Source: a virus
DNA length: 64,000 nt
Direction: 5' to 3' (one strand)
Virus genome (UHGV): UHGV-0033085
The notes beneath the pieces are model-generated. The model saw only the letters and a program-made list of their open reading frames with translations. It did not search any database and had not been told where the DNA came from. Each line of letters begins with the position of its first letter. Positions within the stretch are counted from its first letter, which is position 1. This document shows, piece by piece, positions 1-64,000 of this stretch. The position numbers and the translations under genes were made by a program.

Positions 1-2
1 AT

Positions 3-131
3 GCGTCAGATCGTGTTGCAGAAACCATAAAAAACATCATCAAAGAGCAGGCTATTAACACCGGTAATGAAATGGAGAACGCTGGTGAGGCTCTGGTGTG
101 GCTGGTCGACTACTACAAGGAGCGTATGTAA
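3..131 (+). CDS. 3' end of an upstream ORF (partial, function unknown)
   Basis: Open frame from window edge ending at TAA 129-131, overlapping next start (TAATG). Confidence 0.3.
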   Translation, partial: ASDRVAETIKNIIKEQAINTGNEMENAGEALVWLVDYYKERM

Positions 132-799
132 TGACCAAAAAGTTTGAAATCGTATATCGCGACCCGGCAGATCTTATTCCCTATGAGATGAATGCCAAAA
201 AGCATGATGAACAGCAGATCAGAGATCTGGCCGCAGCCATTAAAAAGCGTGGATTTGACCAGCCAATTACGGTCGATAAGAACGACGTAATTATTACTGG
301 CCACGGCCGCCGTGAGGCTGCAATTTTTGCTGGACTTGAGCGCGTACCGGTTATTGTTCGCGATGATCTCAGTGATGACGAGGTTCGTGCGAAGCGCCTT
401 GAAGATAACCGACTTGCCAGCATTGATTACGATGCAATTAAGCTACAGAAAGAGCTTGAGTCGCTTGTTCTGGACGATATCGAGGTTTTCGGCTTTGAAG
501 AGCGTGAGTTGAATGTTCTCGTTGGCAGTATGACAGAAGAAATGGACACCGACTCGCTAGTTATCGATCTTGGCGAAGAAACTAAACGACAGAAGGATGA
601 ACACACCGAGATCAGTCGTGAAGTTGCAGCGGAAGAAGTACGTGTTGTCGACGTATTGGGCTTTAAAACGCTCCCTGCTGGCTCTGCCATTGTTGTTGGT
701 GATTTGCTTGCCCACATGGAAGAAATGACAGGAGAAAGCGGGGTAGACGCATTTGTGGCATATGCGGAGAAGATCTCTTCCGGGGAGATGGCTGCATGA
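131..799 (+). CDS. ParB-like N-terminal (nuclease) domain protein
   Basis: ATG 131 with AAGGAG 8 nt upstream; motif VIITGHGRREAAIFAG resembles ParB GxRRxxA box; listed ORF 98..799 is an in-frame upstream extension. Confidence 0.6.
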   Translation: MTKKFEIVYRDPADLIPYEMNAKKHDEQQIRDLAAAIKKRGFDQPITVDKNDVIITGHGRREAAIFAGLERVPVIVRDDLSDDEVRAKRLEDNRLASIDYDAIKLQKELESLVLDDIEVFGFEERELNVLVGSMTEEMDTDSLVIDLGEETKRQKDEHTEISREVAAEEVRVVDVLGFKTLPAGSAIVVGDLLAHMEEMTGESGVDAFVAYAEKISSGEMAA

Positions 800-1434
800 G
801 CAAATACATCATCAACGTATCGTTTCAGACACGCGTAAATAAAACCACGCGCACGTTGGAAATCGCTGAGTCGTTCGGGCTTGGCCTGGACGAAAAAGAG
901 TGGACGCTTTACGACAATCTGGAGCTGGAAGTGAAGCAGGGCGATGTGGTGTACATCACCGGCCAATCCGGTTCCGGCAAATCCGTTGTGCTGCGCGAGT
1001 TGCAACGACAGATGAAGGATGAAGGGCTGTCTGTAGCCTCCATCGATGATTTTACCTTCGATAATGAGGTTAACGTCATCGATCAGTTGGGCAAAACGAC
1101 CAGTGATGCGCTTGGGTTGTTATCTATGGCTGGTCTGAACGATGCATATCTGTTTGTTCGCAAGCCTTCTGAAATGTCAGACGGTCAGAAATATCGTCTC
1201 AAGATTGCCAAACTGATTGAGTCAGGCGCTAAAGTGTGGGCTGCTGACGAGTTCGGTGCTGTTCTAGACCGTGTAACCGCTCAGGTTGTGGCATCTAACC
1301 TCCAGCGTGCCGCTCGAAAGGTTGGTGCGACGGTAATGGTGGCGACGACTCACGAAGACCTGAAGAACGCGCTGCGCCCGGATATGCAGATCACCAAGCA
1401 CTACAAAGAACGCGTGAAGGTGGAATATGCCTGA
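796..1434 (+). CDS. P-loop NTPase (ABC-like ATPase fold)
   Basis: Walker A GQSGSGKS, signature-like SDGQKYR, Walker B-like VWAADE; ATGA start/stop overlap with previous gene. Confidence 0.5.
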   Translation: MSKYIINVSFQTRVNKTTRTLEIAESFGLGLDEKEWTLYDNLELEVKQGDVVYITGQSGSGKSVVLRELQRQMKDEGLSVASIDDFTFDNEVNVIDQLGKTTSDALGLLSMAGLNDAYLFVRKPSEMSDGQKYRLKIAKLIESGAKVWAADEFGAVLDRVTAQVVASNLQRAARKVGATVMVATTHEDLKNALRPDMQITKHYKERVKVEYA

Positions 1435-1681
1435 TTTGAAAATTGTAGAGCTGAAGCCATCGAAAGAGGATGACAATAACAATGTTGAGGTCATCCGCTT
1501 GCTGGAAGAAGCACTCCAGTACGCCAGAGAAGGCAAATCCCAGAGTCTGGCGCTGCTGATGATCAATAGCGACGGCAGTGTTATGGATTGCTGGCATAAC
1601 GGTGGGCGTCCATACGTCATGGTTGGGGCGATGGAATCGCTTCGCCTGGACTTCATCAATGCCAATATAGAGCGCAGGTGA
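1427..1681 (+). CDS. hypothetical protein
   Basis: 84-aa ORF translationally coupled to flanking genes. Confidence 0.35.
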   Translation: MPDLKIVELKPSKEDDNNNVEVIRLLEEALQYAREGKSQSLALLMINSDGSVMDCWHNGGRPYVMVGAMESLRLDFINANIERR

Positions 1682-2577
1682 TCGACATGACAGACATCAT
1701 CATCAAACGCTACCGCCCGGAAGAGTTCCCGCGTCATCTGGACTTTCTGGAGCGTATGACCGTTGCCAAAGGTACGGTTGAAGACTGGCACGCTCTTAAG
1801 TCTCTTCACTACAAAACAGACGGCAAACCTTTCGCACCAACTTATTATCGCTGCGAACTGGATGGCCGTCTGGTGGGCGTCGTGGTAATGGCTTACCCGA
1901 AACTTTTGCTGGCACCTCGCCATCGCATGTTTCCTAAGTTGAAACCAACCACCAACACCACCGTGGCGAACCAGTACTGGGGGCGATACGTGAATAACAA
2001 CTTCGCGGTGATCAGTCGATCAGTTGTGGATACCCAGTACCGTGGCGTAGGCGTCTCTTATCGAATGATTAACCTGGTTAGCAGGATGCATGACCGGCCA
2101 ATCATTGAGATCCAGTCCTCGATGAGCAAATACAACCCCTTCGCCATGAAAGCAGGGTTCAGGTTCATCCGCCCTGAGCGACCGAAGAGCTATGAAAGTG
2201 CACTGCGTGTGTTCCAGCGCCATTTCCGCTCCGACCCGGGTGATAACGAAGCGATCGTCAAAGAGTTGTTCGCTATGAGCGATGCTCGTCGTCGCCGTGC
2301 ACTGCGTGATCTGGTGGCGGACTACCACAAGAACAGTTCTCTGGCAAAAGCTGGGCGGAATCGTGGCACGACGATTCAGGACATTGCCGACAGTCTGGTG
2401 GACGAGGCCAGCATTGTGAAGCTGCTCAAGGACATTCACAACCTGAGCTTTACGTCTCCGTTGTATGGCGTGTACCGAAACCCTGACTTTGGTCGTCGAC
2501 TGCCTGACACGCTGCCACTGCTGGCATTCGACAAACAACCTTTGGATAAACCGTTAGAAATTGCTTTACCGGCATAA
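1678..2577 (+). CDS. hypothetical protein (possible acetyltransferase-like motif)
   Basis: 299-aa ORF; segment VVDTQYRGVGVSYRMINL resembles GNAT motif A; weak. Confidence 0.35.
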   Translation: MIDMTDIIIKRYRPEEFPRHLDFLERMTVAKGTVEDWHALKSLHYKTDGKPFAPTYYRCELDGRLVGVVVMAYPKLLLAPRHRMFPKLKPTTNTTVANQYWGRYVNNNFAVISRSVVDTQYRGVGVSYRMINLVSRMHDRPIIEIQSSMSKYNPFAMKAGFRFIRPERPKSYESALRVFQRHFRSDPGDNEAIVKELFAMSDARRRRALRDLVADYHKNSSLAKAGRNRGTTIQDIADSLVDEASIVKLLKDIHNLSFTSPLYGVYRNPDFGRRLPDTLPLLAFDKQPLDKPLEIALPA

Positions 2578-2586
2578 GGATTTGCC

Positions 2587-2853
2587 ATGACGTTAACCGA
2601 TAAACAAAAGGACATCATCAAAACGCTCAATCTCGGTTATGAGCGAGGTCATCTACTTGATCTGGACGAATTGCTTGAAGTTTTGCCGTACAAGACAACC
2701 AAGCAAAGTATCCAGTTCTCAATTCGTGCTCTGATAAAAAAGGGGCTGGTGGAGAAAGGGCATACGCGCCAACGCAGTGACAATCGCTATCACCGCCGAA
2801 CTCTTGGGTTAACCACTTTAGGTCGAGCCAAAGCGAAGTTACTGGTGATGTAA
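2587..2853 (+). CDS. hypothetical small basic protein (possible DNA-binding)
   Basis: 88-aa ORF, lysine/arginine rich. Confidence 0.3.
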   Translation: MTLTDKQKDIIKTLNLGYERGHLLDLDELLEVLPYKTTKQSIQFSIRALIKKGLVEKGHTRQRSDNRYHRRTLGLTTLGRAKAKLLVM

Positions 2854-2877
2854 TCGGTCTGGGAGCTTATTTAAAGA

Positions 2878-2933
2878 CCTGCTTCTGTATATATAAATAA
2901 TAAGTAATTTATTAAATATATACGGAAGCAGGC
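2878..2933. repeat. 55-bp AT-rich palindromic element, copy 1 (near-identical copy at 35075-35129)
   Basis: CCTGCTTCTGTATATAT...ATATATACGGAAGCAGG inverted arms; 54/55 identical to second copy. Confidence 0.8.
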
Positions 2934-3049
2934 TTAATAAGACATGCCCAGACCTAATTAAACACCCCAGAAAACAAGTTGGTTAGCAGATGCAGTAAAC
3001 AAGTTGTTTTAGAGCGCATGGACGCGCTCTGTGTGTTTTAGAGGGATCT

Positions 3050-3682
3050 ATGACGGTCGAAAAAGACGAGGTAAAAACTCGCCTGACACCAGCGGAGTGG
3101 GCCGAAGCTGAAGCCAAATGGACGTCAGGCGAATATACACTCTCAAAGCTGGAGGAAGAGTACGGCATTCGTCGTGAAACACTCTCCAGACATTTCAAAA
3201 AGCGAGGATTAGAGAAAGGCGCGGACTCTGTTGGGAAGATGGTTCGTGAGTCTCTTAAATCTGACGCAGAGCTTCGCGCTAAAGCCCGTGCGGAAAAGAT
3301 AGAAGAACGTCGTACACGTTATGACGGCTGGGCGTATGCGTTGGGGCAGATGGTGATGGTCGAAGTCACTACGGCCAAACGTGATGGTAAGCCTTTAGGG
3401 GCGATTGAGGATTCTCTCAAGAGCTTACAGAGAGCCAGTAATACCCTTGCAAAATGCTTTGAAGTTTCGTCCAAAGCATTGGGCATGGATCATGCGGAAA
3501 ATGACGAGGAAGAAATTCCGAACCTGGTATTTGGTGAGCTTACGCCTTCCCAGGTGGCGAAATTACGTCAGGAAGACGACGAGCCTGAAATCATCGATGA
3601 CGAATTGCTTGAGACGTTGGAAGAAGAAGCTCTAAGCGAATTTGATGCGACAGATGATGGAAGTGAAGGGGAGGACGAATAA
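3050..3682 (+). CDS. terminase small subunit (putative)
   Basis: Immediately upstream of TerL with ATGA-type coupling; N-terminal helix-rich region, strongly acidic C-terminal tail. Confidence 0.55.
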   Translation: MTVEKDEVKTRLTPAEWAEAEAKWTSGEYTLSKLEEEYGIRRETLSRHFKKRGLEKGADSVGKMVRESLKSDAELRAKARAEKIEERRTRYDGWAYALGQMVMVEVTTAKRDGKPLGAIEDSLKSLQRASNTLAKCFEVSSKALGMDHAENDEEEIPNLVFGELTPSQVAKLRQEDDEPEIIDDELLETLEEEALSEFDATDDGSEGEDE

Positions 3683-4938
3683 TGGCAATCCCGTCCTCGC
3701 TCAGTCTTGTGCAACTGCATTCTGGACAGATGAAAGTCTTCCAGTCTCCGCATCGATTTAAAGTTGTTTGTGCTGGTCGACGCTGGGGAAAATCCCGGTT
3801 GTCGATCTCCACTATTATTCGTGCGGCGGCAAAGGAAAAAAAGCAAAGGGTCTGGTATGTCGCTCCTACTTACCAGATGGCTCGCCAGATTTTGTGGGAC
3901 GATCTACAGGAAGTTCTGCCTCGTAAGTGGGTTAGGAAAAAGAACGACACCACGATGACAATCGTGTTGAAGAACGGTTCGGAGATCGCCCTCAAAGGTG
4001 CTGATAAGCCTGACACTCTGCGCGGCGTAGCGTTGCATTTTGTAGTGCTTGATGAATTTCAGGATATGAAGGCTGACACCTGGTACAAGGTGTTACGACC
4101 TACTCTTTCATCGACACGCGGCGGTGCACTGATCATTGGTACGCCAAAAGGCTTCTCGGAATTTCACAAACTGTGGACTATAGGCCAGAACGTAGAGCTG
4201 CAAAGAAAGGGACAGTGGAAGAGCTGGCAGTTTGTAACTGCCGATTCTCCGTTTGTGCCTACGGCGGAAATTGAAGCTGCTAAGAACGATATGGACCCGA
4301 AATCGTTCGCTCAGGAGTACCTGGCGAGCTTTGAGAACATGTCCGGGCGCGTTTACTACCCGTTCGATCGTAACGTGCATGTAAAACCGCTTCAGTTCAA
4401 CCCTCGGTTGCCTATATGGGTAGGGCAGGACTTCAACATTGACCCGATGTCTTCAGTAATTTTGCAACCTCAGCCAAATGGTGAGCTATGGGCAATTGAT
4501 GAATTGGTGCTCTTTTCCTCTAACACGGCAGAGGTTTGTGATGAGCTTGAGAGACGCTTCTGGCGCTGGAAATCACAGATAACGGTATTTCCAGATCCGG
4601 CAGGTGCTTATCGCCAACATGCTCGCGGGGAGTCTGACGTCGACATTTTCAAAGAGAAGGGATTCTTACGTGTCGATTATTCGAAAAAGCACCCGCCAAT
4701 TGCGGATCGTGTTAATGCTGTTAACCGAATGCTGATGACCGCATCTGGAGATATCCGGTTGTATATCGATCCGAAGTGCAAGCATTTGATTGATTCACTG
4801 GAAAAAGTCATCTACAAGCCTGGAACACGAGATATGGATAAGACAGGTGGCATTGAGCATAGTGCAGACGCATTGGGCTATCCAGTACATCGTAGGTATC
4901 CAGTCAAAAACCGTGTTATTCTTGGTGGTTCTCGATAG
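3682..4938 (+). CDS. terminase large subunit
   Basis: Walker A CAGRRWGKS, Walker B VVLDEFQD, C-terminal nuclease-like region. Confidence 0.85.
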   Translation: MAIPSSLSLVQLHSGQMKVFQSPHRFKVVCAGRRWGKSRLSISTIIRAAAKEKKQRVWYVAPTYQMARQILWDDLQEVLPRKWVRKKNDTTMTIVLKNGSEIALKGADKPDTLRGVALHFVVLDEFQDMKADTWYKVLRPTLSSTRGGALIIGTPKGFSEFHKLWTIGQNVELQRKGQWKSWQFVTADSPFVPTAEIEAAKNDMDPKSFAQEYLASFENMSGRVYYPFDRNVHVKPLQFNPRLPIWVGQDFNIDPMSSVILQPQPNGELWAIDELVLFSSNTAEVCDELERRFWRWKSQITVFPDPAGAYRQHARGESDVDIFKEKGFLRVDYSKKHPPIADRVNAVNRMLMTASGDIRLYIDPKCKHLIDSLEKVIYKPGTRDMDKTGGIEHSADALGYPVHRRYPVKNRVILGGSR

Positions 4939-4964
4939 GTAGGTAATTATCTAAGGTTATTCAA

Positions 4965-6539
4965 ATGGAATTGAACGATAAACAAATTAAGGATCTGGTG
5001 GCGCGACGCCACCCGGAATACGAAAAGAAAAAAGAACATTGGGACTTCCTCGCCAGCACTTATGCTGGCGGGCGTGGTTGGTTTACAGACAATATCTTTC
5101 GTTACTTTAAAGAGGGAGATCAGGAGTTTAAGGAGCGAGTTGAGCGTGCTTATCGTTTCAACCACACTCGTGAGGTGGTAAACCTCATCAACAAATATCT
5201 CTTTAAAGAAGACATTCATAGAAATATCGAAGAGGCACCAGAGCAGATCCGCAATTTCTGGAAACGTGCGACTCGCCAGAATGCCTCTATTGACTCATTT
5301 ATGGCCGCTATTGATTTGCAGTCGTCTATTTACGGTCGCATATGGGTTGTTGTCGATAGCACGATGAGTGGTGATGTTGAGTCAGTAGCTGACGAGAAAA
5401 AGAAAGATGCTCGCGCCTACGCCTACTGGATTTCACCTCAGCAAATGCTGGATGTGGCATGGGACGACGACGGGAATATGTTGTGGGCGTTAATTGTGGA
5501 AGTCGCTCGTGATGACGCAGATCCTTTTACTTCTACAGGTCAGGAATACCAACGTTATCGTCTGTGGACACAAAACGAGTGGTATCTGTTCCGTGAGGAA
5601 GTGAAGAAGGGCGCTGGTGGAGCAGGTCGCCGTCAGGCAAAAGTTATTTTAGAGGATAGCGGTGAGCATAATCTCGGCGTAGTTCCTGTGTTTCCTGTTG
5701 ATTGTATTGGAGAAAGTGAATCACCGTATTTCAGCCCATCGTTGATCGATGATATCGCTTATCTTGATCGTGCGGTTGCAAACTATCTGTCAAACCTTGA
5801 TGCCATTATTCAGGATCAGACATTTAGCCAGTTGGCTATACCGGTACAGTCGCTTTTACCTGGTGATGAAAACCACACTAAAGTGCTTGAAATGGGCACA
5901 AAGCGAGTCTTCACCTACGATTCTGAAGGTGGAAACCAGCCGTTTTATCTGTCACCAGACCCGAAACAAGCTCAGATGATCATCACTACAATTAAGACGG
6001 TGATTAACGAAATCTACCATTCAGTTGGTGTAGCTGGTGAGCGAACGAAGCAGGACAACGCACAGGGAATCGATAATTCATCTGGTGCCGCAAAAATGTA
6101 TGACTTCCAGCGTGTAAATAGCTTGCTTGTCACAAAAGCAGAGCGTCTGGAAAGGGCTGAACGCCAAATCATGCTACTGGTTGCGAAATGGATGGGGGTA
6201 GATCTGGACGAAGACCACTCTTTAATTGCGTATCCAGAAAGTTTCGATATTCGTGGCCTTACTGATGAATTTTCTGTTGCCGAGAAACTGTCATTACTTC
6301 AGGCACCGGACTCTGTACGTCGTCACCAGATGGAAATGCTTATTGAGAAGATTTTCCCGAACATTACTGAGGCGATGAAAAAGGAATTTGATAAAGATCT
6401 CTTGAATTTTCCTCCAAAAAATGATCTAAATACCCTTGAAAATAAGTCAGTACTTACTTATGATCGTGGTGCAGCCCAAGAAAGCGGGCAAGATCAACCC
6501 CGAGGGAATGGGGACTCATCTACTCAAGAGAACGAGTGA
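4965..6539 (+). CDS. portal protein (putative)
   Basis: 524-aa ORF directly after TerL; position and size typical of portal. Confidence 0.6.
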   Translation: MELNDKQIKDLVARRHPEYEKKKEHWDFLASTYAGGRGWFTDNIFRYFKEGDQEFKERVERAYRFNHTREVVNLINKYLFKEDIHRNIEEAPEQIRNFWKRATRQNASIDSFMAAIDLQSSIYGRIWVVVDSTMSGDVESVADEKKKDARAYAYWISPQQMLDVAWDDDGNMLWALIVEVARDDADPFTSTGQEYQRYRLWTQNEWYLFREEVKKGAGGAGRRQAKVILEDSGEHNLGVVPVFPVDCIGESESPYFSPSLIDDIAYLDRAVANYLSNLDAIIQDQTFSQLAIPVQSLLPGDENHTKVLEMGTKRVFTYDSEGGNQPFYLSPDPKQAQMIITTIKTVINEIYHSVGVAGERTKQDNAQGIDNSSGAAKMYDFQRVNSLLVTKAERLERAERQIMLLVAKWMGVDLDEDHSLIAYPESFDIRGLTDEFSVAEKLSLLQAPDSVRRHQMEMLIEKIFPNITEAMKKEFDKDLLNFPPKNDLNTLENKSVLTYDRGAAQESGQDQPRGNGDSSTQENE

Positions 6540-6560
6540 TAAGTAACAAAAGGAATTTTT

Positions 6561-7448
6561 ATGAATCTGTGGCAAATGCTTTTGGCCCGTCGTGGTCTGA
6601 TGGATGTCGCTGAAGCGCATGAGCGTGGAGGCGCTGGCGGTGTAGCTGCTGATGATGAGCAGAGTACACAAGATCCTGACAAACAGGGTGAACAAAAAGA
6701 GCAGCCGAAGGGCGATGACGAATACGCTGGCATGACTCAGGAAGAGTTACTGGCCGAACTTCGTAAAACCAAGAAAGCTGGTGCTGAACTGCTGAAGGAG
6801 AACATGAAGCGCAAAGAGAAAGAGCGCACATTGGCCGATCAGCTTGCTCAGTACGGTGAAATCGACCCGGCGCGTGCTCGCCAGCTTTTAGAAGCTGAAC
6901 AGGCCGCAGAAAACGCACGTCGTGAGGCGGAGCAAGCTGAACTGGAGCGTCGTGGTGAGTTCGATGCTGTTAAAAAACAGATGATCGAAGCACACCAGGC
7001 AGAGCTGGCACAGCGTGACGAACGTTATGCAGCACTGGAAAGTGAAAACGCATCACTGAAATCTCAATTAGTCGAGATGACCGTGGGCGCTTCCTTCAGT
7101 AACTCTCTCTTCCTACGTGACAAAGTTCTGATGACTCCGGCAAAAGCCCGCGTGATCTACGGTTCTCATTTTGAAGTGGGTGAAGACGGTAGCGTAGTGG
7201 GTTATGACAAACCGGCAGGTCATAAAGAACGAGCTGTTCTGGTTGACGGTGAAGGTAAGCCGTTGCCGTTTGAATCCGCGATTGAACGCATTGTGCGGGC
7301 AGATCCGGAAGCTGACGCATTGATGCGTAGCGAAGCCAAGCAGGGTGTAGGCTCACATTCCAAATCGACCTACACAATATCCCGACCGAAGAACAAGTCG
7401 ACTATGGATAAGTTGGCCTCCGGTCTGGGGAAAATTGGACTTAAGTAA
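6561..7448 (+). CDS. scaffolding protein (putative)
   Basis: E/A/R/Q-rich predicted coiled coil between portal and capsid genes. Confidence 0.5.
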   Translation: MNLWQMLLARRGLMDVAEAHERGGAGGVAADDEQSTQDPDKQGEQKEQPKGDDEYAGMTQEELLAELRKTKKAGAELLKENMKRKEKERTLADQLAQYGEIDPARARQLLEAEQAAENARREAEQAELERRGEFDAVKKQMIEAHQAELAQRDERYAALESENASLKSQLVEMTVGASFSNSLFLRDKVLMTPAKARVIYGSHFEVGEDGSVVGYDKPAGHKERAVLVDGEGKPLPFESAIERIVRADPEADALMRSEAKQGVGSHSKSTYTISRPKNKSTMDKLASGLGKIGLK

Positions 7449-7473
7449 CATCTAAATCAAAGGGAATTGATAG

Positions 7474-8352
7474 ATGCCATTACTGCGTGAAGAAGCTGAA
7501 AAGCTGTCTAACAACGAACTCGAACAGGGTGTGATCGAAACCATCATTGATCGCGATGACCTGTTTGCCATCCTGCCTTTCATGAAGATCAATTCGAAGG
7601 CATATCTTTATAACCGCGAAAAAACCCTGAGCGAAGCTACTTTCATTGATGTGAACGACACCATCACCGAAGGTGCAGCAACCTTCGAAGAGAAAGTTGC
7701 GAAGCTGCGCATTCTGGCTGGCGACGTTGACGTCGACAAATTCCTGGCTACCACTATGGCTGATACCAACAACCAGCTGGCTATCCAGGTTCGTCAGAAA
7801 GTCAAAGGTCTGGCTCGTGCCTTCCGTCGCAATCTGATTGTTGGCGACTCCACCACTAACAACAAAGCCTTCGACGGTATTCCGAAGCTGATGCATGACG
7901 ATCAGAAGATCGACATCTCCGGCGCATCCATGACTTTCTCTATGTTCGACGAACTGGTCGACGCAGTTAAAGATCTGGGCGCAGACTGCATCATGATGCG
8001 TTCTGAGCATCTTCGCGCATATCGTGCGCTGCTGCGAACTGTAAACGTAGGCCCGTCCGAAATCATGATGGAAAACTTCGGTCGACCAATGCTGTGCCAT
8101 AACGGCGTTCCGTTTATCGTAAACGACTTCATTCCGGTTGCGGACTCCACCAAAGCGGATATCTACTGTCTGCACCTTTCTGAAGAAAACGGTGTAACTG
8201 GTCTGTACGGCGGCGAAAACGCCGGTATCGTTGTGGAAAACATCGGCACTGTTCAGAACAAAGACGCAGTACGTACTCGTGTGAAGTGGTACTGCTCTCT
8301 GGCCAATAAGCACGATAAGGCTATCGCTGCACTGACCAATGTAAAAATTTAA
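7474..8352 (+). CDS. major capsid protein (putative)
   Basis: 292-aa ORF after scaffold, followed by strong terminator; position and composition. Confidence 0.6.
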   Translation: MPLLREEAEKLSNNELEQGVIETIIDRDDLFAILPFMKINSKAYLYNREKTLSEATFIDVNDTITEGAATFEEKVAKLRILAGDVDVDKFLATTMADTNNQLAIQVRQKVKGLARAFRRNLIVGDSTTNNKAFDGIPKLMHDDQKIDISGASMTFSMFDELVDAVKDLGADCIMMRSEHLRAYRALLRTVNVGPSEIMMENFGRPMLCHNGVPFIVNDFIPVADSTKADIYCLHLSEENGVTGLYGGENAGIVVENIGTVQNKDAVRTRVKWYCSLANKHDKAIAALTNVKI

Positions 8353-8383
8353 TCAGTGCAGTAGATAAGTAATTATCTATGTT

Positions 8384-8414
8384 AAAGGGTGGGCTATACG
8401 CCCACCCTTTTTGT
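8384..8414 (+). terminator. rho-independent terminator after capsid gene
   Basis: AAAGGGTGGGC-loop-GCCCACCCTTT followed by TTTTG. Confidence 0.65.
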
Positions 8415-8425
8415 AGGAGCGAGAA

Positions 8426-9346
8426 ATGCCAGAACAAAAGATGAAGATTACGGAAGAGGCATTTTCGGATTTTACGGGGCATATGTGCCGTGCCGGATTT
8501 ACCAATTCTATCTCCGATGAACCTTTAACCGAGCGACAACAAAGTCAGCTATCTGCTTGTTTGCAGGCGGTTCCCTTCTCCCAATCCGTAAACATAACCC
8601 CGGCTTCACCGTCAGTTTTGGTTGGGAAAACTGTTCAACTTAGTGCAGGTATTACTATGGGTAAGAGTGCCAGTTCATTCACCTGGAAGTCAGCCAATGA
8701 TCAAATTGCAACCGTCAACGGCACTGGATTAGTAACTGGCGTAGCACCAGGCAAAGTGGAAATTACCGCAACTGATCAGGAAACCCAGCTTTCCGCATCA
8801 GTGGAAGTCACCGTAAATCCGGTAGCCGTTCAATCCGTAACGGTAACGCCAGACTCAACCTCTGTTGAGAAAGGGAAATCAGTCAGTCTGAAAGCGAATG
8901 TTCAGCCGTCAAATGCGACGAATAAGGCAGTTACCTGGTCTTCCAAAAATGAAGACAAGGCAACGGTAGACCAGAGCGGGAACGTTACTGGTGTAGAAGT
9001 TGGCACTGCGACGATTGAGATCGTTTCCCAAGATGGCAGCAAAAAGGCAACTGCAACGGTGGAAGTAACTGCGCCTGTTGTGGCTGTTACCGGCGTCGAA
9101 ATCGACCCAAATAGCACAACCGTTGAGGCAAACAAAACTGTTCAGCTGACCGCAAATGTCGAGCCGGCAGGAGCCACAAATAAAACCGTTACTTGGGAAT
9201 CCAAAAATACCGAGTTTGCAACGGTTGACAGCGAAACCGGTGTTGTAACTGGTGTTGCGGCTGGTACTGCCACAATCGAGGTTACTACCCAAGATGGTAG
9301 CCACAAAGCGACAGCAACTGTAGAAGTAACTGCCGCACAGGAATAA
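8426..9346 (+). CDS. Ig-like (Big_2-type) repeat protein, likely capsid decoration protein
   Basis: Three tandem repeats of the pattern VTxxP.S..V..GK.VQL.A.V.P..ATNK.VTW.S.N...ATVD..G.VTGV..G.ATI. Confidence 0.65.
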   Translation: MPEQKMKITEEAFSDFTGHMCRAGFTNSISDEPLTERQQSQLSACLQAVPFSQSVNITPASPSVLVGKTVQLSAGITMGKSASSFTWKSANDQIATVNGTGLVTGVAPGKVEITATDQETQLSASVEVTVNPVAVQSVTVTPDSTSVEKGKSVSLKANVQPSNATNKAVTWSSKNEDKATVDQSGNVTGVEVGTATIEIVSQDGSKKATATVEVTAPVVAVTGVEIDPNSTTVEANKTVQLTANVEPAGATNKTVTWESKNTEFATVDSETGVVTGVAAGTATIEVTTQDGSHKATATVEVTAAQE

Positions 9347-9390
9347 CCGATATTGGGCGGCTTTCGCCGCCCAAGTGGAGAGAAAGCGTT

Positions 9391-9825
9391 ATGAAACCAG
9401 CAAAAATTGTTTTATTAGAACCGCAATTTTCCGGTTATTCGGGAATGTTGTGCGGCGTTCAGTTCGAGAACGGGGTGTCCGTAGCGGAGTTGCCTTTTAT
9501 CGATCAGCAAAGGATTTGTGCCTCAATGCGAGCATCAACAGTCGAGGGCAAAAATGTTTCTCCGTCTGCCGCATACAGTGATCGTGGCGAGTTGACCGCA
9601 GACCTGATTACCGAGCCAGCAGCACCTAACATTGTACCAATGAAACGTGGGACACCAGATGAACCGGCCAAACAGATCCAGACTTTCACACGAGAAGAGC
9701 TGGAGTCAATTGCAGACAACGAAGGTATTGCCGGTCTACGAGTTATTGGTAATCAGGTTGGTGTCAAAGCGAAAGGAATTGTCGAAATGATTGACGGCAT
9801 CCTGAAAGCACAAGGCGGTGAGTAA
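9391..9825 (+). CDS. hypothetical protein (head module)
   Basis: 144-aa ORF with RBS. Confidence 0.35.
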   Translation: MKPAKIVLLEPQFSGYSGMLCGVQFENGVSVAELPFIDQQRICASMRASTVEGKNVSPSAAYSDRGELTADLITEPAAPNIVPMKRGTPDEPAKQIQTFTREELESIADNEGIAGLRVIGNQVGVKAKGIVEMIDGILKAQGGE

Positions 9826-10658
9826 TGGCGCAGATCGACTCGTATCGTAGCGGTGAAGCTGTTTCCCTTTCATTTGCCTTCAACGTGCTGGATATCGAAT
9901 CTGCTACCTACACAGTAAAGGACAGCACCGGGGCTATTCTCGTTGATGGCGAGCCGCTAGAAATTACCAGCGGTCAAATGTCGATTCCGGTTGTCGTGTC
10001 GGCTGAATATAACCAGCTCTCTGAGAAAGAACGCGATCTGCGGTACGTCATTGTGAAGGCTGTTGCATCGGGTCTGACGCATGAAGAGCGGCAAATGTAT
10101 GTTCTGCTGAATAGTTTTGAACTGTCGATACCAGAACAGTCGTTTGCAACTGTCGCTGATGCTCAAATGCAGGCGATCGATATGCTGAATGGGGACACTT
10201 TGCTGTCGGATGGTGAAGGCTTAATGCGCAAGCGTCTCATTGAGGCTACCAGACGAATTAAAACTTTACCGTTCTCAATCCGCAAAATTCTACGTATCGA
10301 CTTTGACCGATACGATCGCCCTCAAAATATGCTGAATGTGTATGACATTCCGTGGGGAGCAGATGGAGCGTACCGGCATGATTTAGTCGATTGGGAAAAG
10401 ATGACGCAGGAGAAGTTTGAAGAGTTCCCTGACTACTTCAAAGAAGCGTTGATGCTTGCCGTTGTCAACGAAGCGTGTGAGATCGCAAATGGCAATGATG
10501 TAGCCGCAGCACGAGAGGATGGCATTTTGTCAGAGTCCATCGGTGAAACAACCAACATGTACCGTACCGGTAAAGCTGCAAACGTGCATGTGGCTCGTAG
10601 TACCTGGCGCTTGCTGGTCAGTTACATCAACAACCGTATGATTGTTCGCCGTGCGTAA
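9825..10658 (+). CDS. hypothetical structural protein (head-tail region)
   Basis: 277-aa ORF, ATGA coupling to previous gene. Confidence 0.35.
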   Translation: MAQIDSYRSGEAVSLSFAFNVLDIESATYTVKDSTGAILVDGEPLEITSGQMSIPVVVSAEYNQLSEKERDLRYVIVKAVASGLTHEERQMYVLLNSFELSIPEQSFATVADAQMQAIDMLNGDTLLSDGEGLMRKRLIEATRRIKTLPFSIRKILRIDFDRYDRPQNMLNVYDIPWGADGAYRHDLVDWEKMTQEKFEEFPDYFKEALMLAVVNEACEIANGNDVAAAREDGILSESIGETTNMYRTGKAANVHVARSTWRLLVSYINNRMIVRRA

Positions 10659-10737
10659 CGCCAGTCGCATTATTTACTTTTGGTCTAAAGGGTTTTTGGC
10701 CAGTAATGAGAGCGACCGACAACAACAGGGAGAGAGC

Positions 10738-11082
10738 ATGAATATTTCATGGCAAACAGAAATTGCGATCTACCGCTTTGGCGCAAAGAATGTTTACGGC
10801 GAGGCGCAATTGCAATTCGTCAGGAAGACGAATGTCGGCGTGGTTAAGTTCGAACAGAGTAATGAGAAATCGTCAGTTCGTGCTGATAGCTCTGGTAGTC
10901 GTGGTAAGGCGAGCCTGGAACTGTTTGATGCTGTGTTAGTTGTCCCTTTGGAAGCGGCTGTACAACTTGATGATGTACTGATCCTTGAAGGTCAAAAATT
11001 AAAGGTGTCCAGTGTTCATCGCCGCTGGGGGCTACGAGGAAGACCAGGGCATCTTGAAGTGGGGGCGAATATATGGGTCTGA
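10738..11082 (+). CDS. hypothetical head-tail joining protein
   Basis: ATG 10738 after AGGGAGAGAG; listed ORF 10642 start would overlap previous gene. Confidence 0.35.
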   Translation: MNISWQTEIAIYRFGAKNVYGEAQLQFVRKTNVGVVKFEQSNEKSSVRADSSGSRGKASLELFDAVLVVPLEAAVQLDDVLILEGQKLKVSSVHRRWGLRGRPGHLEVGANIWV

Positions 11083-11546
11083 AATACGATGCGCATCAGT
11101 TCAAACGTGCGGGGAATAGACTCAACAACAGCCAGAAAGCATTTAAGCGATATCTTATTCGGGACATGGAAAAGCTGGCGCGTTTGGTTGAGCGCCTCAG
11201 CCGTGCAATGGCCCCGCTGGAAACCGGATCTCTGGAGACAGCCATCTTTGCCAGGGTGATTAAAGAAGGTTATTCAGGGCTGCGCATTGAGCTTTCTGTG
11301 TCTGGAGCAAAACCACGTCAGGGGCATCCGGGCGTAGAAGTAGGTGACTATGCTAAGTACATGGAGCTGGGTAAATACCGACTCGGTTATCTTTCTCGAA
11401 TGAAGAACGTGACAAACCCACCAATTGCCGGTGTTAAACCTCGTGTTGGGCCGCACTTTCTGGAAAGAGCGGTGGAAATTAGCGAGAAGCAGTTCTCAGA
11501 AGCGATTCTTGAGGCTGCAAGAAAAGCCGGTTTTACGAGAGGTTAA
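11073..11546 (+). CDS. hypothetical head/tail completion protein
   Basis: 157-aa ORF in conserved position before major tail gene. Confidence 0.35.
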   Translation: MGLKYDAHQFKRAGNRLNNSQKAFKRYLIRDMEKLARLVERLSRAMAPLETGSLETAIFARVIKEGYSGLRIELSVSGAKPRQGHPGVEVGDYAKYMELGKYRLGYLSRMKNVTNPPIAGVKPRVGPHFLERAVEISEKQFSEAILEAARKAGFTRG

Positions 11547-11547
11547 T

Positions 11548-11931
11548 GTGTTTATTGAAGCGTTTGCAAGTTTGATGCAGAAGGCAAAGATTGGCACGGT
11601 CGGGACTGACATTTTCTGTCACTACTTGCCTGCCAATGTGAAATCTGGCGTCCTGCTTATTAACCCAAATACCGGTATCAGCATCGATCATGAGCTACAG
11701 GGCTTTTACCACGAATCATTCACAATAATTGTGCGTGGTTCGTCAATTACTACGACGGTTGAGAAAGCCAATAAAATCATTGAGATGTTTCCAGTAGAGG
11801 AAACGGAATCTGGTGGTGTTTATTTTCGACTGGTACGACCGATTGCGATGCCAATCATTTATCCCAAAAATGATGGAGCATTAATAGAAGCAGGCATTCC
11901 TGTTGAATTTGCTGGCTATTTATTGAATTAA
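11548..11931 (+). CDS. hypothetical tail completion protein
   Basis: GTG 11548 directly after previous stop; listed ORF start 11425 is an overlap artefact. Confidence 0.35.
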   Translation: MFIEAFASLMQKAKIGTVGTDIFCHYLPANVKSGVLLINPNTGISIDHELQGFYHESFTIIVRGSSITTTVEKANKIIEMFPVEETESGGVYFRLVRPIAMPIIYPKNDGALIEAGIPVEFAGYLLN

Positions 11932-11939
11932 GTTAATTG

Positions 11940-11955
11940 GTAAGTATATACTTAC
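11940..11955. promoter_or_regulatory. perfect 16-bp palindrome GTAAGTATATACTTAC (member of dispersed motif family)
   Basis: Self-complementary 16-mer 50 bp upstream of major tail gene. Confidence 0.45.
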
Positions 11956-12005
11956 TATTAGCGCAATGAATGCGTAGAATTAACGGAAAAAGGAGTTTTC
12001 CATCA

Positions 12006-12752
12006 ATGTCTAATACCCATGTAAAAAACATCAAACTTGGTGCCTGTAAGGTGTCGTTTGGTGGTGTGGATTTGGGTTACACCAAAGGTGGTGTTCAGGT
12101 TGAAGTAGCCACTGAAACGCTGAAAGTCACTGTCGACCAGCACGGCCAGACAATTATGTCCGAGCTGGTGCAGGGTCGTAACATTACCATTACTGCGCCG
12201 CTGGCCGAGTCTGTGTTGAAAAATATGGTTGATCTGATGCCGGGGTCTACTCTGAACGAAGACGACAACGCTGTGACCATCACTTCCGCACAGGGTGTCA
12301 ACCTGATCGACGTAGCCAAAGAGCTGGTTCTGACTCCGCAGGACACTACCGACTACGTTCTGACCATCCCGAAAGCTGCGACCGCAGGTAACTTCACCAT
12401 GACTTACCAGTCTGATGATGTTCGTGTGTTCTCTGTTCAGTTCAGTGCGTACCCTGATGACGAAGGCGTTCTGGGAAGAATGAGCGGCCCTAAACCGGTA
12501 AAAACCGTGTCGATCAAACCGGAATCTCCAACTGTAAAAGCAGGGGAGACTGTGCAACTGACAGCAGAAATCACTCCAGATGATGCCGCAGATAAAACCG
12601 GTGTTTGGGAATCCGAAGACCAGGAAAAGGCCACGGTAGATCAAACGGGTCTGGTACGTGGTGTGGCGCAGGGTACTGCAAACATCTCCTTCACCAGCAA
12701 TAGCGGCGCTAAGAAGGCAACTAAGTCAGTAACGATTAACTCCGCAGATTAA
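12006..12752 (+). CDS. major tail protein with C-terminal Ig-like (Big_2) domain
   Basis: ATG 12006 after AAAAGGAG; C-terminal Big_2-like segment as in lambda gpV; position before chaperone/tape-measure genes. Confidence 0.6.
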   Translation: MSNTHVKNIKLGACKVSFGGVDLGYTKGGVQVEVATETLKVTVDQHGQTIMSELVQGRNITITAPLAESVLKNMVDLMPGSTLNEDDNAVTITSAQGVNLIDVAKELVLTPQDTTDYVLTIPKAATAGNFTMTYQSDDVRVFSVQFSAYPDDEGVLGRMSGPKPVKTVSIKPESPTVKAGETVQLTAEITPDDAADKTGVWESEDQEKATVDQTGLVRGVAQGTANISFTSNSGAKKATKSVTINSAD

Positions 12753-12764
12753 TCAGTAACTAAG

Positions 12765-12795
12765 CAGAGGCTCAGGATGAGCCTCTCTTTTAAAA
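12765..12795 (+). terminator. rho-independent terminator after major tail gene
   Basis: CAGAGGCTC-AGGA-TGAGCCTCT followed by CTTTTAAAA. Confidence 0.55.
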
Positions 12796-12807
12796 GGATT
12801 TAAACCA

Positions 12808-13125
12808 ATGACCAAATTACTCGATCTCGACTCCATTCTGCCGCCGAAAAAAAGCATCAAATTTGGCGGTCAGGAATATCCCATCGTTGAAATGACGGTA
12901 GGTTTGTTCGTTTCCATCAAGCAGATGGAAGGCAAAGATCTCATGAACATGTCTCCTGTTGAGCAAGTGACAGCTTATGCAGATCTGGTTCGTAAGGTTA
13001 TCCCTTCAGTACCTGACGAAGTTCTTGAAAAACTGACTGTTCCGCAACTCCAGCAGATCTTCACCTTCGCTATGGAAGTGATTGATGAAGAAAACGAAAA
13101 AGCGGCTGGCGAAGGGGCAAAGTAA
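12808..13125 (+). CDS. tail assembly chaperone (gpG-like)
   Basis: 105-aa acidic ORF between major tail and tape-measure genes. Confidence 0.5.
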   Translation: MTKLLDLDSILPPKKSIKFGGQEYPIVEMTVGLFVSIKQMEGKDLMNMSPVEQVTAYADLVRKVIPSVPDEVLEKLTVPQLQQIFTFAMEVIDEENEKAAGEGAK

Positions 13126-13205
13126 TTTCCCGCGATGAATCCGGGACAAGGACCGTCTCAATAGATCTCGGATTCTATTTCAGTCGTGTAGTTGCTCACT
13201 ACGCC

Positions 13206-13475
13206 GTGTCGCCATTAGAGCTACTGAACGTTCCTCTCACGATGTTCTGGATGCTCAGTCGCAATATAGACCGTCTGCGTGCGGAAGAGGATGTCCGCAA
13301 CTTACAAGTCGCTCGTGCGTCCCAGGCGGATGGCGAGGCTGTGAAGGCGTTCATGGAGGGTTTGCAACTCAGGATTGGAAGACCAGTCGTAACAGATAAA
13401 GTCTACGATCCAAGCCAGGATAAGGCAGACCCTGACGCCAAAGAGCAACTGATGCAAATATTTGGCAGAGGATGA
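13206..13475 (+). CDS. tail assembly chaperone frameshift-extension segment (gpGT-like, putative)
   Basis: -1 frame relative to G ORF is open from 13089 to 13475, overlapping the 3' end of the G ORF. Confidence 0.4.
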   Translation: MSPLELLNVPLTMFWMLSRNIDRLRAEEDVRNLQVARASQADGEAVKAFMEGLQLRIGRPVVTDKVYDPSQDKADPDAKEQLMQIFGRG

Positions 13476-13482
13476 CAAGGGA

Positions 13483-16400
13483 ATGTCACAAAACGTAGAG
13501 TTTATCCTGTCGCTGGAAGACAAACAGTTTACAGCGTCAATCGATCGTGCGGGGAAACTGCTTACTCGATTTGGTGAGCAGGTAACAAAGCCTGCTCAAA
13601 AAATCCAAACCTTTGAACGCTCTTTGGGTTCGGTCGCCCGTATCATTGGCGTTCTGGAAAGCAAGCTCGATTCTACGGCAGATAAACTACAGGATGTAGC
13701 TGCCGGTTTTGAGCTTGCTTCAGATGCTACGCGTAAAATGCGTGGCAACATCACCAGCCTCAATTCTGGTCTTAAAGCCCTGATTGAGCGCGTCGATACG
13801 ACAACTTCTTCAGTAGATAAACTCACCGCGTCATTACGTAAAGTGCAATCAGAGCTAAATGATTTCTCTGATTGGGCGACCTATGCAAGCAAAAGCGCAA
13901 GCCGCTTTGGTACGGAGGTCAAAGAAGCCTCTGCGTCCGTGAGTGGCATGAATACGCGCCTTAATACCACGACGAAGCGACTCAGTAATTGGGGTGTCAC
14001 AACGAGTCAGGCTGCCGAGGGACTGAAAAAGGTTCGTGAGCAGATGGACGAAGTTATCGGACGTCAGCAACTGATTAGCAAGCCGGTACGCGTTCGTACA
14101 TCTGGAAGTGGCGATGGTGGCAGCGGGCGGCGTAGCGGCTCTGGCCATAGCGGTAAAAGTAACGAAGGAGGTATGTTCTCTGGCCTTCGTGGCAACATTT
14201 TCCTGCTTGGCGAGATCGGAGATGCAGCCAGAACGGTTACTGACATCATGTTTGGGTGGCAGAAGCCTATTGTTGAAGCTGCGGCCGAAATGGAACGTAT
14301 GCGGGTGATGCTTCGAGGGTTGAATAAGGAGAAGTCCAACCCGGGCCAGGCTGCCGCTGATGATATGAAGTACATCGTGGATATGGCTAAGAGCGCCCCA
14401 TTTGCGATGAAAGCTCTAACCGATTCGTTCGTTAAATTCCGCTCAGCAGGATTAGATCCAACAGATGGCTCTTTAAAGACTCTTGTCGATTCCGTTGCTC
14501 GTTTTGGTGGGGATAGCGAACTTCTGAAGCGTGCATCCATTGCTGTTCAGCAGATGTCTGGTAAGGGTGTTGTATCGATGGAAGAGCTTCGCCAGCAATT
14601 AGGTGAAGCCGTTCCTAACGCGATGCAGGCAATGGCAGACGCCGCAGGCATCACTATGGGGGAACTGACTAAAGCCGTTACCAGCGGTACGGTTGAGGCA
14701 AAACAGGCGTTGTCTCTGATGTTTGTTGGTCTGCGTGCGGAGAATGAGAACGCAGCGAAAGACATGATGCAAACCTACACAGGTGCGCTGGCGCAACTTC
14801 AGACGTCATTCACGTTATTTGCTGATCGGGTTGGTCAGGCCGGATATCTGGATTCTCTATCGAAGGGGATGAAAGAACTGGCTTCAATCATGAATAGCGC
14901 CGAAGGGATTTCGTTTGCCAATTCTTTAGGTTCGGGGTTAACAACGGCAATCGATGGGTTGCGTCAGCTTGCTCAATGGTTAGCAAAGAACCAAGAGCTG
15001 GTAATTAATCTCGGTAAGGTCGTGGCCGCGATGGTTGCGTTCAAACTGATGCGAGCAGGGATCATGGGGGTAGTTGGCGCTGGGAGCCAGATGGTTAGCA
15101 CCTTTGCCACGATGGCGACCGCCATACAGACTCCATTTAACCTCGGCGCTACAGCAGTAACTCGATTCAATCGTGCGGCACGTATGGGGCTGGCTCCGAT
15201 CCCCTCTCTTATTTTCGCCATCCGTGGGGCGATTACGGGGCTTAAAGGCGCTTTTGCTGGCCTGACTGCGTTTATTGCGGCGAATCCGATAGGTTTTGTT
15301 TTCACTGCTGCAATGACCGCTGTTGCTGGCTTAATCACGTATATGACCATGCTTCGTAGCGAAACTTCAAAGGTCGTTGACGAGATTAGGAAAATACCAG
15401 AAGCGATGACGGCGGCTAAACGTGCACAGATGGCCGAGTATAAAGCGCGTCTTGAGCAACAAATCACGCAAAAGGAACAAGAGTTAAAATCTGGCGAAAA
15501 GGTGGTTTATGGGCCGGGTATGGCCGGAACTACAGTAAAGATTAATCAGGATGAACGTAAGCGTATAGAAAATGAGCTAAATGACCTTCGTAAGAAACGC
15601 GATAAAACTACTGGGGCAATTGAACGCGGAGACATTGCTGTAGCCAAACGTCTTGCAAAAGATGCGGCAGAATCACAGATAGAGAAAATACTCGAAGAGA
15701 ATAGAGACTTTGCGGCAACGTTCGTGAAAGCTCGTCAGGAGGCTCTGGAGAAAATCCAGAAAATCAAGGATGACGGTTCACTTTCGGATGACGAAAAGAA
15801 CAAGCTATTGGCACCGTTACGTGAAACGGTAAACAAAAGCTATCTGGAGCCTGCGCAAAAACTGGTTGATTCACTTTCTTCTCGTAAGAATGCGACCGAG
15901 AAGCAAATCGCGACTCTTAATGATCAGCTTGAAAAAGCGAAAAAGGAAGGAAATACCGAGCAGATTCAGAAACTGCAAGGAAGTATTCGTGGCTATCAGG
16001 AGCATTTGGAAGTCGTTGCTCAGGAACTGACTCAGGCAGAGTTTAAGAGGGATAACGCGGCCAAAAGTGGTAATGGCTTAGTGTCAATCAATGGAGATGT
16101 TCTTGGGTTAGGTACAACTGATAAAGCTGCTCAGAAGGCGCTGGCGCAATATATGCGAAACCAGATGGATTCTGCGACTTATCAGCGTACTCTGCCTGAC
16201 GGCACTCCGATGATGGACTTCGAAGGTAAGCCGATTATTGGGCCTAAACAACTCAAGACGCAGCTTAATTTGCAGAAAGCATCCAGCGCCAGCTCTCTGG
16301 AGAAAATGAGCGATGAAGAGCGTGCCGCAGCCATTGCTGCACTAACTAAAGCTCGTGAACAGGATGCAGCAGCTGCCGAGAAAGCAGCCCAACGATCAGC

Positions 16401-18039
16401 TAACGCCTCGCAGCGTGCGGCCAAGAAGGAACAGGCAGCGCAACAGAAACTGGCAGCCGGATACCAGAAGGCTCTGGACAAAGCCGATCAGCTTATGGGG
16501 CAAATGGGTGAAAGCTCTAAGGCTACGGTATCGTTTGATCAGTCTCTTCGCGATACAACGAAATCGCTGTCAGATTTGGCTAATGCGGTTCCTAACGAGT
16601 TCATCACTCAAGAGATGATCGACAAGGCGAAAAAACGTCTTGAAGACCTCAAAAATGCGACACCTGAATATCGCGAGATGTTTAATCGCCGCAATGTTGA
16701 GCAGATGATCTCCACTTGGGCACCGGAGGCGGATTCCATTATTAGTGCTGGCTATACGCCGTCTCGCGAAGAGAAAGTTGCTGATTTCGAAGACACCTAC
16801 AACCGCAATCTCAAAGCGTTGATAGAACTTCGTGATAAGGCGTCTGATCCTAAAGTTGTGGCGCTTTATACAAAGAAAATCAATCAACTGATTGCTGCTG
16901 GCAATACCGCGCTCATTAAAGAGACGGGGACTGCGACGCAGAAGTTGGCACTGGAATACGAAAACTTGGCAGAGCAGATCGAAAGCACCTGGACTGATTT
17001 GTTTAGTGGCTTAACTGATGTCCTGACTGATTTCGTTATTAACGGGAAGATGAGCTTCTCCAGCCTATCTCAGTCCATTTTGAAAGATATCACCAATATG
17101 GTCGTGAAGTCGCAGATCACGCTGCCTCTAATGAACATGTTGGGGATGGGAACCACCGCAGCTGGTAGTTCACAGAGTGGTAATTTGCTGACCGGGGTTG
17201 CTTCCGCCGTTGCCAATCAAGGGGTACGAATGGGCAACACTGTTAACGGCGACAAGTCGGTAGGAGAAGCCACGAAGGAGACGTCCAGTTCGGTAACTGG
17301 ATTGGGGCAAACAACACAGCAGACCACCAGCGCAATTGGCACTGCAACAAATGCGATTGGTAGCTGGGTATCAGGGCTATTTGATAGCACTGAAGCCAAA
17401 GATGCCGAGACAAAAGCCGTGAAGGACTCCATCTTTTCGATGCAGAACCTCAGCTCTGTTACCGGCGCGTTGTCTGCCGCGTTTGCAATGCTTGGAGCTA
17501 ATGCTTCTGGCTCTGGTAATAAGTGGTTGAGTTTTGGAGCAACGGTTGCATCTGGTCTTGTTTCAGCTTGGGCTGGCGGTGGTTTCGACAGCGTGACATC
17601 AAGCTCTGCTAAAACCGCAACCAGCAGTGTGGCTGACGGAACTAAAGGCATTCCTGCAATCCCGAAGTTTGCAAATGGAGGAATATTCGGAAAAGACGGC
17701 GTGATCCCACTCCGGGCATACCAGAAAGGCGGTATTGCTAACTCGCCTCAATTAGCGTTATTTGGGGAAGGTTCTATGAATGAGGCGTATGTTCCATTGC
17801 CTGATGGTCGAACAATCCCTGTAACGCTCAGTACCGATGGTATGAGTGGAGGAGGAAATGTTCTTTCTCCGGTATCAATTGAGATCAACGTCCATAGTGA
17901 CGGTAGCACAACTGAATCCGGCGATACAGAAAGCATATGGAACAATGCCGCTCAACGGATGAAAGCAATCGTGCTTGAGACTATCGCTCAAGAAAAACGC
18001 CCTGGCGGATCACTCAACCCAAACACTCAACGTAACTAA
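13483..18039 (+). CDS. tail tape measure protein
   Basis: about 1520 aa, coiled-coil and Gly-rich transmembrane-like segments, position in tail module. Confidence 0.85.
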   Translation: MSQNVEFILSLEDKQFTASIDRAGKLLTRFGEQVTKPAQKIQTFERSLGSVARIIGVLESKLDSTADKLQDVAAGFELASDATRKMRGNITSLNSGLKALIERVDTTTSSVDKLTASLRKVQSELNDFSDWATYASKSASRFGTEVKEASASVSGMNTRLNTTTKRLSNWGVTTSQAAEGLKKVREQMDEVIGRQQLISKPVRVRTSGSGDGGSGRRSGSGHSGKSNEGGMFSGLRGNIFLLGEIGDAARTVTDIMFGWQKPIVEAAAEMERMRVMLRGLNKEKSNPGQAAADDMKYIVDMAKSAPFAMKALTDSFVKFRSAGLDPTDGSLKTLVDSVARFGGDSELLKRASIAVQQMSGKGVVSMEELRQQLGEAVPNAMQAMADAAGITMGELTKAVTSGTVEAKQALSLMFVGLRAENENAAKDMMQTYTGALAQLQTSFTLFADRVGQAGYLDSLSKGMKELASIMNSAEGISFANSLGSGLTTAIDGLRQLAQWLAKNQELVINLGKVVAAMVAFKLMRAGIMGVVGAGSQMVSTFATMATAIQTPFNLGATAVTRFNRAARMGLAPIPSLIFAIRGAITGLKGAFAGLTAFIAANPIGFVFTAAMTAVAGLITYMTMLRSETSKVVDEIRKIPEAMTAAKRAQMAEYKARLEQQITQKEQELKSGEKVVYGPGMAGTTVKINQDERKRIENELNDLRKKRDKTTGAIERGDIAVAKRLAKDAAESQIEKILEENRDFAATFVKARQEALEKIQKIKDDGSLSDDEKNKLLAPLRETVNKSYLEPAQKLVDSLSSRKNATEKQIATLNDQLEKAKKEGNTEQIQKLQGSIRGYQEHLEVVAQELTQAEFKRDNAAKSGNGLVSINGDVLGLGTTDKAAQKALAQYMRNQMDSATYQRTLPDGTPMMDFEGKPIIGPKQLKTQLNLQKASSASSLEKMSDEERAAAIAALTKAREQDAAAAEKAAQRSANASQRAAKKEQAAQQKLAAGYQKALDKADQLMGQMGESSKATVSFDQSLRDTTKSLSDLANAVPNEFITQEMIDKAKKRLEDLKNATPEYREMFNRRNVEQMISTWAPEADSIISAGYTPSREEKVADFEDTYNRNLKALIELRDKASDPKVVALYTKKINQLIAAGNTALIKETGTATQKLALEYENLAEQIESTWTDLFSGLTDVLTDFVINGKMSFSSLSQSILKDITNMVVKSQITLPLMNMLGMGTTAAGSSQSGNLLTGVASAVANQGVRMGNTVNGDKSVGEATKETSSSVTGLGQTTQQTTSAIGTATNAIGSWVSGLFDSTEAKDAETKAVKDSIFSMQNLSSVTGALSAAFAMLGANASGSGNKWLSFGATVASGLVSAWAGGGFDSVTSSSAKTATSSVADGTKGIPAIPKFANGGIFGKDGVIPLRAYQKGGIANSPQLALFGEGSMNEAYVPLPDGRTIPVTLSTDGMSGGGNVLSPVSIEINVHSDGSTTESGDTESIWNNAAQRMKAIVLETIAQEKRPGGSLNPNTQRN

Positions 18040-18081
18040 CTATCGACTGCCCCGGTCGGGGCAGTCTCACAAGGATGTGAG

Positions 18082-18417
18082 ATGGAAAGACAAACGTTTA
18101 ATTGGTATCCAGATTACGAATCTGAGAAAAGCGTAAAACCGAATGTAACGGTACTTAATTTTGGTGATGACTACGAGCAACGACAGGCTCAAGGTCTTAA
18201 TCGTATTAAAGAAGAATGGTCGTTAACCTTTACCAGATCATACAACGAAATTAATGCAATCGATGACTTCCTGACTGAGCGAGCAGGTGTTGAGTCGTTC
18301 TATTGGGTTAATCCAAGAGGAAAACGGATTGTAGTTGTATGCGACAGTCATACGGTCAAGCGATATCAAGGGTACGCAGTATTAACCGCTCCATTCAGAC
18401 AAGTATTTGAGGCTTAA
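18082..18417 (+). CDS. minor tail protein (lambda gpM-like)
   Basis: 111-aa ORF directly after tape measure. Confidence 0.55.
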   Translation: MERQTFNWYPDYESEKSVKPNVTVLNFGDDYEQRQAQGLNRIKEEWSLTFTRSYNEINAIDDFLTERAGVESFYWVNPRGKRIVVVCDSHTVKRYQGYAVLTAPFRQVFEA

Positions 18418-18499
18418 GCATCTGGATAAGTAAGTACTAATTTACTATTATTGTGGCGCTGACAGGATGTTAGCGCCTACTTATTTCAAGGATGAAACA

Positions 18500-19198
18500 A
18501 TGGGAATTAAAGCTGATATTCAGAGCTTATCTCCCTCTGCACTCATTGAGTTGTTCGTACTGGATATGTCGAACACAACTTCAGGGGGGAAGCTATTCTT
18601 CCACGCCGGAACAAACGAACTGATGCAACCGGTCGTCTGGCAAGGAGTGACATATGAGCCGTGGCCAATCAAAGCATCAGGTTTTGACAAAACGGGCCAG
18701 GGAACGTTGCCACGTCCAAAAATTCAGGTGTCGAACTTTGCCGGAACCGTCTCTGCGGAAGTTCAGGCAAACGACGATCTTGTTGGCTGCCGCATTATTC
18801 GCAAGATGACGCTGGCTCGCTTCCTCGATGCCGTTAATTTTAAAGACGGCAACCCAACAGCAGATCCAAACCAACATTTCCCGGATGAAATGTGGTTTAT
18901 CGAACAGAAAACTCTCGAAACTCATCAGGTTGTCGAGTTTGAATTGTCTAGTGTGTTCGATTTGATGGGGGTGCAACTGCCGTATCGTCAGATCATTAAA
19001 AACACCTGCCCGTGGAAATACCGAGGGCCAGAATGCGGCTATACCGGTCCATATTTCGACAAAAATAACCAGCAGACGTCTATGTCTGGTGCGGATTACT
19101 GCACAAAACGTTATGACGCCTGTAATGCGCGTCGGAATTATTTTGCCGACGGTGTGATCCATTTTGGCGGATTTATTGGAGCTACGCGGTATGGGTAA
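18500..19198 (+). CDS. minor tail protein (lambda gpL-like)
   Basis: ATG 18500; C-terminal Cys cluster CPWKYRGPECGY...C...C as in Fe-S containing gpL. Confidence 0.6.
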   Translation: MGIKADIQSLSPSALIELFVLDMSNTTSGGKLFFHAGTNELMQPVVWQGVTYEPWPIKASGFDKTGQGTLPRPKIQVSNFAGTVSAEVQANDDLVGCRIIRKMTLARFLDAVNFKDGNPTADPNQHFPDEMWFIEQKTLETHQVVEFELSSVFDLMGVQLPYRQIIKNTCPWKYRGPECGYTGPYFDKNNQQTSMSGADYCTKRYDACNARRNYFADGVIHFGGFIGATRYG

Positions 19199-19988
19199 TA
19201 AAGCAATCCCTGAGCTTGGCTCTGACGTTATGCAGCAAATCTATCTCTGCGCCATAAATCGCTACCCTAATGAAGCGTGTGGCTTTCTGGTGAGAACTAA
19301 TGGCGACAAATATCGCTTTATGGAAGCGCGAAATGTTTCGGAGAACCCGCAGAGCACTTTTGTAATGCATGTTGACGACATTATGGCGGCAGAGGATGCA
19401 GGTGACGTAATCGCAATCTGGCATTCACATACTGATGAATCAGCAGAAGCATCTGATGCCGATCGTGCAGGCTGTGAAGCGACGGAAGTTCCGTGGATGA
19501 TTCTGGCTATTCGCAAGAATGTTGAGGGAGATGCCCCTTTCCATTTTAGCGAGATGAATGTGATCACACCTGATGGTTTCGAAATGCCATACCTGGGCAG
19601 ACCGTATGTATTTGGCGTATTCGATTGCTGGATGTTGTGTCGGGACTATTTGAAGCGTGAGTTTAACGTCGAACTAAACTCGAACGCACACCTGCATATT
19701 CCATCGTGGTACACCGGCGATAACGACATTCTCGATCAGAACTACCGTAACGAGGGATTGGTGCGTCTTGCGCCCGGAACAGAGCCTCAACGTGGGGACG
19801 TATTCTTTATCCAATACGGGAAAATGCCTGACCACTGCGCGGTTTATATCGGCGATGGAATGATTCTTCATCACCAGATCGACCGCCTAAGTTGTCGTGC
19901 TTATTACGGCGGAATGTATCAGAAACATACGACGCATCACTTGCGTCACAGAGACTTGCTCAAGGGAGATGAGACGTGTCTGAGTTAG
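19191..19988 (+). CDS. tail assembly protein (lambda gpK-like; MPN/JAMM + NlpC/P60 domains)
   Basis: JAMM-like motif IWHSHTDESAEASDAD; Cys/His of NlpC/P60-like C-terminal half (FDCWMLCRDY ... H). Confidence 0.65.
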   Translation: MGNKAIPELGSDVMQQIYLCAINRYPNEACGFLVRTNGDKYRFMEARNVSENPQSTFVMHVDDIMAAEDAGDVIAIWHSHTDESAEASDADRAGCEATEVPWMILAIRKNVEGDAPFHFSEMNVITPDGFEMPYLGRPYVFGVFDCWMLCRDYLKREFNVELNSNAHLHIPSWYTGDNDILDQNYRNEGLVRLAPGTEPQRGDVFFIQYGKMPDHCAVYIGDGMILHHQIDRLSCRAYYGGMYQKHTTHHLRHRDLLKGDETCLS

Positions 19989-20569
19989 TTCATGTGCAGC
20001 TTGGCGGCCCTATGGCTAAACATTTTGGCCGCCACTGGCATCTAAAGGTGCGCAATACAAAACAGGCTCTGGATTTAATTGAGGCCAACAAGCCTGGGTT
20101 TAAAGCATGGATGAAGCGCAACATCAAAACCTATGACAGATACCACATCCAGATCACCAATAAACAGGGCCACAAGTGGTCTGTGGACGAGAGTGAATAT
20201 CAGATGATGGGGCAGTCTGACAACATAGCCAAAATCCGCATTACCCCTGTTCCGCGAGGAAGCGGCGGTTCTGCTTTTGGGTGGTTTCAGACGGTAGTAG
20301 GAGCCGCTTTGTTGGTTGTATCGGCGGTAATGATGCCCGCTCTTGCGCCTCTCGGTTTGTCACTGATGATGGGCGGTATAGCGCAAATCATATCTCCGCA
20401 AGCCACTAACGAAAGTGTGAGGCAGGCGGATAACTCGAACTCTTATTACTTTGATGGACCTCAAAACACAACAAACCAGGGGAACCCTGTACAGCTTATC
20501 TATGGCGAGGAAATTTTAGTTGGCTCACAGGTCGTGAGTTCTTCTATCACCATCGACCAGCTTATGTAA
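19976..20569 (+). CDS. tail assembly protein (lambda gpI-like)
   Basis: 197-aa ORF with hydrophobic C-terminal segment, position between K-like and J-like genes. Confidence 0.55.
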   Translation: MSELVHVQLGGPMAKHFGRHWHLKVRNTKQALDLIEANKPGFKAWMKRNIKTYDRYHIQITNKQGHKWSVDESEYQMMGQSDNIAKIRITPVPRGSGGSAFGWFQTVVGAALLVVSAVMMPALAPLGLSLMMGGIAQIISPQATNESVRQADNSNSYYFDGPQNTTNQGNPVQLIYGEEILVGSQVVSSSITIDQLM

Positions 20570-20586
20570 TCAAGGATTTTTTGGAC

Positions 20587-23500
20587 ATGGAACAGTTCAA
20601 GAAGAAAAAATTACCGCTTCTTATTGCCGGTGCTGGTGGCAAGAAAAGTAAAAGCTCCAGCCGTACCCCGGTTGAAGCTGATGATACTGTCAATTCTCGT
20701 GCTATGGCAGCCATCCTCGACCTTCTTGGCGAGGGGGTTATCGGTGGCCTGGTAAATGGCGCAAAGTCGATCTTCATCGACGATTTACCGATCTTGAATG
20801 AAGATGGCTCTTCCAACTTCAGCGGTATTACATGGGATTTTCGTGACGGCTCACAAGACCAGACGCCAATGGCTGGTTTTGATTTTGTTGAAACGCCTAA
20901 GTCCGTAAATATTCAGCTTAAAAAAACACACGACGTTACGGTTTCAATCGATAACGATGAATCTGATCGCGTTCGTGTCATCATGAAATTCCCCTCTTTA
21001 CGTAGCGTTGATAAAAGCTCTGGCGATACAAATGGCACTACGGTGAAGTACAAATTCCAGATCGCCAACGGAGACGCAACATTTTCTGATGTGGTTGCAG
21101 AAGGTGAGAAAAGCGTTGATATCACGCTAACGGCAAAGAAAACAGGCGTGTATTACCGTAGCTATGAGCTGAAACTACCTAAGCCTGGTCGTGCATACAA
21201 GGTTAGGGTGATTCGCCTTACAGATGATAACAGTAGCCAGTACCTCTACAACGACACATGGGTTGATTCCATCGGTGAGATTGTCGACACGCCAATGAAC
21301 TACCCTAACTCTGCTCTTGTTGGCTTGAAGGTCAATTCAGAGCAGTTTGGTAGCACAATGCCTTCCCGTTCGTATTTGGTGCGCGGTATCAAAATCCGAG
21401 TACCGTCAAACTACAACGAATACACCAATACTTATGTCGGCGTATGGGACGGTACTTTTAAGCTGTTGTCTTCTTCAAACCCTGCGTGGATTCTCTACGA
21501 TTTGCTTACCAATACTCGGTATGGTCTTGGGCAATTTGTGTCGGAATCCATGATTGACCTCGGCCAGCTCTACCAGATTGGTCGATATTGTGACGAAGAG
21601 GTCGATGATGGCTTTGGGGGTAAAGAGAAACGCTTTGCAATCAATACGCAGATCACCAGTCGACAAGACGCATACCGATTAATTCAGGATATTGCCGGTG
21701 CATTCCGCGGCATGGTGTTTTGGGCTGGTGGCATGGTTAACATCATGCAGGATAGCCCATCAGATCCGGTAATGATGTTTACCAACTCCAACGTCAAAGA
21801 TGGACTGTTTACCTATAAAGGTTCTGCGCGTAAAGATCGCCCATCCGTTGCGCTCGTAACCTACAACAACAAGGAGGACGGTTATAAGCAAAATATCGAG
21901 TACGTTGAAGATCAGGACGCAATGCGCCGTTATGGTGAGCGTAAAACAGAAGTCGTAGCATTTGGATGTACAAGCCGAGGCCAGGCTCACCGAGTTGGTT
22001 TGTGGCTTTTGTATACCGCCAGAATGGAGTCGGATGTAATTACATTTACTGCCGGCTTAGACGCCTCATTTCTGATGCCCGGTGAAACCGTTCTGATTCA
22101 GAACAAATATCGTGCAGGTAAACGTAACTCCGGTCGAATTGTGGAGTTTACCAAAAACAGCATCACTCTCGATGCGCCTGTGTCGTTAGCTAAAAGCGGC
22201 AGCTTTATTCGGATATTGAATCAGGAAGGCAAAATCGTTGAACGCGATGTTCTTGAAACTGGCGAAAACATAACAAAGGTTACGTTTTCAAAAGCCCTGT
22301 CGTCAGCGGAAACGCCTGTTTTGAACGGTGTCTGGACAATTACAGAACCAGATCTCGAACCTATGCGCGTTCGCATCGTTAACATCGCGCAGGGGGAAAC
22401 GCCGGGTAGCTTTGACATCACCGCTGTTGAGAACAATCCGTCTAAATATGAGGCAATCGACAATGGTGCAACGCTGATCCCGCAGAATACGACGGTATTG
22501 GACCCAACTTACTCCAAGCCATCTAATCTGCAAATCACTGAAGGGACTTATCTCTCAAGCCCGGGCAACCTGTCAGTAAAACTGACTGCAACATGGGAAG
22601 GAAAATCTCCAGAGTATTGGATCAGTTGGCGACGTTCTGATGAAAACAATGTATCGAACTGGCAATCGGCGCGTGTAACCGAAGAGCAATACGAAATCGT
22701 TAATGTCGCGGAGAATGGACGCTACGACTTCCAGCTGTATGCGGTTTCATTCAACGGTAAAAAAACAGAGATTATCAGTACCGTTTATCAGGTGTTGGGC
22801 ACAATGACACCGCCGGATGCCCCAACGTCATTAACGGCCGTTGGAGACTATCGTAATGTGATACTGAATTGGGTTAATCCAGATTCGGTAGACCTTGATC
22901 ACATTAATGTTTACGCATCCCAGACCAACAATCTGGATACGGCGAAACTGATCGCAGAGTCTGCAAGCACCACCTTTACACATGCTGGTCTTGGGGATAG
23001 CGAAACGTGGTATTACTGGGTTCGAGCATCGAACAAGCGAGGTATGTTAAGCCCTCCGAACTCAAACTTGGGTACAGAGGCGACAACTCGCGATGTACTG
23101 TCGTTCCTGGCTGGCAAAATTACATCTTCCGAGCTTGGTCAGGCTCTGCTTGAGGACATCAACAGTAAAGCCTCTCAAGAAGCAGTTGACGAGTTAAATG
23201 AGCATATCAACCAGAGCGTCGAATCTTTGGAGGGGTCGGTAAACGACGTTAAGGAAGATATAGCTGAATTAGATAAGCAGTTCAGCGATAACCTCGCGAA
23301 TTTTGAAATAAAATTCAACGAGCGTAGCGATGCTTTGGAGAACGCACAAACCGAGCTTAAAGGTGAGGTTTCGGCAACGATCGACAAGGTCAATGAAGCG
23401 TTTGAAAAAATTGATGCTACTGATGCTGCAATTGTTGAAATCGAAAACACCGTATCTGAACACGATAAAGCTCTCGCTAATACAGTCGAGGCAATAAAGG

Positions 23501-25311
23501 CTGCAAGAGATGAAGCGGCGGCTCTTATTGCTAAGGAAAGCGAGGCTCGTGTAGAAGGTGATGCCGCAAACGCTAAACAACTGGAAGTGTTGCAGTCGAC
23601 GGTAGAGGAAAGTTCCGCAGCTGTTGAAGAAATGAAAAAGACGGTTGCAGAGGTCGATCGTGCCAGTGCAGAACTGACTACGAACATTGAGGCGTTAGCC
23701 AAAACAAATATTGACCTGGCTCTTCGTCAAGATGAAGACCAGCACAAGCAGATGGTCAATAACGCGAAGATCGCAACAACACAGAAAACCTTTGCTGATG
23801 ATATGTCTGCAATGGCCACGAAGGTTGAGGAAATTCGCGTAGAAATTGGCGAAGACATTAAGGCCAGTATTCTGGAAGAGTCCACCGCTCGTGCCGATGG
23901 CGATGAAGCGTTGGCAAAGCGTGTCACTCAGCTGCAATCTAAGTTTGAAGGAGATATCAGCGCGGCGATTAGTACAGAACAGGAGGCTCGTACATCTGCC
24001 GATGAAGCTTTGACGAAACAAATAACTCAGCTTGAGTCGAAAGTAAGCAACGATATTGTCGCAGCCATTAAGGAAGAGCAAGAAGCCCGAGCAACGGAAG
24101 ATTCGGCTCTGGCAAGCCAGATCACCCAACTTCAGGCAAAAGTTGATGATGATATTTCTGCTGCAATACGCAGTGAGCAGGAGGCGCGTGCGAGCGGAGA
24201 CTCTGCGTTAGCTAAACAAATAAACCAGCTTCAAGCAAAAGTTGACGGTGATATATCCGCCGCCATCACTCAGGAGCAGGAGGCCAGAGCAAGTGCTGAC
24301 GAGGCGCTCTCACGAGAAATTAACAGCCTGCGAGCACAGACCGGAACTGATATTGCCGCAGCGGTTGCTGTAGAGACAAAGGCAAGGACTGATGCCGATA
24401 GTGCATTGTCCACTCAGATTACGTCTCTTACAGCAAAAGCTAATGATCTCGAGGCATCTCTTGCCAGAGAAACAACGGCTCGTGCTGATGGTGATACCGC
24501 TTTAACAAAAGAGGTTTCAAGTTTAAAAGCACAGACTGCGAAAGATATTAGTGCGGCCGTTGCAGTTGAAACGCAGGCTCGAACTGATGCTGACTCGGCG
24601 TTATCATCTCAGATCACCAAACTGACCTCTCAATACAAAGAGGATATTAAAGCGGCTGTAGCAACCGAAACGAAAACGCGTACAGAGCAAGATGCGGCAC
24701 TGGCGACTCAAATCACAAACTTAGAGTCTCAAACAGCAGCCAACATTTCTGCGGCGGTCACAACTGAAACGACAGCGAGAACGCAGGCAGATAATGCTCT
24801 AAGTGGGCGAATCGACACTCTGAAAGCAGAGGTGGATGGAAATACCGCGACAATTCAACAGCAGGCAACAGCTATTGCTGATACCAACAAAAAAGTGTCA
24901 ACCGCGTGGACGTTGAAAATGGAGACTTCAACGAGCGGAGGGCAGAAGTATGTTGCTGGTATTGCGCTTGGTATCGACACCACTGGCCTTTCTCAGTTTT
25001 TGGTGCAGGCTGACAGGTTTGGTTTGGTCAACTCTGTTAACGGGAAGATCACCACGCCATTTGTTATCGAAAACAGTATCGCCTATATGAATGGTGCGTA
25101 TATCAAGGATGGCACAATCACCAATGCAAAAGTAGGCGATCTGCAATCTACCAATTTTGTTAGCGGTAGATCTGGATGGCGGTTCGGCAAAAATGGAACG
25201 CTTGAGATCAACGGTAATAGCGGGGGTAATGGGCGACTGGTCATAAATGGTCAGCGGATTGACGTTTATGACGATAACAACGTCCTACGAGTAAGAATTG
25301 GCCTTCTGTAA
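20587..25311 (+). CDS. central tail fibre / host specificity protein (lambda gpJ-like)
   Basis: about 1575 aa; conserved tip-attachment order; internal tandem repeats. Confidence 0.8.
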   Translation: MEQFKKKKLPLLIAGAGGKKSKSSSRTPVEADDTVNSRAMAAILDLLGEGVIGGLVNGAKSIFIDDLPILNEDGSSNFSGITWDFRDGSQDQTPMAGFDFVETPKSVNIQLKKTHDVTVSIDNDESDRVRVIMKFPSLRSVDKSSGDTNGTTVKYKFQIANGDATFSDVVAEGEKSVDITLTAKKTGVYYRSYELKLPKPGRAYKVRVIRLTDDNSSQYLYNDTWVDSIGEIVDTPMNYPNSALVGLKVNSEQFGSTMPSRSYLVRGIKIRVPSNYNEYTNTYVGVWDGTFKLLSSSNPAWILYDLLTNTRYGLGQFVSESMIDLGQLYQIGRYCDEEVDDGFGGKEKRFAINTQITSRQDAYRLIQDIAGAFRGMVFWAGGMVNIMQDSPSDPVMMFTNSNVKDGLFTYKGSARKDRPSVALVTYNNKEDGYKQNIEYVEDQDAMRRYGERKTEVVAFGCTSRGQAHRVGLWLLYTARMESDVITFTAGLDASFLMPGETVLIQNKYRAGKRNSGRIVEFTKNSITLDAPVSLAKSGSFIRILNQEGKIVERDVLETGENITKVTFSKALSSAETPVLNGVWTITEPDLEPMRVRIVNIAQGETPGSFDITAVENNPSKYEAIDNGATLIPQNTTVLDPTYSKPSNLQITEGTYLSSPGNLSVKLTATWEGKSPEYWISWRRSDENNVSNWQSARVTEEQYEIVNVAENGRYDFQLYAVSFNGKKTEIISTVYQVLGTMTPPDAPTSLTAVGDYRNVILNWVNPDSVDLDHINVYASQTNNLDTAKLIAESASTTFTHAGLGDSETWYYWVRASNKRGMLSPPNSNLGTEATTRDVLSFLAGKITSSELGQALLEDINSKASQEAVDELNEHINQSVESLEGSVNDVKEDIAELDKQFSDNLANFEIKFNERSDALENAQTELKGEVSATIDKVNEAFEKIDATDAAIVEIENTVSEHDKALANTVEAIKAARDEAAALIAKESEARVEGDAANAKQLEVLQSTVEESSAAVEEMKKTVAEVDRASAELTTNIEALAKTNIDLALRQDEDQHKQMVNNAKIATTQKTFADDMSAMATKVEEIRVEIGEDIKASILEESTARADGDEALAKRVTQLQSKFEGDISAAISTEQEARTSADEALTKQITQLESKVSNDIVAAIKEEQEARATEDSALASQITQLQAKVDDDISAAIRSEQEARASGDSALAKQINQLQAKVDGDISAAITQEQEARASADEALSREINSLRAQTGTDIAAAVAVETKARTDADSALSTQITSLTAKANDLEASLARETTARADGDTALTKEVSSLKAQTAKDISAAVAVETQARTDADSALSSQITKLTSQYKEDIKAAVATETKTRTEQDAALATQITNLESQTAANISAAVTTETTARTQADNALSGRIDTLKAEVDGNTATIQQQATAIADTNKKVSTAWTLKMETSTSGGQKYVAGIALGIDTTGLSQFLVQADRFGLVNSVNGKITTPFVIENSIAYMNGAYIKDGTITNAKVGDLQSTNFVSGRSGWRFGKNGTLEINGNSGGNGRLVINGQRIDVYDDNNVLRVRIGLL
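23860..24860 (+). repeat. degenerate tandem coding repeats (about 78 bp / 26 aa) inside J-like gene
   Basis: About 12 consecutive units of pattern D.AL..QIT.L..K...DI.AA...EQEAR. Confidence 0.6.
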
Positions 25312-25403
25312 TGTAGAAAAAAATATTTATATCGGTAAAAATAAGTAGGTACATACTTAATGGTGGGCAAGGATAGCCCACCAAATCAAGGAGCATATTC
25401 AAC

Positions 25404-28400
25404 ATGTGGTACAGGGAAGGTACTATCACATTTACACAGGGCAGCAATACTCTGGTTGGGGCAGGGACAGCCTGGAACGTAACAGCTAATGGTGTGTTGC
25501 CGGGGATGATCGTCATTGGCCCCGACAACAAGCTGTATGAGATCAAGCGCGTAACCAGTGATACGAACATTGTTCTCTCAGAACCTTATACCGGCGAAAC
25601 TCAGTCTGAAGTTCCGTGCCGAATCATTACGACCTATGAAGGCGACTTAACACAGTTTAGCGCGCGCTTTACTGCACTAATGTCGCGTATGTCGGCTGAT
25701 TCAAAGTCCATGCGCAGTTGGTTGACTGCTCTGGATGAGGTGACAATCGAGCGTGAAGACGGTACAGAAGTGACCGTTAAGCCGCTAATGCAGATCGTCA
25801 ACGAGCACAACGAAAACGTTGAGTGGTATAAAAATAACACTGACGCGATTAATGCTGCTGGCGACAAAGCTCGTGAGGCGGCGGCCAGTGCTGCCGCAGC
25901 AGCCGAAAGCGCCAATACCGCTGGAGAAAAAGCCTCTCAAGCGTCTCAAAGTGCATCCGCTGCGGCATCTTCACAAAGTGCTGCAAGTGCGAGTGCAACT
26001 GCTGCGAAAAAATCTGAAACGAACGCAGAATCAGCACATCTAGCGGCAGCAGAATCAGCGTCTGTAGCGTCGACCAAAGCATCGGAGGCAGCAACATCTG
26101 CGTCCAGTGCCTCTGCATCTAAGGATGCAGCCAAAGCATCAGAGACTAACGCTTCATCGAGTGCAAACGCGGCTGCATCATTTGCAACAGAAGCTGAAAA
26201 TTCGTCTAAGGCAGCAAAAGCGTCAGAGACAAACGCAAAAGCATCTGAAACGGCAGCCGGGCAGAGTGCATCGTCTGCAAACAGTTCGAAATCTGCGGCA
26301 GAAGCGTCAGCAAGCGCAGCCTCAGCAAGTGCGGATAGTGCTTCATCAAGTGCAACTGCGGCAGGAAAATCTGCGGATAGTGCATCGTCATCAGCGACAA
26401 TAGCTACCACAAAAGCGACAGAGGCGACAAGTCAGGCTACAGCTGCTAAAAATTCAGCATCGGCAGCAAAAACCTCTGAAACAAATGCAAAGGTCTCAGA
26501 AGACAATGCGGCTTCCTCTAAGGCGGCAGCTGCTGAATCTGCAAGTTCTGCGTCTGCATCAGCCACCTCAGCATCCGCTTCAAAAGATGAGGCGACCAAG
26601 CAGGCATCAGCAGCGAAGGGTAGTGCTTCAACGGCATCCACGAAAGCAACAGAGGCGGCAGGTAGTGCGACGGCTGCATCTCAGAGCAAAGCTGCTGCTG
26701 AATCCGCTGCGACCCGTGCAGAAGCTGCCGCTGATCGTGCTGAAGAGATCGCCGGTGCAGTTGCGATGGAAGACGCAAGCCTTACCACCAAAGGTGTTGT
26801 GAAACTTAGCAGTGCTGTCGATAGCACCAGTGAATCGCTGGCCGCAACGCCAAAGGCAGTTAAAGCAGTCAATGACAATGCGAACAGCAGGGTGCCATCT
26901 AACCGAAAAATTAACGGGAAAGCACTGACTGCGGATATCACATTAACGCCGAAAGATATTGGTACTTTAAATTCAATAACGATGTCTTTCTCTGGCGGGG
27001 CCGGGTGGTTCAAACTGGCTACTGTTACAATGCCACAAGCGAGTTCCATCGTTTACATCGCATTGATTGGTGGCGCTGGTTACAACGTCGGCTCCCCACA
27101 TCAGGCAGGCATTTCAGAACTGGTTCTACGAGCAGGCAATGGAAACCCCAAAGGGATTACAGGTGCTTTGTGGAAGCGTACAGCTGTCGGATTAACGAAT
27201 TTCGCCTGGATCAACACATCCGGCGATACATATGATATTTACGTTGAAATTGGCAATTATGCGACGAGTGTAAATATCCATTGGGATTGTACTGCAGATG
27301 CGTCAGTTTCTATTTATACATCGCCAACATATTCAGCGAGTAAGCCTTCCAGCGTTACCGATGGTGTTGTTTATACGATGTATAGCACACATCAGAAACC
27401 TACACCATCAGATATTGGAGCACTGCCAACAACCGGAGGAACAGTTTCAGGTCCGTTGTCTGTTACAGGTGGATTAACTGGTTCATTGAATGGTAATGCA
27501 AGTACAGCCACGAAATTGCAGACGGCAAGATCTATCGGTGGAGTTGTTTTCGACGGTTCTGCAAATATTAACCTTCCAGGTGTAAACACTACGGGTAATC
27601 AGAACACTACTGGTAATGCTGCAACTGCTACAAAACTTCAGACTGCAAGAAAAATATCCGGTGTTCCATTTGATGGTTCTACTGATATCACTTTAACCGC
27701 TGCGCATGTTGCCGCTTTCGCAAGAAGGGCAACAGGGTCATATGCGGATGCTGATGGTGGCGTTCCCTGGAATGCCGAATCAGGCGCTTACAATGTCACC
27801 AGCTCTGGCGAAAGCTATATTCTGGTTAACTTCTATACCGGAGTCGGAAGTTGCCGCACCCTGCAGATGAAGGCACATTACAGAAATAGAGGTCTGTTCT
27901 ACCGTTCTTCAAGAGACGGTTATGGTTTTGAAAGTGGTTGGGAGCAGGTTTACACGACTGGATTTATGCCTCAGCCGGCTGATATAAACGCACCAACCGC
28001 TGCCGCTGGATGGTTAAATAGTGGTAACGGAACGGCATTTACGACTGCTCAATTTATAACTTGGCTAAATAATCAGGGGGCATTTACAAACAAACATTGG
28101 ATCGCACGGTGCTCATGGACTTACGCCAACAATAATTATATAGACGACACTGGTTGCGGTAGGATCGATCTATCTGGTTCCGTGATTGAGGTGTTTAGTA
28201 ATAAGGCAACAAGCCACTACACTATTCGTGTTACAACGACAACAACATCAGGTCATGGTGGTGTTAATAATGCGGAATTTATTTATGTGTACAATGGGAG
28301 TGATTATGCGCCAGGCTGGCGTCGTTCTTATAACACTAGAAACAAACCAACAGCTTCTGATGTAGGAGCATTACCGCTTTCAGGTGGCACATTATCTGGA

Positions 28401-29303
28401 GGGTTGACGTCTTCTGGTGAGATCGTTTCAAAATATGCAAATGGTTTCCGCATTGCTTACGGTAACTATGGGTTCTTTATCCGTAATGACGGCGGAAGCA
28501 CATATTTCATGCTAACAGCATCAGGAGACACATTAGGTTCATGGAACGGTTTGCGACCTATTACAATTAATAATACCAGCGGTGCTGTATCAATTGGTAA
28601 TGGACTAAATGTTACTGGTGGCGTAAATGGTAGTTTGAACGGTAATGCTTCAACAGCCACAAAATTGCAGACAGCAAGGAAAATTGCTGGTGTGGCGTTT
28701 GATGGCTCTGCCGATATTACTTTGACTGCGGCTAACCTTAATGCTTATACGAAAACAGAGGTAACAAACCTTCTAAGTTCCTATGCAAGCAGATCATCAC
28801 TGACAGGCTATAGTGGCAACCTGGATATTATTGCTGAAACACTGGTTGTCAAATCAGGCGGTAGTGGAGGGTTTGCTATATGGGATATTGGCACAACTAC
28901 TAGCGGTGCCAATATGTACATTGATCCAAACCCAGGTATCAATACAGTTTGGCGTTCAACATCTTCAAGGCGCTATAAAAAGGAAATTGAAACATTACAA
29001 GATCGATATGCTGATGAACTTTTGTCATTAAGACCTGTTTGGTATCGTTCAATTTGTCGAGGTGACCGAAAGGATTGGGGGTATTACGGCCTTATTGCTG
29101 AAGAGGTTGGTGAGATTGCCCCGCAATATGTCCATTGGCGTGAACCAACAAATAATGATTCTCCAGAAGATATTTCCTCAAATGGTATGGTCGCTGAAGG
29201 GGTGATGTATGAGCGTTTGGTTGTACCACTCATTCATCATATTCAGCAATTGACCAAAAGGGTTGAGGAGCTTGAAACGAAGTTAAATTCACCTAAAGAA
29301 TAA
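25404..29303 (+). CDS. long tail fibre protein with C-terminal intramolecular chaperone (S74-like) domain
   Basis: Ala/Ser-rich low-complexity shaft; three copies of NGNASTATKLQTAR-type motif; C-terminal YGLIAEEV...P auto-chaperone-like block. Confidence 0.75.
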   Translation: MWYREGTITFTQGSNTLVGAGTAWNVTANGVLPGMIVIGPDNKLYEIKRVTSDTNIVLSEPYTGETQSEVPCRIITTYEGDLTQFSARFTALMSRMSADSKSMRSWLTALDEVTIEREDGTEVTVKPLMQIVNEHNENVEWYKNNTDAINAAGDKAREAAASAAAAAESANTAGEKASQASQSASAAASSQSAASASATAAKKSETNAESAHLAAAESASVASTKASEAATSASSASASKDAAKASETNASSSANAAASFATEAENSSKAAKASETNAKASETAAGQSASSANSSKSAAEASASAASASADSASSSATAAGKSADSASSSATIATTKATEATSQATAAKNSASAAKTSETNAKVSEDNAASSKAAAAESASSASASATSASASKDEATKQASAAKGSASTASTKATEAAGSATAASQSKAAAESAATRAEAAADRAEEIAGAVAMEDASLTTKGVVKLSSAVDSTSESLAATPKAVKAVNDNANSRVPSNRKINGKALTADITLTPKDIGTLNSITMSFSGGAGWFKLATVTMPQASSIVYIALIGGAGYNVGSPHQAGISELVLRAGNGNPKGITGALWKRTAVGLTNFAWINTSGDTYDIYVEIGNYATSVNIHWDCTADASVSIYTSPTYSASKPSSVTDGVVYTMYSTHQKPTPSDIGALPTTGGTVSGPLSVTGGLTGSLNGNASTATKLQTARSIGGVVFDGSANINLPGVNTTGNQNTTGNAATATKLQTARKISGVPFDGSTDITLTAAHVAAFARRATGSYADADGGVPWNAESGAYNVTSSGESYILVNFYTGVGSCRTLQMKAHYRNRGLFYRSSRDGYGFESGWEQVYTTGFMPQPADINAPTAAAGWLNSGNGTAFTTAQFITWLNNQGAFTNKHWIARCSWTYANNNYIDDTGCGRIDLSGSVIEVFSNKATSHYTIRVTTTTTSGHGGVNNAEFIYVYNGSDYAPGWRRSYNTRNKPTASDVGALPLSGGTLSGGLTSSGEIVSKYANGFRIAYGNYGFFIRNDGGSTYFMLTASGDTLGSWNGLRPITINNTSGAVSIGNGLNVTGGVNGSLNGNASTATKLQTARKIAGVAFDGSADITLTAANLNAYTKTEVTNLLSSYASRSSLTGYSGNLDIIAETLVVKSGGSGGFAIWDIGTTTSGANMYIDPNPGINTVWRSTSSRRYKKEIETLQDRYADELLSLRPVWYRSICRGDRKDWGYYGLIAEEVGEIAPQYVHWREPTNNDSPEDISSNGMVAEGVMYERLVVPLIHHIQQLTKRVEELETKLNSPKE

Positions 29304-29363
29304 ACAACTTCAATCGGGGCTGGAACTAAACCAGCCCCTGCTTAAAAGTATAAGGATATATTT

Positions 29364-29618
29364 ATGAGCTATGGTGCACAGGTATGGTCGCCATCAAGAC
29401 AGGAGATGGTCGATGCGTTGGCCCCTGTTTATTACCTCGATTATTTTACTCCCTCTGGTTCTGGAAGTAGAACATATGAGGTTGAGGCGGGATTGGGAAT
29501 CGACTATTACATAATGGACGTAACCAATGGGAAATACACAAGTCTTACGGTTTCTGGAAATACCATTTCATGGTCTGGAGCTAGTGGCAATTTAAACATA
29601 TTGGTTTTTCAAAAATAA
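29364..29618 (+). CDS. hypothetical protein (tail fibre-associated cluster)
   Basis: 84-aa ORF with RBS, TAATG-coupled to next ORF. Confidence 0.35.
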   Translation: MSYGAQVWSPSRQEMVDALAPVYYLDYFTPSGSGSRTYEVEAGLGIDYYIMDVTNGKYTSLTVSGNTISWSGASGNLNILVFQK

Positions 29619-29920
29619 TGTACGGAAGCAAGATATATCGATCTGACGGGAAGGTCTGGATGTCTCCTTCTTTGTCTCCTATCGTTTTTCAGAGAAAGCA
29701 GGTTGTTTCTTTGTCTGGCGGGACAGAGTTTAACACCCAAATATCTCCAGATCGTTCACCGATGATTTTTGTTGCCTATTCGAAAGCTGTTTCATTAATA
29801 GCCAACAGAATAGTGCGTAACAACCAGGTGATTTACAGTTTCGGAGGTCAGGGTAGCGACTCTAGTGCCACGATATACGTATTTTCGAAAGGTATAGCCA
29901 AAAAGAAACTTGGGGCATGA
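29618..29920 (+). CDS. hypothetical protein (tail fibre-associated cluster)
   Basis: 100-aa ORF, translationally coupled. Confidence 0.35.
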   Translation: MYGSKIYRSDGKVWMSPSLSPIVFQRKQVVSLSGGTEFNTQISPDRSPMIFVAYSKAVSLIANRIVRNNQVIYSFGGQGSDSSATIYVFSKGIAKKKLGA

Positions 29921-30225
29921 GTTTTTTCAATGCGCGAGGAGAGGAGATCTATAATACGGCAAATATCCCACTTTCATTTACCTTTCTTAATAATACGGAG
30001 TGGAACAGTTCTGGAGGGCATGTTTTTGATTACCCGCCAGCGATAATCCCAACATATGCAAATGTGTTCGCGGTTCCAGTACCGGGCGGGGCCATGACAA
30101 TGGTTTATGGATATGCGGCATATGGAAATACTGTTAGTTCCATATTCGTAAACCAACTTAATGGCGGCCATAGTTTTAGCGTAAATGGCAGAGTACCGGT
30201 AATAAATAGAAATCTGTATAACTGA
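29917..30225 (+). CDS. hypothetical protein (tail fibre-associated cluster)
   Basis: 102-aa ORF, ATGA-coupled. Confidence 0.35.
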   Translation: MSFFNARGEEIYNTANIPLSFTFLNNTEWNSSGGHVFDYPPAIIPTYANVFAVPVPGGAMTMVYGYAAYGNTVSSIFVNQLNGGHSFSVNGRVPVINRNLYN

Positions 30226-30235
30226 TGAGTAAACG

Positions 30236-30466
30236 ATGAAAAGATTATTTCTAACAATAGCTGTTGTTCTCTCTCTTACTGGCTGTCAGAAATTGCCGAC
30301 ACCCATATGTTATGGTGAGGCTATCATTGGTGGACAGGAGACAGTCATACCTATATATGCTGTTAAAAAGGTTAACGGCTATACCTTATACAAAGCGGGT
30401 AGCATCTATAACTGGCGATGGGTTGGAGTAGGTGCTTTCTCATCAGTGCGTTGCAATGCTGAATGA
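30236..30466 (+). CDS. small lipoprotein
   Basis: Signal peptide MKRLFLTIAVVLSLTGC with lipobox LTGC. Confidence 0.5.
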   Translation: MKRLFLTIAVVLSLTGCQKLPTPICYGEAIIGGQETVIPIYAVKKVNGYTLYKAGSIYNWRWVGVGAFSSVRCNAE

Positions 30467-30547
30467 TAAGTAAGTACACACCTACAACAAAAGGGTGAAA
30501 TGTGATATAAATCCGCCATCCCGATTTGACTTTTCATGGAGGAAAAC

Positions 30548-30871
30548 ATGTCGAACGAGATGGCGGGCGTTACAACAGAGCAAGTTGAGCGTATTGCCGC
30601 GATCGTTGCTCGGGAGGTTGTTGGCAAATTAGGTAAAGAGCTACGTGAAGAAATTGGCCAGGAGGTCAACGACCAGCTCAAAACCTACTTTGGCGATATG
30701 ACGCCTTCGCAACACAGCATTCAGCACTCCAACCTGGACAAACTACTTAATCGGCTAGACGCCATCTCCAGCGGGTTCTTTGGCGGCATTATCTCAAAGA
30801 TAACGTCGTTCCTGATTACCGCGCTGCTGCTGGGTCTGGCCGCTTATGGCGTGAAGAATGGACTGCAATAA
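30548..30871 (+). CDS. holin-like membrane protein (putative)
   Basis: ATG 30548 after GGAGGA; single C-terminal TM segment; first gene of lysis cassette. Confidence 0.4.
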   Translation: MSNEMAGVTTEQVERIAAIVAREVVGKLGKELREEIGQEVNDQLKTYFGDMTPSQHSIQHSNLDKLLNRLDAISSGFFGGIISKITSFLITALLLGLAAYGVKNGLQ

Positions 30872-30884
30872 CAGGAGATCAAGG

Positions 30885-31577
30885 ATGAAAACTCCGAGAG
30901 GCATTCGTAATAACAACCCTGGCAACCTCGACAAAGGTTCGCCGTGGCAGGGGCTAATCGACAACCCTGCCGAACCGCGCTTTTGCACGTTTAAAGACCC
31001 TGTTTGGGGGATTCGTGCGCTGGCGGTGACTCTAATTACCTACCACGATAAACGTCGCGCAAAAGACGGCACAAGTATCGATACCATTCGTGAAGTTATT
31101 GAACGCTGGGCACCGCCGAATGAAAACAATACTGACGCCTACATTAATGAGGTGTCTAAAGCCGTTGGTGTAACCGCAGACATGATCATCGATCTGCATG
31201 ATTACGACATCCTTCGACCTTTGGTTGAGGCAATCATTCGCCACGAGAATGGCCGAGGCCCGCTAAAAACGCTGAACACCTGGTATGCGGCAGAAGTTAT
31301 TGAGGAAGGTCTGCGTCGAGCTGGCGTTGTTAAGCCGGTGAAAACCGTGAAGGCTGTTCCTGTAACTAAAGAAACCGCAGGCGCAACTGTTACAGCAGGT
31401 ATTGGTCTGGCGCAGCTGGCCGATGTTATGCCGCAGGTTTCCGCTGCTATGGATAAAGCACAAGGTCATATCTCTAGCGGGGATACAGTACGCATCATCT
31501 TCGGTATTGCCACTATTGTTGTGGCAGGATTCATTGCCTGGTCGCAGGTAAGAAAACACCAGAAAGGGATGGTCTAA
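30885..31577 (+). CDS. endolysin candidate (positional) with C-terminal hydrophobic segment
   Basis: Lies between holin-like gene and spanin pair; no catalytic motif recognised. Confidence 0.35.
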   Translation: MKTPRGIRNNNPGNLDKGSPWQGLIDNPAEPRFCTFKDPVWGIRALAVTLITYHDKRRAKDGTSIDTIREVIERWAPPNENNTDAYINEVSKAVGVTADMIIDLHDYDILRPLVEAIIRHENGRGPLKTLNTWYAAEVIEEGLRRAGVVKPVKTVKAVPVTKETAGATVTAGIGLAQLADVMPQVSAAMDKAQGHISSGDTVRIIFGIATIVVAGFIAWSQVRKHQKGMV

Positions 31578-31578
31578 T

Positions 31579-31830
31579 ATGCTAGGCAGCCTGATGACAA
31601 AGCTAAAAGTTGCTTTGATTACGCTGGCTGCCGTTCTTTTCGTTCTTGTCGGCGCTTACACGATGGGCGGGAATGCGGCGCGACGAGCAATGGAAGAGAA
31701 GGCAAAACAGGAAGACAGAAAACGACTTCAAAGCACAGTGGAAGTGGTGAATGAGACGAGCAATAAAATACGTCAGAAAGATGCTTCTGCCGTTCATCGT
31801 GAGTTGTATGATAAGTGGGTGCGTCATTAA
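31579..31830 (+). CDS. i-spanin (Rz-like)
   Basis: N-terminal TM segment then charged helical region; o-spanin ORF embedded in its 3' end. Confidence 0.5.
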   Translation: MLGSLMTKLKVALITLAAVLFVLVGAYTMGGNAARRAMEEKAKQEDRKRLQSTVEVVNETSNKIRQKDASAVHRELYDKWVRH

Positions 31831-31966
31831 ACCACAAACAGCCAGCGTGTTGTTCTGCGATGGGGCTGAGCCTATCTATATCAGCAATAATGATGTAATG
31901 ACTGAAGAAACCGAACGCCAAATCCTTTTTCACAATACGATGGGAGAGAGGGTTTGTGGTTGGTGA
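31751..31966 (+). CDS. o-spanin (Rz1-like lipoprotein)
   Basis: Starts inside i-spanin in a different frame; lipobox-like ISGC after hydrophobic signal. Confidence 0.5.
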   Translation: MRRAIKYVRKMLLPFIVSCMISGCVIKPQTASVLFCDGAEPIYISNNDVMTEETERQILFHNTMGERVCGW

Positions 31967-31998
31967 TGTCGAAGTTCCCCTCAAATGAGGGGAACACA

Positions 31999-32520
31999 TT
32001 ATTCTTCGAACAATTTTTCGATAGATTTTGTAGGATAGAACAAAGAACGCTCGTTGTTACCAACCAGCTGGATAAAGTCTAAACTTTTATAAAACGCCTT
32101 GGCTTTGTCATTTAACGCCTCAACGAAAAGTCCATGAATGCCTACAGCAAGAGATGCATTGTACACAACGCGCATTGCATGTGTTACAAGCATTGAGCCA
32201 AATCCTTGACCTTGAAGGGACTTGTCCAAAGCCAGCCTACCCAAAGTAACACTTGGAACATTCCGATAAGGTACCTTCTTTTGCTGGCTTCTTGAAGGTA
32301 AGGACTCCTTTTCAAAGCAGCTACCTGACAAAGTGTAATACCCTAACACTTTTGGTCTGCCTTCTTTCGTGCAGAGCACATAAGCGCGAAGAATTTTTCC
32401 CTCATGCTGCCTTTTTAAGTGGTTGGTTAAAAAGGCATTTAGTGATTCTTCACCGCAATCAAAACCATTCAAATCATAATCTTTCTCTCCAGAGAAAATT
32501 TCTATCTTTATATTATCCAC
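31999..32520 (-). CDS. GNAT-family acetyltransferase toxin (TacT/AtaT-like)
   Basis: GNAT motif LQGQGFGSMLV; GTG start 8 nt after antitoxin stop. Confidence 0.7.
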   Translation of the reverse strand: MDNIKIEIFSGEKDYDLNGFDCGEESLNAFLTNHLKRQHEGKILRAYVLCTKEGRPKVLGYYTLSGSCFEKESLPSRSQQKKVPYRNVPSVTLGRLALDKSLQGQGFGSMLVTHAMRVVYNASLAVGIHGLFVEALNDKAKAFYKSLDFIQLVGNNERSLFYPTKSIEKLFEE

Positions 32521-32527
32521 GAGTAAA

Positions 32528-32797
32528 CTACTCCATGCTTTTCAGACGATCAGCAGCTCGTTTCAGCTTGTCGTTCGGTGCCGGAGGATTGCTTATAGCG
32601 TCCATAACCAGATTCCAGGATTCTTCATTCAGAACTAGTCTACGGTGTTGCTCTATAACTTTCACGGCACGTTCAGATGCACTGCTAACCATAAACTGAG
32701 TAATGCTCTGGTTAGACATTGCGGCAGCTTCCTCGATGATGCTTTTATCGTCATCGGTTAATCTCAAATCGATGCGCTGCTTTTTTAGTGCTGACAT
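32528..32797 (-). CDS. DUF1778/RHH-type antitoxin (TacA/AtaR-like)
   Basis: Start MSALKKQRIDLRLTDDDK with AGGAGG 6 nt upstream; listed ORF has 13-aa spurious N-extension. Confidence 0.65.
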   Translation of the reverse strand: MSALKKQRIDLRLTDDDKSIIEEAAAMSNQSITQFMVSSASERAVKVIEQHRRLVLNEESWNLVMDAISNPPAPNDKLKRAADRLKSME

Positions 32798-33115
32798 GTA
32801 TTCCTCCTGATGGCCGTGATGTAGGAAGGCCATCAATCTCCTCTGTTCAAACTGAGTTTTCGACTCAAAAATTACTTTAAAAGGCTATAGCCCATTACGT
32901 GTGCATTATCAAATTGTGTACGGCATATCACCGTACTTGTAATATAGAGGTCATTGTTACTTTTTTCAACAGACAAATACAAGCTATGTTTGCCAATTGT
33001 TAATCACAACCTACCATTTAACCTTTACACCGCAGCCGTAGGCATTTAGGCTATATCACATATAAGAAAACAAATTGTTTCAGACGATAATTATATACGC
33101 AAAGGGAACTCTCCA

Positions 33116-33784
33116 ATGACCAAGATCTTTGTGGTTGGCGGCACAAAGGGCGGGCCTGGCAAATCCACCGTTGCCCAGCAAATTGCCGTTTGCCTGAAAG
33201 TCAAAAAGAAGAAGAAGGTTTATATCACTGATATAGATATTCAGCGCACGACAACGAGCTGGTGTGAAGACCGTCGACAGAACGAATACCTTGAGCTGAT
33301 TCCTTTTGCATACGTTCAGGATGACATCATTAAGCACCTAAAATCGCTTCAGGGTAGAGCTGAGTTTGTAGTGGTAGATGCTGGTGGCTTCGACTCCGAA
33401 ATTCAGCGACAAGCGATGCTGATGGCCGACGTTATCATTATCCCGCTTCGTCCTAAGCGTCGTGATTTGAAATCTCTGCGTGACATCGATCCTATTATCG
33501 ACAATGTTCGCAATGTAAACGATAAAGTGAAGGTCCGCGCGGTCATGAACCAGTGCCCGGCTTTGCCATCACAAGTGTCTCGCATTCTGGCGGCTAAAGA
33601 GATTGTTGAGACGTTTGGAATCGAGTCTGCGCCAGTCAATCTATATAACCGCAACGTCTATGATGATGCGGAAGAGTCTGGTCGTTCTATCTTTGAAATG
33701 ACCGGTAGCGAGCGCGACAAAAAGGCGGAAGCCGAGTTTGAAGAATTTGTAGATTATCTGTTGAGTCTGGAGGAAGAAGAATAA
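33116..33784 (+). CDS. parA: ParA-type partition ATPase
   Basis: Deviant Walker A GGTKGGPGKST; TAATG coupling to downstream gene. Confidence 0.8.
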   Translation: MTKIFVVGGTKGGPGKSTVAQQIAVCLKVKKKKKVYITDIDIQRTTTSWCEDRRQNEYLELIPFAYVQDDIIKHLKSLQGRAEFVVVDAGGFDSEIQRQAMLMADVIIIPLRPKRRDLKSLRDIDPIIDNVRNVNDKVKVRAVMNQCPALPSQVSRILAAKEIVETFGIESAPVNLYNRNVYDDAEESGRSIFEMTGSERDKKAEAEFEEFVDYLLSLEEEE

Positions 33785-34143
33785 TGTCCATGAAAATGGG
33801 TGACCTAGCAAAGCGCAAAGAGCCTGATGCACCGGCTAAGAACACAACTCCTTTGCGCCAACCAGTCAGACCACAGGGACGCCCGACTCGTGGCAAAGAG
33901 AAAATTAAAAGCCGCACAATGTCACTGGAGGACGAATACTTCGAACTGCTGGAGATGATGAAGTTCATCCCTCGCTTCGAGAAGTTCACTCGTTCTGACG
34001 TGATTCGAGCAGCCATTTTCCATCTGGCAGAGAAGTCACCGCAGGAAATCGAGGACATCGTGAAATTGAATGAGGCGATCACCGCTGCCGATGTCACGAT
34101 GCGTACCGATGAAATCAAACGAGAGTTGATGAAGAAAGGTTAA
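33784..34143 (+). CDS. small partition/centromere-binding protein (ParG/ParB-like, putative)
   Basis: 119-aa ORF coupled to parA, basic N-terminus. Confidence 0.45.
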   Translation: MSMKMGDLAKRKEPDAPAKNTTPLRQPVRPQGRPTRGKEKIKSRTMSLEDEYFELLEMMKFIPRFEKFTRSDVIRAAIFHLAEKSPQEIEDIVKLNEAITAADVTMRTDEIKRELMKKG

Positions 34144-34147
34144 AAAT

Positions 34148-34180
34148 TATGCATTGGCGCAATGTACGCGCCAATGCATA
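34148..34180. terminator. perfect 13-bp inverted repeat between convergent genes (bidirectional terminator candidate)
   Basis: TATGCATTGGCGC-AATGTAC-GCGCCAATGCATA. Confidence 0.45.
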
Positions 34181-34195
34181 ACTACAGTGTCAGCT

Positions 34196-34963
34196 TTATG
34201 CCGCGCTAACACTATGTTCAGTCCTAACCACCCCAACCTTCACAAAAGGGCTACCGTAGCTTGGTGGCTTCTTGATTAATTTGCCTACATACAGTTTTCT
34301 AATATGCTCATCGGCTATTCTGCCAACAAATTCATAACGTTTTGTGTCGGGGCCAAGAGCTATATCCCTTGTAAAGTACTGCTGAGAACCGGCTTTGACC
34401 CAGCATTCAATCTGATAAACTTCCATTATCAGCCCACCATATGTAGCGTAGGCATATTTGAGATTCTCGTCTCTTGGAACCTTTGCCCATACGCCACGCG
34501 TAGCTTCATATAATGCCAGAGCGGACATTCCTGACTTGTAGGTGCTGTTTAGCAGGAAGGCAAGACCGGCGTGCTCAGGAGCAATTTCAGTTTCCTCTTG
34601 CAGCACTAAGTGATGGTAGGCGTCCAGTGATATTCTGCCCATCATGGAACCACTTCCTCGTACCTTATTCGTAAGCTCTCCGACCCCCATAAGGTCGATG
34701 CATGTCGCCTCAACAAGTTTGGCTGTGGTTTCATCCATACCATGACGAAGTATATCTATGCCTAATTTTTTATTAGCCAAAAGTTCTTTGATCCGCATGG
34801 ATTTGGGAGAGTCATCGGGATACTTGATGTGATCGAGACAACGAGTCGATTTGCCTTTTCCTATGTAAAACGGTCTTTTCATCTTGTCTTCTGTATCATA
34901 GAGACAGTAAACATAGTATTTAGCCTTATCCAATGATCTCGCGTATACCGATAAATCGTCCAT
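34196..34963 (-). CDS. GIY-YIG nuclease domain protein (possible freestanding homing endonuclease)
   Basis: N-terminal YYVYCLYD...KRPFYIGKGK...R...H pattern typical of GIY-YIG. Confidence 0.55.
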   Translation of the reverse strand: MDDLSVYARSLDKAKYYVYCLYDTEDKMKRPFYIGKGKSTRCLDHIKYPDDSPKSMRIKELLANKKLGIDILRHGMDETTAKLVEATCIDLMGVGELTNKVRGSGSMMGRISLDAYHHLVLQEETEIAPEHAGLAFLLNSTYKSGMSALALYEATRGVWAKVPRDENLKYAYATYGGLIMEVYQIECWVKAGSQQYFTRDIALGPDTKRYEFVGRIADEHIRKLYVGKLIKKPPSYGSPFVKVGVVRTEHSVSAA

Positions 34964-35074
34964 TATTGCATCTCTTAGCTACTGACTAATGCGTTCTATT
35001 TTACACATAAGTTTTTAATCAATTTAACAGGCTCAAAGTGTAGAGCTTCTGGGCGTCTAAGACGACAAGTTATG

Positions 35075-35129
35075 CCTGCTTCTGTATATATAAATAATAA
35101 GTAACTTATTAAATATATACGGAAGCAGG
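35075..35129. repeat. 55-bp AT-rich palindromic element, copy 2
   Basis: 54/55 identical to 2878-2933; inner palindrome TAATAAGT-A-ACTTATTA. Confidence 0.8.
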
Positions 35130-35245
35130 TCTTTTAAAAGACACCACCAGAACAACTCCCTTCCGTTTCCACTTCCAAAAACTGCCACCAGTCGCTATCA
35201 TCCGCTCATTGTGATAAGTAAGTAACTACCTACTAGGTGAGCCAC

Positions 35246-35986
35246 ATGAGCCAAATCTTTTTCGATACCATCGACAACGACCAGTACGACTTCATGACAG
35301 AGTGGAATACCGCTGTTATGGACAAGTGGGTCGCTGAAAACATTGGTTTGTCGCGCTGTAAAGACGAGGCTGAACTCTTCGAGACGAAGTGGTTTGATTA
35401 CCGCGACATGCATCCTCTCATGGCCACCTGTCTTTTTACGGAGGCATACAAACGTCAGTACTCAAATATCATGCTGACGCACGGTCGCGAACACTTTGAA
35501 ACAGCTCCGTTCACCACCGGGTTAAAACGCCTGCCTTATCAGGAGTTGTCGACTGCCAATAAAACGTCGCTATGGAAAGCACGCCAGTTTGCGGATCGCT
35601 ATTGCTGCTCATACGACTACTTTATCTCCACCGTTCTTTCCGCAGCTGCACGACGGCTGTGGGACAAGCTGCCGCGCCCACAGCATTTGTGGCAGCCAGA
35701 ACTGATTGAGATATTTGAAGAGAAATTAGCCAGACGCGCAACAACCCGTCTGGATGACTCTCTTGTTAGCTTTAAGCATATGGGAGACATGCAGTTCAAC
35801 CCGATTCAGGAAAGCTATTTTGAGTGGATTCTGGAGCGTTTGCGCACCATCCCTCGCAGCAAGCGCATACGCGCAATTTTCTCCGCTATCTGGCTAATGG
35901 AAATCGTTCCAGAGCGCCTTATTTCCGCCCACTTTCCAGAAGAACTGGAAGAAGCACGGCGGTTTATTGATCCCCTATCTAATTAA
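35246..35986 (+). CDS. hypothetical protein
   Basis: ATG 35246 in CACATG context; 246 aa. Confidence 0.35.
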   Translation: MSQIFFDTIDNDQYDFMTEWNTAVMDKWVAENIGLSRCKDEAELFETKWFDYRDMHPLMATCLFTEAYKRQYSNIMLTHGREHFETAPFTTGLKRLPYQELSTANKTSLWKARQFADRYCCSYDYFISTVLSAAARRLWDKLPRPQHLWQPELIEIFEEKLARRATTRLDDSLVSFKHMGDMQFNPIQESYFEWILERLRTIPRSKRIRAIFSAIWLMEIVPERLISAHFPEELEEARRFIDPLSN

Positions 35987-36029
35987 CTAATACTAGAAAA
36001 CAATTTGTTTAAAAAACAAAGGAAAGCAC

Positions 36030-37370
36030 ATGACCGAACTTTGCCATACAGGACGCGGGCTGTCCGAAGAGTTTGATGAAGATTTCCAGAACAGACTGAC
36101 GGCATATTTTTGTCGTGATCACGAGTTTCTTACTCGTGCGGGAGATCTGGTTGTGCCTAGCCAATTTGCCAATGCGGCCAATGCCATATTGGTTAATATG
36201 GTTTCGGGCTATTACCGTATGTACAAGAGCGCGCCCTCTTCATCTGCAATTCTTGATATGCTTAAGCGTGCGAAACGCGATAAGACTATCCGTGAGGAAC
36301 TATTCGCCGATGTTGTTGCTGCGTTTAAGCGCATTCTTGCAGAAAAATTGTCCGATACCTCGTACATGGTTGACCAGGTATCAACCTTCGCAAAAAGTGT
36401 AGCGTTTGATGATGCTCTGATTAAGGCTGCTGAACTGAAAGAGAAAGGCGACTTTCAGGGGGCGATGGCAATCATGGCCAAGGTTCAGCAGATTGGATCG
36501 AACGAAGCGACCGGAATCTATGACTACTACACCTCCGCAAGTGAGCGATTGAAAGCGCGTGAATATGAGGCTTCAGAGGAGTATGTGCCAAACAGCATTA
36601 CAACTGGACTCCCTCTGCTCGATAGGTTGCTGTACCAAAAAGGCTGGGCGAAGCGTGAAATGGTGCTCTTCATGGGGTTCGCTAAATCCGGTAAATCGAC
36701 TGCAATGGGTGAATTTTCCATAAACGCAACGCTTGCTGGCTACAATGTTCTGTATCTCTCGCTGGAGGTTCACACCACCATTTTATCCGACCGTTTTGAT
36801 GCAAGATTGTCGGAGACAGAAATGTCCAAGCTGGTGGAACGGCGCGATGAGGTTCATCGTAAGTTGGCAGAGTTGGGAGCCACGAAGGGGATTGGTAGTT
36901 TGTGGGTGGTTGAGCGTCCGTCAGGAAGTATGTCACCGGCAGATCTGGACCGTATGCTTAACAGCATGAAAGCCAACGGCATGGTGCCTGACATGGTTGT
37001 TGTCGACTACGCAGATTTGATGCGTGCCAGTTATGACCTTCGTGATGATCGCGCCAACATTCGTAGTATCTACACCGATTTACGTGCTCTTTATGACAAG
37101 CATAACGTTGCTGGGATCACGGCATCGCAGACAAACCGTGAAGGTGGCGCGTCAGAAGTTGCCACAATGATGCACGCCGCCGACAACATCGAAAAAGTAC
37201 GTATTGCTGACCTGGTAATAACGATCAACAAAACCGAAGAAGAAGAAGCGAAAGGAGAGGCTCGTCTCTACTTTGCCGGTTCACGTAACCAGCAGGGAGG
37301 GATCAGCATTCGCGTTAAACAAAACCTCGAACAAATGCGCTTCATTGAGCGAATCTTAGACGTTACCTAA
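36030..37370 (+). CDS. DnaB-like replicative helicase
   Basis: C-terminal RecA-like domain with Walker A GFAKSGKST and Walker B VVVDYADL. Confidence 0.7.
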   Translation: MTELCHTGRGLSEEFDEDFQNRLTAYFCRDHEFLTRAGDLVVPSQFANAANAILVNMVSGYYRMYKSAPSSSAILDMLKRAKRDKTIREELFADVVAAFKRILAEKLSDTSYMVDQVSTFAKSVAFDDALIKAAELKEKGDFQGAMAIMAKVQQIGSNEATGIYDYYTSASERLKAREYEASEEYVPNSITTGLPLLDRLLYQKGWAKREMVLFMGFAKSGKSTAMGEFSINATLAGYNVLYLSLEVHTTILSDRFDARLSETEMSKLVERRDEVHRKLAELGATKGIGSLWVVERPSGSMSPADLDRMLNSMKANGMVPDMVVVDYADLMRASYDLRDDRANIRSIYTDLRALYDKHNVAGITASQTNREGGASEVATMMHAADNIEKVRIADLVITINKTEEEEAKGEARLYFAGSRNQQGGISIRVKQNLEQMRFIERILDVT

Positions 37371-37451
37371 AAAATAAGCGTGGAGAACACCTCCACGCTT
37401 GATTCATTGGTGAAACAACTTTTCTTTTGCCAAACCACAAAAGAAAAACAC

Positions 37452-38633
37452 ATGAGCCTTTATGTTATATCAACATTTAGGTTGGTCACAATATTGCCTG
37501 TTAAAAGTGGAATTATCGTGAGCGAGCTGAAAGAGCTAATTACCGAATTAGATTTTGAACAATGGTTGGATACTGAAGGTATCGTTTATCGACGTGGAGG
37601 CGTGAGTACTCGCGGTCGTGAAGTGAATATCAAGGAGTGTCCGGTATGCGGCAGCTCCAACTGGAAGGTATATTTCAATCTGACCAGTGGCGTCGGTAAA
37701 TGCTTCGCTGGTGATCATCCCGAAGAGATTCAGTTCAATAAGCTGGTCTTCCTCAAGCACTACAGCGGCAAATCACGACGACAGTTCGAGGAATATGTGC
37801 AGAACGCCCTTCTTTCCCAGGGGTGGGCACCAAAGAAAGAAGAGCTAGTGCTTGCAAGCACAGTCGAGTTAGAGGGGCCAGTTGCACTCCCTCGTCATTA
37901 CGAGCTTCCTATAGATGGCCGTCTTCCAGACTATCTGGTTGAACGAAACATATCGCCTGAAATGGCAAAGTATTTTGACCTACGATACTGCGTCGAAGGC
38001 AAGCACGCCTATGTAGATCCGTATACAGATCAGGTTAAAGGACAGATATTCGATATGCGAATACTGATACCGGTTTACGATCTGGATGGGGTAATGAAGA
38101 CATTTCAGGGACGAGACATTACCGGTACAGCTGAACGTCGCTACCTCTTTCCTATGCAGCTTCCAGCTTCAGGTAAGTTTCTCTACAACGGCCATAATGC
38201 GGTCGGCAAACAGACTGTAGTTGTCTGTGAGGGGGCGTTCGATGTTATGGGGGTTAAACGAGCTATTTTTGATGAAGAAACATTACGTGATTACGTGGAA
38301 CCGATAGGAACGTTCGGGATGCATCTATCTGGTAACACCACTCAGGATGCAGAAGATCAGTTAGGCGCGTTCCTGACGCTCAAGGCGCGTGGGTTACGTA
38401 ATGTGATCATGATGTGGGATAGTGAAAAGCAAGCTATACGCAACACTATGGCCGCAGCCAGGCGACTGACCAGTATCGGTCTTAATGTCAAAGTTGCGTG
38501 TTTGGGGGAGGAAGGACTCGACCCGGGCGGTGCAACGCCAGAACAAATTATCAAAGCCTATTATCGGGCAAAACCGTATACCAAACAGTTGGAGTTGCAA
38601 AGCAAGGTTTTGGGCATTAAGGCTATATCGTAA
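37452..38633 (+). CDS. DNA primase (zinc-finger + TOPRIM)
   Basis: CPVCGSSNW...GKCF zinc motif, TOPRIM-like VVVCEGAFDVMG; ATG 37452 in CACATG context; listed start 37380 lies inside a hairpin. Confidence 0.65.
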   Translation: MSLYVISTFRLVTILPVKSGIIVSELKELITELDFEQWLDTEGIVYRRGGVSTRGREVNIKECPVCGSSNWKVYFNLTSGVGKCFAGDHPEEIQFNKLVFLKHYSGKSRRQFEEYVQNALLSQGWAPKKEELVLASTVELEGPVALPRHYELPIDGRLPDYLVERNISPEMAKYFDLRYCVEGKHAYVDPYTDQVKGQIFDMRILIPVYDLDGVMKTFQGRDITGTAERRYLFPMQLPASGKFLYNGHNAVGKQTVVVCEGAFDVMGVKRAIFDEETLRDYVEPIGTFGMHLSGNTTQDAEDQLGAFLTLKARGLRNVIMMWDSEKQAIRNTMAAARRLTSIGLNVKVACLGEEGLDPGGATPEQIIKAYYRAKPYTKQLELQSKVLGIKAIS

Positions 38634-38708
38634 CAAGTGCCGCCAAAATAAGTAGATGATTACTTATCTTTCTGTAAGAATACTTTCATCTGTTAGCTAG
38701 GAGTTGGT

Positions 38709-39485
38709 ATGAAAGACGAAATTCACAAATTAGCCTGCGACATCATTGATAAAACTGGTTTAGAAATCAGCGAGAGCAATCGACTAGACATCATTGAAAA
38801 AGCGGTAAAAACAGCAATGGATCATATCGCCACTCGTTTGGTTGAGATCCCGCTACCAGGGCTACCTTATCTGAAAGTTGAGTTACACGTATGGGGTGAA
38901 CCTTCTTGTGCACGACGTTCTGCATTAGTTGTTTTTATTAGCAAAGAAAACCCGCTCAGTCTTAAAGTGCAGGTTGGAGCATGGCTTGATGGCAGAGTGA
39001 TCTACACAAATACCGTTTTTTGTCTTTCAAACGACGAAACTATTGAAGCGGCCATTCAAGAAGCAGTTCTAGCAATGCGCAGCAGCGGTTTGATGAAGAA
39101 TAACTACGAAGAGTACTTGCGTTCGATAAGTGGTGAAAAGACATTATCTCTGAAAGCAGATTTCGTTACCCCGAAAAATCTGTTGGAAGTCTTGCTTAAT
39201 AAAGGGGCTAATGATGCCGTAAATGTAATCAGAGAGAGTGAGTATGCGTCTCTTTGCGACATGTGCAAAAGCCAGTTGGATCTGGTGCATATCGTTATTG
39301 ATGCTGGGAAGGCATGTGATGGCGTAATGGCGGAATTTGCTTGGAAGGTGGTCAGGATTGCTAACGAATTACCGATGATAGAGCAAGAGGCTAAATCATA
39401 CGCCACCAATCATATCACAGAGCTTCTTGCCCCCTATCGCTTAGAAAGCAATCAGCGCAAGATGATTAGCTGGGGAAGTTGGTAA
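38709..39485 (+). CDS. hypothetical protein
   Basis: 258-aa ORF with RBS. Confidence 0.35.
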   Translation: MKDEIHKLACDIIDKTGLEISESNRLDIIEKAVKTAMDHIATRLVEIPLPGLPYLKVELHVWGEPSCARRSALVVFISKENPLSLKVQVGAWLDGRVIYTNTVFCLSNDETIEAAIQEAVLAMRSSGLMKNNYEEYLRSISGEKTLSLKADFVTPKNLLEVLLNKGANDAVNVIRESEYASLCDMCKSQLDLVHIVIDAGKACDGVMAEFAWKVVRIANELPMIEQEAKSYATNHITELLAPYRLESNQRKMISWGSW

Positions 39486-39540
39486 TCTCTCCGCGCGTCG
39501 TTTTTTACGCAAATAACGATAGGTAAGTACAAGATTATTT

Positions 39541-40023
39541 ATGGCGGTAGTTGTGAAAGCTGATTTGTCAAAAATCCCCTCTATTTCAGGAAATAATGGT
39601 TATTCACTTCGTTGTGAGGAAGTAAAGATAAACGGTGAGTCGGCATATTGCAGCTACTCCGTTTGCCAGCACACCATTCTTGCCTTCAAAGAAAACCGTC
39701 TTCCTCGAACTTCATTCCAGTCGTGCGCAACCGCTATCAAAGCAGGCAAATGCAAGGCGTTAAAAATGATGGTTGAAGAGATTCGTAAAGGAGAATCTCT
39801 GTATTTCGAAGATATGACCGCGCTCATTAAGGAGGTTGAAGAACAGAATAAACAAGCCAGAACTTTAAAACGAAAACGTGACAGTGTAACGATTAATAGC
39901 ATGGTTAAGAAGAGCACCACATCACAAACAGCGATCACTGACGTGTATGCGGCGTTGCTTGAAGAAACAACAAAAGAAACACATGAGCAAATCGATCAAC
40001 ATATGGAGGTAAAACAACAATGA
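39541..40023 (+). CDS. hypothetical protein
   Basis: 160-aa ORF. Confidence 0.35.
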   Translation: MAVVVKADLSKIPSISGNNGYSLRCEEVKINGESAYCSYSVCQHTILAFKENRLPRTSFQSCATAIKAGKCKALKMMVEEIRKGESLYFEDMTALIKEVEEQNKQARTLKRKRDSVTINSMVKKSTTSQTAITDVYAALLEETTKETHEQIDQHMEVKQQ

Positions 40024-41342
40024 AAAAGTTGATCGCACTTAAGCATAAGCTGGACGAAATGAAAGCTATGGGCACCAATGCAAAAAAAGAGGCATTGGCC
40101 AACATGGATGACTTTGAACAAAGCATGGTTTCATTGATGCTCAACCCTTTCATCCGTTTTGGGGTAAAGAAATACAAAGTGGCAGAGCCGCTTAGTGAGT
40201 CCATCCCAAGTGACGAAAAAGCCATTGATGTACTGAATAAGCTGGCCTCTCGCGAGCTAACGGGGAACGCAGCAATAGCAGCTGTTGAGTCTATCGTGGC
40301 GTCAATGTGCGCCGATGGGCAGGACGTGTTCCGTCGTTTCCTCTTAAAAGACCCGAAAGCTGGCGTTGGGATTAGCCTATGCAACAAGGTTTTTGAAAAT
40401 CCCATTCCGAAATTCGAGGTGCAGCTGGCGTCACCGTATAAAGAAAAAGGCGACAAATACCCCTTCAAGCCAAATCCTAAAGCAAAATGGCCGATGATTG
40501 GCAGTCTTAAGCTCGATGGTTTGCGAGTAATTTGCGAGGTTATTGTTGACGAGGAAGAGGTTAACTTCCTTTCTCGTACTGGTAATCCAATCACGTCTCT
40601 CGATCACCTAAAGCCAGCCATGCTCGAATTAGGCAAACTTTCAGGCCACAAACACATCTTCTTCGATGGTGAAGGAACTGCCGGTTCATTTAACCAGTCC
40701 GTATCTGCATTGCGCAAAAAGAACGTGCAGGCAATTGGCGCTATTTATCATGTTTTCGACTTCTTCCTACCGGAATGGCGAGCACAGGCTAAATCCAAAG
40801 AGTATGCAAAGACAGGTATGAAGCTGAAAGAGCGCCTGGCTATGCTGGTGGCGTTGTTCAAAAACGATCGCAGTGAAGGCTACACACAAGACATTCACCT
40901 GCATCCGTTCTATATCATCCATAGCCACGAAGACTTCATCGAACGCTTCATGAAACGCCTGGACGATAACGAAGAAGGGGAGATGGGCAAAGATCCGAAC
41001 TCTGTTTACGAGTTTAAACGTACCCGCAGCTGGTGGAAGTTAAAAGACGAAGATTCAGAAGATGGTGAAATTATCGACTTTGAGCCGGGCGACCCGGACT
41101 CTGGTTTTGCCAACACACTTGGAAAAATTGTTATTCGTCTTGAAAACGGCGTCATCGTTCGTGCGAGCGGCATTAAGCATAAATATCTGGATGAGATCTG
41201 GAACAACAAAGAGAAGTACCGTGGTCGTATTGTCGAGGTTCATTGTCACGAGAAAACACCGGACGGCAGCTTACGCCACCCACGACTGAAATGGCCGCGT
41301 TGCTTACGCGATACAGAAGATCGAATCGGAGATAAAGAATGA
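40020..41342 (+). CDS. ATP-dependent DNA ligase
   Basis: Adenylation motif I KLDGLR. Confidence 0.65.
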   Translation: MKKLIALKHKLDEMKAMGTNAKKEALANMDDFEQSMVSLMLNPFIRFGVKKYKVAEPLSESIPSDEKAIDVLNKLASRELTGNAAIAAVESIVASMCADGQDVFRRFLLKDPKAGVGISLCNKVFENPIPKFEVQLASPYKEKGDKYPFKPNPKAKWPMIGSLKLDGLRVICEVIVDEEEVNFLSRTGNPITSLDHLKPAMLELGKLSGHKHIFFDGEGTAGSFNQSVSALRKKNVQAIGAIYHVFDFFLPEWRAQAKSKEYAKTGMKLKERLAMLVALFKNDRSEGYTQDIHLHPFYIIHSHEDFIERFMKRLDDNEEGEMGKDPNSVYEFKRTRSWWKLKDEDSEDGEIIDFEPGDPDSGFANTLGKIVIRLENGVIVRASGIKHKYLDEIWNNKEKYRGRIVEVHCHEKTPDGSLRHPRLKWPRCLRDTEDRIGDKE

Positions 41343-41518
41343 TGCTCGGCTGGATGATTGCATTTTTAGCAGTTGGTTTTTTCATAGGTATTGTGGTGAT
41401 GTCCAGTTGCATCAATGACTACATTAAAAGCGGTGTTATAGAAAGACGCGGTCGTATTTATCGCATTGTAGAAATAACCAACACCCTGAAGGAGATTAAG
41501 GATGATCGTATTAAGTAA
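41339..41518 (+). CDS. small membrane protein (59 aa, not in ORF track)
   Basis: ATGA-coupled to ligase stop; hydrophobic N-terminus. Confidence 0.3.
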   Translation: MMLGWMIAFLAVGFFIGIVVMSSCINDYIKSGVIERRGRIYRIVEITNTLKEIKDDRIK

Positions 41519-41717
41519 ACGGGAGAAGGAAACGCTTCATGAAATCAGTAAGTGGCCGGAGTTCCCTGAGTACTGGAAGCCTAAAACGCGAGCTAAGTTA
41601 GAGCGTTTAGGGTTGGTTGCAAACGTTTCTGAAACGTGGTGTTCGGCCAACTACCAGTTAACTGATAAAGGGAAAGTATTGCTACAGCAATTAGTAGAAT
41701 CAGGAGCGTTAAAATGA
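41502..41717 (+). CDS. hypothetical protein
   Basis: 71-aa ORF. Confidence 0.3.
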   Translation: MIVLSKREKETLHEISKWPEFPEYWKPKTRAKLERLGLVANVSETWCSANYQLTDKGKVLLQQLVESGALK

Positions 41718-41866
41718 TTCCATACATCTCATTAGCTTTTATGGGTGGCTTCCTTATCGGCTTCGGCATCTGTCGTGATTTAATTAAGCAGGAACTTAAA
41801 ACCAAAACACTGTGCATCGGAAAGCGTGTGTATCGGGTAGTTCATGAAACAAAGGTGAAAAAATGA
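41714..41866 (+). CDS. small membrane protein (50 aa, not in ORF track)
   Basis: ATGA-coupled on both sides; start is a copy of the ATGATTCCATAC half-site. Confidence 0.3.
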   Translation: MIPYISLAFMGGFLIGFGICRDLIKQELKTKTLCIGKRVYRVVHETKVKK

Positions 41867-42153
41867 GCAATTTAACTTCTTGGGAATGGTGGTTGGCCAC
41901 CTATTTCTTAGCGGCCGGAGTCGCATTCGCCTTTTACGTAGGTCAGTTAGTCGTAAAACTGTTGCTGATTAAATTTGCTAGTCATAAACGTATCGATGAT
42001 GGTCTGTGGCGTCTTGGCACCCTGGTGGAAACTCGCTACGGGCAACTTAAGGAGAACGAAACCATTACTATCCAAGCGAAACGATTCACTGCCACCATTA
42101 CAAGAACACCTAGTCGTAGAGTGGCCTTGATCAAAAAAGTCACAACCGAATAA
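41863..42153 (+). CDS. hypothetical membrane protein
   Basis: 96-aa ORF, N-terminal TM segment. Confidence 0.35.
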   Translation: MSNLTSWEWWLATYFLAAGVAFAFYVGQLVVKLLLIKFASHKRIDDGLWRLGTLVETRYGQLKENETITIQAKRFTATITRTPSRRVALIKKVTTE

Positions 42154-42163
42154 AAACATATTG

Positions 42164-42185
42164 ATAAGTATTTACTTACTTATCT
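42164..42185. promoter_or_regulatory. palindromic motif GATAAGTATTTACTTACTTATC (dispersed motif family)
   Basis: Arms GATAAGTA / TACTTATC at start of tRNA/noncoding island. Confidence 0.4.
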
Positions 42186-42931
42186 TTTGTGTATAAGATG
42201 ACTTTGTTTTCGTTGAGACGCGACTGTTTGAACTTAAATACAAGTGCAAACGAAGAAGTCTATCTGGCAGTAGCCTAATAAGCCAAACACCAGCGAGGTC
42301 AGTTTCCAGCCTCGTTACCGAAATGGGACACACTGAGCGAGTGTGATTGCAGAACGCAGGAGGGAACATTCATGTTCCCTCCGATGAAGTAACAGAATGG
42401 GCGGTTGGTATATTTTCAACTCCATATGACTCCCGGATTCTTAGCCACTGACCGCCCATCCTGTTACGTCATTTTGTTCAATTATGTCGTTTATACTGGG
42501 TTAAAAAGCGGCGACGTAGCCCGGCTGGTATGGTTAGCCAGCACACAACGTTGAGGCCATTACATTTTTATCAATTCTAAGGTTCTATTCACAGAGATAC
42601 CGGCGAGCGTTGATATGTAACATGTTGGGCAAACATTCAATCGGAGTAGTGGCCTCAACGTTGTGAAGACAGGATTGTTGTGTAGGTTTAACCACTGTTG
42701 CCATTGGTGCCTGTTTTCACAACAAATGATTCCATACATCACATTGTATAAATTACAAAGTAGGTGCTGTCCTCAGAAACATCATCTACTTAAAGATTTT
42801 GCCTTCTACTATTGAGCGAAGTCGAAAGCGTCTGGCACTAACGAAAAGTGCAAGTAGCGGTGCGTTTCCTGGCAGAAACTAAACCGTCGCGATTGGCACT
42901 GTTGAGTAATAAATACTGGCAGTGCTGAATT

Positions 42932-43006
42932 GATGGTGTAGCTCAGCGGTAGAGCAGTTGGCTGTTAACCAACTGGTCGGTGGTTCGAATCCACCCACCA
43001 TCGCCA
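42932..43006 (+). tRNA. tRNA-Asn (anticodon GTT)
   Basis: Cloverleaf by hand: acceptor GATGGTG/CACCATC, anticodon loop CTGTTAA, T-loop GGTTCGAATCC, encoded CCA. Confidence 0.8.
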
Positions 43007-43011
43007 ATTTA

Positions 43012-43098
43012 GGGGAGTTAGTCCGTAGAGGTAGCGGTGTAGACTGTAAATCTACTGTCATGGCGACTCGGGTGGTTCGACTCCATCACTCCCCACCA
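43012..43098 (+). tRNA. tRNA-Tyr (anticodon GTA), long variable arm
   Basis: Acceptor GGGGAGT/ACTCCCC, anticodon arm GTAGA-CTGTAAA-TCTAC, T-loop GGTTCGACTCC, CCA. Confidence 0.75.
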
Positions 43099-43102
43099 AA
43101 TT

Positions 43103-43178
43103 GCCGGTTTAGCTCAGTTGGTAGAGCGCCTGCCTTGTAAGCAGGATGTCAGCGGTTCGAGTCCGTTAACCGGCACCA
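43103..43178 (+). tRNA. tRNA-Thr (anticodon TGT)
   Basis: Acceptor GCCGGTT/AACCGGC, anticodon arm CCTGC-CTTGTAA-GCAGG, T-loop GGTTCGAGTCC, CCA. Confidence 0.8.
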
Positions 43179-43541
43179 ACACAACAGGTAAGTGCATTGG
43201 GCGAATCGGCGATACTGACCCACAAGCCCGTAAATCGATAGAGTCAGACCAGTGCTCTTACCGTTGTGAGGAAGTGCAGCTCTTTGAGGCAACCAGAAGA
43301 TAAGCATCTGGCTTCACAACACAACGATAAGATCATTACGGTTAATCGTCGTTCATGTGCACAATGACTGGTCGAAAGGTAGTGATCTTACCGTTGTGGT
43401 GGATTCGCAGACTGATGCGATAGCTTTCTTGGATGTTAGGGAAATGCGGCCGCAAATCTTCCCTTTCGCGAGCGGTGATCGTCCGTAGTCCTAATTGGCT
43501 GCACCGTATGCCGGAGATTCAGTACCGGCCACCACAACGGC

Positions 43542-43628
43542 CGGAGAGTAGGGAGCATGGTGCTCAAGCGGTCTTGAAAACCGTCCCATTGCGCAAGCGA
43601 TGATGGTTCGATTCCATTACTCTCCGCC
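43542..43628 (+). tRNA. tRNA-Ser (anticodon TGA), long variable arm
   Basis: Acceptor GGAGAGT/ACTCTCC, anticodon arm GCGGT-CTTGAAA-ACCGT, T-loop GGTTCGATTCC, CCA. Confidence 0.7.
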
Positions 43629-43851
43629 AGACACAGCGTTGAGCGGTTTGGCCTTTTAATCACCCAGATTAAGACTCCGCTAACATAAACCAGACCGCTC
43701 AACGCTGTGATAGACAATTACGGCAGACGTTCTTAACCATAGCTTGCTAACATCCTAGCAACACTTTTTTTCAGCGCAAAATTCAAAGGGGCTTCGGCCA
43801 CTTTTTTTGCAACTGAAAGAGTCAAGTCTACGAACTTTGTAGGAAGAAATA

Positions 43852-44202
43852 ATGACCAGCAAAGAGAACACACCACTAAAAGTCACCCCTGAACACATTG
43901 AACAACTCATTCAAAGTGAACATTATTTCACTGCATATGATGCCAGCCACGGGGATAACTTCATCTCTGTTTACAATTCAAAAACAGATATCGACAAAGG
44001 TCATGAGTCGTTAAAACTCTTAACGTTCTGCGTTATGGTTCTCAAAAATGGATATACCGTAACGGGAAAATCTGCGTGCGTAAGACCAGAAATCTTCAAT
44101 TTTGATGTTGGTCGCGAGTACGCTCGAAAAGATGCTATCGATCAAATCTGGCCCCTGGAAGGCTATCTCCTGAAGCAAAAGTGGCATGAGGCAAAGCAAT
44201 GA
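43852..44202 (+). CDS. hypothetical protein
   Basis: 116-aa ORF, ATGA-coupled to downstream glutaredoxin-like frame. Confidence 0.4.
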   Translation: MTSKENTPLKVTPEHIEQLIQSEHYFTAYDASHGDNFISVYNSKTDIDKGHESLKLLTFCVMVLKNGYTVTGKSACVRPEIFNFDVGREYARKDAIDQIWPLEGYLLKQKWHEAKQ

Positions 44203-44444
44203 CGATCACTATCTACGGATGAGATAACTGCTCATACTGCAAACGTGCGGTCGAGCTGGCGAAGCAACTAAAGGGACATGGCTACGGTGATTATGAGTAC
44301 ATCGACATCACCACTGCCGGTATCAACAAGGAAAAACTAAGTGAAATTGTTGGTAAACCGGTAGAGACTATCCCCCAAGTGCTGATCGATGGCCAACCGA
44401 TTGGCGGATACACAGAACTGGCTGCATACGTCAGCACCCTCTGA
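44199..44444 (+). pseudogene. glutaredoxin-like gene (T4 NrdC-type CxxC) with in-frame TGA at codon 8
   Basis: Frame reads MTITIYG-TGA-DNCSYCKRAVELAK...IDGQPIGGYTELAAY; TGA at 44220-44222; no ATG downstream. Confidence 0.5.
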
Positions 44445-44448
44445 TTTT

Positions 44449-44475
44449 AACGGCTCACAGGAGCCGTTTTTATTC
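44449..44475 (+). terminator. rho-independent terminator
   Basis: CGGCTC-ACAG-GAGCCG followed by TTTTTATT. Confidence 0.6.
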
Positions 44476-44524
44476 CCACCAAACTCACTCCCGTTTCCCT
44501 TAAAATTCAAAAAACAACGTCAAA

Positions 44525-44555
44525 ATGATTCCATACCTACTATGTATGGAATCAT
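44525..44555. other. 31-bp perfect inverted-repeat site (12-7-12), candidate recombinase target
   Basis: ATGATTCCATAC-CTACTAT-GTATGGAATCAT, 100 bp upstream of tyrosine recombinase gene. Confidence 0.45.
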
Positions 44556-44654
44556 TACTGAAAATGAGTTACTTTTACTCTTGATCCTATAAGAATCTAT
44601 GCCTAATATACTGTTTACTTATACAGTGCATCGGCGTAACTCGGTGATTGTCAT

Positions 44655-45758
44655 ATGAAAAATAGCTTTGACAGAGCACGCGCTGCGGAGAACACCTCAA
44701 AAGAGGCGATTGAGTATCTCGAAAGAGCATCTCAAATGCAGGCCGTTATGATCTCCCAGGTCAGCAATGACATGAGATTCTCGGACGCATTCATGTTATT
44801 CACTCGCTTATCTCTGCTGATAACAAGACGTCGGCCAGAGATCGCTGTTCATTGTATTTTGATACATGTTTTGCCGCACATTGCCGATGTAAAAGTAAGT
44901 GACATTAATAGGTTCATGGTGAACCAACTGGTCAACCCACTAATACTGGATGGCAAAATTGTTATGGGCCGCCGCGTTTTCTCTCTGATGAAGCAGTTCC
45001 TTAGCTGGTGCGCCTTCCAGGGGATGATAGACGTGTCACCGTTAAACGATATGTCACTTAACAAAGTTGCCGGTGGCGCAAAGCCCACACCTCGCGAGCG
45101 GAAGCTGACCGACGCAGAGGTATGGGTGTTCTGGAATATATGGGACTACTTCAATGTGTGCGCTGGTACAAAATGGGCGGCCAGGCTGTGTCTTGTATCC
45201 GCAAGACGACCTGACGAAGTACTGCGTGCTAAAAAAAGTGAGTTCAATCTTAAGCGTGGGGTTTGGAATCAAGGCAAGAGGAACAAATCTGCCCGTGAGC
45301 ATTCGCTGCCTTTAAGCACATTAATGCGCACATGTATTGAAGAGTTGTTCGAATACGGTAAAGGCAGCCAGTGGCTCGTGCCTTCGAATAAAAAAATCGG
45401 GAAAGACCTTCCTATGTCTAAAGTGGCAATAGCCCAGGCATTACGTCGTATTCTGGAACGACCAGAACTGATGGAGCTTGAGCCATTTACACCCCGAGAC
45501 TTGCGCCGTACTGCGCGTAGTTACTTCCCAGCATTAGACATAAGCCAGGAGGTATCACGCAAAATCATGAACCACAGTCTTGAGGGGATAGATCGAGTCT
45601 ACGACCGGCACGATTATATGGACGAGATGCGAGACGCCTTAGAAAGTTTCTCGACGTACATCGCATCAATCGTAGAGCAACCGGATTTAGACGAAATTGA
45701 CCACAAATTCAAGGGAGATCGTCTATCAACAGAGCTTATTCGTGTAAATTTTTCATAG
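44655..45758 (+). CDS. tyrosine site-specific recombinase (integrase/resolvase family)
   Basis: C-terminal catalytic pattern: R in LRRTARSY, H in MNHS, Y in RVYDRHDY. Confidence 0.75.
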   Translation: MKNSFDRARAAENTSKEAIEYLERASQMQAVMISQVSNDMRFSDAFMLFTRLSLLITRRRPEIAVHCILIHVLPHIADVKVSDINRFMVNQLVNPLILDGKIVMGRRVFSLMKQFLSWCAFQGMIDVSPLNDMSLNKVAGGAKPTPRERKLTDAEVWVFWNIWDYFNVCAGTKWAARLCLVSARRPDEVLRAKKSEFNLKRGVWNQGKRNKSAREHSLPLSTLMRTCIEELFEYGKGSQWLVPSNKKIGKDLPMSKVAIAQALRRILERPELMELEPFTPRDLRRTARSYFPALDISQEVSRKIMNHSLEGIDRVYDRHDYMDEMRDALESFSTYIASIVEQPDLDEIDHKFKGDRLSTELIRVNFS

Positions 45759-46139
45759 AGACTTTATGGCCTCAACAACCTTTTGTGATGCGCCTTTCTC
45801 TTTACCGAATCGCTCGTTATATGCAGCAAGAACCTGTTTTTCGTCCTCGTTAAGAGGAGCGGTGCCTTCTTTGTATAAAAATGCTGCGAGTTCAGGTTGG
45901 CGTTCTTCCAGCACCATCATCATAAGACGACTTGGCTCAATACCCAGCGCCAGCGCCAACGGACGAACCTTATCGATAGGCAAAGGAATTTTGCCACTTT
46001 TAATTAAAGAAAGGTTGTTGGCATTTTTATAACCAATAAGTCTGGCTATTTGGGCCTGACTCATAGGTGAGGATTCAATCAGCCCTGCGATAAAAGCAGC
46101 ATAGCGACTTTCTATAAATTCAATCTTGTTGTCAGACAT
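45753..46139 (-). CDS. XRE-family HTH transcriptional regulator (candidate repressor)
   Basis: HTH segment MSQAQIARLIGYKNANNLSLIKSGK; convergent with recombinase. Confidence 0.6.
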   Translation of the reverse strand: MSDNKIEFIESRYAAFIAGLIESSPMSQAQIARLIGYKNANNLSLIKSGKIPLPIDKVRPLALALGIEPSRLMMMVLEERQPELAAFLYKEGTAPLNEDEKQVLAAYNERFGKEKGASQKVVEAIKSL

Positions 46140-46170
46140 TGTTACAACCTTTGCGCGTTCAATTCTCTCT

Positions 46171-46184
46171 GGTAAGTGCTTACC
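46171..46184. promoter_or_regulatory. palindrome GGTAAGTGCTTACC in regulator upstream region
   Basis: Perfect 6-bp arms; same core as dispersed GTAAGTA motif family. Confidence 0.4.
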
Positions 46185-46389
46185 GATATTACATCAAAGG
46201 TTAGGGTTGTAAAGCTATTATCATTTTTTCGATAGGCACTTAAAAGACCGGTTAAAGGCCATTGCACGGAGAAAAATTAGCCCAAAACAGGTAAGAAAAT
46301 TAACTTGCATATGATATGAATGTATTCAGTATTGATATAAATTTTAGTAGTATTCCTTACCATAGTATAAGTTAGAATGGATTGATTGA

Positions 46390-46602
46390 ATGAACACCAC
46401 TATTTCCAGCCTAATCGCTCTTGAGATCGGACACGTACAGAAATTAGCTGATGAGTGTGTAGCTGACATCCTCACCGATCTACCGAATGAGCAGATTCAG
46501 GTTGGTGTGAATGACACAACTGGCTTTATATTCGAACTTAACAACAAACGCTTCACGCTTCTCAATATCGGCTCCGGGTCTTTAGCCGTCAGAATCTGTT
46601 AA
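46390..46602 (+). CDS. hypothetical protein
   Basis: 70-aa ORF followed by 9-bp stem hairpin CTGCGCGAA...TTCGCGCAG. Confidence 0.3.
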   Translation: MNTTISSLIALEIGHVQKLADECVADILTDLPNEQIQVGVNDTTGFIFELNNKRFTLLNIGSGSLAVRIC

Positions 46603-46700
46603 CCCCTCTTCTCCCTGCGCGAATGGCTTAGTTCCCTGTTCGCGCAGTGCTACATTAAACACAGTAGTAAATAATTTGTTTTCATAACAAAGGATTAGCC

Positions 46701-48809
46701 ATGTCTAAAAAACGTTCCATCAAAGAGGTTCAGGACTTCCGTGACAGTGTAAAACGAGTAGTCGCTCTCCTTTCAGGTAAAAACATCCCTGTTGCAGAAC
46801 GAGGGGACGACGCTTATGTACGCTATAACGATGATGGAGAGCCAATTCTCGTAAACATCCCATCAATCCCGGATAACGCAACACCGGCATTGATGAATGC
46901 TGTGCGCGGATTTCTCGATCATGAGGTTGCTCACATTTTGTTTACCGATATTCGTGTGTCCAACAAAATGAGAGAAAAAGGACGCGTTCCTTCCTGGTCG
47001 CTATGGAATGCCTTAGAAGACGTGTTCATCGAGCGAAAAATGGGTCAGGTCTTTAACGGAACAAGACGTAATCTGATGGCAACTCAGCGCCTTATAATCG
47101 AAAAAGTCTTTAAACCAAAGGCTTCAGAGGCTATTGCTTATTGTGGCAAAGATCAGCGCGCGCTTTTTCTAAACTTCTTTCTCTGTCCGGTTGTAAGAGC
47201 CTGGGATGGCCAAGCACCGTTCGTAGATTTCATGGATGAACATTGGCCTGTCATTGAGAAACCAATTTCATTATTAAAAGAACATGGTATCGATGTGGCC
47301 GTGCGTAACATGTCTTGCACCGAGGATTGTGTAAAGGTGGCTGCGACCATAGCTAAGATCCTCAAAGACACTGAAAGTGAAAGCAAAGGTAAGGAGTCAG
47401 CTCCGGGAAAAACTTCCGATCCTTCAGACGCTGACCAGACGGATGCCTCTGGAGAAAACAATGAAGACAACGAAGATCATGAGACACCCTCAGCGTTAGA
47501 TAATCACAAATCTATCAAATCAGAATCACATAGTAAGTACAAACATGATAATAACGACAGTGATGATTCAGATAATTCTGAATCATCAGAAACAATATTC
47601 GATGATACAGAAAATGATAAAGAGGTATCAGATTCTGATGCTTCTGATAACGCGGCGTCAGAATCATTAACCGCTGACCACGAAAAAAGAAAAACGACAG
47701 AAGACGGCTCTTCAGATATCCCAACTCCGTCAAAAATGAGTCTGGAAGAGGCTTTAGAGGAGTTGGATAGCATGGAAGATGAAGTCGGAGGCATGACAGA
47801 AGATGCGCTATCCGAAACGATTAAAAGCGAGTTAACAGAAAGCTCGAAAAGCGAATACAGGCCATACAATCGCTCATACGACTTCATCGGCTCGATTGAT
47901 CAGGCAGAAGCCCATATCAAACGGCTTATTAAAACATTCTCCGATATTGATTTGGGAGGATATCCAATCAGCCGCTATCGCATCGTTCCTGAAGGCAACC
48001 AGCTCTTCGACAAATATATTGAAAAGCATCTTTCGTCAGGTGTTTCGTCGACGCTGGCAAAAGACCTGGAGCGAGCAATAGCAAGCAGAAACAGAGTTCA
48101 GTTTATACCGGGCCAGCGTCGGGGGCGCATTCATGGTTCTAGTATCTACAGATTAGCAATGAATGATGCTCGCGTGTTTCGTAAAAAAGAAGAATCTAAA
48201 GCCGTTAACGCCTGTGTTCAACAAGTGATTGATTTATCAGGTTCAATGAGTGGTATAACGATTAAACTGGCTCTTGCAAGTGCATATACCATCGCCGATG
48301 CCCTTGATCGAATAAATGTTCCCAACATTATCACCGGCTTCACTACATTTGGTAGTCATATGGCGGCAGGAGAACTTAAGGCTGTCAAGTATGAGTTCTC
48401 TCGCTTTGAATCTTTAATGCTACCTATCATCAAAAATTGGAATGAAAAGGTAAATTCTCGCGAAGTTCGCTCACGTATGGGGTGCGTAGGCTACACATTC
48501 CCACTTCTTAATAACGTGGATGGTGAAAGCATAGCCAGCCTTGCATCGTTATTTTCCGGTCGCTTGGAGGACAGGAAGATCATGCTTGTTCTGAGTGATG
48601 GCGCGCCGTGGGCTGTTGGGAGAGGTTTTGACGCTCATTTGCGTTCAGTTGCGAAGCAAATTGAAACGCAGACTGATATTGATTTGATGGCAATTGGCAT
48701 CATGACTGACGCACCGGAGAGATTTTACTCAAATCATGCCCTGGTAACGAGCGTTGATAGTCTTGGTTCATCTGTAGTTACTGAACTATCTCGTATCATT
48801 TTAAAGTGA
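46701..48809 (+). CDS. CobT-like protein with C-terminal vWA domain
   Basis: MIDAS motif DLSGSMSG; long Asp/Ser/Glu-rich acidic middle region; adjacent to AAA+ partner. Confidence 0.6.
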   Translation: MSKKRSIKEVQDFRDSVKRVVALLSGKNIPVAERGDDAYVRYNDDGEPILVNIPSIPDNATPALMNAVRGFLDHEVAHILFTDIRVSNKMREKGRVPSWSLWNALEDVFIERKMGQVFNGTRRNLMATQRLIIEKVFKPKASEAIAYCGKDQRALFLNFFLCPVVRAWDGQAPFVDFMDEHWPVIEKPISLLKEHGIDVAVRNMSCTEDCVKVAATIAKILKDTESESKGKESAPGKTSDPSDADQTDASGENNEDNEDHETPSALDNHKSIKSESHSKYKHDNNDSDDSDNSESSETIFDDTENDKEVSDSDASDNAASESLTADHEKRKTTEDGSSDIPTPSKMSLEEALEELDSMEDEVGGMTEDALSETIKSELTESSKSEYRPYNRSYDFIGSIDQAEAHIKRLIKTFSDIDLGGYPISRYRIVPEGNQLFDKYIEKHLSSGVSSTLAKDLERAIASRNRVQFIPGQRRGRIHGSSIYRLAMNDARVFRKKEESKAVNACVQQVIDLSGSMSGITIKLALASAYTIADALDRINVPNIITGFTTFGSHMAAGELKAVKYEFSRFESLMLPIIKNWNEKVNSREVRSRMGCVGYTFPLLNNVDGESIASLASLFSGRLEDRKIMLVLSDGAPWAVGRGFDAHLRSVAKQIETQTDIDLMAIGIMTDAPERFYSNHALVTSVDSLGSSVVTELSRIILK

Positions 48810-48904
48810 ACAAAACAGCCTTAACGATAAGTAACCACTTACGATATATAATGATATATTTATATAAGAAGTTGAACGCTCATTAGAGAACAAAGGAAAA
48901 ACGC

Positions 48905-50140
48905 ATGACGACTACTGCACTGCAAAATGAAAAAAATCCTTCTGATTACCTTGTTTGCAAGTGGTGCGGCAAATCATTTCACTATTTTAAGTCCCATGTA
49001 GCCAATGGTAATTGCGAGGGCATTCCTGAGTCAGTAAAAGATGCCGATCCTGACACCGTACTGAAAATGTACACAACGCAGTTTCCAGATGAACCAACGC
49101 TATCGAAAAAGGCACTTGATGCAATTCAAGCTAAACGTGCCGAGCAAAAAAGCGAAATGGCCAAATCTTCTGGCTTGACCAGTAGCCCTGGCTACACAGG
49201 CACAGTTGAGTACAAGACAGATCTGGTCGCAGCTCACGAACTGCTAAACGTAACAGTGGAAGAACTCGGAACAAAACGTGGGACGCCGCTCATGGTTAGC
49301 GTCAACGTCAATACGCCGTATCCAGAGTTCGTTCCCGAAGTGAAGAAAGGCTACGTATATGGCGACTTCGAACTGATCAAAGATATTTTCATGATGCTTG
49401 AACTTGGCATACCTGGCTATTTGTGGGGTCATGCAGGAACAGGCAAATCGTCATTGCCTACACAGCTATGTGCTTTGCTCAATCGTCCGTTGATCCGTGC
49501 CCAACATACAGCATCAATGGAAGAGGCACATGTTACGGGGCAAATTCTGGCGCGTGATGGCTCTACGTATTTCGAACCTGGCTTGCTTGCGCTCGCAATG
49601 AAGCATGGCTGGGTTTACCTCGCGGATGAATACGACTTTGCGTTTCCACAAATTCTTGGCGTGTATCAGCCAGTGCTGGAAGGTGAAGCGTTGGTCATCA
49701 AAGAGGCAACTCCAGAATGGCGTCGCATTACTCCGCATGAACGGTTTGCTTTCATTGGCACTGGCAACACGAACGGATCTGGTGATGAAACCGGCTTGTA
49801 CCAGGGTACAAACATCCAGAACGCCGCGAACTTTTCGCGTTTTGGCATCGTTTCGAATGTGAAATACATGAGCAAAGACGCAGAGATCAACATGTTGACA
49901 AATGCAGGCATCGTGGATGAATACGCTGAAAAGATGGTTAAGTTTGCCGGTATCGTTCGCGATGGATACGAAGAACACCTCATTAGTCAGCCAATTGGCC
50001 CTCGTGAACTTTTGTTGTCGGCCAAGATTGGAATGATGCGAGGCGACTTTGTGACAGGTATTGAGCGTTCTTTCATTAACAAACTCCCTTCAGCTTCTGC
50101 ACAAGCGGCTCGTGAAGTTGTTCAAAAAATATTTGGTTAA
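48905..50140 (+). CDS. CobS/MoxR-like AAA+ ATPase
   Basis: Walker A GHAGTGKSS, Walker B YLADEYD; N-terminal Cys/His cluster CKWCGKSFHYFKSH. Confidence 0.6.
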   Translation: MTTTALQNEKNPSDYLVCKWCGKSFHYFKSHVANGNCEGIPESVKDADPDTVLKMYTTQFPDEPTLSKKALDAIQAKRAEQKSEMAKSSGLTSSPGYTGTVEYKTDLVAAHELLNVTVEELGTKRGTPLMVSVNVNTPYPEFVPEVKKGYVYGDFELIKDIFMMLELGIPGYLWGHAGTGKSSLPTQLCALLNRPLIRAQHTASMEEAHVTGQILARDGSTYFEPGLLALAMKHGWVYLADEYDFAFPQILGVYQPVLEGEALVIKEATPEWRRITPHERFAFIGTGNTNGSGDETGLYQGTNIQNAANFSRFGIVSNVKYMSKDAEINMLTNAGIVDEYAEKMVKFAGIVRDGYEEHLISQPIGPRELLLSAKIGMMRGDFVTGIERSFINKLPSASAQAAREVVQKIFG

Positions 50141-50192
50141 TCGTGCGTAAAGGATGTTTCGGCTCTCTTATCGCTGCTTCTGAAACTGGTAA

Positions 50193-50219
50193 GGCTTGTC
50201 TGGTGTGTCCAGACAAGCC
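50193..50219. promoter_or_regulatory. perfect 11-bp stem hairpin in gap before polymerase gene
   Basis: GGCTTGTCTGG-TGTGT-CCAGACAAGCC, no U-tract. Confidence 0.35.
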
Positions 50220-50320
50220 CGATTGTCACCAATCAGCAAAAGAAGTTGCGATTTCGATGCATGGGAAGTTCGTAGGCTTCCACAATGACAAAATCAAAAA
50301 AACCAGAAAGGTAAAAACAC

Positions 50321-52684
50321 ATGAAGGCACTGATGGTTCGAACTGACTTCTCACTTGGGGAGTCGGCTCTAAAAGCAGAAAACGCGGTGAAGATTGCCAG
50401 AGAAGCTGGCTACACCGCTGTAATTTCAGCAGATAGCATGAATATTGCGAGCGTTATTCCACTACAACGTGCCGCTGGTGACGACATGGCGGTTATTTGT
50501 GGTGTGAAACTAAACATTGTTGATGATCCCACATACGAGCACCGGGCTAAACTTGCTAAAGAATCTATGAGATGTATGGAATCATTAGAGCGAGGACGTA
50601 ACTACTCGTTTACCGCTCTAATTAAAAATGAGAAAGGATATCGCGACATCTGCGAACTAATGACGGCGGCCAACACACGAGAACAGTTCTACTTTGTACC
50701 GCGTCTCTCGCTCGAACAGTTGGTTTCTACATATGCCAAAGGCAACATCATCCTGCTTACTTCCGACATCGGTAGCGTGTTCCAACGCAACGATTTTGCA
50801 AAAATCATAAGCACACTGATTACAGCGGGTGGAAAAGACAACTTCTATAGTGTGGTTTATCCGCACCCTACCCCATTCTACGACCAGATTAACGTCCGGG
50901 CGATGAAAGTCGCCAGCGCATTGAAAATAGAGCCAGTGGCGTTCTATCCCGCTTATTACGAATCGATCGACGATGCAGACATTAAAGACATTGCGCACAT
51001 GGTTACGAACAACATCAAAATCGACCAGCCGCATCGTCTGCGTATCCCCCACCAGCGAGATAACGCCGTCAATGGTCGCCGCCATCTCCTTGAGGCGCTT
51101 AAAGCCTTCTCCGTTCGCATGGATGTGCCGGTAACAGCTGCAATGGCCTCAACAACGCAGGATACCATTATCGATGCCTGCACATGGCGCTGGCATGAAT
51201 TGCCGCCAGCACTGCCAAAGATGGCAGACGACGAGCCTGCAACGCTGATGAAACTGGCTGTTGCAGGGCTGCGTAAACGTCTTACCACAAAAGAGTTTGG
51301 CTACACACCACCTGCTTCTGAGAACAGGGTTTATGTTGAGCGGCTAAAGTACGAAATGGACACGCTGACTCGCCTGGGATTCTGTGGTTACTTCCTGATG
51401 GTGCGCGATCTGATGAATCATAGTCGTGAAACTGGCATTCCCGTTGGGCCTGGTCGTGGTTCCTCTGCCGGTTCTCTGGTGGCGTGGTGCATAGGCATAA
51501 CCAACGTCGACCCAATCCGTCACGGTCTTCTGTTTGAGCGTTTCATCAACCCTGAGCGTCTCGACTTGCCGGATGCGGACTTGGACTTCAGCCAGGCACG
51601 TCGCCATGAGGTGATCGAGTATCTGAATGAACGCTACGGCGAAGATTACGTTGCAGGCATTCCGAACTTCACCTACCTGGGCGCAGCCTCTGCACTACGT
51701 GATACCGCTCGTATTTATGGTGTGGAGTCCGCAGATATGGCGGTATCAAAAGAGCTGAAGAACGTCGAGGATGATAGCCTTCCATTGGAGGAGCTGCGCG
51801 AACAACTGGCAAGTCTCGACAAATACGCAACAAAATATCCTGATGCATTCAATGCAGCCTGCAAGTTACAAAGCCTTATGCGTGGCTTTGGTAGACATGC
51901 GGCAGGGATGATCGTAGCAGGTGTTCCTCTGACAGAACGTACACCGGTTGAACGCCGTGGTGACGCGCGTTGTATCGCATTTGACAAGCGTTACTGCGAG
52001 GCTATGGGCCTAATTAAGCTGGACGTACTCGGTCTGGCAACTCTCGATTTGCTCGATAGTGCAAAACGCTACATAAAAGAGAACACAGGTGAAGATATCA
52101 ATCTTGATGCCATTTCTCTTGAAGATCGCAAGGTGCTGGATGGTTTTGCTGCAGGGTATACACAGGGCGTATTCCAGCTTGAATCAGGCCCAATGCGCAA
52201 GCTGCTTAAAGATTTAGGTGGTGGAATTGAGCCAATGAGCTTTAAAACGGTCGTCGCTACAACTGCGCTCTTCCGACCTGGCCCGATTCAATCCGGCATG
52301 TTGGACGATTATGTGTCCGTGGCCAAAGGCTTCATGGCCCCACATTCCTTACACCCAATGCTGGACGACATCTCTCGCGACACAAACGGAGTTCTGATTT
52401 ATCAGGAACAGATCATGGCTGCTACGCGAATCTTGGCGGGGTTCTCAATGGCGGAAGCAGACTCGGTCAGGAAAGCGATCGGGAAAAAAGATATGGAGAA
52501 AATGAAATCCATTGGCGGCGACTTCATTAAGCGAGCGGAGGAAGGCTGGGTGACAGTGTCACTGGATGATGGTTCTACGAGAAAAATCCATAAAGCAGCA
52601 CGCCTACTTTGTGCTGATGGTGAGCGTCGCACTTATGCCGAAGCAATGGCAATAAATGCCGACATAACGAGCTTCGATATTTGA
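50321..52684 (+). CDS. dnaE: DNA polymerase III alpha (DnaE-type), N-terminal fragment; last about 45 codons non-homologous
   Basis: PHP-like N-terminus; core motif GPGRGSSAGSLVAWCIGITNVDP, LLFERFINPER, DADLDF; homology ends near 52546. Confidence 0.8.
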   Translation: MKALMVRTDFSLGESALKAENAVKIAREAGYTAVISADSMNIASVIPLQRAAGDDMAVICGVKLNIVDDPTYEHRAKLAKESMRCMESLERGRNYSFTALIKNEKGYRDICELMTAANTREQFYFVPRLSLEQLVSTYAKGNIILLTSDIGSVFQRNDFAKIISTLITAGGKDNFYSVVYPHPTPFYDQINVRAMKVASALKIEPVAFYPAYYESIDDADIKDIAHMVTNNIKIDQPHRLRIPHQRDNAVNGRRHLLEALKAFSVRMDVPVTAAMASTTQDTIIDACTWRWHELPPALPKMADDEPATLMKLAVAGLRKRLTTKEFGYTPPASENRVYVERLKYEMDTLTRLGFCGYFLMVRDLMNHSRETGIPVGPGRGSSAGSLVAWCIGITNVDPIRHGLLFERFINPERLDLPDADLDFSQARRHEVIEYLNERYGEDYVAGIPNFTYLGAASALRDTARIYGVESADMAVSKELKNVEDDSLPLEELREQLASLDKYATKYPDAFNAACKLQSLMRGFGRHAAGMIVAGVPLTERTPVERRGDARCIAFDKRYCEAMGLIKLDVLGLATLDLLDSAKRYIKENTGEDINLDAISLEDRKVLDGFAAGYTQGVFQLESGPMRKLLKDLGGGIEPMSFKTVVATTALFRPGPIQSGMLDDYVSVAKGFMAPHSLHPMLDDISRDTNGVLIYQEQIMAATRILAGFSMAEADSVRKAIGKKDMEKMKSIGGDFIKRAEEGWVTVSLDDGSTRKIHKAARLLCADGERRTYAEAMAINADITSFDI

Positions 52685-52732
52685 GAATTAATTTATAAGA
52701 TAAGAAAACAATTTGTTTAGTGAGTCTTAGAA

Positions 52733-53467
52733 ATGCCGAGTACGAAGTACAAAATCACAGAAGAATGGTTACGTCAGCGTTACATGGTTGACCTGATGAG
52801 AAAAGAAGACATTGCCGCCGAAGCTGGTTGCAGCAAGGCAAATATTGACCGCTTATTAGCCAAATGGGGGATCAGGCGCGGAAGCGCGCGGATCTCCGCT
52901 ACCCCAGCCTGGAATCGTGGCAAAAACAAAAATAATGACGAACGTATGAAGCGTCTCTCCGAAGCCCGGACTGGCACTGGCAACCCTATGTATGGGAAAA
53001 CCTCGTGGAATGCCGGTCTGCGTGCTGATATCGATGAGCGAGTGGCCACCGTTTCGAAAAAGCTAACCGGCAGAACAATCCGCGCGGAGACGAAGGAAAA
53101 GCTGGCGGCTGCCAAACGTGGAAAGATCGGAGAAGAAGCGAACAACTACAAAGGTGGCATCATCGTAAAAACCAACGGCTACATGATGCAGCTGGTTGGT
53201 AACAATGGCGTTTCGCAATACGAATACGTTCATCGATTGATAGCGAAAGAACGTCTCGGTCGGGAGCTACGTGACGATGAACATGTCCACCATATTAACC
53301 GCGATACGATAGATAACGCCCCTGGGAATCTTGTAGCACTTCCAGAAGACGCCCACATTCGCCTGCATAGTGAAATGCGTGAAGAGATATGGAGCTGGGA
53401 GCGCCAACGGAACTGGCTGGCCTCCAATGGGTATGAGTTCGTGAAGATTGATGAGGTGACTGCATGA
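52733..53467 (+). CDS. HNH homing endonuclease (NUMOD-like repeats + HNH)
   Basis: HNH motif HHINRDTIDNAPGNLVALPEDAHIRLH; repeated GKxxWNxG / KRLSEARTG-type motifs. Confidence 0.8.
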   Translation: MPSTKYKITEEWLRQRYMVDLMRKEDIAAEAGCSKANIDRLLAKWGIRRGSARISATPAWNRGKNKNNDERMKRLSEARTGTGNPMYGKTSWNAGLRADIDERVATVSKKLTGRTIRAETKEKLAAAKRGKIGEEANNYKGGIIVKTNGYMMQLVGNNGVSQYEYVHRLIAKERLGRELRDDEHVHHINRDTIDNAPGNLVALPEDAHIRLHSEMREEIWSWERQRNWLASNGYEFVKIDEVTA

Positions 53468-54633
53468 AAATTACCGGTGTTGTCGAAGAGAGCAATGGCC
53501 TGACGCACGAACGAGCCGAAGAAATCTGGAATATGTTTGAGAAATCCGGCGCGTATGCCTTCAACAAATCACACTCTGTTGCTTACTCCTTAATCAGTTA
53601 TCAATCTATGTGGTTGAAAACTCATTATCCCGCGGAGTTCTTCGCTGCTGCTCTCACTATTCTTGGCGAAGATAAACACCAGGGGCTGGTTAAAGATGCG
53701 CTGACCTATGGTATTCGCGTATTGCCACCAGACGTTAACGTGTCATCTAACCGAATCGAGATCCGCACGCTTGAAGATGGCAGCCAGGTGCTGTATGCGC
53801 CCTTCTCTGCTGTGAAAGGGTGTTCTGAGAATGGCTGCCAAGCCATCATGAGAGCGCGAGAAAAAGTTGGCGGCAAATTCGAGTCACTGGCGCAATTCGA
53901 AGAAGCTGTCGAGAAACGTGCCTGTAATAGTCGAGTGCGCGAATCGCTGCAAAAAGTAGGGGCGTTTGCATCCATCGAGCCAGGTAGTCTGCCAGCAACT
54001 GATCCAGAGCGCCTACGCGACCAGGCTGAATTGATGGGAAACCTTGTCATAGACGCAGTTAAAGCCTCACGTCCGTTTGAGATGAACCCCAAACGTTCGG
54101 CTGAGATTAACGTACTCATGACGCGGATGGCGGCTGAAATGGGCTTAGGTGATGAACTAATCCGCCCCAGCATTGGTATTAAGCCGAAAATCATGATCAT
54201 TCTGGACAATGCGAACGGCAATGATGCTCGAACCGGTTACTTTATGGAGAACGGATACGACGATTTTAAGGCCAAGCTGTTGACGGCTGGGGATTTGCGC
54301 ATGGGCGATCTCTATGTCACAGGCGTTTGCAAAAAGGTGAAAGACAAAGAAAAGGACTACACCAAAGACGAGATCGGCCAGTTCACCGACTTTATGCGTG
54401 AAGAGATCAATCTGGTGCGCCCGACCTATGTGCTGACGTGTGGTAGCCGGGCAACGGCATTGTTTAACAACAAAAACAAGCCATCCGATTTGGTCGGCAG
54501 GAAGGAGTATCTTCCAGACCTTGACGTTACTGTCTTTTACGGGTTTAACCCCAACATTCTTTACTTCAGACCTGAAGAGGGAGAACGACTAGAAGCGATA
54601 TTAGCCGACGTAGCAGAAACTATTAAGTCGTGA
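53464..54633 (+). CDS. dnaE: DNA polymerase III alpha (DnaE-type), C-terminal fragment
   Basis: Motif YAFNKSHSVAYSLISYQSMWLKTHYPAEFFAA; own ATG with GAGGTG upstream. Confidence 0.8.
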   Translation: MKITGVVEESNGLTHERAEEIWNMFEKSGAYAFNKSHSVAYSLISYQSMWLKTHYPAEFFAAALTILGEDKHQGLVKDALTYGIRVLPPDVNVSSNRIEIRTLEDGSQVLYAPFSAVKGCSENGCQAIMRAREKVGGKFESLAQFEEAVEKRACNSRVRESLQKVGAFASIEPGSLPATDPERLRDQAELMGNLVIDAVKASRPFEMNPKRSAEINVLMTRMAAEMGLGDELIRPSIGIKPKIMIILDNANGNDARTGYFMENGYDDFKAKLLTAGDLRMGDLYVTGVCKKVKDKEKDYTKDEIGQFTDFMREEINLVRPTYVLTCGSRATALFNNKNKPSDLVGRKEYLPDLDVTVFYGFNPNILYFRPEEGERLEAILADVAETIKS

Positions 54634-54640
54634 TCCAATA

Positions 54641-54670
54641 AACATGGCCTCTATGGCCATGTTTTCTCTT
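54641..54670 (+). terminator. rho-independent terminator after polymerase
   Basis: AACATGGCC-TCTA-TGGCCATGTT followed by TTCTCTT. Confidence 0.6.
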
Positions 54671-54758
54671 ATCCCCTCATATCCCCTATCCTCGAACTCC
54701 TTGCCTTATCATCACAATGATATAATCAATATAAGATGATAAGTAAAAAGGAAAGCAC

Positions 54759-55190
54759 ATGATCACCGATATTTACGAGAAAATAATGTCTGATCTCGAG
54801 TTTGACCGAGACAATCTGGAGGAAGTCTGGCGTAGACAACCCCGCCTTTTAATGGAGTATGGCTCAAAACTCGCTCATGCAGAAAGAAGTGTCGCAGAGG
54901 CAAAACTTAACCTTGAAGCTGTTGAAGCAAAGCTATACGACACAGAGCGTAAGAACTTGAGTATGAACGGCATTAAGTTCAACGAATCTGTACTGGACGC
55001 TAAGGTTAAAACAAACCCACAGTATCTGTCTAAAAGGCAGAAGTTGGATGAAGCACGGCACATCGCAGACATATACAAACATGCTGTCGCCGCCTTTTCG
55101 CATCGCCGAGACATGATCGTTCAGGCGTCAAAGATGGCCATCGTTGAATTAGAGCGATTAGGCTCTGAACGCTTTATTACTCCCCGTTGA
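54759..55190 (+). CDS. hypothetical protein (weak UvsY-like resemblance)
   Basis: 143-aa helical ORF between polymerase and SSB; CACATG start context. Confidence 0.35.
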   Translation: MITDIYEKIMSDLEFDRDNLEEVWRRQPRLLMEYGSKLAHAERSVAEAKLNLEAVEAKLYDTERKNLSMNGIKFNESVLDAKVKTNPQYLSKRQKLDEARHIADIYKHAVAAFSHRRDMIVQASKMAIVELERLGSERFITPR

Positions 55191-55307
55191 TTTTTGATAG
55201 ATAATAAGTAAGTACTGATCTATCATTTAACAGCTCGAAAGAGCCACGAATGAACGAAAGCCCAACGCGCATAGCGCCATCGGCCAAATCACAACAAGGA
55301 GAAACAC

Positions 55308-56336
55308 ATGTCTAAGACATTACTTGATTTGCTTAACAAAACTCGTGAAGACATTGCCGCCAAACGTGGTAACAACGTTGATCTGACTCGCTTAAAAGAC
55401 GGCGTCAACTATATCCGCATCTTCCCGAATAAAGACGACCCAAACGGTAAGTTCTTCCAGACTTTCGGTATGCACTACGTTAAGTATCAGAACGAGGAAG
55501 GTAAAGAAGCAACCAACGCTTATATTTGTGAGCAACATACTCACGGTCGCGCTTGTCAGCTATGCGAAATGGTGATGGAAGGTCGCGCTCGTCACAAGGG
55601 TAACAAAGCAATGGAAGAACGCATCGGTCAAATGCGTGCCACTCCTCGCTACCTGGTCAACGGCATTCTTTCTGCTCGTGAGGATTTCGCAGATGCTGAG
55701 AAATGCCAGTTAATCGAGCTGCCGTCTACTGTATTCGATGATATCTGCAAAGCAATCACCGAAGACATCGCTGATGATATCGGCAATCCACTGAGCAAAG
55801 AGGAAGGCTACGCATTCCTGATTAAACGTACTGGCTCTGGTCGCGATACCAAATATGACGTCTCGCCTAAGCGTAAAGTCTACAAAGGCGATATCGAAGA
55901 TAAATTCTGGAATACCCAGCATGATCTGATCGCATACGCAAATCAGGCTGATGAAACTCGTCTTCTGTCGACAGTTCGCACTATGGGTCGTCTGATTGGC
56001 ATCGCTGCACCAACTGCCGCAGCATCTGCACCAGCAATTTCCTCAACCGCGAAAACATCGGCTGCGGCACTACCTGGATTTGGCTCTGTCACTGGTCATA
56101 CGGAGGGTGCGACTGCTGTAGCTACCGCTCATACCCCAGCTTCTGAACCAACCAGTCTGGTTGATGAAGAAATCCTCCGTGCCGTTGAAACTGAATTTAA
56201 ACCAGAAGCAAGTTCCGCTGCCGTTGCAGTATCAGTCAAAGAGTCTGAAGCAGTCGCAGCGACATCTGTAGCAGCCGCATCTGCGACGGAAGATGAAGGT
56301 CTGGATGACCTACTGAGAGAGCTGGACTCTCTGTAA
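55308..56336 (+). CDS. ssDNA-binding protein (T4 gp32-like, putative)
   Basis: Zinc-type motif CEQHTHGRACQLC, segment YIRIFPNKDDPNG, Ala/Ser-rich linker, acidic C-terminus. Confidence 0.5.
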   Translation: MSKTLLDLLNKTREDIAAKRGNNVDLTRLKDGVNYIRIFPNKDDPNGKFFQTFGMHYVKYQNEEGKEATNAYICEQHTHGRACQLCEMVMEGRARHKGNKAMEERIGQMRATPRYLVNGILSAREDFADAEKCQLIELPSTVFDDICKAITEDIADDIGNPLSKEEGYAFLIKRTGSGRDTKYDVSPKRKVYKGDIEDKFWNTQHDLIAYANQADETRLLSTVRTMGRLIGIAAPTAAASAPAISSTAKTSAAALPGFGSVTGHTEGATAVATAHTPASEPTSLVDEEILRAVETEFKPEASSAAVAVSVKESEAVAATSVAAASATEDEGLDDLLRELDSL

Positions 56337-56352
56337 TCCCATTACGTGACCA

Positions 56353-56383
56353 GTAAGGCGTCTACGGACGCCTTACTTTTTGG
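56353..56383 (+). terminator. rho-independent terminator
   Basis: GTAAGGCGTC-TACG-GACGCCTTAC followed by TTTTTGG. Confidence 0.7.
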
Positions 56384-56396
56384 AAGGAATGTACCG

Positions 56397-57341
56397 GTGA
56401 ATTATCTCTTCGTAGATGGCAATAGCCTGGGTTATTACCACCAACAATCTGACAAATTGCACAACGGCGAAATGGAAGTACAGGCTGCTTTCGGCTTTGT
56501 TAAGAACGTCCGTCGTTATGCCTCCATCCTCCATGCCCGACCTATGATTCTTTGGGATGGATTTAGTGACAAGCGTCGCGACTTTTACCCGGACTACAAA
56601 GCAAATCGCGACGACGATCCTGATATGAAAAAGATGAAGGAAGGCTTTGCTATCCAGAAGCCATACATCCTCAAAATGATGACCGCGCTTGGAGTTACCC
56701 AACTCATTGCAAAAGATGCAGAAGCGGATGATCTGGCCGGGCTGCTGGTAGCCAGCATTGCACCGCAGCCAATCGTTGAACACATCTATCTGTTAACAGG
56801 CGATAGCGACTGGCTTCAGTTAGTTCGCGAAAACGTAAGCTGGGTAAGCCTGCGCGAAGACGCCAAAAACAAGCAGGTTAATTTTGAGCAATTTGCGGAG
56901 CTGACAGGATTCGCTACTCCTCGCGCATTTTTGGAAGCAAAAGCATTACAAGGCGATAAATCGGACAACATTAGCGGTGTTGGTGGCATTGGTGCTGGCG
57001 GTGCGAAAGAGCTGCTGCATGAATGGGGAAGTGTCGCAACGATGGTGCGCGGCATCAACGACGGCTCAATCGTGGTTGACAAAGGACGCCATAAGACCGC
57101 CTTCAACAAACTAGCGAAGAATGCCTTCAACGAGAAAACAGGCTGTCGAATGCTCGAAGCGTTCAAGAGAAACATCACGCTAATGAACCTGATTGAGACG
57201 AAGTTTCCGCCTACCGAAATCGAAACAATCAAAGGCAATCGTGACGTGAAAGCATTCGAGCAACTGTGCTACGAGCTGAATTTCCGTTCGTTCCTTGAAG
57301 ACCTTGAAGTGTTTGTTCTTCCATTCGAAAGGTATTGCTAA
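56397..57341 (+). CDS. 5'-3' exonuclease / flap endonuclease (FEN family)
   Basis: GTG 56397 after GGAAGGA; motifs YLFVDGNSLGYY and AEADDLAG. Confidence 0.65.
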   Translation: MNYLFVDGNSLGYYHQQSDKLHNGEMEVQAAFGFVKNVRRYASILHARPMILWDGFSDKRRDFYPDYKANRDDDPDMKKMKEGFAIQKPYILKMMTALGVTQLIAKDAEADDLAGLLVASIAPQPIVEHIYLLTGDSDWLQLVRENVSWVSLREDAKNKQVNFEQFAELTGFATPRAFLEAKALQGDKSDNISGVGGIGAGGAKELLHEWGSVATMVRGINDGSIVVDKGRHKTAFNKLAKNAFNEKTGCRMLEAFKRNITLMNLIETKFPPTEIETIKGNRDVKAFEQLCYELNFRSFLEDLEVFVLPFERYC

Positions 57342-57607
57342 TGCTTAAATCGATTATTAATGGCGCTACAACCACCCCTGCCCAACTGGCAAAAGAGATT
57401 GTCTTTTATCACGGTGAGTACGCTGTCATCGCACTGCCGTCAATTCTAGGCGCTGCCGGAATGAAAGCGACAGATCGCGAGTTTGGATTAGTCAGCGAGC
57501 AGGTCGTAAAAATCCTCGCTCGTGTATCCAGACTCCTTAACCACGATGCGATTGTATTCGACGAATCCGCCGCTTTAAAACGAATCAACGAAACAAAAGG
57601 AGCCTGA
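57335..57607 (+). CDS. hypothetical protein
   Basis: 90-aa ORF coupled to flanking genes. Confidence 0.3.
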   Translation: MLMLKSIINGATTTPAQLAKEIVFYHGEYAVIALPSILGAAGMKATDREFGLVSEQVVKILARVSRLLNHDAIVFDESAALKRINETKGA

Positions 57608-57609
57608 TC

Positions 57610-58683
57610 ATGGCAAAAGGAAAATCCGCACTGGCACTTGCTCTGAAAAAGAAAATCGGTAGCAACGACGAAATTCAGAAAGTAACTCATTGGATTGACA
57701 CAGGCTTTCCTCCGTTAAACAAAGCGATTTCCGGTCGTTACGATGGCGGTTTCCCATGTGGTCGTATCGTAGAAGTATTCGGGCCACCAAGCGCGGGGAA
57801 AACCTTTTTGGCAACGGCAGCAATGATCTCCGCACAGAAACAAGATGGTCTGGCGGTATTCCTCGATCATGAGAACAGTTTTGACGTTGGCCTGGCTGTA
57901 GCCAATGGTTTGAATGCAGATGAGGATGACGGTCAGTGGGTATACAAGCAGCCTGATACCTTCGAAGACTCTGTAGAGTTGATCGGCACAATTCTTAAAT
58001 TGGTACGTGATGAAGAGCTTATTCCTGAATCAGCACCTATCTGTATCGTGGCTGACTCACTTGCGTCTATGGTTCCGAACTCCAAAGCCGAGAAGTTCGA
58101 AAAGATGGCTGAAGGCACTGCCAAAGACAAAGATCAGCTAAACATGAACGACAATACGGCACTGGCTCGTGCGACAAGTGCGAACTTCCCTACTCTGGCT
58201 TTGTGGGCACGCAAATACAACGCCTGCATCATCTTCTTGAATCAGGTTCGCACAAAAATCGGTGTAATGTTTGGCGACCCTACTACGTCTCCAGGTGGAG
58301 ATTCACCGAAGTTCTACGCTTCTGTACGTATCCGTCTTGGTGCATCGGTGATGAAGGATGGTAAAGAGAAGATCGGCCAGGACGTAGGCGCAGAATGCAT
58401 CAAAAACAAAGTTGCACCACCGTATGGCAAATGCACCTGGAAATTCTACTTCGATCCTACTCGTGGCCTCGACGTTATCGAATCGCTCGTCGAGTACATG
58501 CTGGAAGAAGGATACCTGCCAAAGAACGCCAGCGGGCGAGTTGAAATTGGTGACAAGAAATACACCAAATCGCAGATCGTCGAGATGTATCGGGAGAAGC
58601 CACTGGCTGAAATCATTGCGGCTTTGCAGGCAATCGACGACCGAAGAGCAAAAGACAACCCCACCGAGTCAGTAGAAGAGTAA
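57610..58683 (+). CDS. RecA/UvsX-family recombinase
   Basis: Walker A GPPSAGKT; RecA-like core. Confidence 0.7.
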   Translation: MAKGKSALALALKKKIGSNDEIQKVTHWIDTGFPPLNKAISGRYDGGFPCGRIVEVFGPPSAGKTFLATAAMISAQKQDGLAVFLDHENSFDVGLAVANGLNADEDDGQWVYKQPDTFEDSVELIGTILKLVRDEELIPESAPICIVADSLASMVPNSKAEKFEKMAEGTAKDKDQLNMNDNTALARATSANFPTLALWARKYNACIIFLNQVRTKIGVMFGDPTTSPGGDSPKFYASVRIRLGASVMKDGKEKIGQDVGAECIKNKVAPPYGKCTWKFYFDPTRGLDVIESLVEYMLEEGYLPKNASGRVEIGDKKYTKSQIVEMYREKPLAEIIAALQAIDDRRAKDNPTESVEE

Positions 58684-58687
58684 ACAC

Positions 58688-58714
58688 AAGGCGTCCACAG
58701 GACGCCTTTTTTAT
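58688..58714 (+). terminator. rho-independent terminator
   Basis: AAGGCGTCC-ACAG-GACGCCTT followed by TTTTTATC. Confidence 0.7.
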
Positions 58715-58775
58715 CTCTTGAAAATATATAAGTACTTACTTATTATTTTCGCATAACAACCACATAGGAAAACAC

Positions 58776-58976
58776 ATGATCAAAATCTATCTATTGGCAG
58801 TAGCCACAGGCGTTTCAGTGGCTCTCATCTACGGTTTACTGGTTCCGTCGCTGATTTCTACCAAGAGTGATTTAGCCGTCATGTTTGGAGTTATCGTTGG
58901 TTTTGGTGCTCCTGTAATCGGTCTTATTGCTGGTCGTAAGTTTATCAACTCATTAATCAAAGCAAAGGGGAAATAA
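58776..58976 (+). CDS. small two-TM membrane protein
   Basis: 66 aa, two hydrophobic helices; precedes SPFH gene by 3 nt. Confidence 0.4.
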   Translation: MIKIYLLAVATGVSVALIYGLLVPSLISTKSDLAVMFGVIVGFGAPVIGLIAGRKFINSLIKAKGK

Positions 58977-58979
58977 GTA

Positions 58980-59810
58980 ATGAAGAAAGGTTTACTTGCA
59001 GTTGCTCTGGCGGCTATTTGCACAATGGGTCTTACTGGCTGTGATCGCGTGGAGCCTGGATACGTTGGCATCAAAGTAAACAAATTAGGTGAAGACAAAG
59101 GGATCGGTGAAGTGGTTGGCGTTGGTCGCCAATGGACAGGTCTTAACACCGAACTTTACGTATTCCCGACCTTCAAACAAATGAAGACCTACGACGAGCC
59201 GTTCACATTCCAGATGAGTGACGGTACTGCTATTGGTCACAAAATTGGCGTTGCGTATCTGGTTAATCGTGACAAGGTAACGACGGTGTTCCAGACCTAT
59301 CGCAAAGGCGTAGACGATATCACCGAATCAGATCTGCGTCAGAAAATTGCCGACTCTCTAAACCGTTTGGCCAGCCGTATGACCACTGACTCATTTATCG
59401 ACGGTGGTAAGGCGCAATTGCTGGACAACGCACTGAAAGATATTCAGAAAGAGATGTCTCCGGTTGGTATTGAGGTACTGAGCCTGTCATGGGTTGGAAA
59501 GCCTGATTACCCAAAAACCGTCATTGAATCTATCAACGCCAAAGTAACGGCTAACCAGCGTACTCTGCAACGTCAGCAGGAAGTTGAACAGCGTAAAGCT
59601 GAGGCGAATATGCTACGTGAACAGGCTAATGGTGAAGCTGATGCTATCCGTGCTCGTGCGCAAGCAGAAGCCGACGCCATTCGTCTGCGCGGTGAAGCTC
59701 TGCGTCAAAACCCGAACGTTATGGAGCTGGAAGTCATCAATAAATGGAATGGCCAGTTACCGCAGTACATGACTCAAGGGGCTAACACTCCTTTCATTAC
59801 AGTGAAATAA
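58980..59810 (+). CDS. SPFH/band-7 domain lipoprotein
   Basis: Lipobox LTGC after signal peptide; SPFH-like core; C-terminal Ala/Glu/Arg-rich coiled coil. Confidence 0.6.
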   Translation: MKKGLLAVALAAICTMGLTGCDRVEPGYVGIKVNKLGEDKGIGEVVGVGRQWTGLNTELYVFPTFKQMKTYDEPFTFQMSDGTAIGHKIGVAYLVNRDKVTTVFQTYRKGVDDITESDLRQKIADSLNRLASRMTTDSFIDGGKAQLLDNALKDIQKEMSPVGIEVLSLSWVGKPDYPKTVIESINAKVTANQRTLQRQQEVEQRKAEANMLREQANGEADAIRARAQAEADAIRLRGEALRQNPNVMELEVINKWNGQLPQYMTQGANTPFITVK

Positions 59811-59825
59811 CTCCCCTAAAAAGTT

Positions 59826-59853
59826 CAGGCGTCCAGTTGGACGCCTTTTTTAT
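59826..59853 (+). terminator. rho-independent terminator
   Basis: AGGCGTCC-AGTT-GGACGCCT followed by TTTTTATC. Confidence 0.7.
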
Positions 59854-59901
59854 CGCAATTATCTTATTAAGAAAACAATTTGTTTAAAAGGATAAGAAAA
59901 C

Positions 59902-60327
59902 ATGACAGTTATTAAGAAACTCTACGATGCCGCAAACGTGGCTCTGGATGTTATTGATGATGAAGTAGCAAAAGGCTTTCCTGAACCTGATTGGGCGCAT
60001 CAGCTACGAAACGCTATCGCCGAAATGAATCCACCAGATCCGACCACCGACGAGACAGACTGGCAGCGATTTATCCGTATGTACGCTCAGGAAATAGGTC
60101 CAACGCCAACGGCAGAGCAAGCAATGCTGCTGAAATACTTCAAAGAGGCGGGAGAGGATTTACCAATTGATGACTCAGCATATTGGTTCCACTGCACATG
60201 GCGTAAGTATGACGTGATATTCACACAAGGCATGGGGAGCAAAGATATGGTTGTGTGGCATCTACTCCATATAGACACAGCCGTTGACAGAGTTATTGAA
60301 CAGTTTTTCCCTAAACAAGAAGATTGA
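59902..60327 (+). CDS. hypothetical protein
   Basis: 141-aa ORF. Confidence 0.35.
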   Translation: MTVIKKLYDAANVALDVIDDEVAKGFPEPDWAHQLRNAIAEMNPPDPTTDETDWQRFIRMYAQEIGPTPTAEQAMLLKYFKEAGEDLPIDDSAYWFHCTWRKYDVIFTQGMGSKDMVVWHLLHIDTAVDRVIEQFFPKQED

Positions 60328-60382
60328 TCGCCTATTCATAACTAACAAAATAAGTAAACACTAACCACAAAAGGAAAAACAC

Positions 60383-60658
60383 ATGAGAGTTTTAGTTCGA
60401 ATCGTTACCAGCACTGTCTATGACGTGTTTCCGCTTTTTATGGTCAAAGCCGATGGCCTTAACGACGAAGAAACTGACGCGCTGATCCAGCGTATTCTCG
60501 TTGAATATACAGGTCATGACGCTGATTCAGTGATGGTTGATGATGATGGTGTTTGTTGGCATAACGGCAACTGTTGGTACGTAGAAGAGACTCAACAAAT
60601 CAGTGATGAAGATGCCGCACATCTTGAGCGTATTTTAAGCATCAGCACTTTTGAGTGA
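60383..60658 (+). CDS. hypothetical protein
   Basis: 91-aa ORF, CACATG start context. Confidence 0.35.
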   Translation: MRVLVRIVTSTVYDVFPLFMVKADGLNDEETDALIQRILVEYTGHDADSVMVDDDGVCWHNGNCWYVEETQQISDEDAAHLERILSISTFE

Positions 60659-60697
60659 GTTTACAGTAAAATTTATATAAGTTAGTATCTACCTATC

Positions 60698-60877
60698 ATG
60701 AAGATTTTTATTGAATACTTGTTACTCATCGTTTCAATAGCTTTTGTCATCGACTGCATTTTCACCGGTGTCATTCGTAAAGTCTTTTCCCCGGTGAACG
60801 ACGTAGTCATAAACGCTTTGGCTATCGTGCTCGTATTTAATTCAGCATTTGATGTAATCAAAGAGGTGGCAGCATGA
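60698..60877 (+). CDS. small membrane protein (59 aa, not in ORF track)
   Basis: Two hydrophobic segments; ATGA-coupled to next ORF. Confidence 0.3.
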   Translation: MKIFIEYLLLIVSIAFVIDCIFTGVIRKVFSPVNDVVINALAIVLVFNSAFDVIKEVAA

Positions 60878-61209
60878 AGGCCATCCCATTCGCGCTGTTG
60901 TTCCTTTCTTCGATCGTTGTGGCCGACACCACTGTTTATCAGTGTGAAATGTCTGTAGCCGACGTTAAGAATGGCGCTCTTACCGACGTCATAAAAGCAC
61001 CATATGGAGCGATGGTCGTAGACAGCGGCGACCAGTTCTATGTTGTGCGTGACGATCGAGTGTTGTCATCCCCATATCTCACAAATCGTAATGGCAAATT
61101 AACCGGCGTCGGAGAAGACCACTTCGTATACAACAAATACAAGGGCTTCTATGGTGTTCACGCTTCTCAGCAAAGCTACCTTTTCGATGACTGCAAGGAG
61201 GTTGGATAA
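60874..61209 (+). CDS. secreted/periplasmic hypothetical protein
   Basis: N-terminal signal peptide MKAIPFALLFLSSIVVA. Confidence 0.4.
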   Translation: MKAIPFALLFLSSIVVADTTVYQCEMSVADVKNGALTDVIKAPYGAMVVDSGDQFYVVRDDRVLSSPYLTNRNGKLTGVGEDHFVYNKYKGFYGVHASQQSYLFDDCKEVG

Positions 61210-61421
61210 TGGCATTAACACTGGCAGGTCTGGAAATCGAGAAAACAAGCGGCTACTGGCGTGCTAAGGGTTTCAAGCAGCCTGGCATTCTTGAGCGTCT
61301 GGAACGTGAAGATGGGTATATCGTCCACCAGCGGCGTGAATGGCGTATGTACGATCCAGAAACAGGAAAACTGACTACAAAAGCCGGAACACTTTGGGGT
61401 CTGTTAAAGAAAATACACTAA
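61209..61421 (+). CDS. hypothetical protein
   Basis: 70-aa ORF. Confidence 0.3.
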   Translation: MALTLAGLEIEKTSGYWRAKGFKQPGILERLEREDGYIVHQRREWRMYDPETGKLTTKAGTLWGLLKKIH

Positions 61422-61466
61422 ATGCAAACTGACTGCGGCACGTTCCGCAGTCATATTTCATAGTCG

Positions 61467-61951
61467 TCACCGCTGACAGCATACACAATCAACTACCGCT
61501 GATAGCATATCGAGAGTCTATCTCACCGCTCACAGCATACTTTACTCGATTTTTTACCGCTGACAGCATACTTAAGACATTGCATGAATAATGTGTACCG
61601 GTATGGGTATAACCAGAACAAAATTACCGCTGGCAGCATACGAAGGTCTGACATATACCATTAATTACCGCTGATAGCATATCCAAACAAAAATTCCTCA
61701 ATAAAACACCGCTGACAGCATACGTTCTATCAGGGAGCAGCAGGCAATAAATGCCTTTCACTACAAGCAATCAGCGCAATAGCAATAGAATGTTAGTGAG
61801 CGCAAACCTATATGGAATGCACTCTTCGAGGTTAGTAACCACTGGGGAGGTATGACAGAGCATTGAGTGGTGATAGATGATTTACCGCCCACAGCATACG
61901 TTCATCTCACTATACCGCTGGTAGCATACATTTCACCGCTGACAGCATATC
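61467..61951. repeat. iteron array downstream of repA (about 10 copies of YACCGCTGACAGCATAC; incA-like)
   Basis: Direct repeats at about 61467, 61493, 61521, 61554, 61624, 61674, 61707, 61882, 61912, 61932. Confidence 0.8.
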
Positions 61952-63044
61952 AAAGCAGTTTGAGACTATTGGAAAGGATCTCAATCATCTTGATATTTTC
62001 AGGCGTCAAATTCTGCGAAAGTTCGGTTATCTTGTTGATAATGTTCTGTTTGGCATCAATTTCCCCAGCTTTCTCATCTAGTTTTTTGGGTTCGATGTCT
62101 TCAGGTTTTGGCGGTGCGACTTTGAGTTTTGGATTGCGGCTGTGAATCTGGATATAGATCGACCGCCCTCGCTTAATCTCGCTGTATTCGAGATAACCCA
62201 AATCTTGGAGAGCTTTTAAGCCGTTGCGTATAGTCTGATTCTGCGAGCTGACATTCCTGCTACTCAAATTGAGTCGCGCACGCAATCGAGCAAGCGATAC
62301 CGGCGCAGGCTTGGTTGGAAGACTTTCGATGAAGGTGTACAGAGCCTGTGCTGTTTCTTTGCGTGGTAGCTTATTGATAACCTTTAACTGCAAAAGAACC
62401 TTATGGTCAAAGCGATATAGTTCGGCCAGCTTCGGTTCTGCATAGAACACCACCGTATCTTTCTGCTCGTTGTAGTCCACGCTATTGATGAGGTGCACCA
62501 TCAGAAGCGAGATCTTGTTAGAGCCGTCGACGTTCTTTTCTTCATACGTTCTCTGGAAAGACAGAGTTGTACGCATGATCTTCAAAAGACTGTTTGTAAG
62601 CCGGTCGCGGAGTGTTTTGCGGATCTGTGACGATGGATAGCCACAAAACTTCGCAAATTTCGTGATGCTTAACTCGACACGACCGTTAGGTTCGCCGTAT
62701 TCTGCCAGCGAACGCACAACGCCCACCCACGTTTTGAAATCATGATCCATGTCGAGACGAGGACCGGTTATCTTGATATCGGAATAGCCTTCAGAACGGG
62801 CTACTTCGAGCTGAACAAGCTCCTTTGAAGCATCGATCTCATTTGGCTTGTTACGCTTGCTGTATTTTGTCCCCTTGAGCGTGGGCACGAACAATCCCAG
62901 CCGCATCAACGCAATTGGTTGGACTGTATTGTTGCTATTAGGGACAAGTTCCCCTGTGTACAATTCAAGGGAACCTTCTTCAAAGTTGTCGATGTTATCT
63001 TCTACTTCTTTGTTATTTTTACCTTTTTTATTTTTTGTGGACAT
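61950..63044 (-). CDS. repA: RepA plasmid replication initiator (P1 RepA-like)
   Basis: Segments NSNNTVQPIALMRLG and DIKITGPRLDMDHDFKTW match P1 RepA from memory; ATG 63044 with AAGGTG upstream; listed N-extension lies over iterons. Confidence 0.75.
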   Translation of the reverse strand: MSTKNKKGKNNKEVEDNIDNFEEGSLELYTGELVPNSNNTVQPIALMRLGLFVPTLKGTKYSKRNKPNEIDASKELVQLEVARSEGYSDIKITGPRLDMDHDFKTWVGVVRSLAEYGEPNGRVELSITKFAKFCGYPSSQIRKTLRDRLTNSLLKIMRTTLSFQRTYEEKNVDGSNKISLLMVHLINSVDYNEQKDTVVFYAEPKLAELYRFDHKVLLQLKVINKLPRKETAQALYTFIESLPTKPAPVSLARLRARLNLSSRNVSSQNQTIRNGLKALQDLGYLEYSEIKRGRSIYIQIHSRNPKLKVAPPKPEDIEPKKLDEKAGEIDAKQNIINKITELSQNLTPENIKMIEILSNSLKLL

Positions 63045-63063
63045 GTGGACACCTTTGTCATTC

Positions 63064-63168
63064 AACCGCTGACAGCATACTTGATTTGCCGCTGACAGAA
63101 TACCAAAAACAGTTGGCAGCATACGGTGAACCGCTGACAGACTATCAATTACCGCTGACAGCATACAT
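63064..63168. repeat. iteron array upstream of repA (4-5 copies; incC/origin-like)
   Basis: ACCGCTGACAGCATAC-type repeats at 63064, 63087, 63129, 63149 plus partial at 63112. Confidence 0.75.
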
Positions 63169-63206
63169 GAACATGACTTCAGACCAGTCGTGGCGCGGCT
63201 TACAGC

Positions 63207-63280
63207 GATCGGGGATCTTATTTGATCTATATAAGGATCTATCTATGGATCTCTTTATTAGGATCTATCCTGTGGATATG
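63207..63280. other. origin-like region: GATC cluster plus DnaA-box-like site
   Basis: Six GATC within 60 bp (63207-63266) and TGTGGATAT (8/9 match to DnaA box complement) at 63271. Confidence 0.55.
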
Positions 63281-63365
63281 TGAATAATTAAAACAGGCAT
63301 TTACTACCTTCGGCGCACCTGGTGGGTTATCGTTGCCTCGGCTAACAATCACAGAAAAATGACAT

Positions 63366-63965
63366 ATGGATCTAAAACGCACGCGCTGGGTTCGTCGTCT
63401 TGAAGACGGCTCCTACACTATCGAATCAAATTCCAACCTGAATAAGCAGAAGTTGCTTTGTGACATCTGCGGTATAGCGGCGAAGTGCCCGATCTACGAA
63501 ACCAGAATTAAACTTGATAAGGCTGGTGTGAATTTTCATTTAAACAGTTGCATCAGGTACGTTCCATTACTCGCATTTCGTAAACCGATCATCGGATTGG
63601 ATGCTCCCTACTTCAACACACTCCGTTCAGGTGTGACGTGGCGAGATCGTTTATCACCAGACAAGCTGATTTGCCTCGTATCCGCAGACACAGGGAAAAT
63701 CATCCGTTTTGGGAAAGTAGACAAGGTTTACTCAGGCCCAGTAGACGAAATGTTGCGGAAACACAGCCGGTTTAATCATCTCTGTATGGGTGGTGAGAAA
63801 ATCGAGAAGGTAGAAGAAGTGATCCGCAAATCCTACGGACACTTTCTGACCAAAGATAGCCTGCTCACCGCAATCTACATCAGACATGTAAAACGTGAGT
63901 TCGACCTCGAATACCACAGCGAAGAAGAGCCTGGCTTTTCGCAGATCGTATACAGAAGGTCGTAA
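63366..63965 (+). CDS. hypothetical protein
   Basis: 199-aa ORF adjacent to origin. Confidence 0.35.
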   Translation: MDLKRTRWVRRLEDGSYTIESNSNLNKQKLLCDICGIAAKCPIYETRIKLDKAGVNFHLNSCIRYVPLLAFRKPIIGLDAPYFNTLRSGVTWRDRLSPDKLICLVSADTGKIIRFGKVDKVYSGPVDEMLRKHSRFNHLCMGGEKIEKVEEVIRKSYGHFLTKDSLLTAIYIRHVKREFDLEYHSEEEPGFSQIVYRRS

Positions 63966-64000
63966 TGGATTACCGGATTGGGATCACTGGTGCTCAGGGC

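Follow-up and report, generated by a model that had tools for sequence, protein, structure and literature searches.

A start-associated sequence at early and DNA-metabolism genes of SSU5-like phage-plasmids, best read as a translation-initiation element

We analyzed the whole 64,000-nucleotide stretch of the virus genome UHGV-0033085, here called the window. It is an SSU5-like phage-plasmid with 98% identity to Escherichia phage CMS-2020a. The consensus AAGGAAAAACAC abuts ATG at the starts of about 12 of its DNA-replication and other early genes. On the sequence comparisons below, the best reading of this motif is a clade-specific start-associated sequence that acts when translation initiates. 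Selection for a role in translation initiation is very probable, and the motif probably labels a set of non-structural genes as a regulon for a putative trans-acting factor.

Form and frequency of the motif

Start contexts were counted in 72 window genes (38 structural and 34 beyond 35 kb), and motif start sites were scored in bits with a PWM. The earlier note listed ten + strand starts that share an AAGGAAA and CACATG context. All ten are ATG codons in that context, and the pattern is both real and stronger than the note described. Eight are full matches to the AAGGAAA(A/G)CAC type abutting ATG (36030, 37452, 48905 with CGC for CAC, 50321, 54759, 55308, 58776, and 60383). The other two, 35246 (CAC only) and 59902 (AAC), are weak. 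The motif was found in 0 of the 38 structural genes, as had been claimed.

CACATG is not over-represented overall, with 26 copies on both strands versus 39.7 in shuffles. On the + strand, 8 of its 17 copies lie exactly at gene starts, and 7 of the 8 copies of A[AG]CACATG are gene starts. CAC occupies positions -3 to -1 in 9 of the 72 genes versus 0.6 expected from upstream composition (binomial p = 1e-8). Base composition or standard RBS preference, which had been named as the result that would undo the pattern, does not explain it. All nine genes are among the 34 beyond 35 kb, and the structural set of 38 contributes none (Fisher p = 6e-4).

The logos of three lineages all read AAGGAAAAACAC followed by ATG. 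Information peaks at -6 to -1 (AAACAC), above the Shine-Dalgarno bases, and the C at -3 and the C at -1 are among the best-conserved bases. Across -7 to -1, the eight motif genes have 64% A and 29% C but not a single T (0%), a base that makes up 29 to 31% there in other genes. The structural genes, which are highly expressed and include those for capsid and tail, have spacers with 29% T. The Shine-Dalgarno duplex of motif genes is of ordinary strength (median, -5.6 kcal/mol versus -6.15 and -5.15 kcal/mol elsewhere), and the proposal that the shared context extends beyond a generic Shine-Dalgarno sequence was borne out. Only the site at 55308 has a GGAG core; the others have GGAA, GGTA, or AGAA. 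The opening energy of motif initiation regions is 4.9 kcal/mol versus 6.1 and 7.8 kcal/mol in other genes (p = 0.02).

The motif was absent from the gene starts searched in E. coli (0 of 46), phage P1 (0 of 41), and the distant but syntenic Pseudomonas phage nickie (0 of 50). Neither a generic Shine-Dalgarno sequence nor an initiation region optimal for E. coli accounts for the motif, since CAC is its most conserved part and it is missing from the host, P1, and structural genes examined.

Individual gene starts

Each copy below is followed directly by ATG, which is included in its coordinates. Persistence was counted per gene in 80-locus samples from IMG/VR.

The DnaB-like helicase gene starts with ACAAAGGAAAGCAC (36016 to 36032, + strand; 24.0 bits). 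The sequence is [AG]CAC before ATG in 79 of 79 loci, across 19 distinct leaders.

The copy CAAAAGAAAAACAC lacks GG (37438 to 37454, + strand). Its ATG begins a leader ORF of 22 codons that either precedes the primase or is fused to it. The ATG at 37452 is not the annotated primase start; in the window, it opens the leader, which shares its frame with the primase GTG at 37518. In SSU5 and the Klebsiella relatives, the leader is a separate upstream ORF ending in ATGA on the primase start. A hairpin formed by UUUUCUUUUG and CAAAAGAAAA (37420 to 37447, + strand) pairs the A-rich 5' half of this motif copy and leaves ACACAUG free. Its opening energy is 13 kcal/mol. Six pairs are invariant; in 16 Klebsiella-type loci, pair 7 is CG instead of TA, with both sides changed.

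The gene for a CobS-like AAA+ ATPase starts with CAAAGGAAAAACGC (48891 to 48907, + strand). Its start has AAACAC in 42 of 80 loci (relatives) and CGC in 33 of 80 (E. coli group). The gene for DNA polymerase III alpha (DnaE) starts with AAAGGTAAAAACAC (50307 to 50323, + strand), within the 3' end of a 67-codon upstream ORF. This copy is retained in 77 of 77 loci.

The UvsY-like gene starts with AAAAAGGAAAGCAC (54745 to 54761, + strand). The motif is a lineage-specific gain here, found in just 8 of 79 loci, and homology with phage Cyrano resumes exactly at the ATG. The gene for a gp32-family single-strand DNA-binding protein starts with ACAAGGAGAAACAC (55294 to 55310, + strand), with CAC in 36 of 80 loci and TAC in 42. 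Its leader of about 75 nt has two conserved hairpins and then an unstructured CA-rich stretch that runs into the initiation region. Neither covariation nor a pseudoknot was found in the leader.

A 66-aa membrane protein gene starts with ACATAGGAAAACAC (58762 to 58778, + strand). It is the first gene past a terminator (58688 to 58708) and a promoter-like TTGAAA-N17-TATTAT (58718 to 58746). Its motif is retained in 44 of 44 loci with 17 distinct leaders. The best match, AAAAGGAAAAACAC (60369 to 60385, + strand; 26.3 bits), is at the start of a 91-aa protein without an assigned function. CAC is retained there in 45 of 49 loci.

The remaining members are partial, weak, or placed elsewhere. A 246-aa protein without an assigned function has AGGTGAGCCAC (35232 to 35248, + strand), with CAC and no A-tract. 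It has only CAC in common with the motif and a different Shine-Dalgarno sequence (AGGTGAG); its orthologues have CAC in 55 of 78 loci, with varied Shine-Dalgarno sequences. The DUF7238 gene has the weak member AAGGATAAGAAAAC (59888 to 59904, + strand), with palindrome A upstream. An internal copy, AACAAAAGAAACAC (39969 to 39985, + strand), opens a 9-codon ORF that stops in the ligase Shine-Dalgarno sequence. It sits within the gene preceding the ligase gene, and SSU5 has the same copy. On the - strand, AAAGGTGTCCAC or ACAAAGGTGTCCAC (63042 to 63058) is found at the probable repA start (63044; Rep3_N domain), just downstream of four iterons.

Conservation across the family

The family comparison covered the window, Cyrano, SSU5, and Klebsiella pJN2-26. 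SSU5-like relatives are also found in Klebsiella, Salmonella, and Yersinia pestis. The motif is present at 10 to 14 gene starts per genome in Cyrano, SSU5, and pJN2-26 and at hundreds of IMG/VR loci. Across the family it lies on the coding strand only, with ATG always adjoining. In each of the four genomes, nearly all coding-strand copies of A[AG]CACATG are gene starts.

Orthologues of motif genes are 92% identical at -6 to -1 versus 62% at -30 to -13. Non-motif genes are 67% identical at -6 to -1 (Fisher p = 5.6e-5 for the comparison with motif genes). In the 80-locus samples of the helicase, DnaE, 58776, and 60383 genes, [AG]CAC before ATG is kept (at 60383 in 45 of 49 loci) while the Shine-Dalgarno type, the spacing, and the upstream leader change. 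The leaders of the 58776 and 60383 genes have diverged by point changes with the motif kept and no breakpoints. By these alignments, the non-Shine-Dalgarno positions -6 to -1 are the ones under the strongest purifying selection. The motif has been gained or lost at some orthologues (UvsY, CobT, gp32 by C/T, and CobS by A/G), and therefore not every gene needs it.

Most motif genes come first among the ORFs behind a promoter-like element or operator-like palindrome and have a short leader. The DnaE copy is operon-internal. Upstream of most motif genes there is a copy of palindrome A or B. These palindromes (GAAAACAAnTTGTTT and ATAAGTAnnTACTTAT) also stand without the motif, late genes included.

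Proposed function and alternatives

The proposed mRNA element combines a short Shine-Dalgarno core, in most cases AAGGA, with an A-tract and with CAC abutting AUG. It marks about 12 to 15 non-structural genes per genome, including those for the helicase, the primase leader, CobS, DnaE, the gp32-like SSB, SbcD, and NrdB and several small early genes. At translation initiation, it would set early and DNA-metabolism mRNAs apart as a class. Most likely, a phage or host protein would bind it, either competing with the 30S subunit or assisting it. Such a regulator could link the translation of the regulon's genes much as T4 RegA does, while being an unrelated protein. The best overall explanation is a start-associated mRNA sequence that labels early and DNA-metabolism genes as a class, most likely for a trans-acting regulator; we consider it evenly balanced between right and wrong. 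The narrower claim that a dedicated trans-acting factor reads the motif is possible, and we lean slightly against it.

The earlier note had proposed a common translational operator, and much of this survives. The motif is confined to non-structural genes (replication, recombination, and nucleotide metabolism), follows their orientation, is anchored at AUG, and is selected across the family, as a translational operator would be. A RegA regulator, given there as an example, was not supported. When T4 RegA (sequence verified against PDB 1REG) was run with phmmer against the 5,071 ORFs of four genomes (the window, Cyrano, SSU5, and pJN2-26), no hit was better than E = 0.26. About 60 proteins, a part of the genome's ORFs, were scanned with Pfam or PHROGs, and these scans found no RegA family or RNA-binding repressor domain and no RegB-like family. 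A search for a complementary antisense locus or antisense RNA for the motif found none. As for the gp32-like protein named in the earlier note, the window does encode a true gp32-family protein (PF08804, E = 1.7e-66). T4 gp32 represses only its own mRNA, and so gp32 by itself does not explain at least 12 sites. The 60383 product was also rejected as a universal factor, because its gene is absent from Klebsiella pJN2-26, which retains the motif.

The first alternative needs no reader, and we judge it unlikely. Enterobacterial ribosomes would initiate well on a short, unstructured, A/C-rich leader with an A-tract spacer, and convergent selection or common descent would have fixed such leaders again and again in promoter-proximal early genes. 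The position of most motif genes, first past a promoter-like element, fits this. Motif regions are more accessible by opening energy, so a factor-independent benefit of A/C-rich leaders is possible. In E. coli FlowSeq data, A in the spacer helps translation but C is unfavorable (PMC7264876), and C at -3 and -1 is among the top-conserved positions here. The motif is also missing from capsid, tail, host, and P1 genes, which argues against a generally favorable initiation sequence, as does the ordinary Shine-Dalgarno strength. At the primase leader, moreover, the motif's A-rich half is locked in the conserved hairpin.

An RNA processing site, which the earlier note also raised, or a recognition site for an endoribonuclease is improbable. 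It would act like T4 RegB/S1 in early mRNA switch-off or as the target of an ACA-specific toxin (MazF). Strong RegB sites (PMC3014915) also lie in early-gene initiation regions and join a Shine-Dalgarno core to an A-rich tail that includes a pyrimidine, and the invariant AC with the A of AUG makes ACA. Against this, most motif sites have GGAA and not GGAG, and the scans above yielded no RegB-like family. ACA shows no depletion elsewhere on the sense strand (1.02 times the expected count, with 490 copies in the early region), and an ACA-specific nuclease would therefore shred these mRNAs regardless.

A DNA-level element is very improbable. It could be a protein-binding site, a recombination linker that shuffles modules at gene starts, or a promoter for leaderless transcripts whose first base is the A of ATG. 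The C at -1 and A at +1, which E. coli promoters favor at transcription starts, would fit, as would the homology breakpoints that relatives show at some gene starts, one of them exactly at 54759/54760. Against it, the T-free region leaves no -10-like sequence at the right distance, the Shine-Dalgarno core lies within the motif at normal spacing, the DnaE copy is inside an operon, the 58776 and 60383 leaders diverged without breakpoints, and the motif is strictly on the coding strand.

The most specific form of the preferred reading, which we regard as rather unlikely, is a translational regulon in SSU5-like phage-plasmids. A new RNA-binding factor, unrelated to RegA, would read AAACAC-AUG on about 12 early, replication, and recombination mRNAs. 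It could switch all of them together, for instance to keep lytic replication functions silent in the plasmid state or at late stages of infection. If true, it would represent a new family of phage translational regulators.

Comparison with known systems

The operator of T4 gene 32 is A/U-rich and pseudoknot-nucleated. The window resembles this system in its gp32-family protein and in the gp32 leader, which is structured and then unstructured into the initiation region. The motif differs in being A/C-rich and present on at least 12 mRNAs, whereas the T4 operator is on gene 32 mRNA only, and neither a pseudoknot nor covariation was found in the gp32 leader here.

T4 RegB/S1 sites (GG*AGRAYARAA) are found in early-gene initiation regions (PMC3014915). 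The likeness is a long motif there with a Shine-Dalgarno core and an A-rich 3' part with a pyrimidine. RegB sites differ in their invariant GGAG followed by RAYARAA, and a RegB-like protein was not detected among the roughly 60 scanned here.

T4 RegA sites overlap or abut AUG, have a 5' poly(A) tract, are unstructured, and are found on many early and middle mRNAs, including those of replication genes (PMC3014915). The motif shares the AUG contact, the 5' poly(A) tract, the little structure (4.9 versus 6.1 to 7.8 kcal/mol), and its presence on numerous early mRNAs, those for replication included. The sequence of RegA sites is A+U-rich (AAAAUUAUG) with no clear conservation (PMC3014915), whereas the motif has no U at -7 to -1, is far more uniform, and has no RegA homologue beside it in the ORFs searched.

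The closest analogue, by resemblance, is the start-associated sequence (SAS) of Cluster K mycobacteriophages, described with its extended form (ESAS) by Pope et al. in 2011 (PMC3203893). Its function was still unverified in 2025 (PMC12699233). The two have no sequence relation (13-bp consensus GGGATAGGAGCCC versus AAGGAAAAACAC). The motif here belongs to another phage lineage with a Gram-negative host and adjoins AUG, whereas SAS ends 3 to 7 bp before the start. A subset of SAS copies has upstream inverted repeats (ESAS). Here palindrome A or B precedes most motif genes, and both palindromes also occur without the motif, including before late genes. Both are short asymmetric repeats, with about 10 to 19 copies per genome for SAS and 10 to 14 start-linked copies here. 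Both are restricted to the non-structural half, nearly always in one orientation, and lie immediately upstream of starts, predominantly ATG. SAS combines a Shine-Dalgarno core with highly conserved bases unable to pair with 16S rRNA; here information and orthologue identity are highest at -6 to -1, with ordinary Shine-Dalgarno duplex energy. Both are conserved at genes of different families, SAS across subclusters, with gains and losses. If a new factor does read the motif, these phage-plasmids would offer a tractable E. coli model for the unexplained mycobacteriophage sequences.

Start motif in the window

The earlier note reported at least ten plus-strand genes sharing a CACATG start context and listed ten. 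Each of its ten coordinates is an ATG codon in that context. Eight are full matches to ...AAGGAAA(A/G)CAC|ATG, where the bar precedes the start codon; 35246 has the CAC only and 59902 is weak. The full matches are the helicase (36030), primase leader (37452), CobS (48905), DnaE (50321), UvsY-like (54759) and gp32-like (55308) genes and the genes for a 66-aa membrane protein (58776) and a 91-aa protein (60383). The UvsY-like label rests on a weak PHROG match. The element is 12 nt long.

The 72 gene starts of the window were curated before counting. CAC stands at -3 to -1 of nine, against 0.6 predicted from upstream composition (p = 1e-8). All nine are located beyond 35 kb. As the earlier note held, structural genes lack the motif (0/38, against 9/34 genes beyond 35 kb; Fisher p = 6e-4). 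The virion module spans 3 to 31 kb. CACATG is not enriched over the whole window (26 copies vs 39.7 in shuffles), yet gene starts account for 8 of its 17 plus-strand copies and for seven of the eight copies of A[AG]CACATG. The signal is therefore positional. In motif genes the seven bases preceding ATG comprise 64% A, 29% C and 0% T; other genes have 29-31% T at these positions.

Conservation across the SSU5-like family

A weight matrix built from the eight window sites was used to search relatives. In the rest of the Cyrano genome it found extra copies at SbcD, NrdB, TciA-like, Ead/Ea22-like and Eae-like genes. SSU5 and Klebsiella pJN2-26 each contained 10-14 start-linked copies. The ATG-anchored alignment gave a consensus, AAGGAAAAACAC|ATG, common to all three lineages. 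Information peaks at -6 to -1 and is lower at the Shine-Dalgarno bases, so the conservation does extend past a generic Shine-Dalgarno sequence. CAC always abuts ATG, and the GG-to-ATG spacing shifts by one or two bases. The Shine-Dalgarno type varies between orthologues (AAGGA, AGAGG, GAGGG, AAGAG) with AAACAC unchanged.

Selection was tested on motif genes defined from the window alone, by comparing their orthologues in SSU5 and pJN2-26. Identity was 92% at -6 to -1 and 62% at -30 to -13. Other genes with free upstream regions had 67% and 57%, respectively, and the gap at -6 to -1 was significant (Fisher p = 5.6e-5). The best-kept part of non-motif genes was the Shine-Dalgarno region.

Three 80-locus samples from IMG/VR, used for persistence counts, showed the same pattern. 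[AG]CAC|ATG was present at the helicase start in 79/79 loci with 19 different leaders, at DnaE in 77/77, at the 58776 gene in 44/44 (17 leaders, four unrelated backgrounds) and at the 60383 gene in 45/49. It was absent from the neighbouring controls: the exonuclease (0/80), RecA (0/76) and the genes at 58980 (0/42) and 60698 (0/54). The motif is dynamic among orthologues. UvsY has it in only 8/79 loci, and window-Cyrano homology resumes exactly at its ATG. CobT has it in the Klebsiella lineage only. The gp32 start alternates between CAC and TAC among loci, and the CobS start is CGC in the E. coli group.

Alternative explanations

Among the rival readings, generic initiation efficiency is the most probable. 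The initiation regions of motif genes are modestly more open (4.9 vs 6.1 and 7.8 kcal/mol; p = 0.02). In E. coli FlowSeq data, spacer adenosines help and cytidines are unfavourable (PMC7264876), so the motif matches the generic optimum only partly. Abundant structural proteins never use it, which favours class-specific control over plain efficiency.

A MazF-type reading, in which cleavage at ACA yields leaderless mRNAs, could draw on the invariant AC, which forms ACA with the A of AUG. It is unsupported because ACA is not avoided elsewhere in the mRNAs (observed/expected 1.02 in the sense strand; no depletion).

An ancient feature of the replication module was rejected, since the Pseudomonas phage nickie has the same module in the same gene order and CAC at -3 to -1 in 0/50 genes. 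CAC was likewise found at these positions in 0/46 E. coli K-12 and 0/41 phage P1 genes. With nickie, these controls reject a host or general coliphage preference; base composition, host ribosome-binding-site usage and module ancestry all fail to explain the motif. The earlier note would have yielded to base composition or standard ribosome-binding-site preference. Both were tested and rejected, given the CAC excess and ordinary Shine-Dalgarno strength. A stronger Shine-Dalgarno sequence is excluded by the duplex energies (median -5.6 vs -6.15 and -5.15 kcal/mol in other genes), and a composition artefact by the excess over upstream composition and the T-free -7 to -1 stretch.

Search for a putative reader

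The common translational signal proposed in the earlier note is supported in kind. The mechanisms that it named are not. Searching 5,071 ORFs of four genomes with T4 RegA (phmmer) returned no homologue, and about 60 proteins scanned with Pfam or PHROGs included no RegA, no RegB and no RNA-binding repressor of a known kind. Three small proteins used as PDB sequence queries matched noise only. Candidate readers are the gp32-like single-strand DNA-binding protein, the Cys-rich 160-aa protein at 39541, an 88-aa protein at 57341 and the protein at 63366, whose Cyrano annotation is ASCH. Duplex scans of five sequences for an antisense RNA found the sites' own antisense strands and no separate locus; a single 10-nt match falls within a coding region and is not conserved in Cyrano. 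Rfam identified three tRNAs in the window and no other known RNA family. An exact 14-mer scan of viral contigs gave single chance matches only, and a contig scan of genomes gave five loci only. We found no paper describing the motif, and nothing relevant on the motif string or on SSU5 with Shine-Dalgarno.

Upstream elements

Most motif genes are the first ORF downstream of a terminator and a promoter- or operator-like element. The 58776 gene, for example, follows a terminator (58688-58708) and TTGAAA-N17-TATTAT (58718-58746). This does not apply to DnaE or the primase leader, both of which lie within their transcription units. Two palindrome families, GAAAACAAnTTGTTT and ATAAGTAnnTACTTAT, occur upstream of motif genes, and each is also present without the motif.

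The first palindrome family, (A/T)AGAAAACAAnTTGTTTAA, lies 16-67 nt ahead of gene starts. It occurs at 2971-3010 (two copies), 33067-33081, 35997-36011, 46668-46682, 52705-52719 and 59872-59886. The genes that follow it are a terminase-region gene, parA, helicase, cobT, a homing endonuclease and DUF7238. In Cyrano it stands upstream of at least six genes. It moves together with the mobile endonuclease gene. Its appearance suggests a dispersed regulon, with the palindrome as the operator or as an element of the 5' leader or promoter-proximal region.

The second inverted-repeat family, ATAAGTA-N-TACTTAT, precedes late and early genes alike, often after TTGA. Copies start at 4936, 6443, 8366, 11941, 18427, 25342, 30467, 35215, 38649, 42165, 48828, 55205, 58725, 60351 and 60678. 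At 58718-58746 it fills the promoter spacer. The -22 box (AAGTNACTT) in late promoters of phage P1 is similar, and the repeat may be the late-promoter or master-repressor site of the SSU5-like family. Gene 60698 has no Shine-Dalgarno sequence. A palindrome-B-like sequence, TATATAAGTTAGTATCTACCTATC, reaches its ATG (60674-60700) and is kept in 54 loci; initiation there may be unusual or leaderless.

Primase and gp32-like leaders

A conserved leader of 22-23 codons (MSLY...ILP.KS) precedes primase (37452-37517). The window has it fused in frame to primase, whereas in SSU5 and Klebsiella relatives it forms an upstream ORF of its own whose end overlaps the primase start (ATGA). A 10-bp hairpin (37420-37447) pairs the A-rich half of the motif, leaves ACACAUG free and masks the Shine-Dalgarno-like region. 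One pair changes from TA to CG on both sides in 16 Klebsiella-type loci. Primase is likely under translational attenuation by the leader and hairpin.

The region up to the start of the gp32-like gene (55198-55310) has a promoter-like TAGATA-N17-TATCAT, and the leader is about 75 nt long. Two conserved hairpins, GCUC-GAAA-GAGC and GCC..GCGC-AUA-GCGC..GGC, lie in this leader; the 26 nt from there into the start are CA-rich and unstructured. The stems are invariant and so show no covariation. In layout the leader is reminiscent of the autoregulatory one of T4 gene 32.

Other features of the window

Domain scans identified a DnaB-like helicase, DnaG-type primase, ATP-dependent ligase, CobT/CobS pair, DNA polymerase III alpha, gp32-family single-strand DNA-binding protein, RecA-family recombinase, Rep3-type initiator and ParA.

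The dnaE gene (50321-54633) is two ORFs of 787 and 389 aa, split by an HNH/NUMOD3 homing endonuclease gene (52733-53467); in Cyrano dnaE is uninterrupted and encodes 1,168 aa. Identity to Cyrano is only 83% in the C-terminal fragment and 97% elsewhere, in line with a nearby homing site. RecA is uninterrupted (357 aa; site 57801-57811). The Cyrano gene encodes 779 aa with an insertion of ~1.3 kb (35175-36451 of Cyrano sequence L001), probably an intein or other mobile element.

Twelve copies of the iteron CTGTCAGCGG (exact or one mismatch) surround the Rep3-type repA, eight downstream and four upstream, in minus-strand arrays at 61470-61945 and 63066-63161. The repA region (61438 to 63178) has no homology to Cyrano, which indicates that the replicon module was exchanged.

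The tRNA cluster (42932-43629; Asn-GTT, Tyr-GTA, Thr-TGT, Ser-TGA) lies within an ORF-free 1.7-kb stretch; the Cyrano annotation lists only the Asn, Thr and Ser tRNAs. A GIY-YIG (LEM-3-like) nuclease gene (34196-34963, minus strand) lies between the partition and replication modules. Minus-strand ORFs at 31999-32836 match the position of the KacT toxin and putative antitoxin pair annotated in Cyrano. The gene at 39541-40023 overlaps the ligase start (ATGA). Its product (160 aa), which SSU5 and the Klebsiella relatives also conserve, has an N-terminus rich in Cys plus a KRKR basic patch and may be a regulator that binds nucleic acids.

Significance and comparison with known systems

SSU5-like phage-plasmids occur commonly in Enterobacteriaceae, and resistance genes are among their cargo. 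The motif, on lytic replication genes, offers a concrete handle on plasmid-state silencing versus induction. It can be mutated, used as bait for a putative reader and tested in E. coli. Gene starts can also be corrected with it, including those of repA and of the primase leader ORF.

T4 RegA operators, like the motif, include the AUG, have a 5' poly(A) tract, are unstructured and occur on many early mRNAs (PMC3014915). The motif lacks two features of that class, a RegA protein and an A+U-rich sequence. A nuclease target made of a Shine-Dalgarno core and A-rich sequence has a precedent in T4 RegB sites (GG*AGRAYARAA); the GGAG core is mostly missing at motif sites.

The closest description is that of the start-associated sequences (SAS) of Cluster K mycobacteriophages (PMC3203893). 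SAS and the motif share copy number, orientation, restriction to non-structural genes, adjoining ATG starts and conserved bases outside the 16S-pairing core. Inverted repeats accompany SAS as well (PMC3203893); the palindromes upstream of motif genes are also present without the motif. As of 2025 no function of SAS had been verified (PMC12699233). The motif has no sequence relation to SAS and is therefore an analogue, not a family member. It is the first Gram-negative counterpart of these mycobacteriophage sequences that we could find.

Follow-up and report, generated by a model that had tools for sequence, protein, structure and literature searches.

The locus considered here raises a simple question: what does a phage-plasmid encode in a long stretch that is rich in inverted repeats, holds four tRNA genes and lacks open reading frames? 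The window (the whole 64,000-nt stretch of DNA analysed) is an SSU5-like E. coli phage-plasmid. We found that the segment from ~42206 to 43808 on its plus strand is very probably a single ORF-free RNA operon of ~1.6 kb, with four tRNAs and at least nine structured cassettes that fold independently (Table 1). Its first cassette (42206-42357) looks like the messenger half of a tmRNA fused to a sequence antisense to the host tmRNA, and we found no description of such a messenger-half RNA in the literature. The original prediction, in which the repeat-rich island began at 42359, had not included this tag cassette, which starts the same predicted transcript and ends two bases upstream of that position. 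Our best explanation of the whole, an RNA-cassette operon with a tag cassette that hijacks host tmRNA, has a probability of about 0.6; the structured-RNA operon is well supported and the mechanism of hijacking is one that we infer.

Extent and borders of the RNA operon

The absence of convincing ORFs around the tRNAs, noted in the original prediction, held up on comparison: no ORF is conserved among relatives across the island. Rfam recognised the tRNAs there and no other known family, and HEARO, ribozyme, Y RNA and other Rfam families gave zero matches in the window at E <= 10. We placed the start of the operon at ~42206, the first base of the conserved GUUUUCGU. The -10 element of the putative promoter upstream is found at equal distance in the Mooglevirus Michonne (TTGACA-17-TAAGAT) and in SSU5. 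The operon would end at two terminator-like hairpins with weak stems, the second of which has one mismatch, a mismatch absent in Cyrano; the following ORF begins at 43852. A strict consensus scan of the window reported neither the putative promoter nor the terminators.

All four tRNAs reported earlier were recovered, and ARAGORN (default and 85% thresholds) and the Rfam tRNA model detected only these in the window. Degenerate tRNAs, for which a relaxed search had been suggested, therefore did not emerge, the 85% thresholds adding nothing. Lowering ARAGORN to 70% produced calls that were treated as noise, among them reverse-strand ones, overlapping ones and ones with undetermined anticodons. 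Phage Cyrano lacks tRNA-Tyr.

Table 1. Positions of the operon features and its putative borders in the window, 5' to 3'
Feature	Position	Strand	Form	Basis
Putative sigma-70 promoter	42171-42199	+	-35 TTTACT 42171-42176, -10 TAAGAT 42194-42199	read from sequence
Leader, predicted antisense to host tmRNA	42206-42229	+		complementarity to ssrA nt 82-104
A-rich single-stranded linker	42230-42245	+	ends ...ACAAGU	leader alignment
Tag reading frame	42246-42281	+	GCA AAC GAA GAA GTC TAT CTG GCA GTA GCC TAA TAA (ANEEVYLAVA, stop, stop)	
Pseudoknot PKa	42293-42328	+	stem GCGAGG 42293-42298 / CCUCGU 42310-42315; loop UUCC 42304-42307 pairs GGGA 42325-42328	
Pseudoknot PKb	42329-42357	+	CACACU 42329-42334 / AGUGUG 42340-42345; GCG 42337-42339 / CGC 42355-42357	
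Hairpin G	42359-42382	+	11-bp arms, 2-nt gap; RNA fold of 10 bp with 4-nt loop	
Cassette F	42384-42472	+	24-bp interrupted stem, 39-nt loop	
Two conserved hairpins	42482-42491/42510-42519 and 42524-42529/42537-42542	+		comparison with relatives
Cassette E	42544-42665	+	20-bp closing stem CACAACGUUGAGGCCAUUAC / GUAGUGGCCUCAACGUUGUG, 82-nt branched interior	
Hairpin GUUGUGAAGACAGG / CCUGUUUUCACAAC	42660-42723	+		inverted repeat, fold test, relatives
Conserved single-stranded motif, then hairpins up to tRNA-Asn	42724-42931	+	motif AAUGAUUCCAUACAUC 42725-42740	
tRNA-Asn(GUU)	42932-43006	+		ARAGORN, Rfam
tRNA-Tyr(GUA)	43012-43098	+		ARAGORN, Rfam
tRNA-Thr(UGU)	43103-43178	+		ARAGORN, Rfam
Cassette A	43180-43268	+	closing stem CACAAC-AGGUAAGUGCA / UGCUCUUACC-GUUGUG	
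Hairpin H	43263-43320	+	GUUGUGAGG / GCUUCACAAC	covariation, fold test
Cassette B	43317-43401	+	~21-bp stem; conserved core AAUCGUCGU-hairpin-CUGGUCGAAAG	
Cassette C, tRNA-elbow-like RNA	43391-43540	+	12-bp closing helix	
tRNA-Ser(UGA)	43543-43629	+		ARAGORN, Rfam
Cassette D	43632-43709	+	20-bp near-perfect stem CACAGCGUUGAGCGGUUUGG / CCAGACCGCUCAACGCUGUG	
Two terminator-like hairpins	43744-43771 and 43788-43808	+	T-run after each	read from sequence, relatives

The cassettes are folded and covarying RNAs

Every inverted and direct repeat listed in the original prediction exists, with small coordinate corrections. The perfect 11-bp repeat at 42359-42382 has its arms at 42359-42369/42372-42382, and 42390-42405/42450-42467 forms the core of longer arms (22 nt, 91%; 42384-42405/42451-42472). 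Arms given as 42543-42559/42650-42665 and 43632-43647/43694-43709 both reach 20 nt (42544-42563/42646-42665 and 43632-43651/43690-43709), and 43187-43196/43253-43262 forms the inner part of a ~20-bp stem (43180-43199/43249-43268). The partner of 43391-43402 is 43529-43540, one base off the reported 43528-43539; the direct repeat CTTACCGTTGTG is found at 43257 and 43387. Two hairpins can be added to the list, 43317-43339/43379-43401 and 42660-42673/42710-42723.

Each element was compared with 200 dinucleotide shuffles. The z-score was -11.1 for cassette D, -6.7 for E, -5.1 for F, -5.0 for B and -4.2 for A, with -4.7 for hairpin G and -3.3 for the hairpin at 42660-42723; in these seven stronger folds only 0-1 of 200 shuffles were as good. 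The weakest folds were those of hairpin H (z = -2.0) and cassette C (z = -2.4), for which we counted seven and eight covarying pairs, respectively; cassette B has nine. A comparison of 23 diverged SSU5-like sequences showed conservation of the ~700 nt between the predicted start and tRNA-Asn, and compensatory changes were present in hairpin G (four covarying pairs), cassette F (two compensatory and five one-sided changes) and cassette E (two compensatory and three one-sided). Covariance across related genomes had been proposed as a check on the island, and helices do covary in related phages. A brute-force count of 14-bp hairpins over 173 arrays was too permissive to inform.

Most cassettes are closed by stems of 9-24 bp (12-24 bp in the largest). 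Seven are bounded by CACAAC/GUUGUG or CACAGC/GCUGUG, the latter in cassette D, and the bases of hairpin G and cassette F are without CACAAC/GUUGUG. CACAAC and GTTGTG are 9-13x denser inside the island than in the other 62 kb. The hairpin at 42660-42723 overlaps the 3' strand of cassette E, with GUUGUG in common. In cassette C, a hairpin UCGC-AGACUGAU-GCGA starts two bases past the 5' strand and is followed by a variable centre, and a hairpin GCCGG-AGAUUCAGUA-CCGGC abuts the 3' strand. The two loops are mutually complementary, the loop-loop pair being G:C in 54, G:U in 11, A:U in 4 and A:C in 1 among 78 unique relatives.

RNase III needs ~20 bp of dsRNA, and the 20-24 bp stems of cassettes B, D, E and F have the predicted size of its substrates; processing by RNase III is suggested because of this length. 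RNase III would cut the long stems, RNase P and RNase E would cut the tRNAs and tRNA-like cassettes, and such cuts would free the tRNAs together with a set of small stable RNAs. The original prediction had offered three guesses about the repeats. A tRNA-processing role is plausible because 20-bp perfect stems flank tRNAs. The closest guess was 'small stable RNAs as in T4/T5 tRNA regions', as the region is non-coding and its hairpins lie in conserved structured RNAs; the third, miniature inverted-repeat elements, is taken up below.

Cassettes are exchanged as units

The cassettes are conserved RNA structures. Close relatives have acquired, lost and recombined them as whole units, a swapping that went unmentioned in the original prediction. 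Cassette A is missing from both CMS-2020a and Cyrano: CMS-2020a lacks exactly cassettes A and H, and Cyrano lacks 43185-43542, with the indel breakpoints falling at ACACAAC. Only 18 of the 925 plasmids matching the Thr-Ser spacer hold it in full. The same cassettes are present in P1/P7, HK620, Felix-O1-like, rV5-like and 9NA-like phages, and individual cassettes have separate matches in P1/P7/D6, rV5-like, Jedunavirus and Nonanavirus phages. Hairpin H is 93-96% identical to its counterparts in P1, P7 and D6, and cassette A follows tRNA-Thr in the rV5-like phage DE16 as well. Across unrelated enterobacterial phage groups, the cassettes usually lie inside tRNA arrays or in late/early leaders.

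Terminal inverted repeats, precise presence/absence polymorphism and a common 6-bp end motif are also what one would expect of DNA-level selfish elements (MITE, REP or attC-like) or of binding sites. We consider that reading highly improbable, since the other 62 kb contain zero further copies, target-site duplications did not appear (the breakpoints lie within the shared repeat), and in all phages examined the cassettes point the same way as the tRNAs and the tag cassette. In addition, many conserved G-U pairs become A-C mismatches on the opposite strand (for example, in 80 of 108 sequences at one PKb position). The miniature inverted-repeat elements guessed at earlier fall for similar reasons: no dispersed copies in the window, strand-specific pairing, many G-U pairs and compensatory changes. 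The cassettes are RNA genes, not MITEs. As RNAs, they might still be passive spacers (tRNA-processing signals, 3'-end stabilisers or terminators) shared through recombination of tRNA clusters only, with the CACAAC/GTTGTG ends acting as microhomologies; the location of the hairpins between or beside tRNAs and the several closing stems of ~20 bp, the size of RNase III substrates, agree with this. However, the interiors are conserved and covary like the closing stems (the core of cassette B, the kissing loops of cassette C), and cassettes occupy tRNA-free sites in HK620 (pR'-tQ), PJ16 (capsid-neck genes) and BUCT_49532 (after an HNH gene). The last cassette of P1/P7 also resembles the Hfq-type sRNA STnc100, and we regard a purely passive role as rather improbable.

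The tag cassette resembles the messenger half of tmRNA

Homologues of the tag cassette were found in 405 phage records and more than 120 IMG/VR contigs; of 5426 complete E. coli genomes, 350 carry it, never annotated. In P1 and P7 it lies within the C1-controlled ban operon; the neighbouring cassettes of P1 are partly overlain by the doubtful ORFs plp and upl. The 166 modules contain 40 distinct tag DNAs, each exactly 10 codons long with TAA, TAG or TGA after it. By codon position the variability was 10/7/19, third positions being the most variable, and the phage tag diverges from the host tag in nucleotides yet stays tag-like in peptide. Most modules have an upstream in-frame stop and no start codon, and no start codon is conserved. 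An ordinary small ORF was rejected: the in-frame ATG of the window (42198, 26-aa ORF) lacks a Shine-Dalgarno sequence, and in PJ16 and in the commonest HK620-like leader type a TAG stands in frame and a start codon is missing. In the linker, A at -4, A at -3 and U at -1 are invariant among 52 unique leaders; in tmRNA the base at this -4 position, A86, is the one critical for setting the frame (PMC2481249).

Two covarying pseudoknots lie downstream of the tag; upstream there is no PK1, and the antisense leader stands in its place. The loop-downstream stem of PKa was 96% canonical, compared with 60% in partner shuffles, and 4/4 of its positions change on both sides. The PKb stems were 99.8% and 92% canonical, with compensatory changes at 3/5 and 4/4 positions. 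These values were obtained by an anchor-based parse with partner-shuffle controls; column-based pair counting on a MAFFT alignment was dropped because of register shifts in the SSU5-like and P1-like rows. The Rfam tmRNA models (RF00023, RF01849, RF01850, RF01851 and RF04321) align with the tag region only, at 17-30 bits against gathering thresholds of 47-84. No tRNA-like domain (acceptor stem, T-arm, CCA) was found in cis in the window by ARAGORN at default settings, and ARAGORN (default or relaxed), the Rfam tmRNA models and inspection revealed no chargeable partner in T-arm cassettes or in cassette C. We also rejected a long-range 'P2' helix (42218-42228/42881-42891, 10/11 bp), which is not kept in close relatives or in SSU5; in SSU5 its would-be 3' strand folds into a local hairpin.

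The leader is complementary to host tmRNA

By base complementarity, GUUUUCGU (42206-42213) pairs with ssrA nt 97-104 and GCGACUGUUU (42220-42229) with nt 82-91, covering U85, A86 and the resume codon G90-C91. These 8 + 10 bp of the SSU5-type leader are not significant alone (61/340 background chunks and 13/100 shuffles were as good), but the leader is colinear with longer homologous leaders that are (0-1/340). Leaders of other phages are complementary to ssrA 58-105, and the antisense strand of ssrA 104-58 aligns with them block by block. The local alignment beat 340/340 background chunks for P1, PJ16 and Michonne and 339/340 for HK620, so that 0-1/340 chunks were as good for four of the six leaders tested; the commonest leader scored 39.5 against a background of 16.0 +/- 3.0. 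Composition-matched shuffles reached the duplex energy in 0/100, 0/100, 1/100 and 4/100 cases. The best duplex ends at ssrA 105-106 in 5/5 variants, and in cofold models phage nt 1 pairs with ssrA 104, with a predicted ddG of -2 to -13 kcal/mol.

Raw RNAduplex energies were discarded as evidence of pairing, GC-rich windows on either strand reaching similar values in a sliding scan, and we limited the evidence to alignment scores and composition-matched shuffles. Part of the leader set was picked with GTTTTCGT in the search pattern; an earlier search by tag only had given the same motif in 21/21 representatives. Salmonella ssrA presumably mismatches one leader base, and SSU5 nonetheless keeps the same motif.

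A proposed route through host trans-translation

Taken together, these features suggest that the tag cassette probably acts on or through host trans-translation. Tentatively, it may do so by template replacement. The leader would anneal to host tmRNA and take the place of PK1, masking U85, A86, G90-C91 and codons 3-5 of the host tag template, and the phage resume codon would sit 9-17 nt from the leader-ssrA duplex. With the host template masked and the phage resume codon close to the duplex, the phage template would therefore provide the tag for ribosomes that host Ala-tmRNA-SmpB rescues. We know of no example of a ribosome resuming on a template merely base-paired to tmRNA's own messenger region. 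tmRNA itself tolerates replacement of PK1 and of its tag sequence, requires A86 and has its resume codon 12 nt beyond PK1 (PMC2481249). The C-termini of the phage tags differ (LAVA, MVAA, LMAA), and therefore a single common fate of tagged proteins is not evident.

Another possibility, which we consider unlikely, is that the cassette does no more than inhibit host tmRNA as an antisense RNA or sponge and that its frame is never translated; pairing would block the host messenger domain or lead to its destruction, by RNase III for instance. The complementarity of the leaders to ssrA 58-105 fits this as well, and AgvB and AsxR are phage-encoded anti-sRNAs. Inhibition of tmRNA has been reported for a molecule consisting of the tRNA-like domain only (TLD-only), of the kind that mycobacteriophage DS6A encodes (PMC4131195). 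However, an untranslated frame should not stay at 10 codons with TAA, TAG and TGA swapping at codon 11, nor vary mostly at third positions, nor keep A at -4, nor preserve a tag-like peptide through nucleotide divergence from the host tag; moreover, lambda-immP22 depends on host trans-translation, not on its loss. Less likely again is a complete phage two-piece tmRNA with no need of host tmRNA, in which the tag cassette is the coding piece and a neighbouring tRNA-like cassette (T-arm cassettes in P1, Carvaje and L024; cassette C here) the acceptor piece. In P1 and Carvaje, relaxed ARAGORN does report a permuted tmRNA carrying the right tag; the tag cassette often has long-stem cassettes with perfect T-arms next to it, and cassette C has an acceptor/D/T-like layout. 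Against this, ARAGORN at default settings gave no credible tmRNA in 361 loci (3.09 Mb), its single call being built from real tRNAs; no cassette read ends in NCCA, and cassette C has G3:C70, not the G3:U70 needed by AlaRS. The tag cassettes of Michonne and Cyrano have no such partner nearby, and the antisense leader would be left unexplained.

Joining the tag cassette to its surroundings gives a broader reading, which we put forward as possible rather than probable. Enterobacterial phages including P1 would encode a parasitic tmRNA 'messenger half' that pairs with host tmRNA, silences the host tag template and adds a phage tag (AANEEVYLAVA here, AANDDLMMVAA in P1), and the surrounding cassettes (tRNA-elbow mimics, STnc100-like sRNAs, the dicF-like region of P1) would form a shuffled RNA toolkit reprogramming host translation and RNA metabolism. 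For 30 years, work on tmRNA has treated it as a self-contained molecule. If template replacement is true, a viral template-only RNA that borrows the host tRNA-like domain would be a new takeover of translation quality control, a three-piece, host-plus-virus trans-translation machine in which the tag template can act in trans via an antisense tether; it might also help to explain phage dependence on host trans-translation. If the antisense part alone holds, tmRNA would join the host RNAs targeted by phage sRNAs. The tag cassette is carried by P1 and by phage-plasmids common in clinical E. coli, Klebsiella and Salmonella, and phage tRNA regions emerge from the analysis as holding a large repertoire of structured RNAs that are exchangeable and unannotated.

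Comparison with known systems

The tRNA regions of phages T4 and T5 encode small stable RNAs. These are structured non-tRNA RNAs co-transcribed with phage tRNAs, as the window cassettes are predicted to be; the window cassettes differ in forming a shuffled, multi-family repertoire spread over many phage groups. Plant mitochondrial t-elements and mascRNA are tRNA-like processing elements to which the cassettes can be likened, cassette C and the T-arm cassettes imitating the acceptor/T-arm 'top half' recognised by RNase P. Bacterial Y RNA (YrlA, RF02553), which combines a long terminal stem with a permuted tRNA-like domain, matched no cassette and gave weak matches on real tRNAs only; the T-arm cassettes have their T-arm beside the 3' strand, an order that presumably differs from that of YrlA.

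AgvB and AsxR act as anti-sRNAs, pairing with core host RNAs. Together with STnc100 and PasA-D of pathogenic E. coli, they are like the window cassettes small RNAs of enterobacterial phages, and AgvB and AsxR are listed as prophage sRNAs in a Storz-lab preprint (bioRxiv 10.64898/2026.05.13.724894). The Pas sRNAs were set aside as a model, being almost all chromosomal and each with its own terminator. No window cassette matched an Rfam sRNA family, and the STnc100/PasD model RF02076 had no match in the window at E <= 10. With this model the terminal cassettes of P1 and P7 scored 33-43 bits against a threshold of 47 and locus L082 scored 48.7; one rV5-like array contains a bona fide STnc100. As in anti-sRNAs, complementarity of the tag cassette to a host RNA is extended and kept in its homologues (ssrA 58-105), with only 8 + 10 bp in the leader of the window. 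In contrast to AgvB and AsxR, its target would be tmRNA and not a regulatory sRNA, and it would carry a translated template too.

The tag cassette is close to tmRNA (SsrA), especially the coding piece of two-piece (permuted) forms. They have in common a GCA resume codon after an A-rich stretch with A at -4, a 10-codon tag starting AN(D/E) with a hydrophobic Ala-rich C-terminus and one or two stops, downstream pseudoknots, and weak but consistent Rfam tmRNA matches on the tag region. Unlike tmRNA, the tag cassette has neither a tRNA-like domain in cis nor PK1, and PK1 is replaced by a leader antisense to host tmRNA; its carriers are phages and phage-plasmids, in which it often has a promoter of its own, and its scores fall below every Rfam gathering threshold. 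An exhaustive 2014 census found no ssrA in plasmid or viral genomes except those of mycobacteriophages, and did not report the tag cassette, though P1 may lie outside its dataset (PMC4131195). Full tmRNAs are carried by Bxz1-like mycobacteriophages and Bacillus phage G (PMC4131195). Another parallel is the 'TLD-only' tmRNA of DS6A, likewise a phage-encoded tmRNA derivative reduced to one half, which is thought to interfere with host trans-translation (PMC4131195). DS6A keeps the tRNA-like half, whereas the tag cassette keeps the messenger half with an antisense tether, in phages whose hosts are Enterobacterales.

Structured RNA cassettes around the tRNA genes

The region matched SSU5-like E. 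coli phage-plasmids (phages CMS-2020a and Cyrano) at 96-99% identity. Its RNA island was flanked by small ORFs 3' of the DNA ligase gene and, on the other side, by a gene block with an integrase at its end. All repeats of the original prediction were present at slightly shifted coordinates, and its four tRNAs (Asn, Tyr, Thr and Ser) were borne out by ARAGORN. No Rfam family besides tRNAs was detected in the island, even at E <= 10. When folded as single-stranded RNA, most hairpins were far more stable than dinucleotide shuffles, with hairpin H and cassette C the weakest two.

Coordinates of island features (of the folded segment where a z-score is given) and their fold z-scores
Feature	Coordinates	Strand	Fold z
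26-aa ORF	42198-42281		
Tag cassette	42206-42357		
Leader element GUUUUCGU	42206-42213		
Leader element GCGACUGUUU	42220-42229		
Tag frame	42246-42281		
Hairpin G	42357-42384	+	-4.7
Cassette F	42384-42472	+	-5.1
Cassette E	42544-42665	+	-6.7
Hairpin	42660-42723	+	-3.3
22-nt stretch AAATGATTCCATACATCACATT	42724-42745		
Upstream counterpart of the 22-nt stretch	41712-41733		
Upstream small ORF	41714-41866		
Insertion polymorphism	43009-43070		
tRNA-Tyr(GUA)	43012-43098		
Cassette A	43180-43268	+	-4.2
Hairpin H	43263-43320	+	-2.0
Cassette B	43317-43401	+	-5.0
Cassette B conserved core	43341-43349		
Cassette C	43391-43540	+	-2.4
Cassette D	43630-43711	+	-11.1
Second terminator stem	43788-43808		

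CACAAC occurs six times in the 1.6-kb island vs 18 times in the other 62 kb, and GTTGTG four vs 17 times. The two alternate in orientation, so that each hexamer closes two neighbouring hairpins. All ~700 nt between the inferred transcript start and tRNA-Asn were conserved in 23 diverged SSU5-like sequences. The covariance check suggested with the prediction revealed compensatory pairs in these sequences (hairpin G 4, cassette F 2, cassette E 2), beside one-sided changes (F 5, E 3); among BLAST-collected homologues, pairs changed on both sides numbered 7 in H, 9 in B and 8 in C. By this comparative evidence the cassettes are RNA structures. They had also been considered as miniature inverted-repeat elements, a reading that did not hold: the window has no dispersed copies, cassette orientation always equalled tRNA orientation in the phages examined, and many conserved G-U pairs would become A-C mismatches on the opposite strand.

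The promoter and terminators of the operon are inferred. The second terminator stem carries a mismatch in the window (GGGGC...GCCAC) and is perfect in Cyrano and CMS-2020a (GGGGC...GCCCC). The 22-nt stretch shares 95% identity with the region where translation of the upstream small ORF (MIPYIS...) begins. Few unpaired segments are as well conserved among SSU5-like relatives as its 16-nt core, AAUGAUUCCAUACAUC. No conserved ORF follows it in these relatives, and SSU5 would encode only MIPYIQ and a stop. The stretch may mimic the ribosome-binding region of that ORF or act as its decoy; alternatively, the two may share a site for a regulator.

Cassettes are exchanged among phages

In Cyrano, tRNA-Thr and tRNA-Ser are separated by 8 bases, and 43185-43542 and tRNA-Tyr are missing. 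From CMS-2020a precisely cassettes A and H are missing (junction ...CACCA|ATACAAC|GATAAG...). Eighteen E. coli plasmids carry the 364-nt Thr-Ser spacer at 99-100% identity; of 925 plasmids matching it, only 18 have it whole, and hundreds end at position 239. Parts of it matched P1, P7, D6 and Sashavirus (43251-43324), rV5-like phages (43313-43401), Klebsiella Jedunavirus (43383-43538) and Nonanavirus (43179-43324). The rV5-like phage DE16 has tRNA-Thr, cassette A, a linker hairpin and cassette B in the window order inside a 10-tRNA array. PJ16 carries cassettes between its capsid and neck genes and has no tRNA nearby, in HK620 the array fills the space from pR'/qut to the late terminator tQ, and in P1 and P7 it occupies the leader of the C1-controlled ban operon and runs on under the annotated plp and upl ORFs of the opposite strand. 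Judged from these arrangements, the island is a mosaic of exchangeable cassettes. tRNA-Tyr is an insertion polymorphism, found in the window and CMS-2020a and not in Cyrano, and the SSU5 annotation has tRNA-Asn as its sole tRNA; tRNA content thus varies as the RNA cassettes do.

The HK620 leader (1724-2395 of its locus) is unusually long at ~650 nt and consists entirely of cassettes: a long-stem cassette, the tag cassette, a second long-stem cassette and cassette C. It is the analogue of the short 6S leader RNA of lambda and, by analogy with lambdoid late promoters, would be made even without Q.

In P1 (NC_005856, 69472-70041), a series of conserved long-stem cassettes, with a T-arm cassette and hairpin H among them, lies opposite plp ('putative lipoprotein') and upl, which are probably not real genes; P7 has no annotated ORFs there. 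In P1 (L130, 120-221 and 213-395), the tag cassette is part of the C1-repressed ban operon and directly follows the terminator of an annotated 'dicF-like region', so DicF-like and tmRNA-like RNAs, two tRNAs and several cassettes would be co-expressed on derepression. The terminal cassette of P1 and P7 matched the prophage sRNA STnc100 below threshold. A bona fide Rfam match (48.7 bits, above threshold) was found in an rV5-like viral contig (L082, 1118-1331, - strand), ~1 kb downstream of a tag cassette on the same strand. STnc100 and the related PasD have been described as prophage sRNAs with seed regions (bioRxiv 10.64898/2026.05.13.724894). Two SSU5-like contigs (L028, L053) had sub-threshold antisense matches to the Yersinia sRNA Ysr251, in L028 ~1 kb past the tRNAs.

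Cassette C resembles the top half of a tRNA

A survey of cassette C gave 104 instances and 78 unique sequences, all sharing the closing helix (GUU)GUGGUG/CACCAC(AAC). Two bases past its 5' strand stands a hairpin (GCG/CGC, UCG/CGA or GCA/UGC), and another abuts the 3' strand (GCCGG/CCGGC, GUCGG/CCGAC, GCUGG/CCAGC or GCAGG/CCUGC); the centre is variable and the module spans ~60 to 220 nt. The two conserved loops, AGGCUGAU and AGAUCAGCA, are mutually complementary. At the sole position of this pairing left free in the search pattern we found G:C 54, G:U 11, A:U 4 and A:C 1. The layout resembles the acceptor/T-arm/D-arm 'top half' of tRNA, with the closing helix stacked on the 3' hairpin and the 5' hairpin kissing its loop, but it lacks an NCCA end and its third pair is G:C. 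Long-stem cassettes with perfect T-arms occur elsewhere, in Carvaje, P1 and L024.

In Klebsiella phage BUCT_49532 (L003, 1863-2657), a lone cassette C lies <=60 nt past a free-standing HNH endonuclease gene, a hint that homing-endonuclease genes may carry some cassettes along. The core of cassette B contains AUCGUCGU, read as GAUCGUCGU in DE16 and PJ16 (L005/L004 homologues), and the window copy has the closing stem AAGAUC/GAUCUU. Core and stem would match the 5' acceptor/D-arm region of E. coli tRNA-Sec (GGAAGAUCGUCGUC...), which may be coincidence.

The tag cassette carries a tmRNA-like reading frame and two pseudoknots

The tag cassette ends two bases upstream of the start originally reported for the island. 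A weak Rfam match to the permuted tmRNA model led us to read GCA AAC GAA GAA GTC TAT CTG GCA GTA GCC TAA TAA as a tag frame, giving ANEEVYLAVA and two stops; the E. coli tag is ANDENYALAA, then UAAUAA (ssrA sequence). Homologues turned up in 405 phage records, among them Felix-O1-like phages, HK620, Klebsiella siphophages and SSU5, as well as in P1, P7 and >120 IMG/VR contigs per scan. Of 5426 complete E. coli genomes, 350 had homologues, at 141 sites on chromosomes and 219 on plasmids; none of the matches listed there had an RNA-gene annotation. Species representatives of Buttiauxella, Kluyvera, Pseudocitrobacter, Rouxiella, Erwinia, Pantoea and Escherichia also carry them.

A survey with a pattern that constrained nothing beyond the leader motif and codons 1-3 yielded 166 modules with 40 distinct tag DNAs, all of exactly 10 codons before a stop (TAA 36, TAG 2, TGA 2). 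Excess distinct bases at codon positions 1/2/3 were 10/7/19, and replacements were conservative (D/E, D/E/N, Y/F/M/V, L/M, A/M/V/I, V/A, A), as in ANEEVYLAVA, ANDNQYLAVA, ANDDLMMVAA (P1), ANDDVVLMAA, ANEERFLMAA and ANDNYALAAA. This pattern shows, at the sequence level, translated-type constraint. All 52 unique leaders had A-A-N-U ahead of the resume codon; in tmRNA the -4 base (A86) hardly varies and is indispensable for choosing the frame (PMC2481249).

An ordinary ORF was ruled out, as an in-frame TAG stands 8 codons upstream of the tag in PJ16 and in the commonest leader type, with no ATG, GTG or TTG between. The window has an in-frame ATG at 42198 that would give a 26-aa ORF, MTLFSLRRDCLNLNTSANEEVYLAVA. 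This ATG is confined to the SSU5-like lineage, overlaps the putative -10 element and lacks a Shine-Dalgarno sequence; an in-frame stop takes its place in PJ16 and in the commonest, HK620-like leader type.

Pseudoknots were parsed in 108 unique sequences with fixed anchors rather than a pair search. The loop-downstream stem of PKa (CCGA/UCGG 40, UUCC/GGGA 24, GUCG/CGAC 14, CCAG/CUGG 12, CCAA/UUGG 11) was 96% canonical vs 60% (maximum 67%) with shuffled partners. PKb stem 1 (CGCAC/GUGUG, CACAC/GUGUG, CGCAG/CUGUG, CGCAU/AUGUG, CGUAC/GUAUG) was 99.8% canonical and stem 2 (GCCC/GGGC, CCGU/ACGG, CCAC/GUGG, CUGA/UCAG) 92%; SSU5-like sequences, including the window, have AGCG/CGCA with an outer A-A mismatch. 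The covariation shows two pseudoknots downstream of the tag.

ARAGORN at default thresholds found no tmRNA in the window. Its single call in 3.09 Mb of related loci was rejected, being assembled from segments that overlap real tRNAs 300-570 nt off the tag. At 85% thresholds P1 and Carvaje were called 'tmRNAp' with correct tags and unconvincing tRNA domains. These searches show a tag cassette without a tRNA-like domain.

The leader is complementary to host tmRNA

The cassette invariably starts with GUUUUCGU, in leader sets partly selected by the search pattern. The sequence antisense to nt 104-58 of E. coli ssrA is GTTTTCGTC-GTTT-GCGACTATTTTTTGCGGCTTTTTACGAGGCCAACC, and that of the commonest leader is GTTTTCGTC-ACGTTA-GCGACTT-TGCGGGCTTTTTA-GAAACTGACC. 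Reverse-complemented leaders were locally aligned to ssrA and to 340 background chunks of 363 nt; ssrA exceeded all 340 for P1, PJ16 and Michonne, and 339 for HK620. The commonest leader scored 39.5 vs 16.0 +/- 3.0 in 8000 masked chunks, the few above it probably being residual homologues. Raw hybridisation energies were uninformative. Among 100 mononucleotide (composition-matched) shuffles per leader, the duplex energy was attained by 0 for HK620 and P1, 1 for PJ16, 4 for Michonne and 13 for the window. The best duplexes all ended at ssrA 105-106, and all cofold models placed phage nt 1 with ssrA 104. In the window, GUUUUCGU pairs with ssrA 97-104 and GCGACUGUUU with 82-91, covering U85, A86 and G90-C91. 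No comparable pairing was found with the phage's own tag region (4-7 bp at most, not conserved), and sense-orientation likeness to ssrA was confined to the tag region. Complementarity of leader and host tmRNA is thus shown in sequence, more weakly for the window's own leader than for the family. From the duplex to the phage resume codon, 9-17 nt stay unpaired. The resume codon of tmRNA follows PK1 by 12 nt, and unrelated sequence can stand in for PK1 (PMC2481249).

Proposed mechanism and relation to known systems

We propose that the tag RNA would anneal to host tmRNA, hide the host template and take the place of PK1. Once Ala-tmRNA-SmpB has taken the nascent chain, the phage resume codon could move into the vacant mRNA channel. 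Termination at the phage stop would free the ribosome and leave a protein with a phage-chosen tag.

The leader might instead serve antisense inhibition of host tmRNA alone. However, plaque formation by lambda-immP22 depends on host trans-translation, ribosome release sufficing, which makes manipulation rather than destruction plausible. Less probably, a so far unrecognised phage acceptor piece may partner the tag cassette; against this, in Michonne the cassette stands alone between two ordinary tRNAs behind its own TTGACA-17-TAAGAT promoter, and Cyrano has it with cassette C absent. The cassettes might also, less probably, be passive spacers, a reading that their paired substitutions speak against.

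An exhaustive tmRNA census lists phage ssrA only in eight mycobacteriophages, Bacillus phage G and, as a 'TLD only' gene, DS6A (PMC4131195), and our full-text search found no relevant description of phage-encoded or tmRNA-like RNAs in the phages studied here. Compared with this literature, the tag cassette would be the mirror image of DS6A, which kept the tRNA half where the cassette kept the messenger half, and would share an antisense-type function with phage anti-sRNAs, here joined to that messenger half.

Follow-up and report, generated by a model that had tools for sequence, protein, structure and literature searches.

A probable nonsense null allele of a GrxA-family glutaredoxin gene in an SSU5-like phage-plasmid of Escherichia coli

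The glutaredoxin gene (grx) carried by the 64,000-nucleotide stretch of viral DNA analysed here (UHGV-0033085; hereafter the window) has an in-frame TGA at codon 8, and this is very probably an ordinary nonsense null allele (R8*) of a GrxA-family gene, genuine and heritable, whose loss is tolerated alongside the glutaredoxins and thioredoxins of the host. As such it is a routine nonsense pseudogene, in a well-annotated accessory gene of a well-known phage-plasmid family. The grx frame comprises 81 codons plus a natural TGA stop (coordinates in Table 1), and its translation reads MTITIYG, the codon 8 stop, DNCSYCKRAVELAKQLKGHGYGDYEYIDITTAGINKEKLSEIVGKPVETIPQVLIDGQPIGGYTELAAYVSTL and the terminal stop, with the active-site motif CSYC at codons 11–14. 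The initial annotation had reported the in-frame TGA within a glutaredoxin frame, the CSYC active site and the C-terminus, all of which this translation reproduces, and it had described an ATGA coupling of the grx start codon to the upstream ORF, whose TGA stop does lie at 44200–44202. Its statement that the frame has no alternative downstream ATG also holds: past the TGA the frame contains neither ATG nor TTG, and its sole GTG is codon 61, beyond the active site; for this reason the ORF list has no entry of 30 aa or more in this frame. The upstream ORF encodes a 116 aa protein of the Phage_gp49_66 family (PF13876, E = 3.4e-29).

Table 1. Features of the window that bear on the grx locus and on the split dnaE gene.
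Feature	Position	Strand	Basis
tRNA array: Asn(GTT)-Tyr(GTA)-Thr(TGT), 365-nt spacer (43179–43542), Ser(TGA)	42932–43629	+	
Upstream Gp49/Sf6-gp66 family gene; TGA stop overlaps grx ATG (ATGA)	43852–44202	+	ORF list; Pfam PF13876
GAGG Shine-Dalgarno-like motif, 6 nt 5′ of the grx ATG	44189–44192	+	Read from sequence; putative function
grx, GrxA-family glutaredoxin, nonsense (R8*) allele, read as a pseudogene	44199–44444	+	Translation; Pfam PF00462; NF008401; 1EGO
In-frame TGA, codon 8, from CGA (Arg) via C>T at 44220	44220–44222	+	Comparison with relatives
Terminator-like hairpin AACGGCTC-ACAG-GAGCCGTT, then T-run; 5 nt past the grx stop	44449–44476	+	Terminator scan
Tyrosine recombinase/integrase	44655–45758	+	Pfam PF00589 (E = 4.9e-9); exact protein is the marker for TGA sister contigs
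dnaE N-terminal ORF, 787 aa	50321–52684	+	
ORF with HNH_3 and NUMOD3 motifs within dnaE, 244 aa	52733–53467	+	
dnaE C-terminal ORF, 389 aa	53464–54633	+	

For the profile and structure-sequence searches codon 8 was translated as Arg. The frame matches the Pfam Glutaredoxin family (PF00462) with an E-value of 1.1e-10, scores 107.7 bits against the NCBIfam model NF008401 “GrxA family glutaredoxin” (cutoff 84), and aligns with E. coli Grx1 (1EGO) with an E-value of 3.6e-21, its residues 3–79 pairing with 3–80 of that protein; with these scores it is no chance match. An older model, TIGR02183, gave 86.1 bits, under its cutoff of 106.5. By these comparisons the gene is assigned to the GrxA (E. coli Grx1) family. 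The initial annotation had called it an NrdC-type glutaredoxin, and of that name the glutaredoxin part stands and the NrdC family does not, since the NCBIfam assignment is to GrxA and T4 NrdC (1AAZ) matches with an E-value of 0.19 versus 3.6e-21 for Grx1. An NrdC-like role, as a matter of function and not of family, is plausible because relatives of the element encode their own class Ia NrdAB. The normal role of the protein would presumably be to supply electrons to the NrdAB of the element or of the host; the intact product is a putative GSH-dependent disulfide reductase and NrdAB hydrogen donor in the context of the nrdA and nrdB genes of these relatives. A functional member of the family should have an uninterrupted frame; in the window, and in six sister contigs described below, it is broken by the TGA at codon 8.

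Nucleotide identity places the window in an SSU5/pLF82 (“Cyrano”)-like phage-plasmid carried by E. coli. With Escherichia phage Cyrano (OV696614; pLF82 is NC_011917) the region shares 97.6% identity, and published work counts Cyrano/pLF82 among the SSU5-like phage-plasmids (PMC9928086). Identity is 97–99% to some 200 plasmids from E. coli, ~105–115 kb in size, the matches being to plasmids only and to no chromosomes. The grx gene of these relatives encodes an intact 81-aa dithiol (CSYC) glutaredoxin, and the intact 81-aa orthologue carries the annotation “GrxA family glutaredoxin” in hundreds of plasmids. As the nearest well-annotated reference we used p4_0.2 of E. coli 4/0 (NZ_CP023851), in which the order is tRNA-Asn/Tyr/Thr/Ser, Gp49 family gene, grx (81 aa), tyrosine recombinase, CobT-like gene, AAA ATPase gene and dnaE, and whose gp49-family protein is 100% identical to that of the window. 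The tRNA layout is the same in p4_0.2, and Cyrano is without the Tyr tRNA and the spacer.

Other differences among these elements were seen outside the grx gene. The second tail-fibre gene of the window (25404–29300, plus strand) shares only ~77% identity with its p4_0.2 counterpart, in an alignment with many gaps, where its neighbours share 96–100%, and this is a mosaic host-range region as judged from the alignment. An A-run at ~29900 (gccAAAAAgaaac) is 1 nt shorter in the window than in p4_0.2, and the shortening frameshifts a 188-aa hypothetical ORF (29660–30222, plus strand) upstream of a cor-like lipoprotein gene; this difference may reflect either a genuine second pseudogene or a miscalled homopolymer. 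The recA-like gene of the window (57610–58680, plus strand) encodes 357 aa and has no intein, and many close relatives have a 779-aa RecA with an Intein_splicing plus LAGLIDADG_3 insertion (loci L013, L018, L021–L023, L025–L027 and L029). The intergenic region between grx and the integrase gene (window 44445–44654) is an insertion hot spot among relatives and holds no insert in the window; in Cyrano it contains an additional minus-strand ORF of 555 nt (L001, 3827–4381), and another relative has a YafO-toxin-like pair (insertion loci L022, 933–1671, and L029, 720–1748).

The dnaE gene (DNA polymerase III alpha) is split in the window (50321–54633, plus strand) into the three ORFs of Table 1, and in p4_0.2 one CDS encodes all 1172 aa. 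An identical HNH protein occurs in 1654 blocks of the assembly collection, and seven of the ten contigs among the matches listed have all three ORFs called; the insertion is a polymorphism of the homing-endonuclease type that is common among these phage-plasmids. We considered it as a lineage marker and dropped it, because it is too common and because the contigs listed all have a CGA grx (intact in 10 of the 10 HNH-ORF contigs among the matches listed). A RepB look-up was likewise set aside as a guide to the nrdAB genes of this particular lineage, because none of the eight listed places has the split dnaE of the window; six have the unsplit 1172-aa dnaE and two have no dnaE within the locus. 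The RepB variant is widespread (48 blocks), and all eight RepB-anchored relatives among the matches listed carry nrdA (771 aa) and nrdB (380 aa) in intact form; the region that holds the nrdAB module in relatives lies ~5–8 kb past the window end.

The nature of the lesion follows from codon 8 of the relatives. It is CGA in Cyrano, CMS-2020a and Klebsiella phage vB_Kpn_1825-KPC53, and among all the loci fetched it is CGA in 14 of the 14 outside the lineage and TGA in seven (the window and the six sister contigs). At position 8 in 56 homologue-cluster representatives, drawn from a search of 5.8 billion proteins, Arg occurs 36 times, Lys 19 times and Leu once, and Trp and Cys are absent; in E. 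coli Grx1 the residue aligned here is Arg8. The lesion is therefore a C-to-T transition that changes CGA to TGA (R8*). The initial annotation had expected orthologues to have TGG or TGC at this codon, and the comparison returned CGA (Arg) instead; the first of the options it offered, a recent nonsense mutation and pseudogene, is the one favoured by the CGA of the relatives and by the inheritance of the TGA (below). Position 44220, T in the window and C in p4_0.2, is one of 21 substitutions over 4.5 kb, and there is only one other difference between the two within grx, 44325, which is A in the window and G in p4_0.2 and gives D43N.

Is the T at 44220 real? A 76-nt query centred on the codon had no 100% identical match among 202 plasmid records of E. 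coli or among 318 PLSDB records, the best match being 75/76, and an exact 36-mer across the TGA had no matches in GTDB genome contigs, IMG/VR viral contigs or JGI metagenome contigs. The allele was recovered solely by an exact-protein look-up of the adjacent integrase, which returned 13 contigs, and all six of those among the matches listed share this TGA together with the A at 44325 that is linked to it. These six (ENA ERZ28615229, ERZ28614141, ERZ4561630, ERZ4561613 and ERZ27286953, and Logan ERR7746101) are 99.97–100% identical to the window over 3.5–6 kb, and in all six the gene callers left the interval between the gp49-family and integrase genes empty. They come from different samples (two “MERR22-1” ENA assemblies, two Hadza gut-metagenome assemblies, Logan ERR7746101 and ERZ27286953), and their record-name formats differ (SPAdes-style NODE, k141, Logan and scaffolds). 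The same TGA in six contigs from other samples excludes a one-off consensus or assembly error, and with it the sequencing error that had been offered as a possible cause.

The reading in which the true base at 44220 is C and grx is intact is thus exceedingly unlikely. The absence of the allele from ~520 annotated plasmid records and three contig collections would be in keeping with such an error, as would the A-run difference near 29900 if that is itself a homopolymer miscall; however, the identical T is found under several assembler name formats, the change at 44220 is a substitution and no homopolymer indel, and the remainder of the window is otherwise clean (among the 49 p4_0.2 proteins compared with the window, the grx match is the only one that contains a stop codon). 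A base-calling artefact at a methylation motif was also considered and rejected, as no GATC or CCWGG overlaps 44220, and the independent assemblies make the point moot. On these comparisons the TGA allele is inherited in a young, nearly clonal sub-lineage present in several gut-metagenome assemblies. The Hadza and “MERR22” sample names suggest that related projects lie behind several of the six contigs, and the lineage may not extend beyond a single host community. All of its copies are identical across the gene and none shows decay after the mutation, so there is no decay to prove relaxed selection.

Could the UGA be decoded as an amino acid by design? Programmed recoding, in which it would specify selenocysteine or be reassigned by a phage-encoded suppressor tRNA, has almost no likelihood. 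The Ser tRNA at 43543–43629 scores 46.6 bits on the Rfam tRNA-Sec model, narrowly under the gathering score of 47, and the frame has a weak NCBIfam similarity to UXX-star selenoprotein glutaredoxins (E ~1e-4, far under cutoff). However, that tRNA owes its near score to a long variable arm, and its anticodon loop CUUGAAA gives the anticodon UGA, which decodes UCA and not UGA, so that it was rejected as a tRNA-Sec. There is no suppressor or Sec tRNA among the tRNAs of the window; an Rfam scan of 42100–44700 at E ≤ 1 gave the four tRNAs and a chance RsaH match only, and the spacer within the array has no Rfam or ARAGORN match. Folding the 71 nt that begin with the UGA gave −14.9 kcal/mol, where 200 shuffled sequences averaged −15.9 (z = +0.37; 120 of the 200 fold at least as well), and no SECIS-like structure was found 3′ of the UGA in this comparison. 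Orthologues have Arg or Lys and no Cys at this position, which is outside the CxxC motif, and TGA terminates 14 of the 41 genes of the window, including the upstream gene and grx itself. The earlier judgement that selenocysteine is unlikely agrees with both the folding and the orthologue comparison. A +1 frameshift at GGA-TGA-G was rejected too, since the glutaredoxin frame continues in frame 0 and a shift would leave it.

Accidental readthrough is the one live rival, although it is still unlikely, as nothing in the context favours it. Of the stop codons, UGA is the one most prone to readthrough in E. coli, at a low level, and near-cognate tRNA-Trp reading it at a low rate would give a little full-length Grx(R8W), making the allele hypomorphic and not null. 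The frame beyond the stop is intact and identical to functional alleles except for D43N, and the allele persists in several samples, both of which are in keeping with a leaky stop. Against it, the base after the stop is G, and TGA-G is not known as the leakiest context; the stop replaces a basic residue (R/K) that is conserved; the sequence downstream shows no stimulatory structure; and persistence is equally expected of a neutral null allele in a young clone. That the leak has been selected as a “dimmer”, with trace Grx(R8W) from readthrough and a lower glutaredoxin dosage that benefits plasmid-state carriage in the human gut, is very unlikely; if true, it would explain the presence of the lineage in several metagenomes. 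Finally, early stops can permit reinitiation in bacteria, and a ribosome restarting past the stop might make an N-terminally truncated, active protein, but we put the chance of this close to nil: no ATG, GTG or TTG lies in frame between the TGA and CSYC, and a product begun at the first available start, GTG codon 61, would lack beta-strand 1 and the active site.

The favoured reading, a plain nonsense null allele, would work as follows. In the lineage a C-to-T change at 44220 turned the Arg codon into TGA; ribosomes would initiate as usual at the coupled ATG and release the heptapeptide MTITIYG at the new stop, and no functional glutaredoxin would be made because there is no in-frame start before the active site. 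The allele should thus be null or nearly so, and its loss appears to be near-neutral. E. coli Grx1, Grx2 and Grx3 and the thioredoxins can reduce class Ia ribonucleotide reductase. The terminator-like hairpin at 44449–44468, just past grx, makes it the putative last gene of its unit, and being last before a terminator it should exert no polar effect. The loss is probably tolerated because the host has these glutaredoxins and thioredoxins and because nothing downstream of grx would be affected.

Other disruptions in these elements fit the dispensability of the gene. About ten of 57 homologue clusters are frameshifted or truncated (for example P0005, P0028, P0031, P0038 and P0056); of the independent disrupted grx alleles in public assemblies, which also include P0048, several are frameshifted at or near a C5 run (ETIP; window 44372–44376) and others are truncated, which suggests either recurrent loss of grx or recurrent homopolymer miscalls. 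In p4_0.2 (L012, 5198–8826; NZ_CP023851, 102198–105826) nrdA is split by an IS3-family transposase gene, and nrdB, thymidylate synthase and dfrA51 (DHFR) are intact; the interrupted nrdA is another case of decay in the nucleotide-metabolism module, and it too fits dispensability.

Annotators should enter the locus as a pseudogene of a GrxA-family glutaredoxin (R8*, CGA>TGA), and should neither leave it blank nor call it NrdC. The allele is one modest data point that the accessory redoxin of SSU5-like phage-plasmids can be lost in nature while the element still circulates, which fits its being redundant with the glutaredoxins and thioredoxins of the host. To follow the sub-lineage in gut metagenomes, the pair of T at 44220 and A at 44325 makes a handy marker.

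Among known systems, the closest is the grx gene of the SSU5-like elements themselves (WP_000156433.1 on p4_0.2; CYRAN_42 of Cyrano/pLF82), with which the window shares locus, synteny (tRNA array-gp49-grx-integrase) and length; the p4_0.2 gene differs in having CGA at codon 8 where the window has TGA, so that the window product would end after seven residues, and also at the D43N site. E. coli Grx1 (1EGO/1EGR/1GRX) shares Arg8, the CxYC dithiol motif and the GKPVETxPQ and IGGYT motifs with the element's grx, but its active site is CPYC and that of the element CSYC, and the element's gene is plasmid/phage-borne and, in the window, inactivated. T4 NrdC (“T4 thioredoxin”; 1AAZ/1ABA) is likewise a small phage-borne CxYC redoxin and, given the class Ia nrdA and nrdB carried by the relatives of the window, the two are alike in being likely reductants of ribonucleotide reductase; in sequence, however, the similarity is marginal (E = 0.19 for 1AAZ and 0.53 for 1ABA), which places the element's grx outside the NrdC family.
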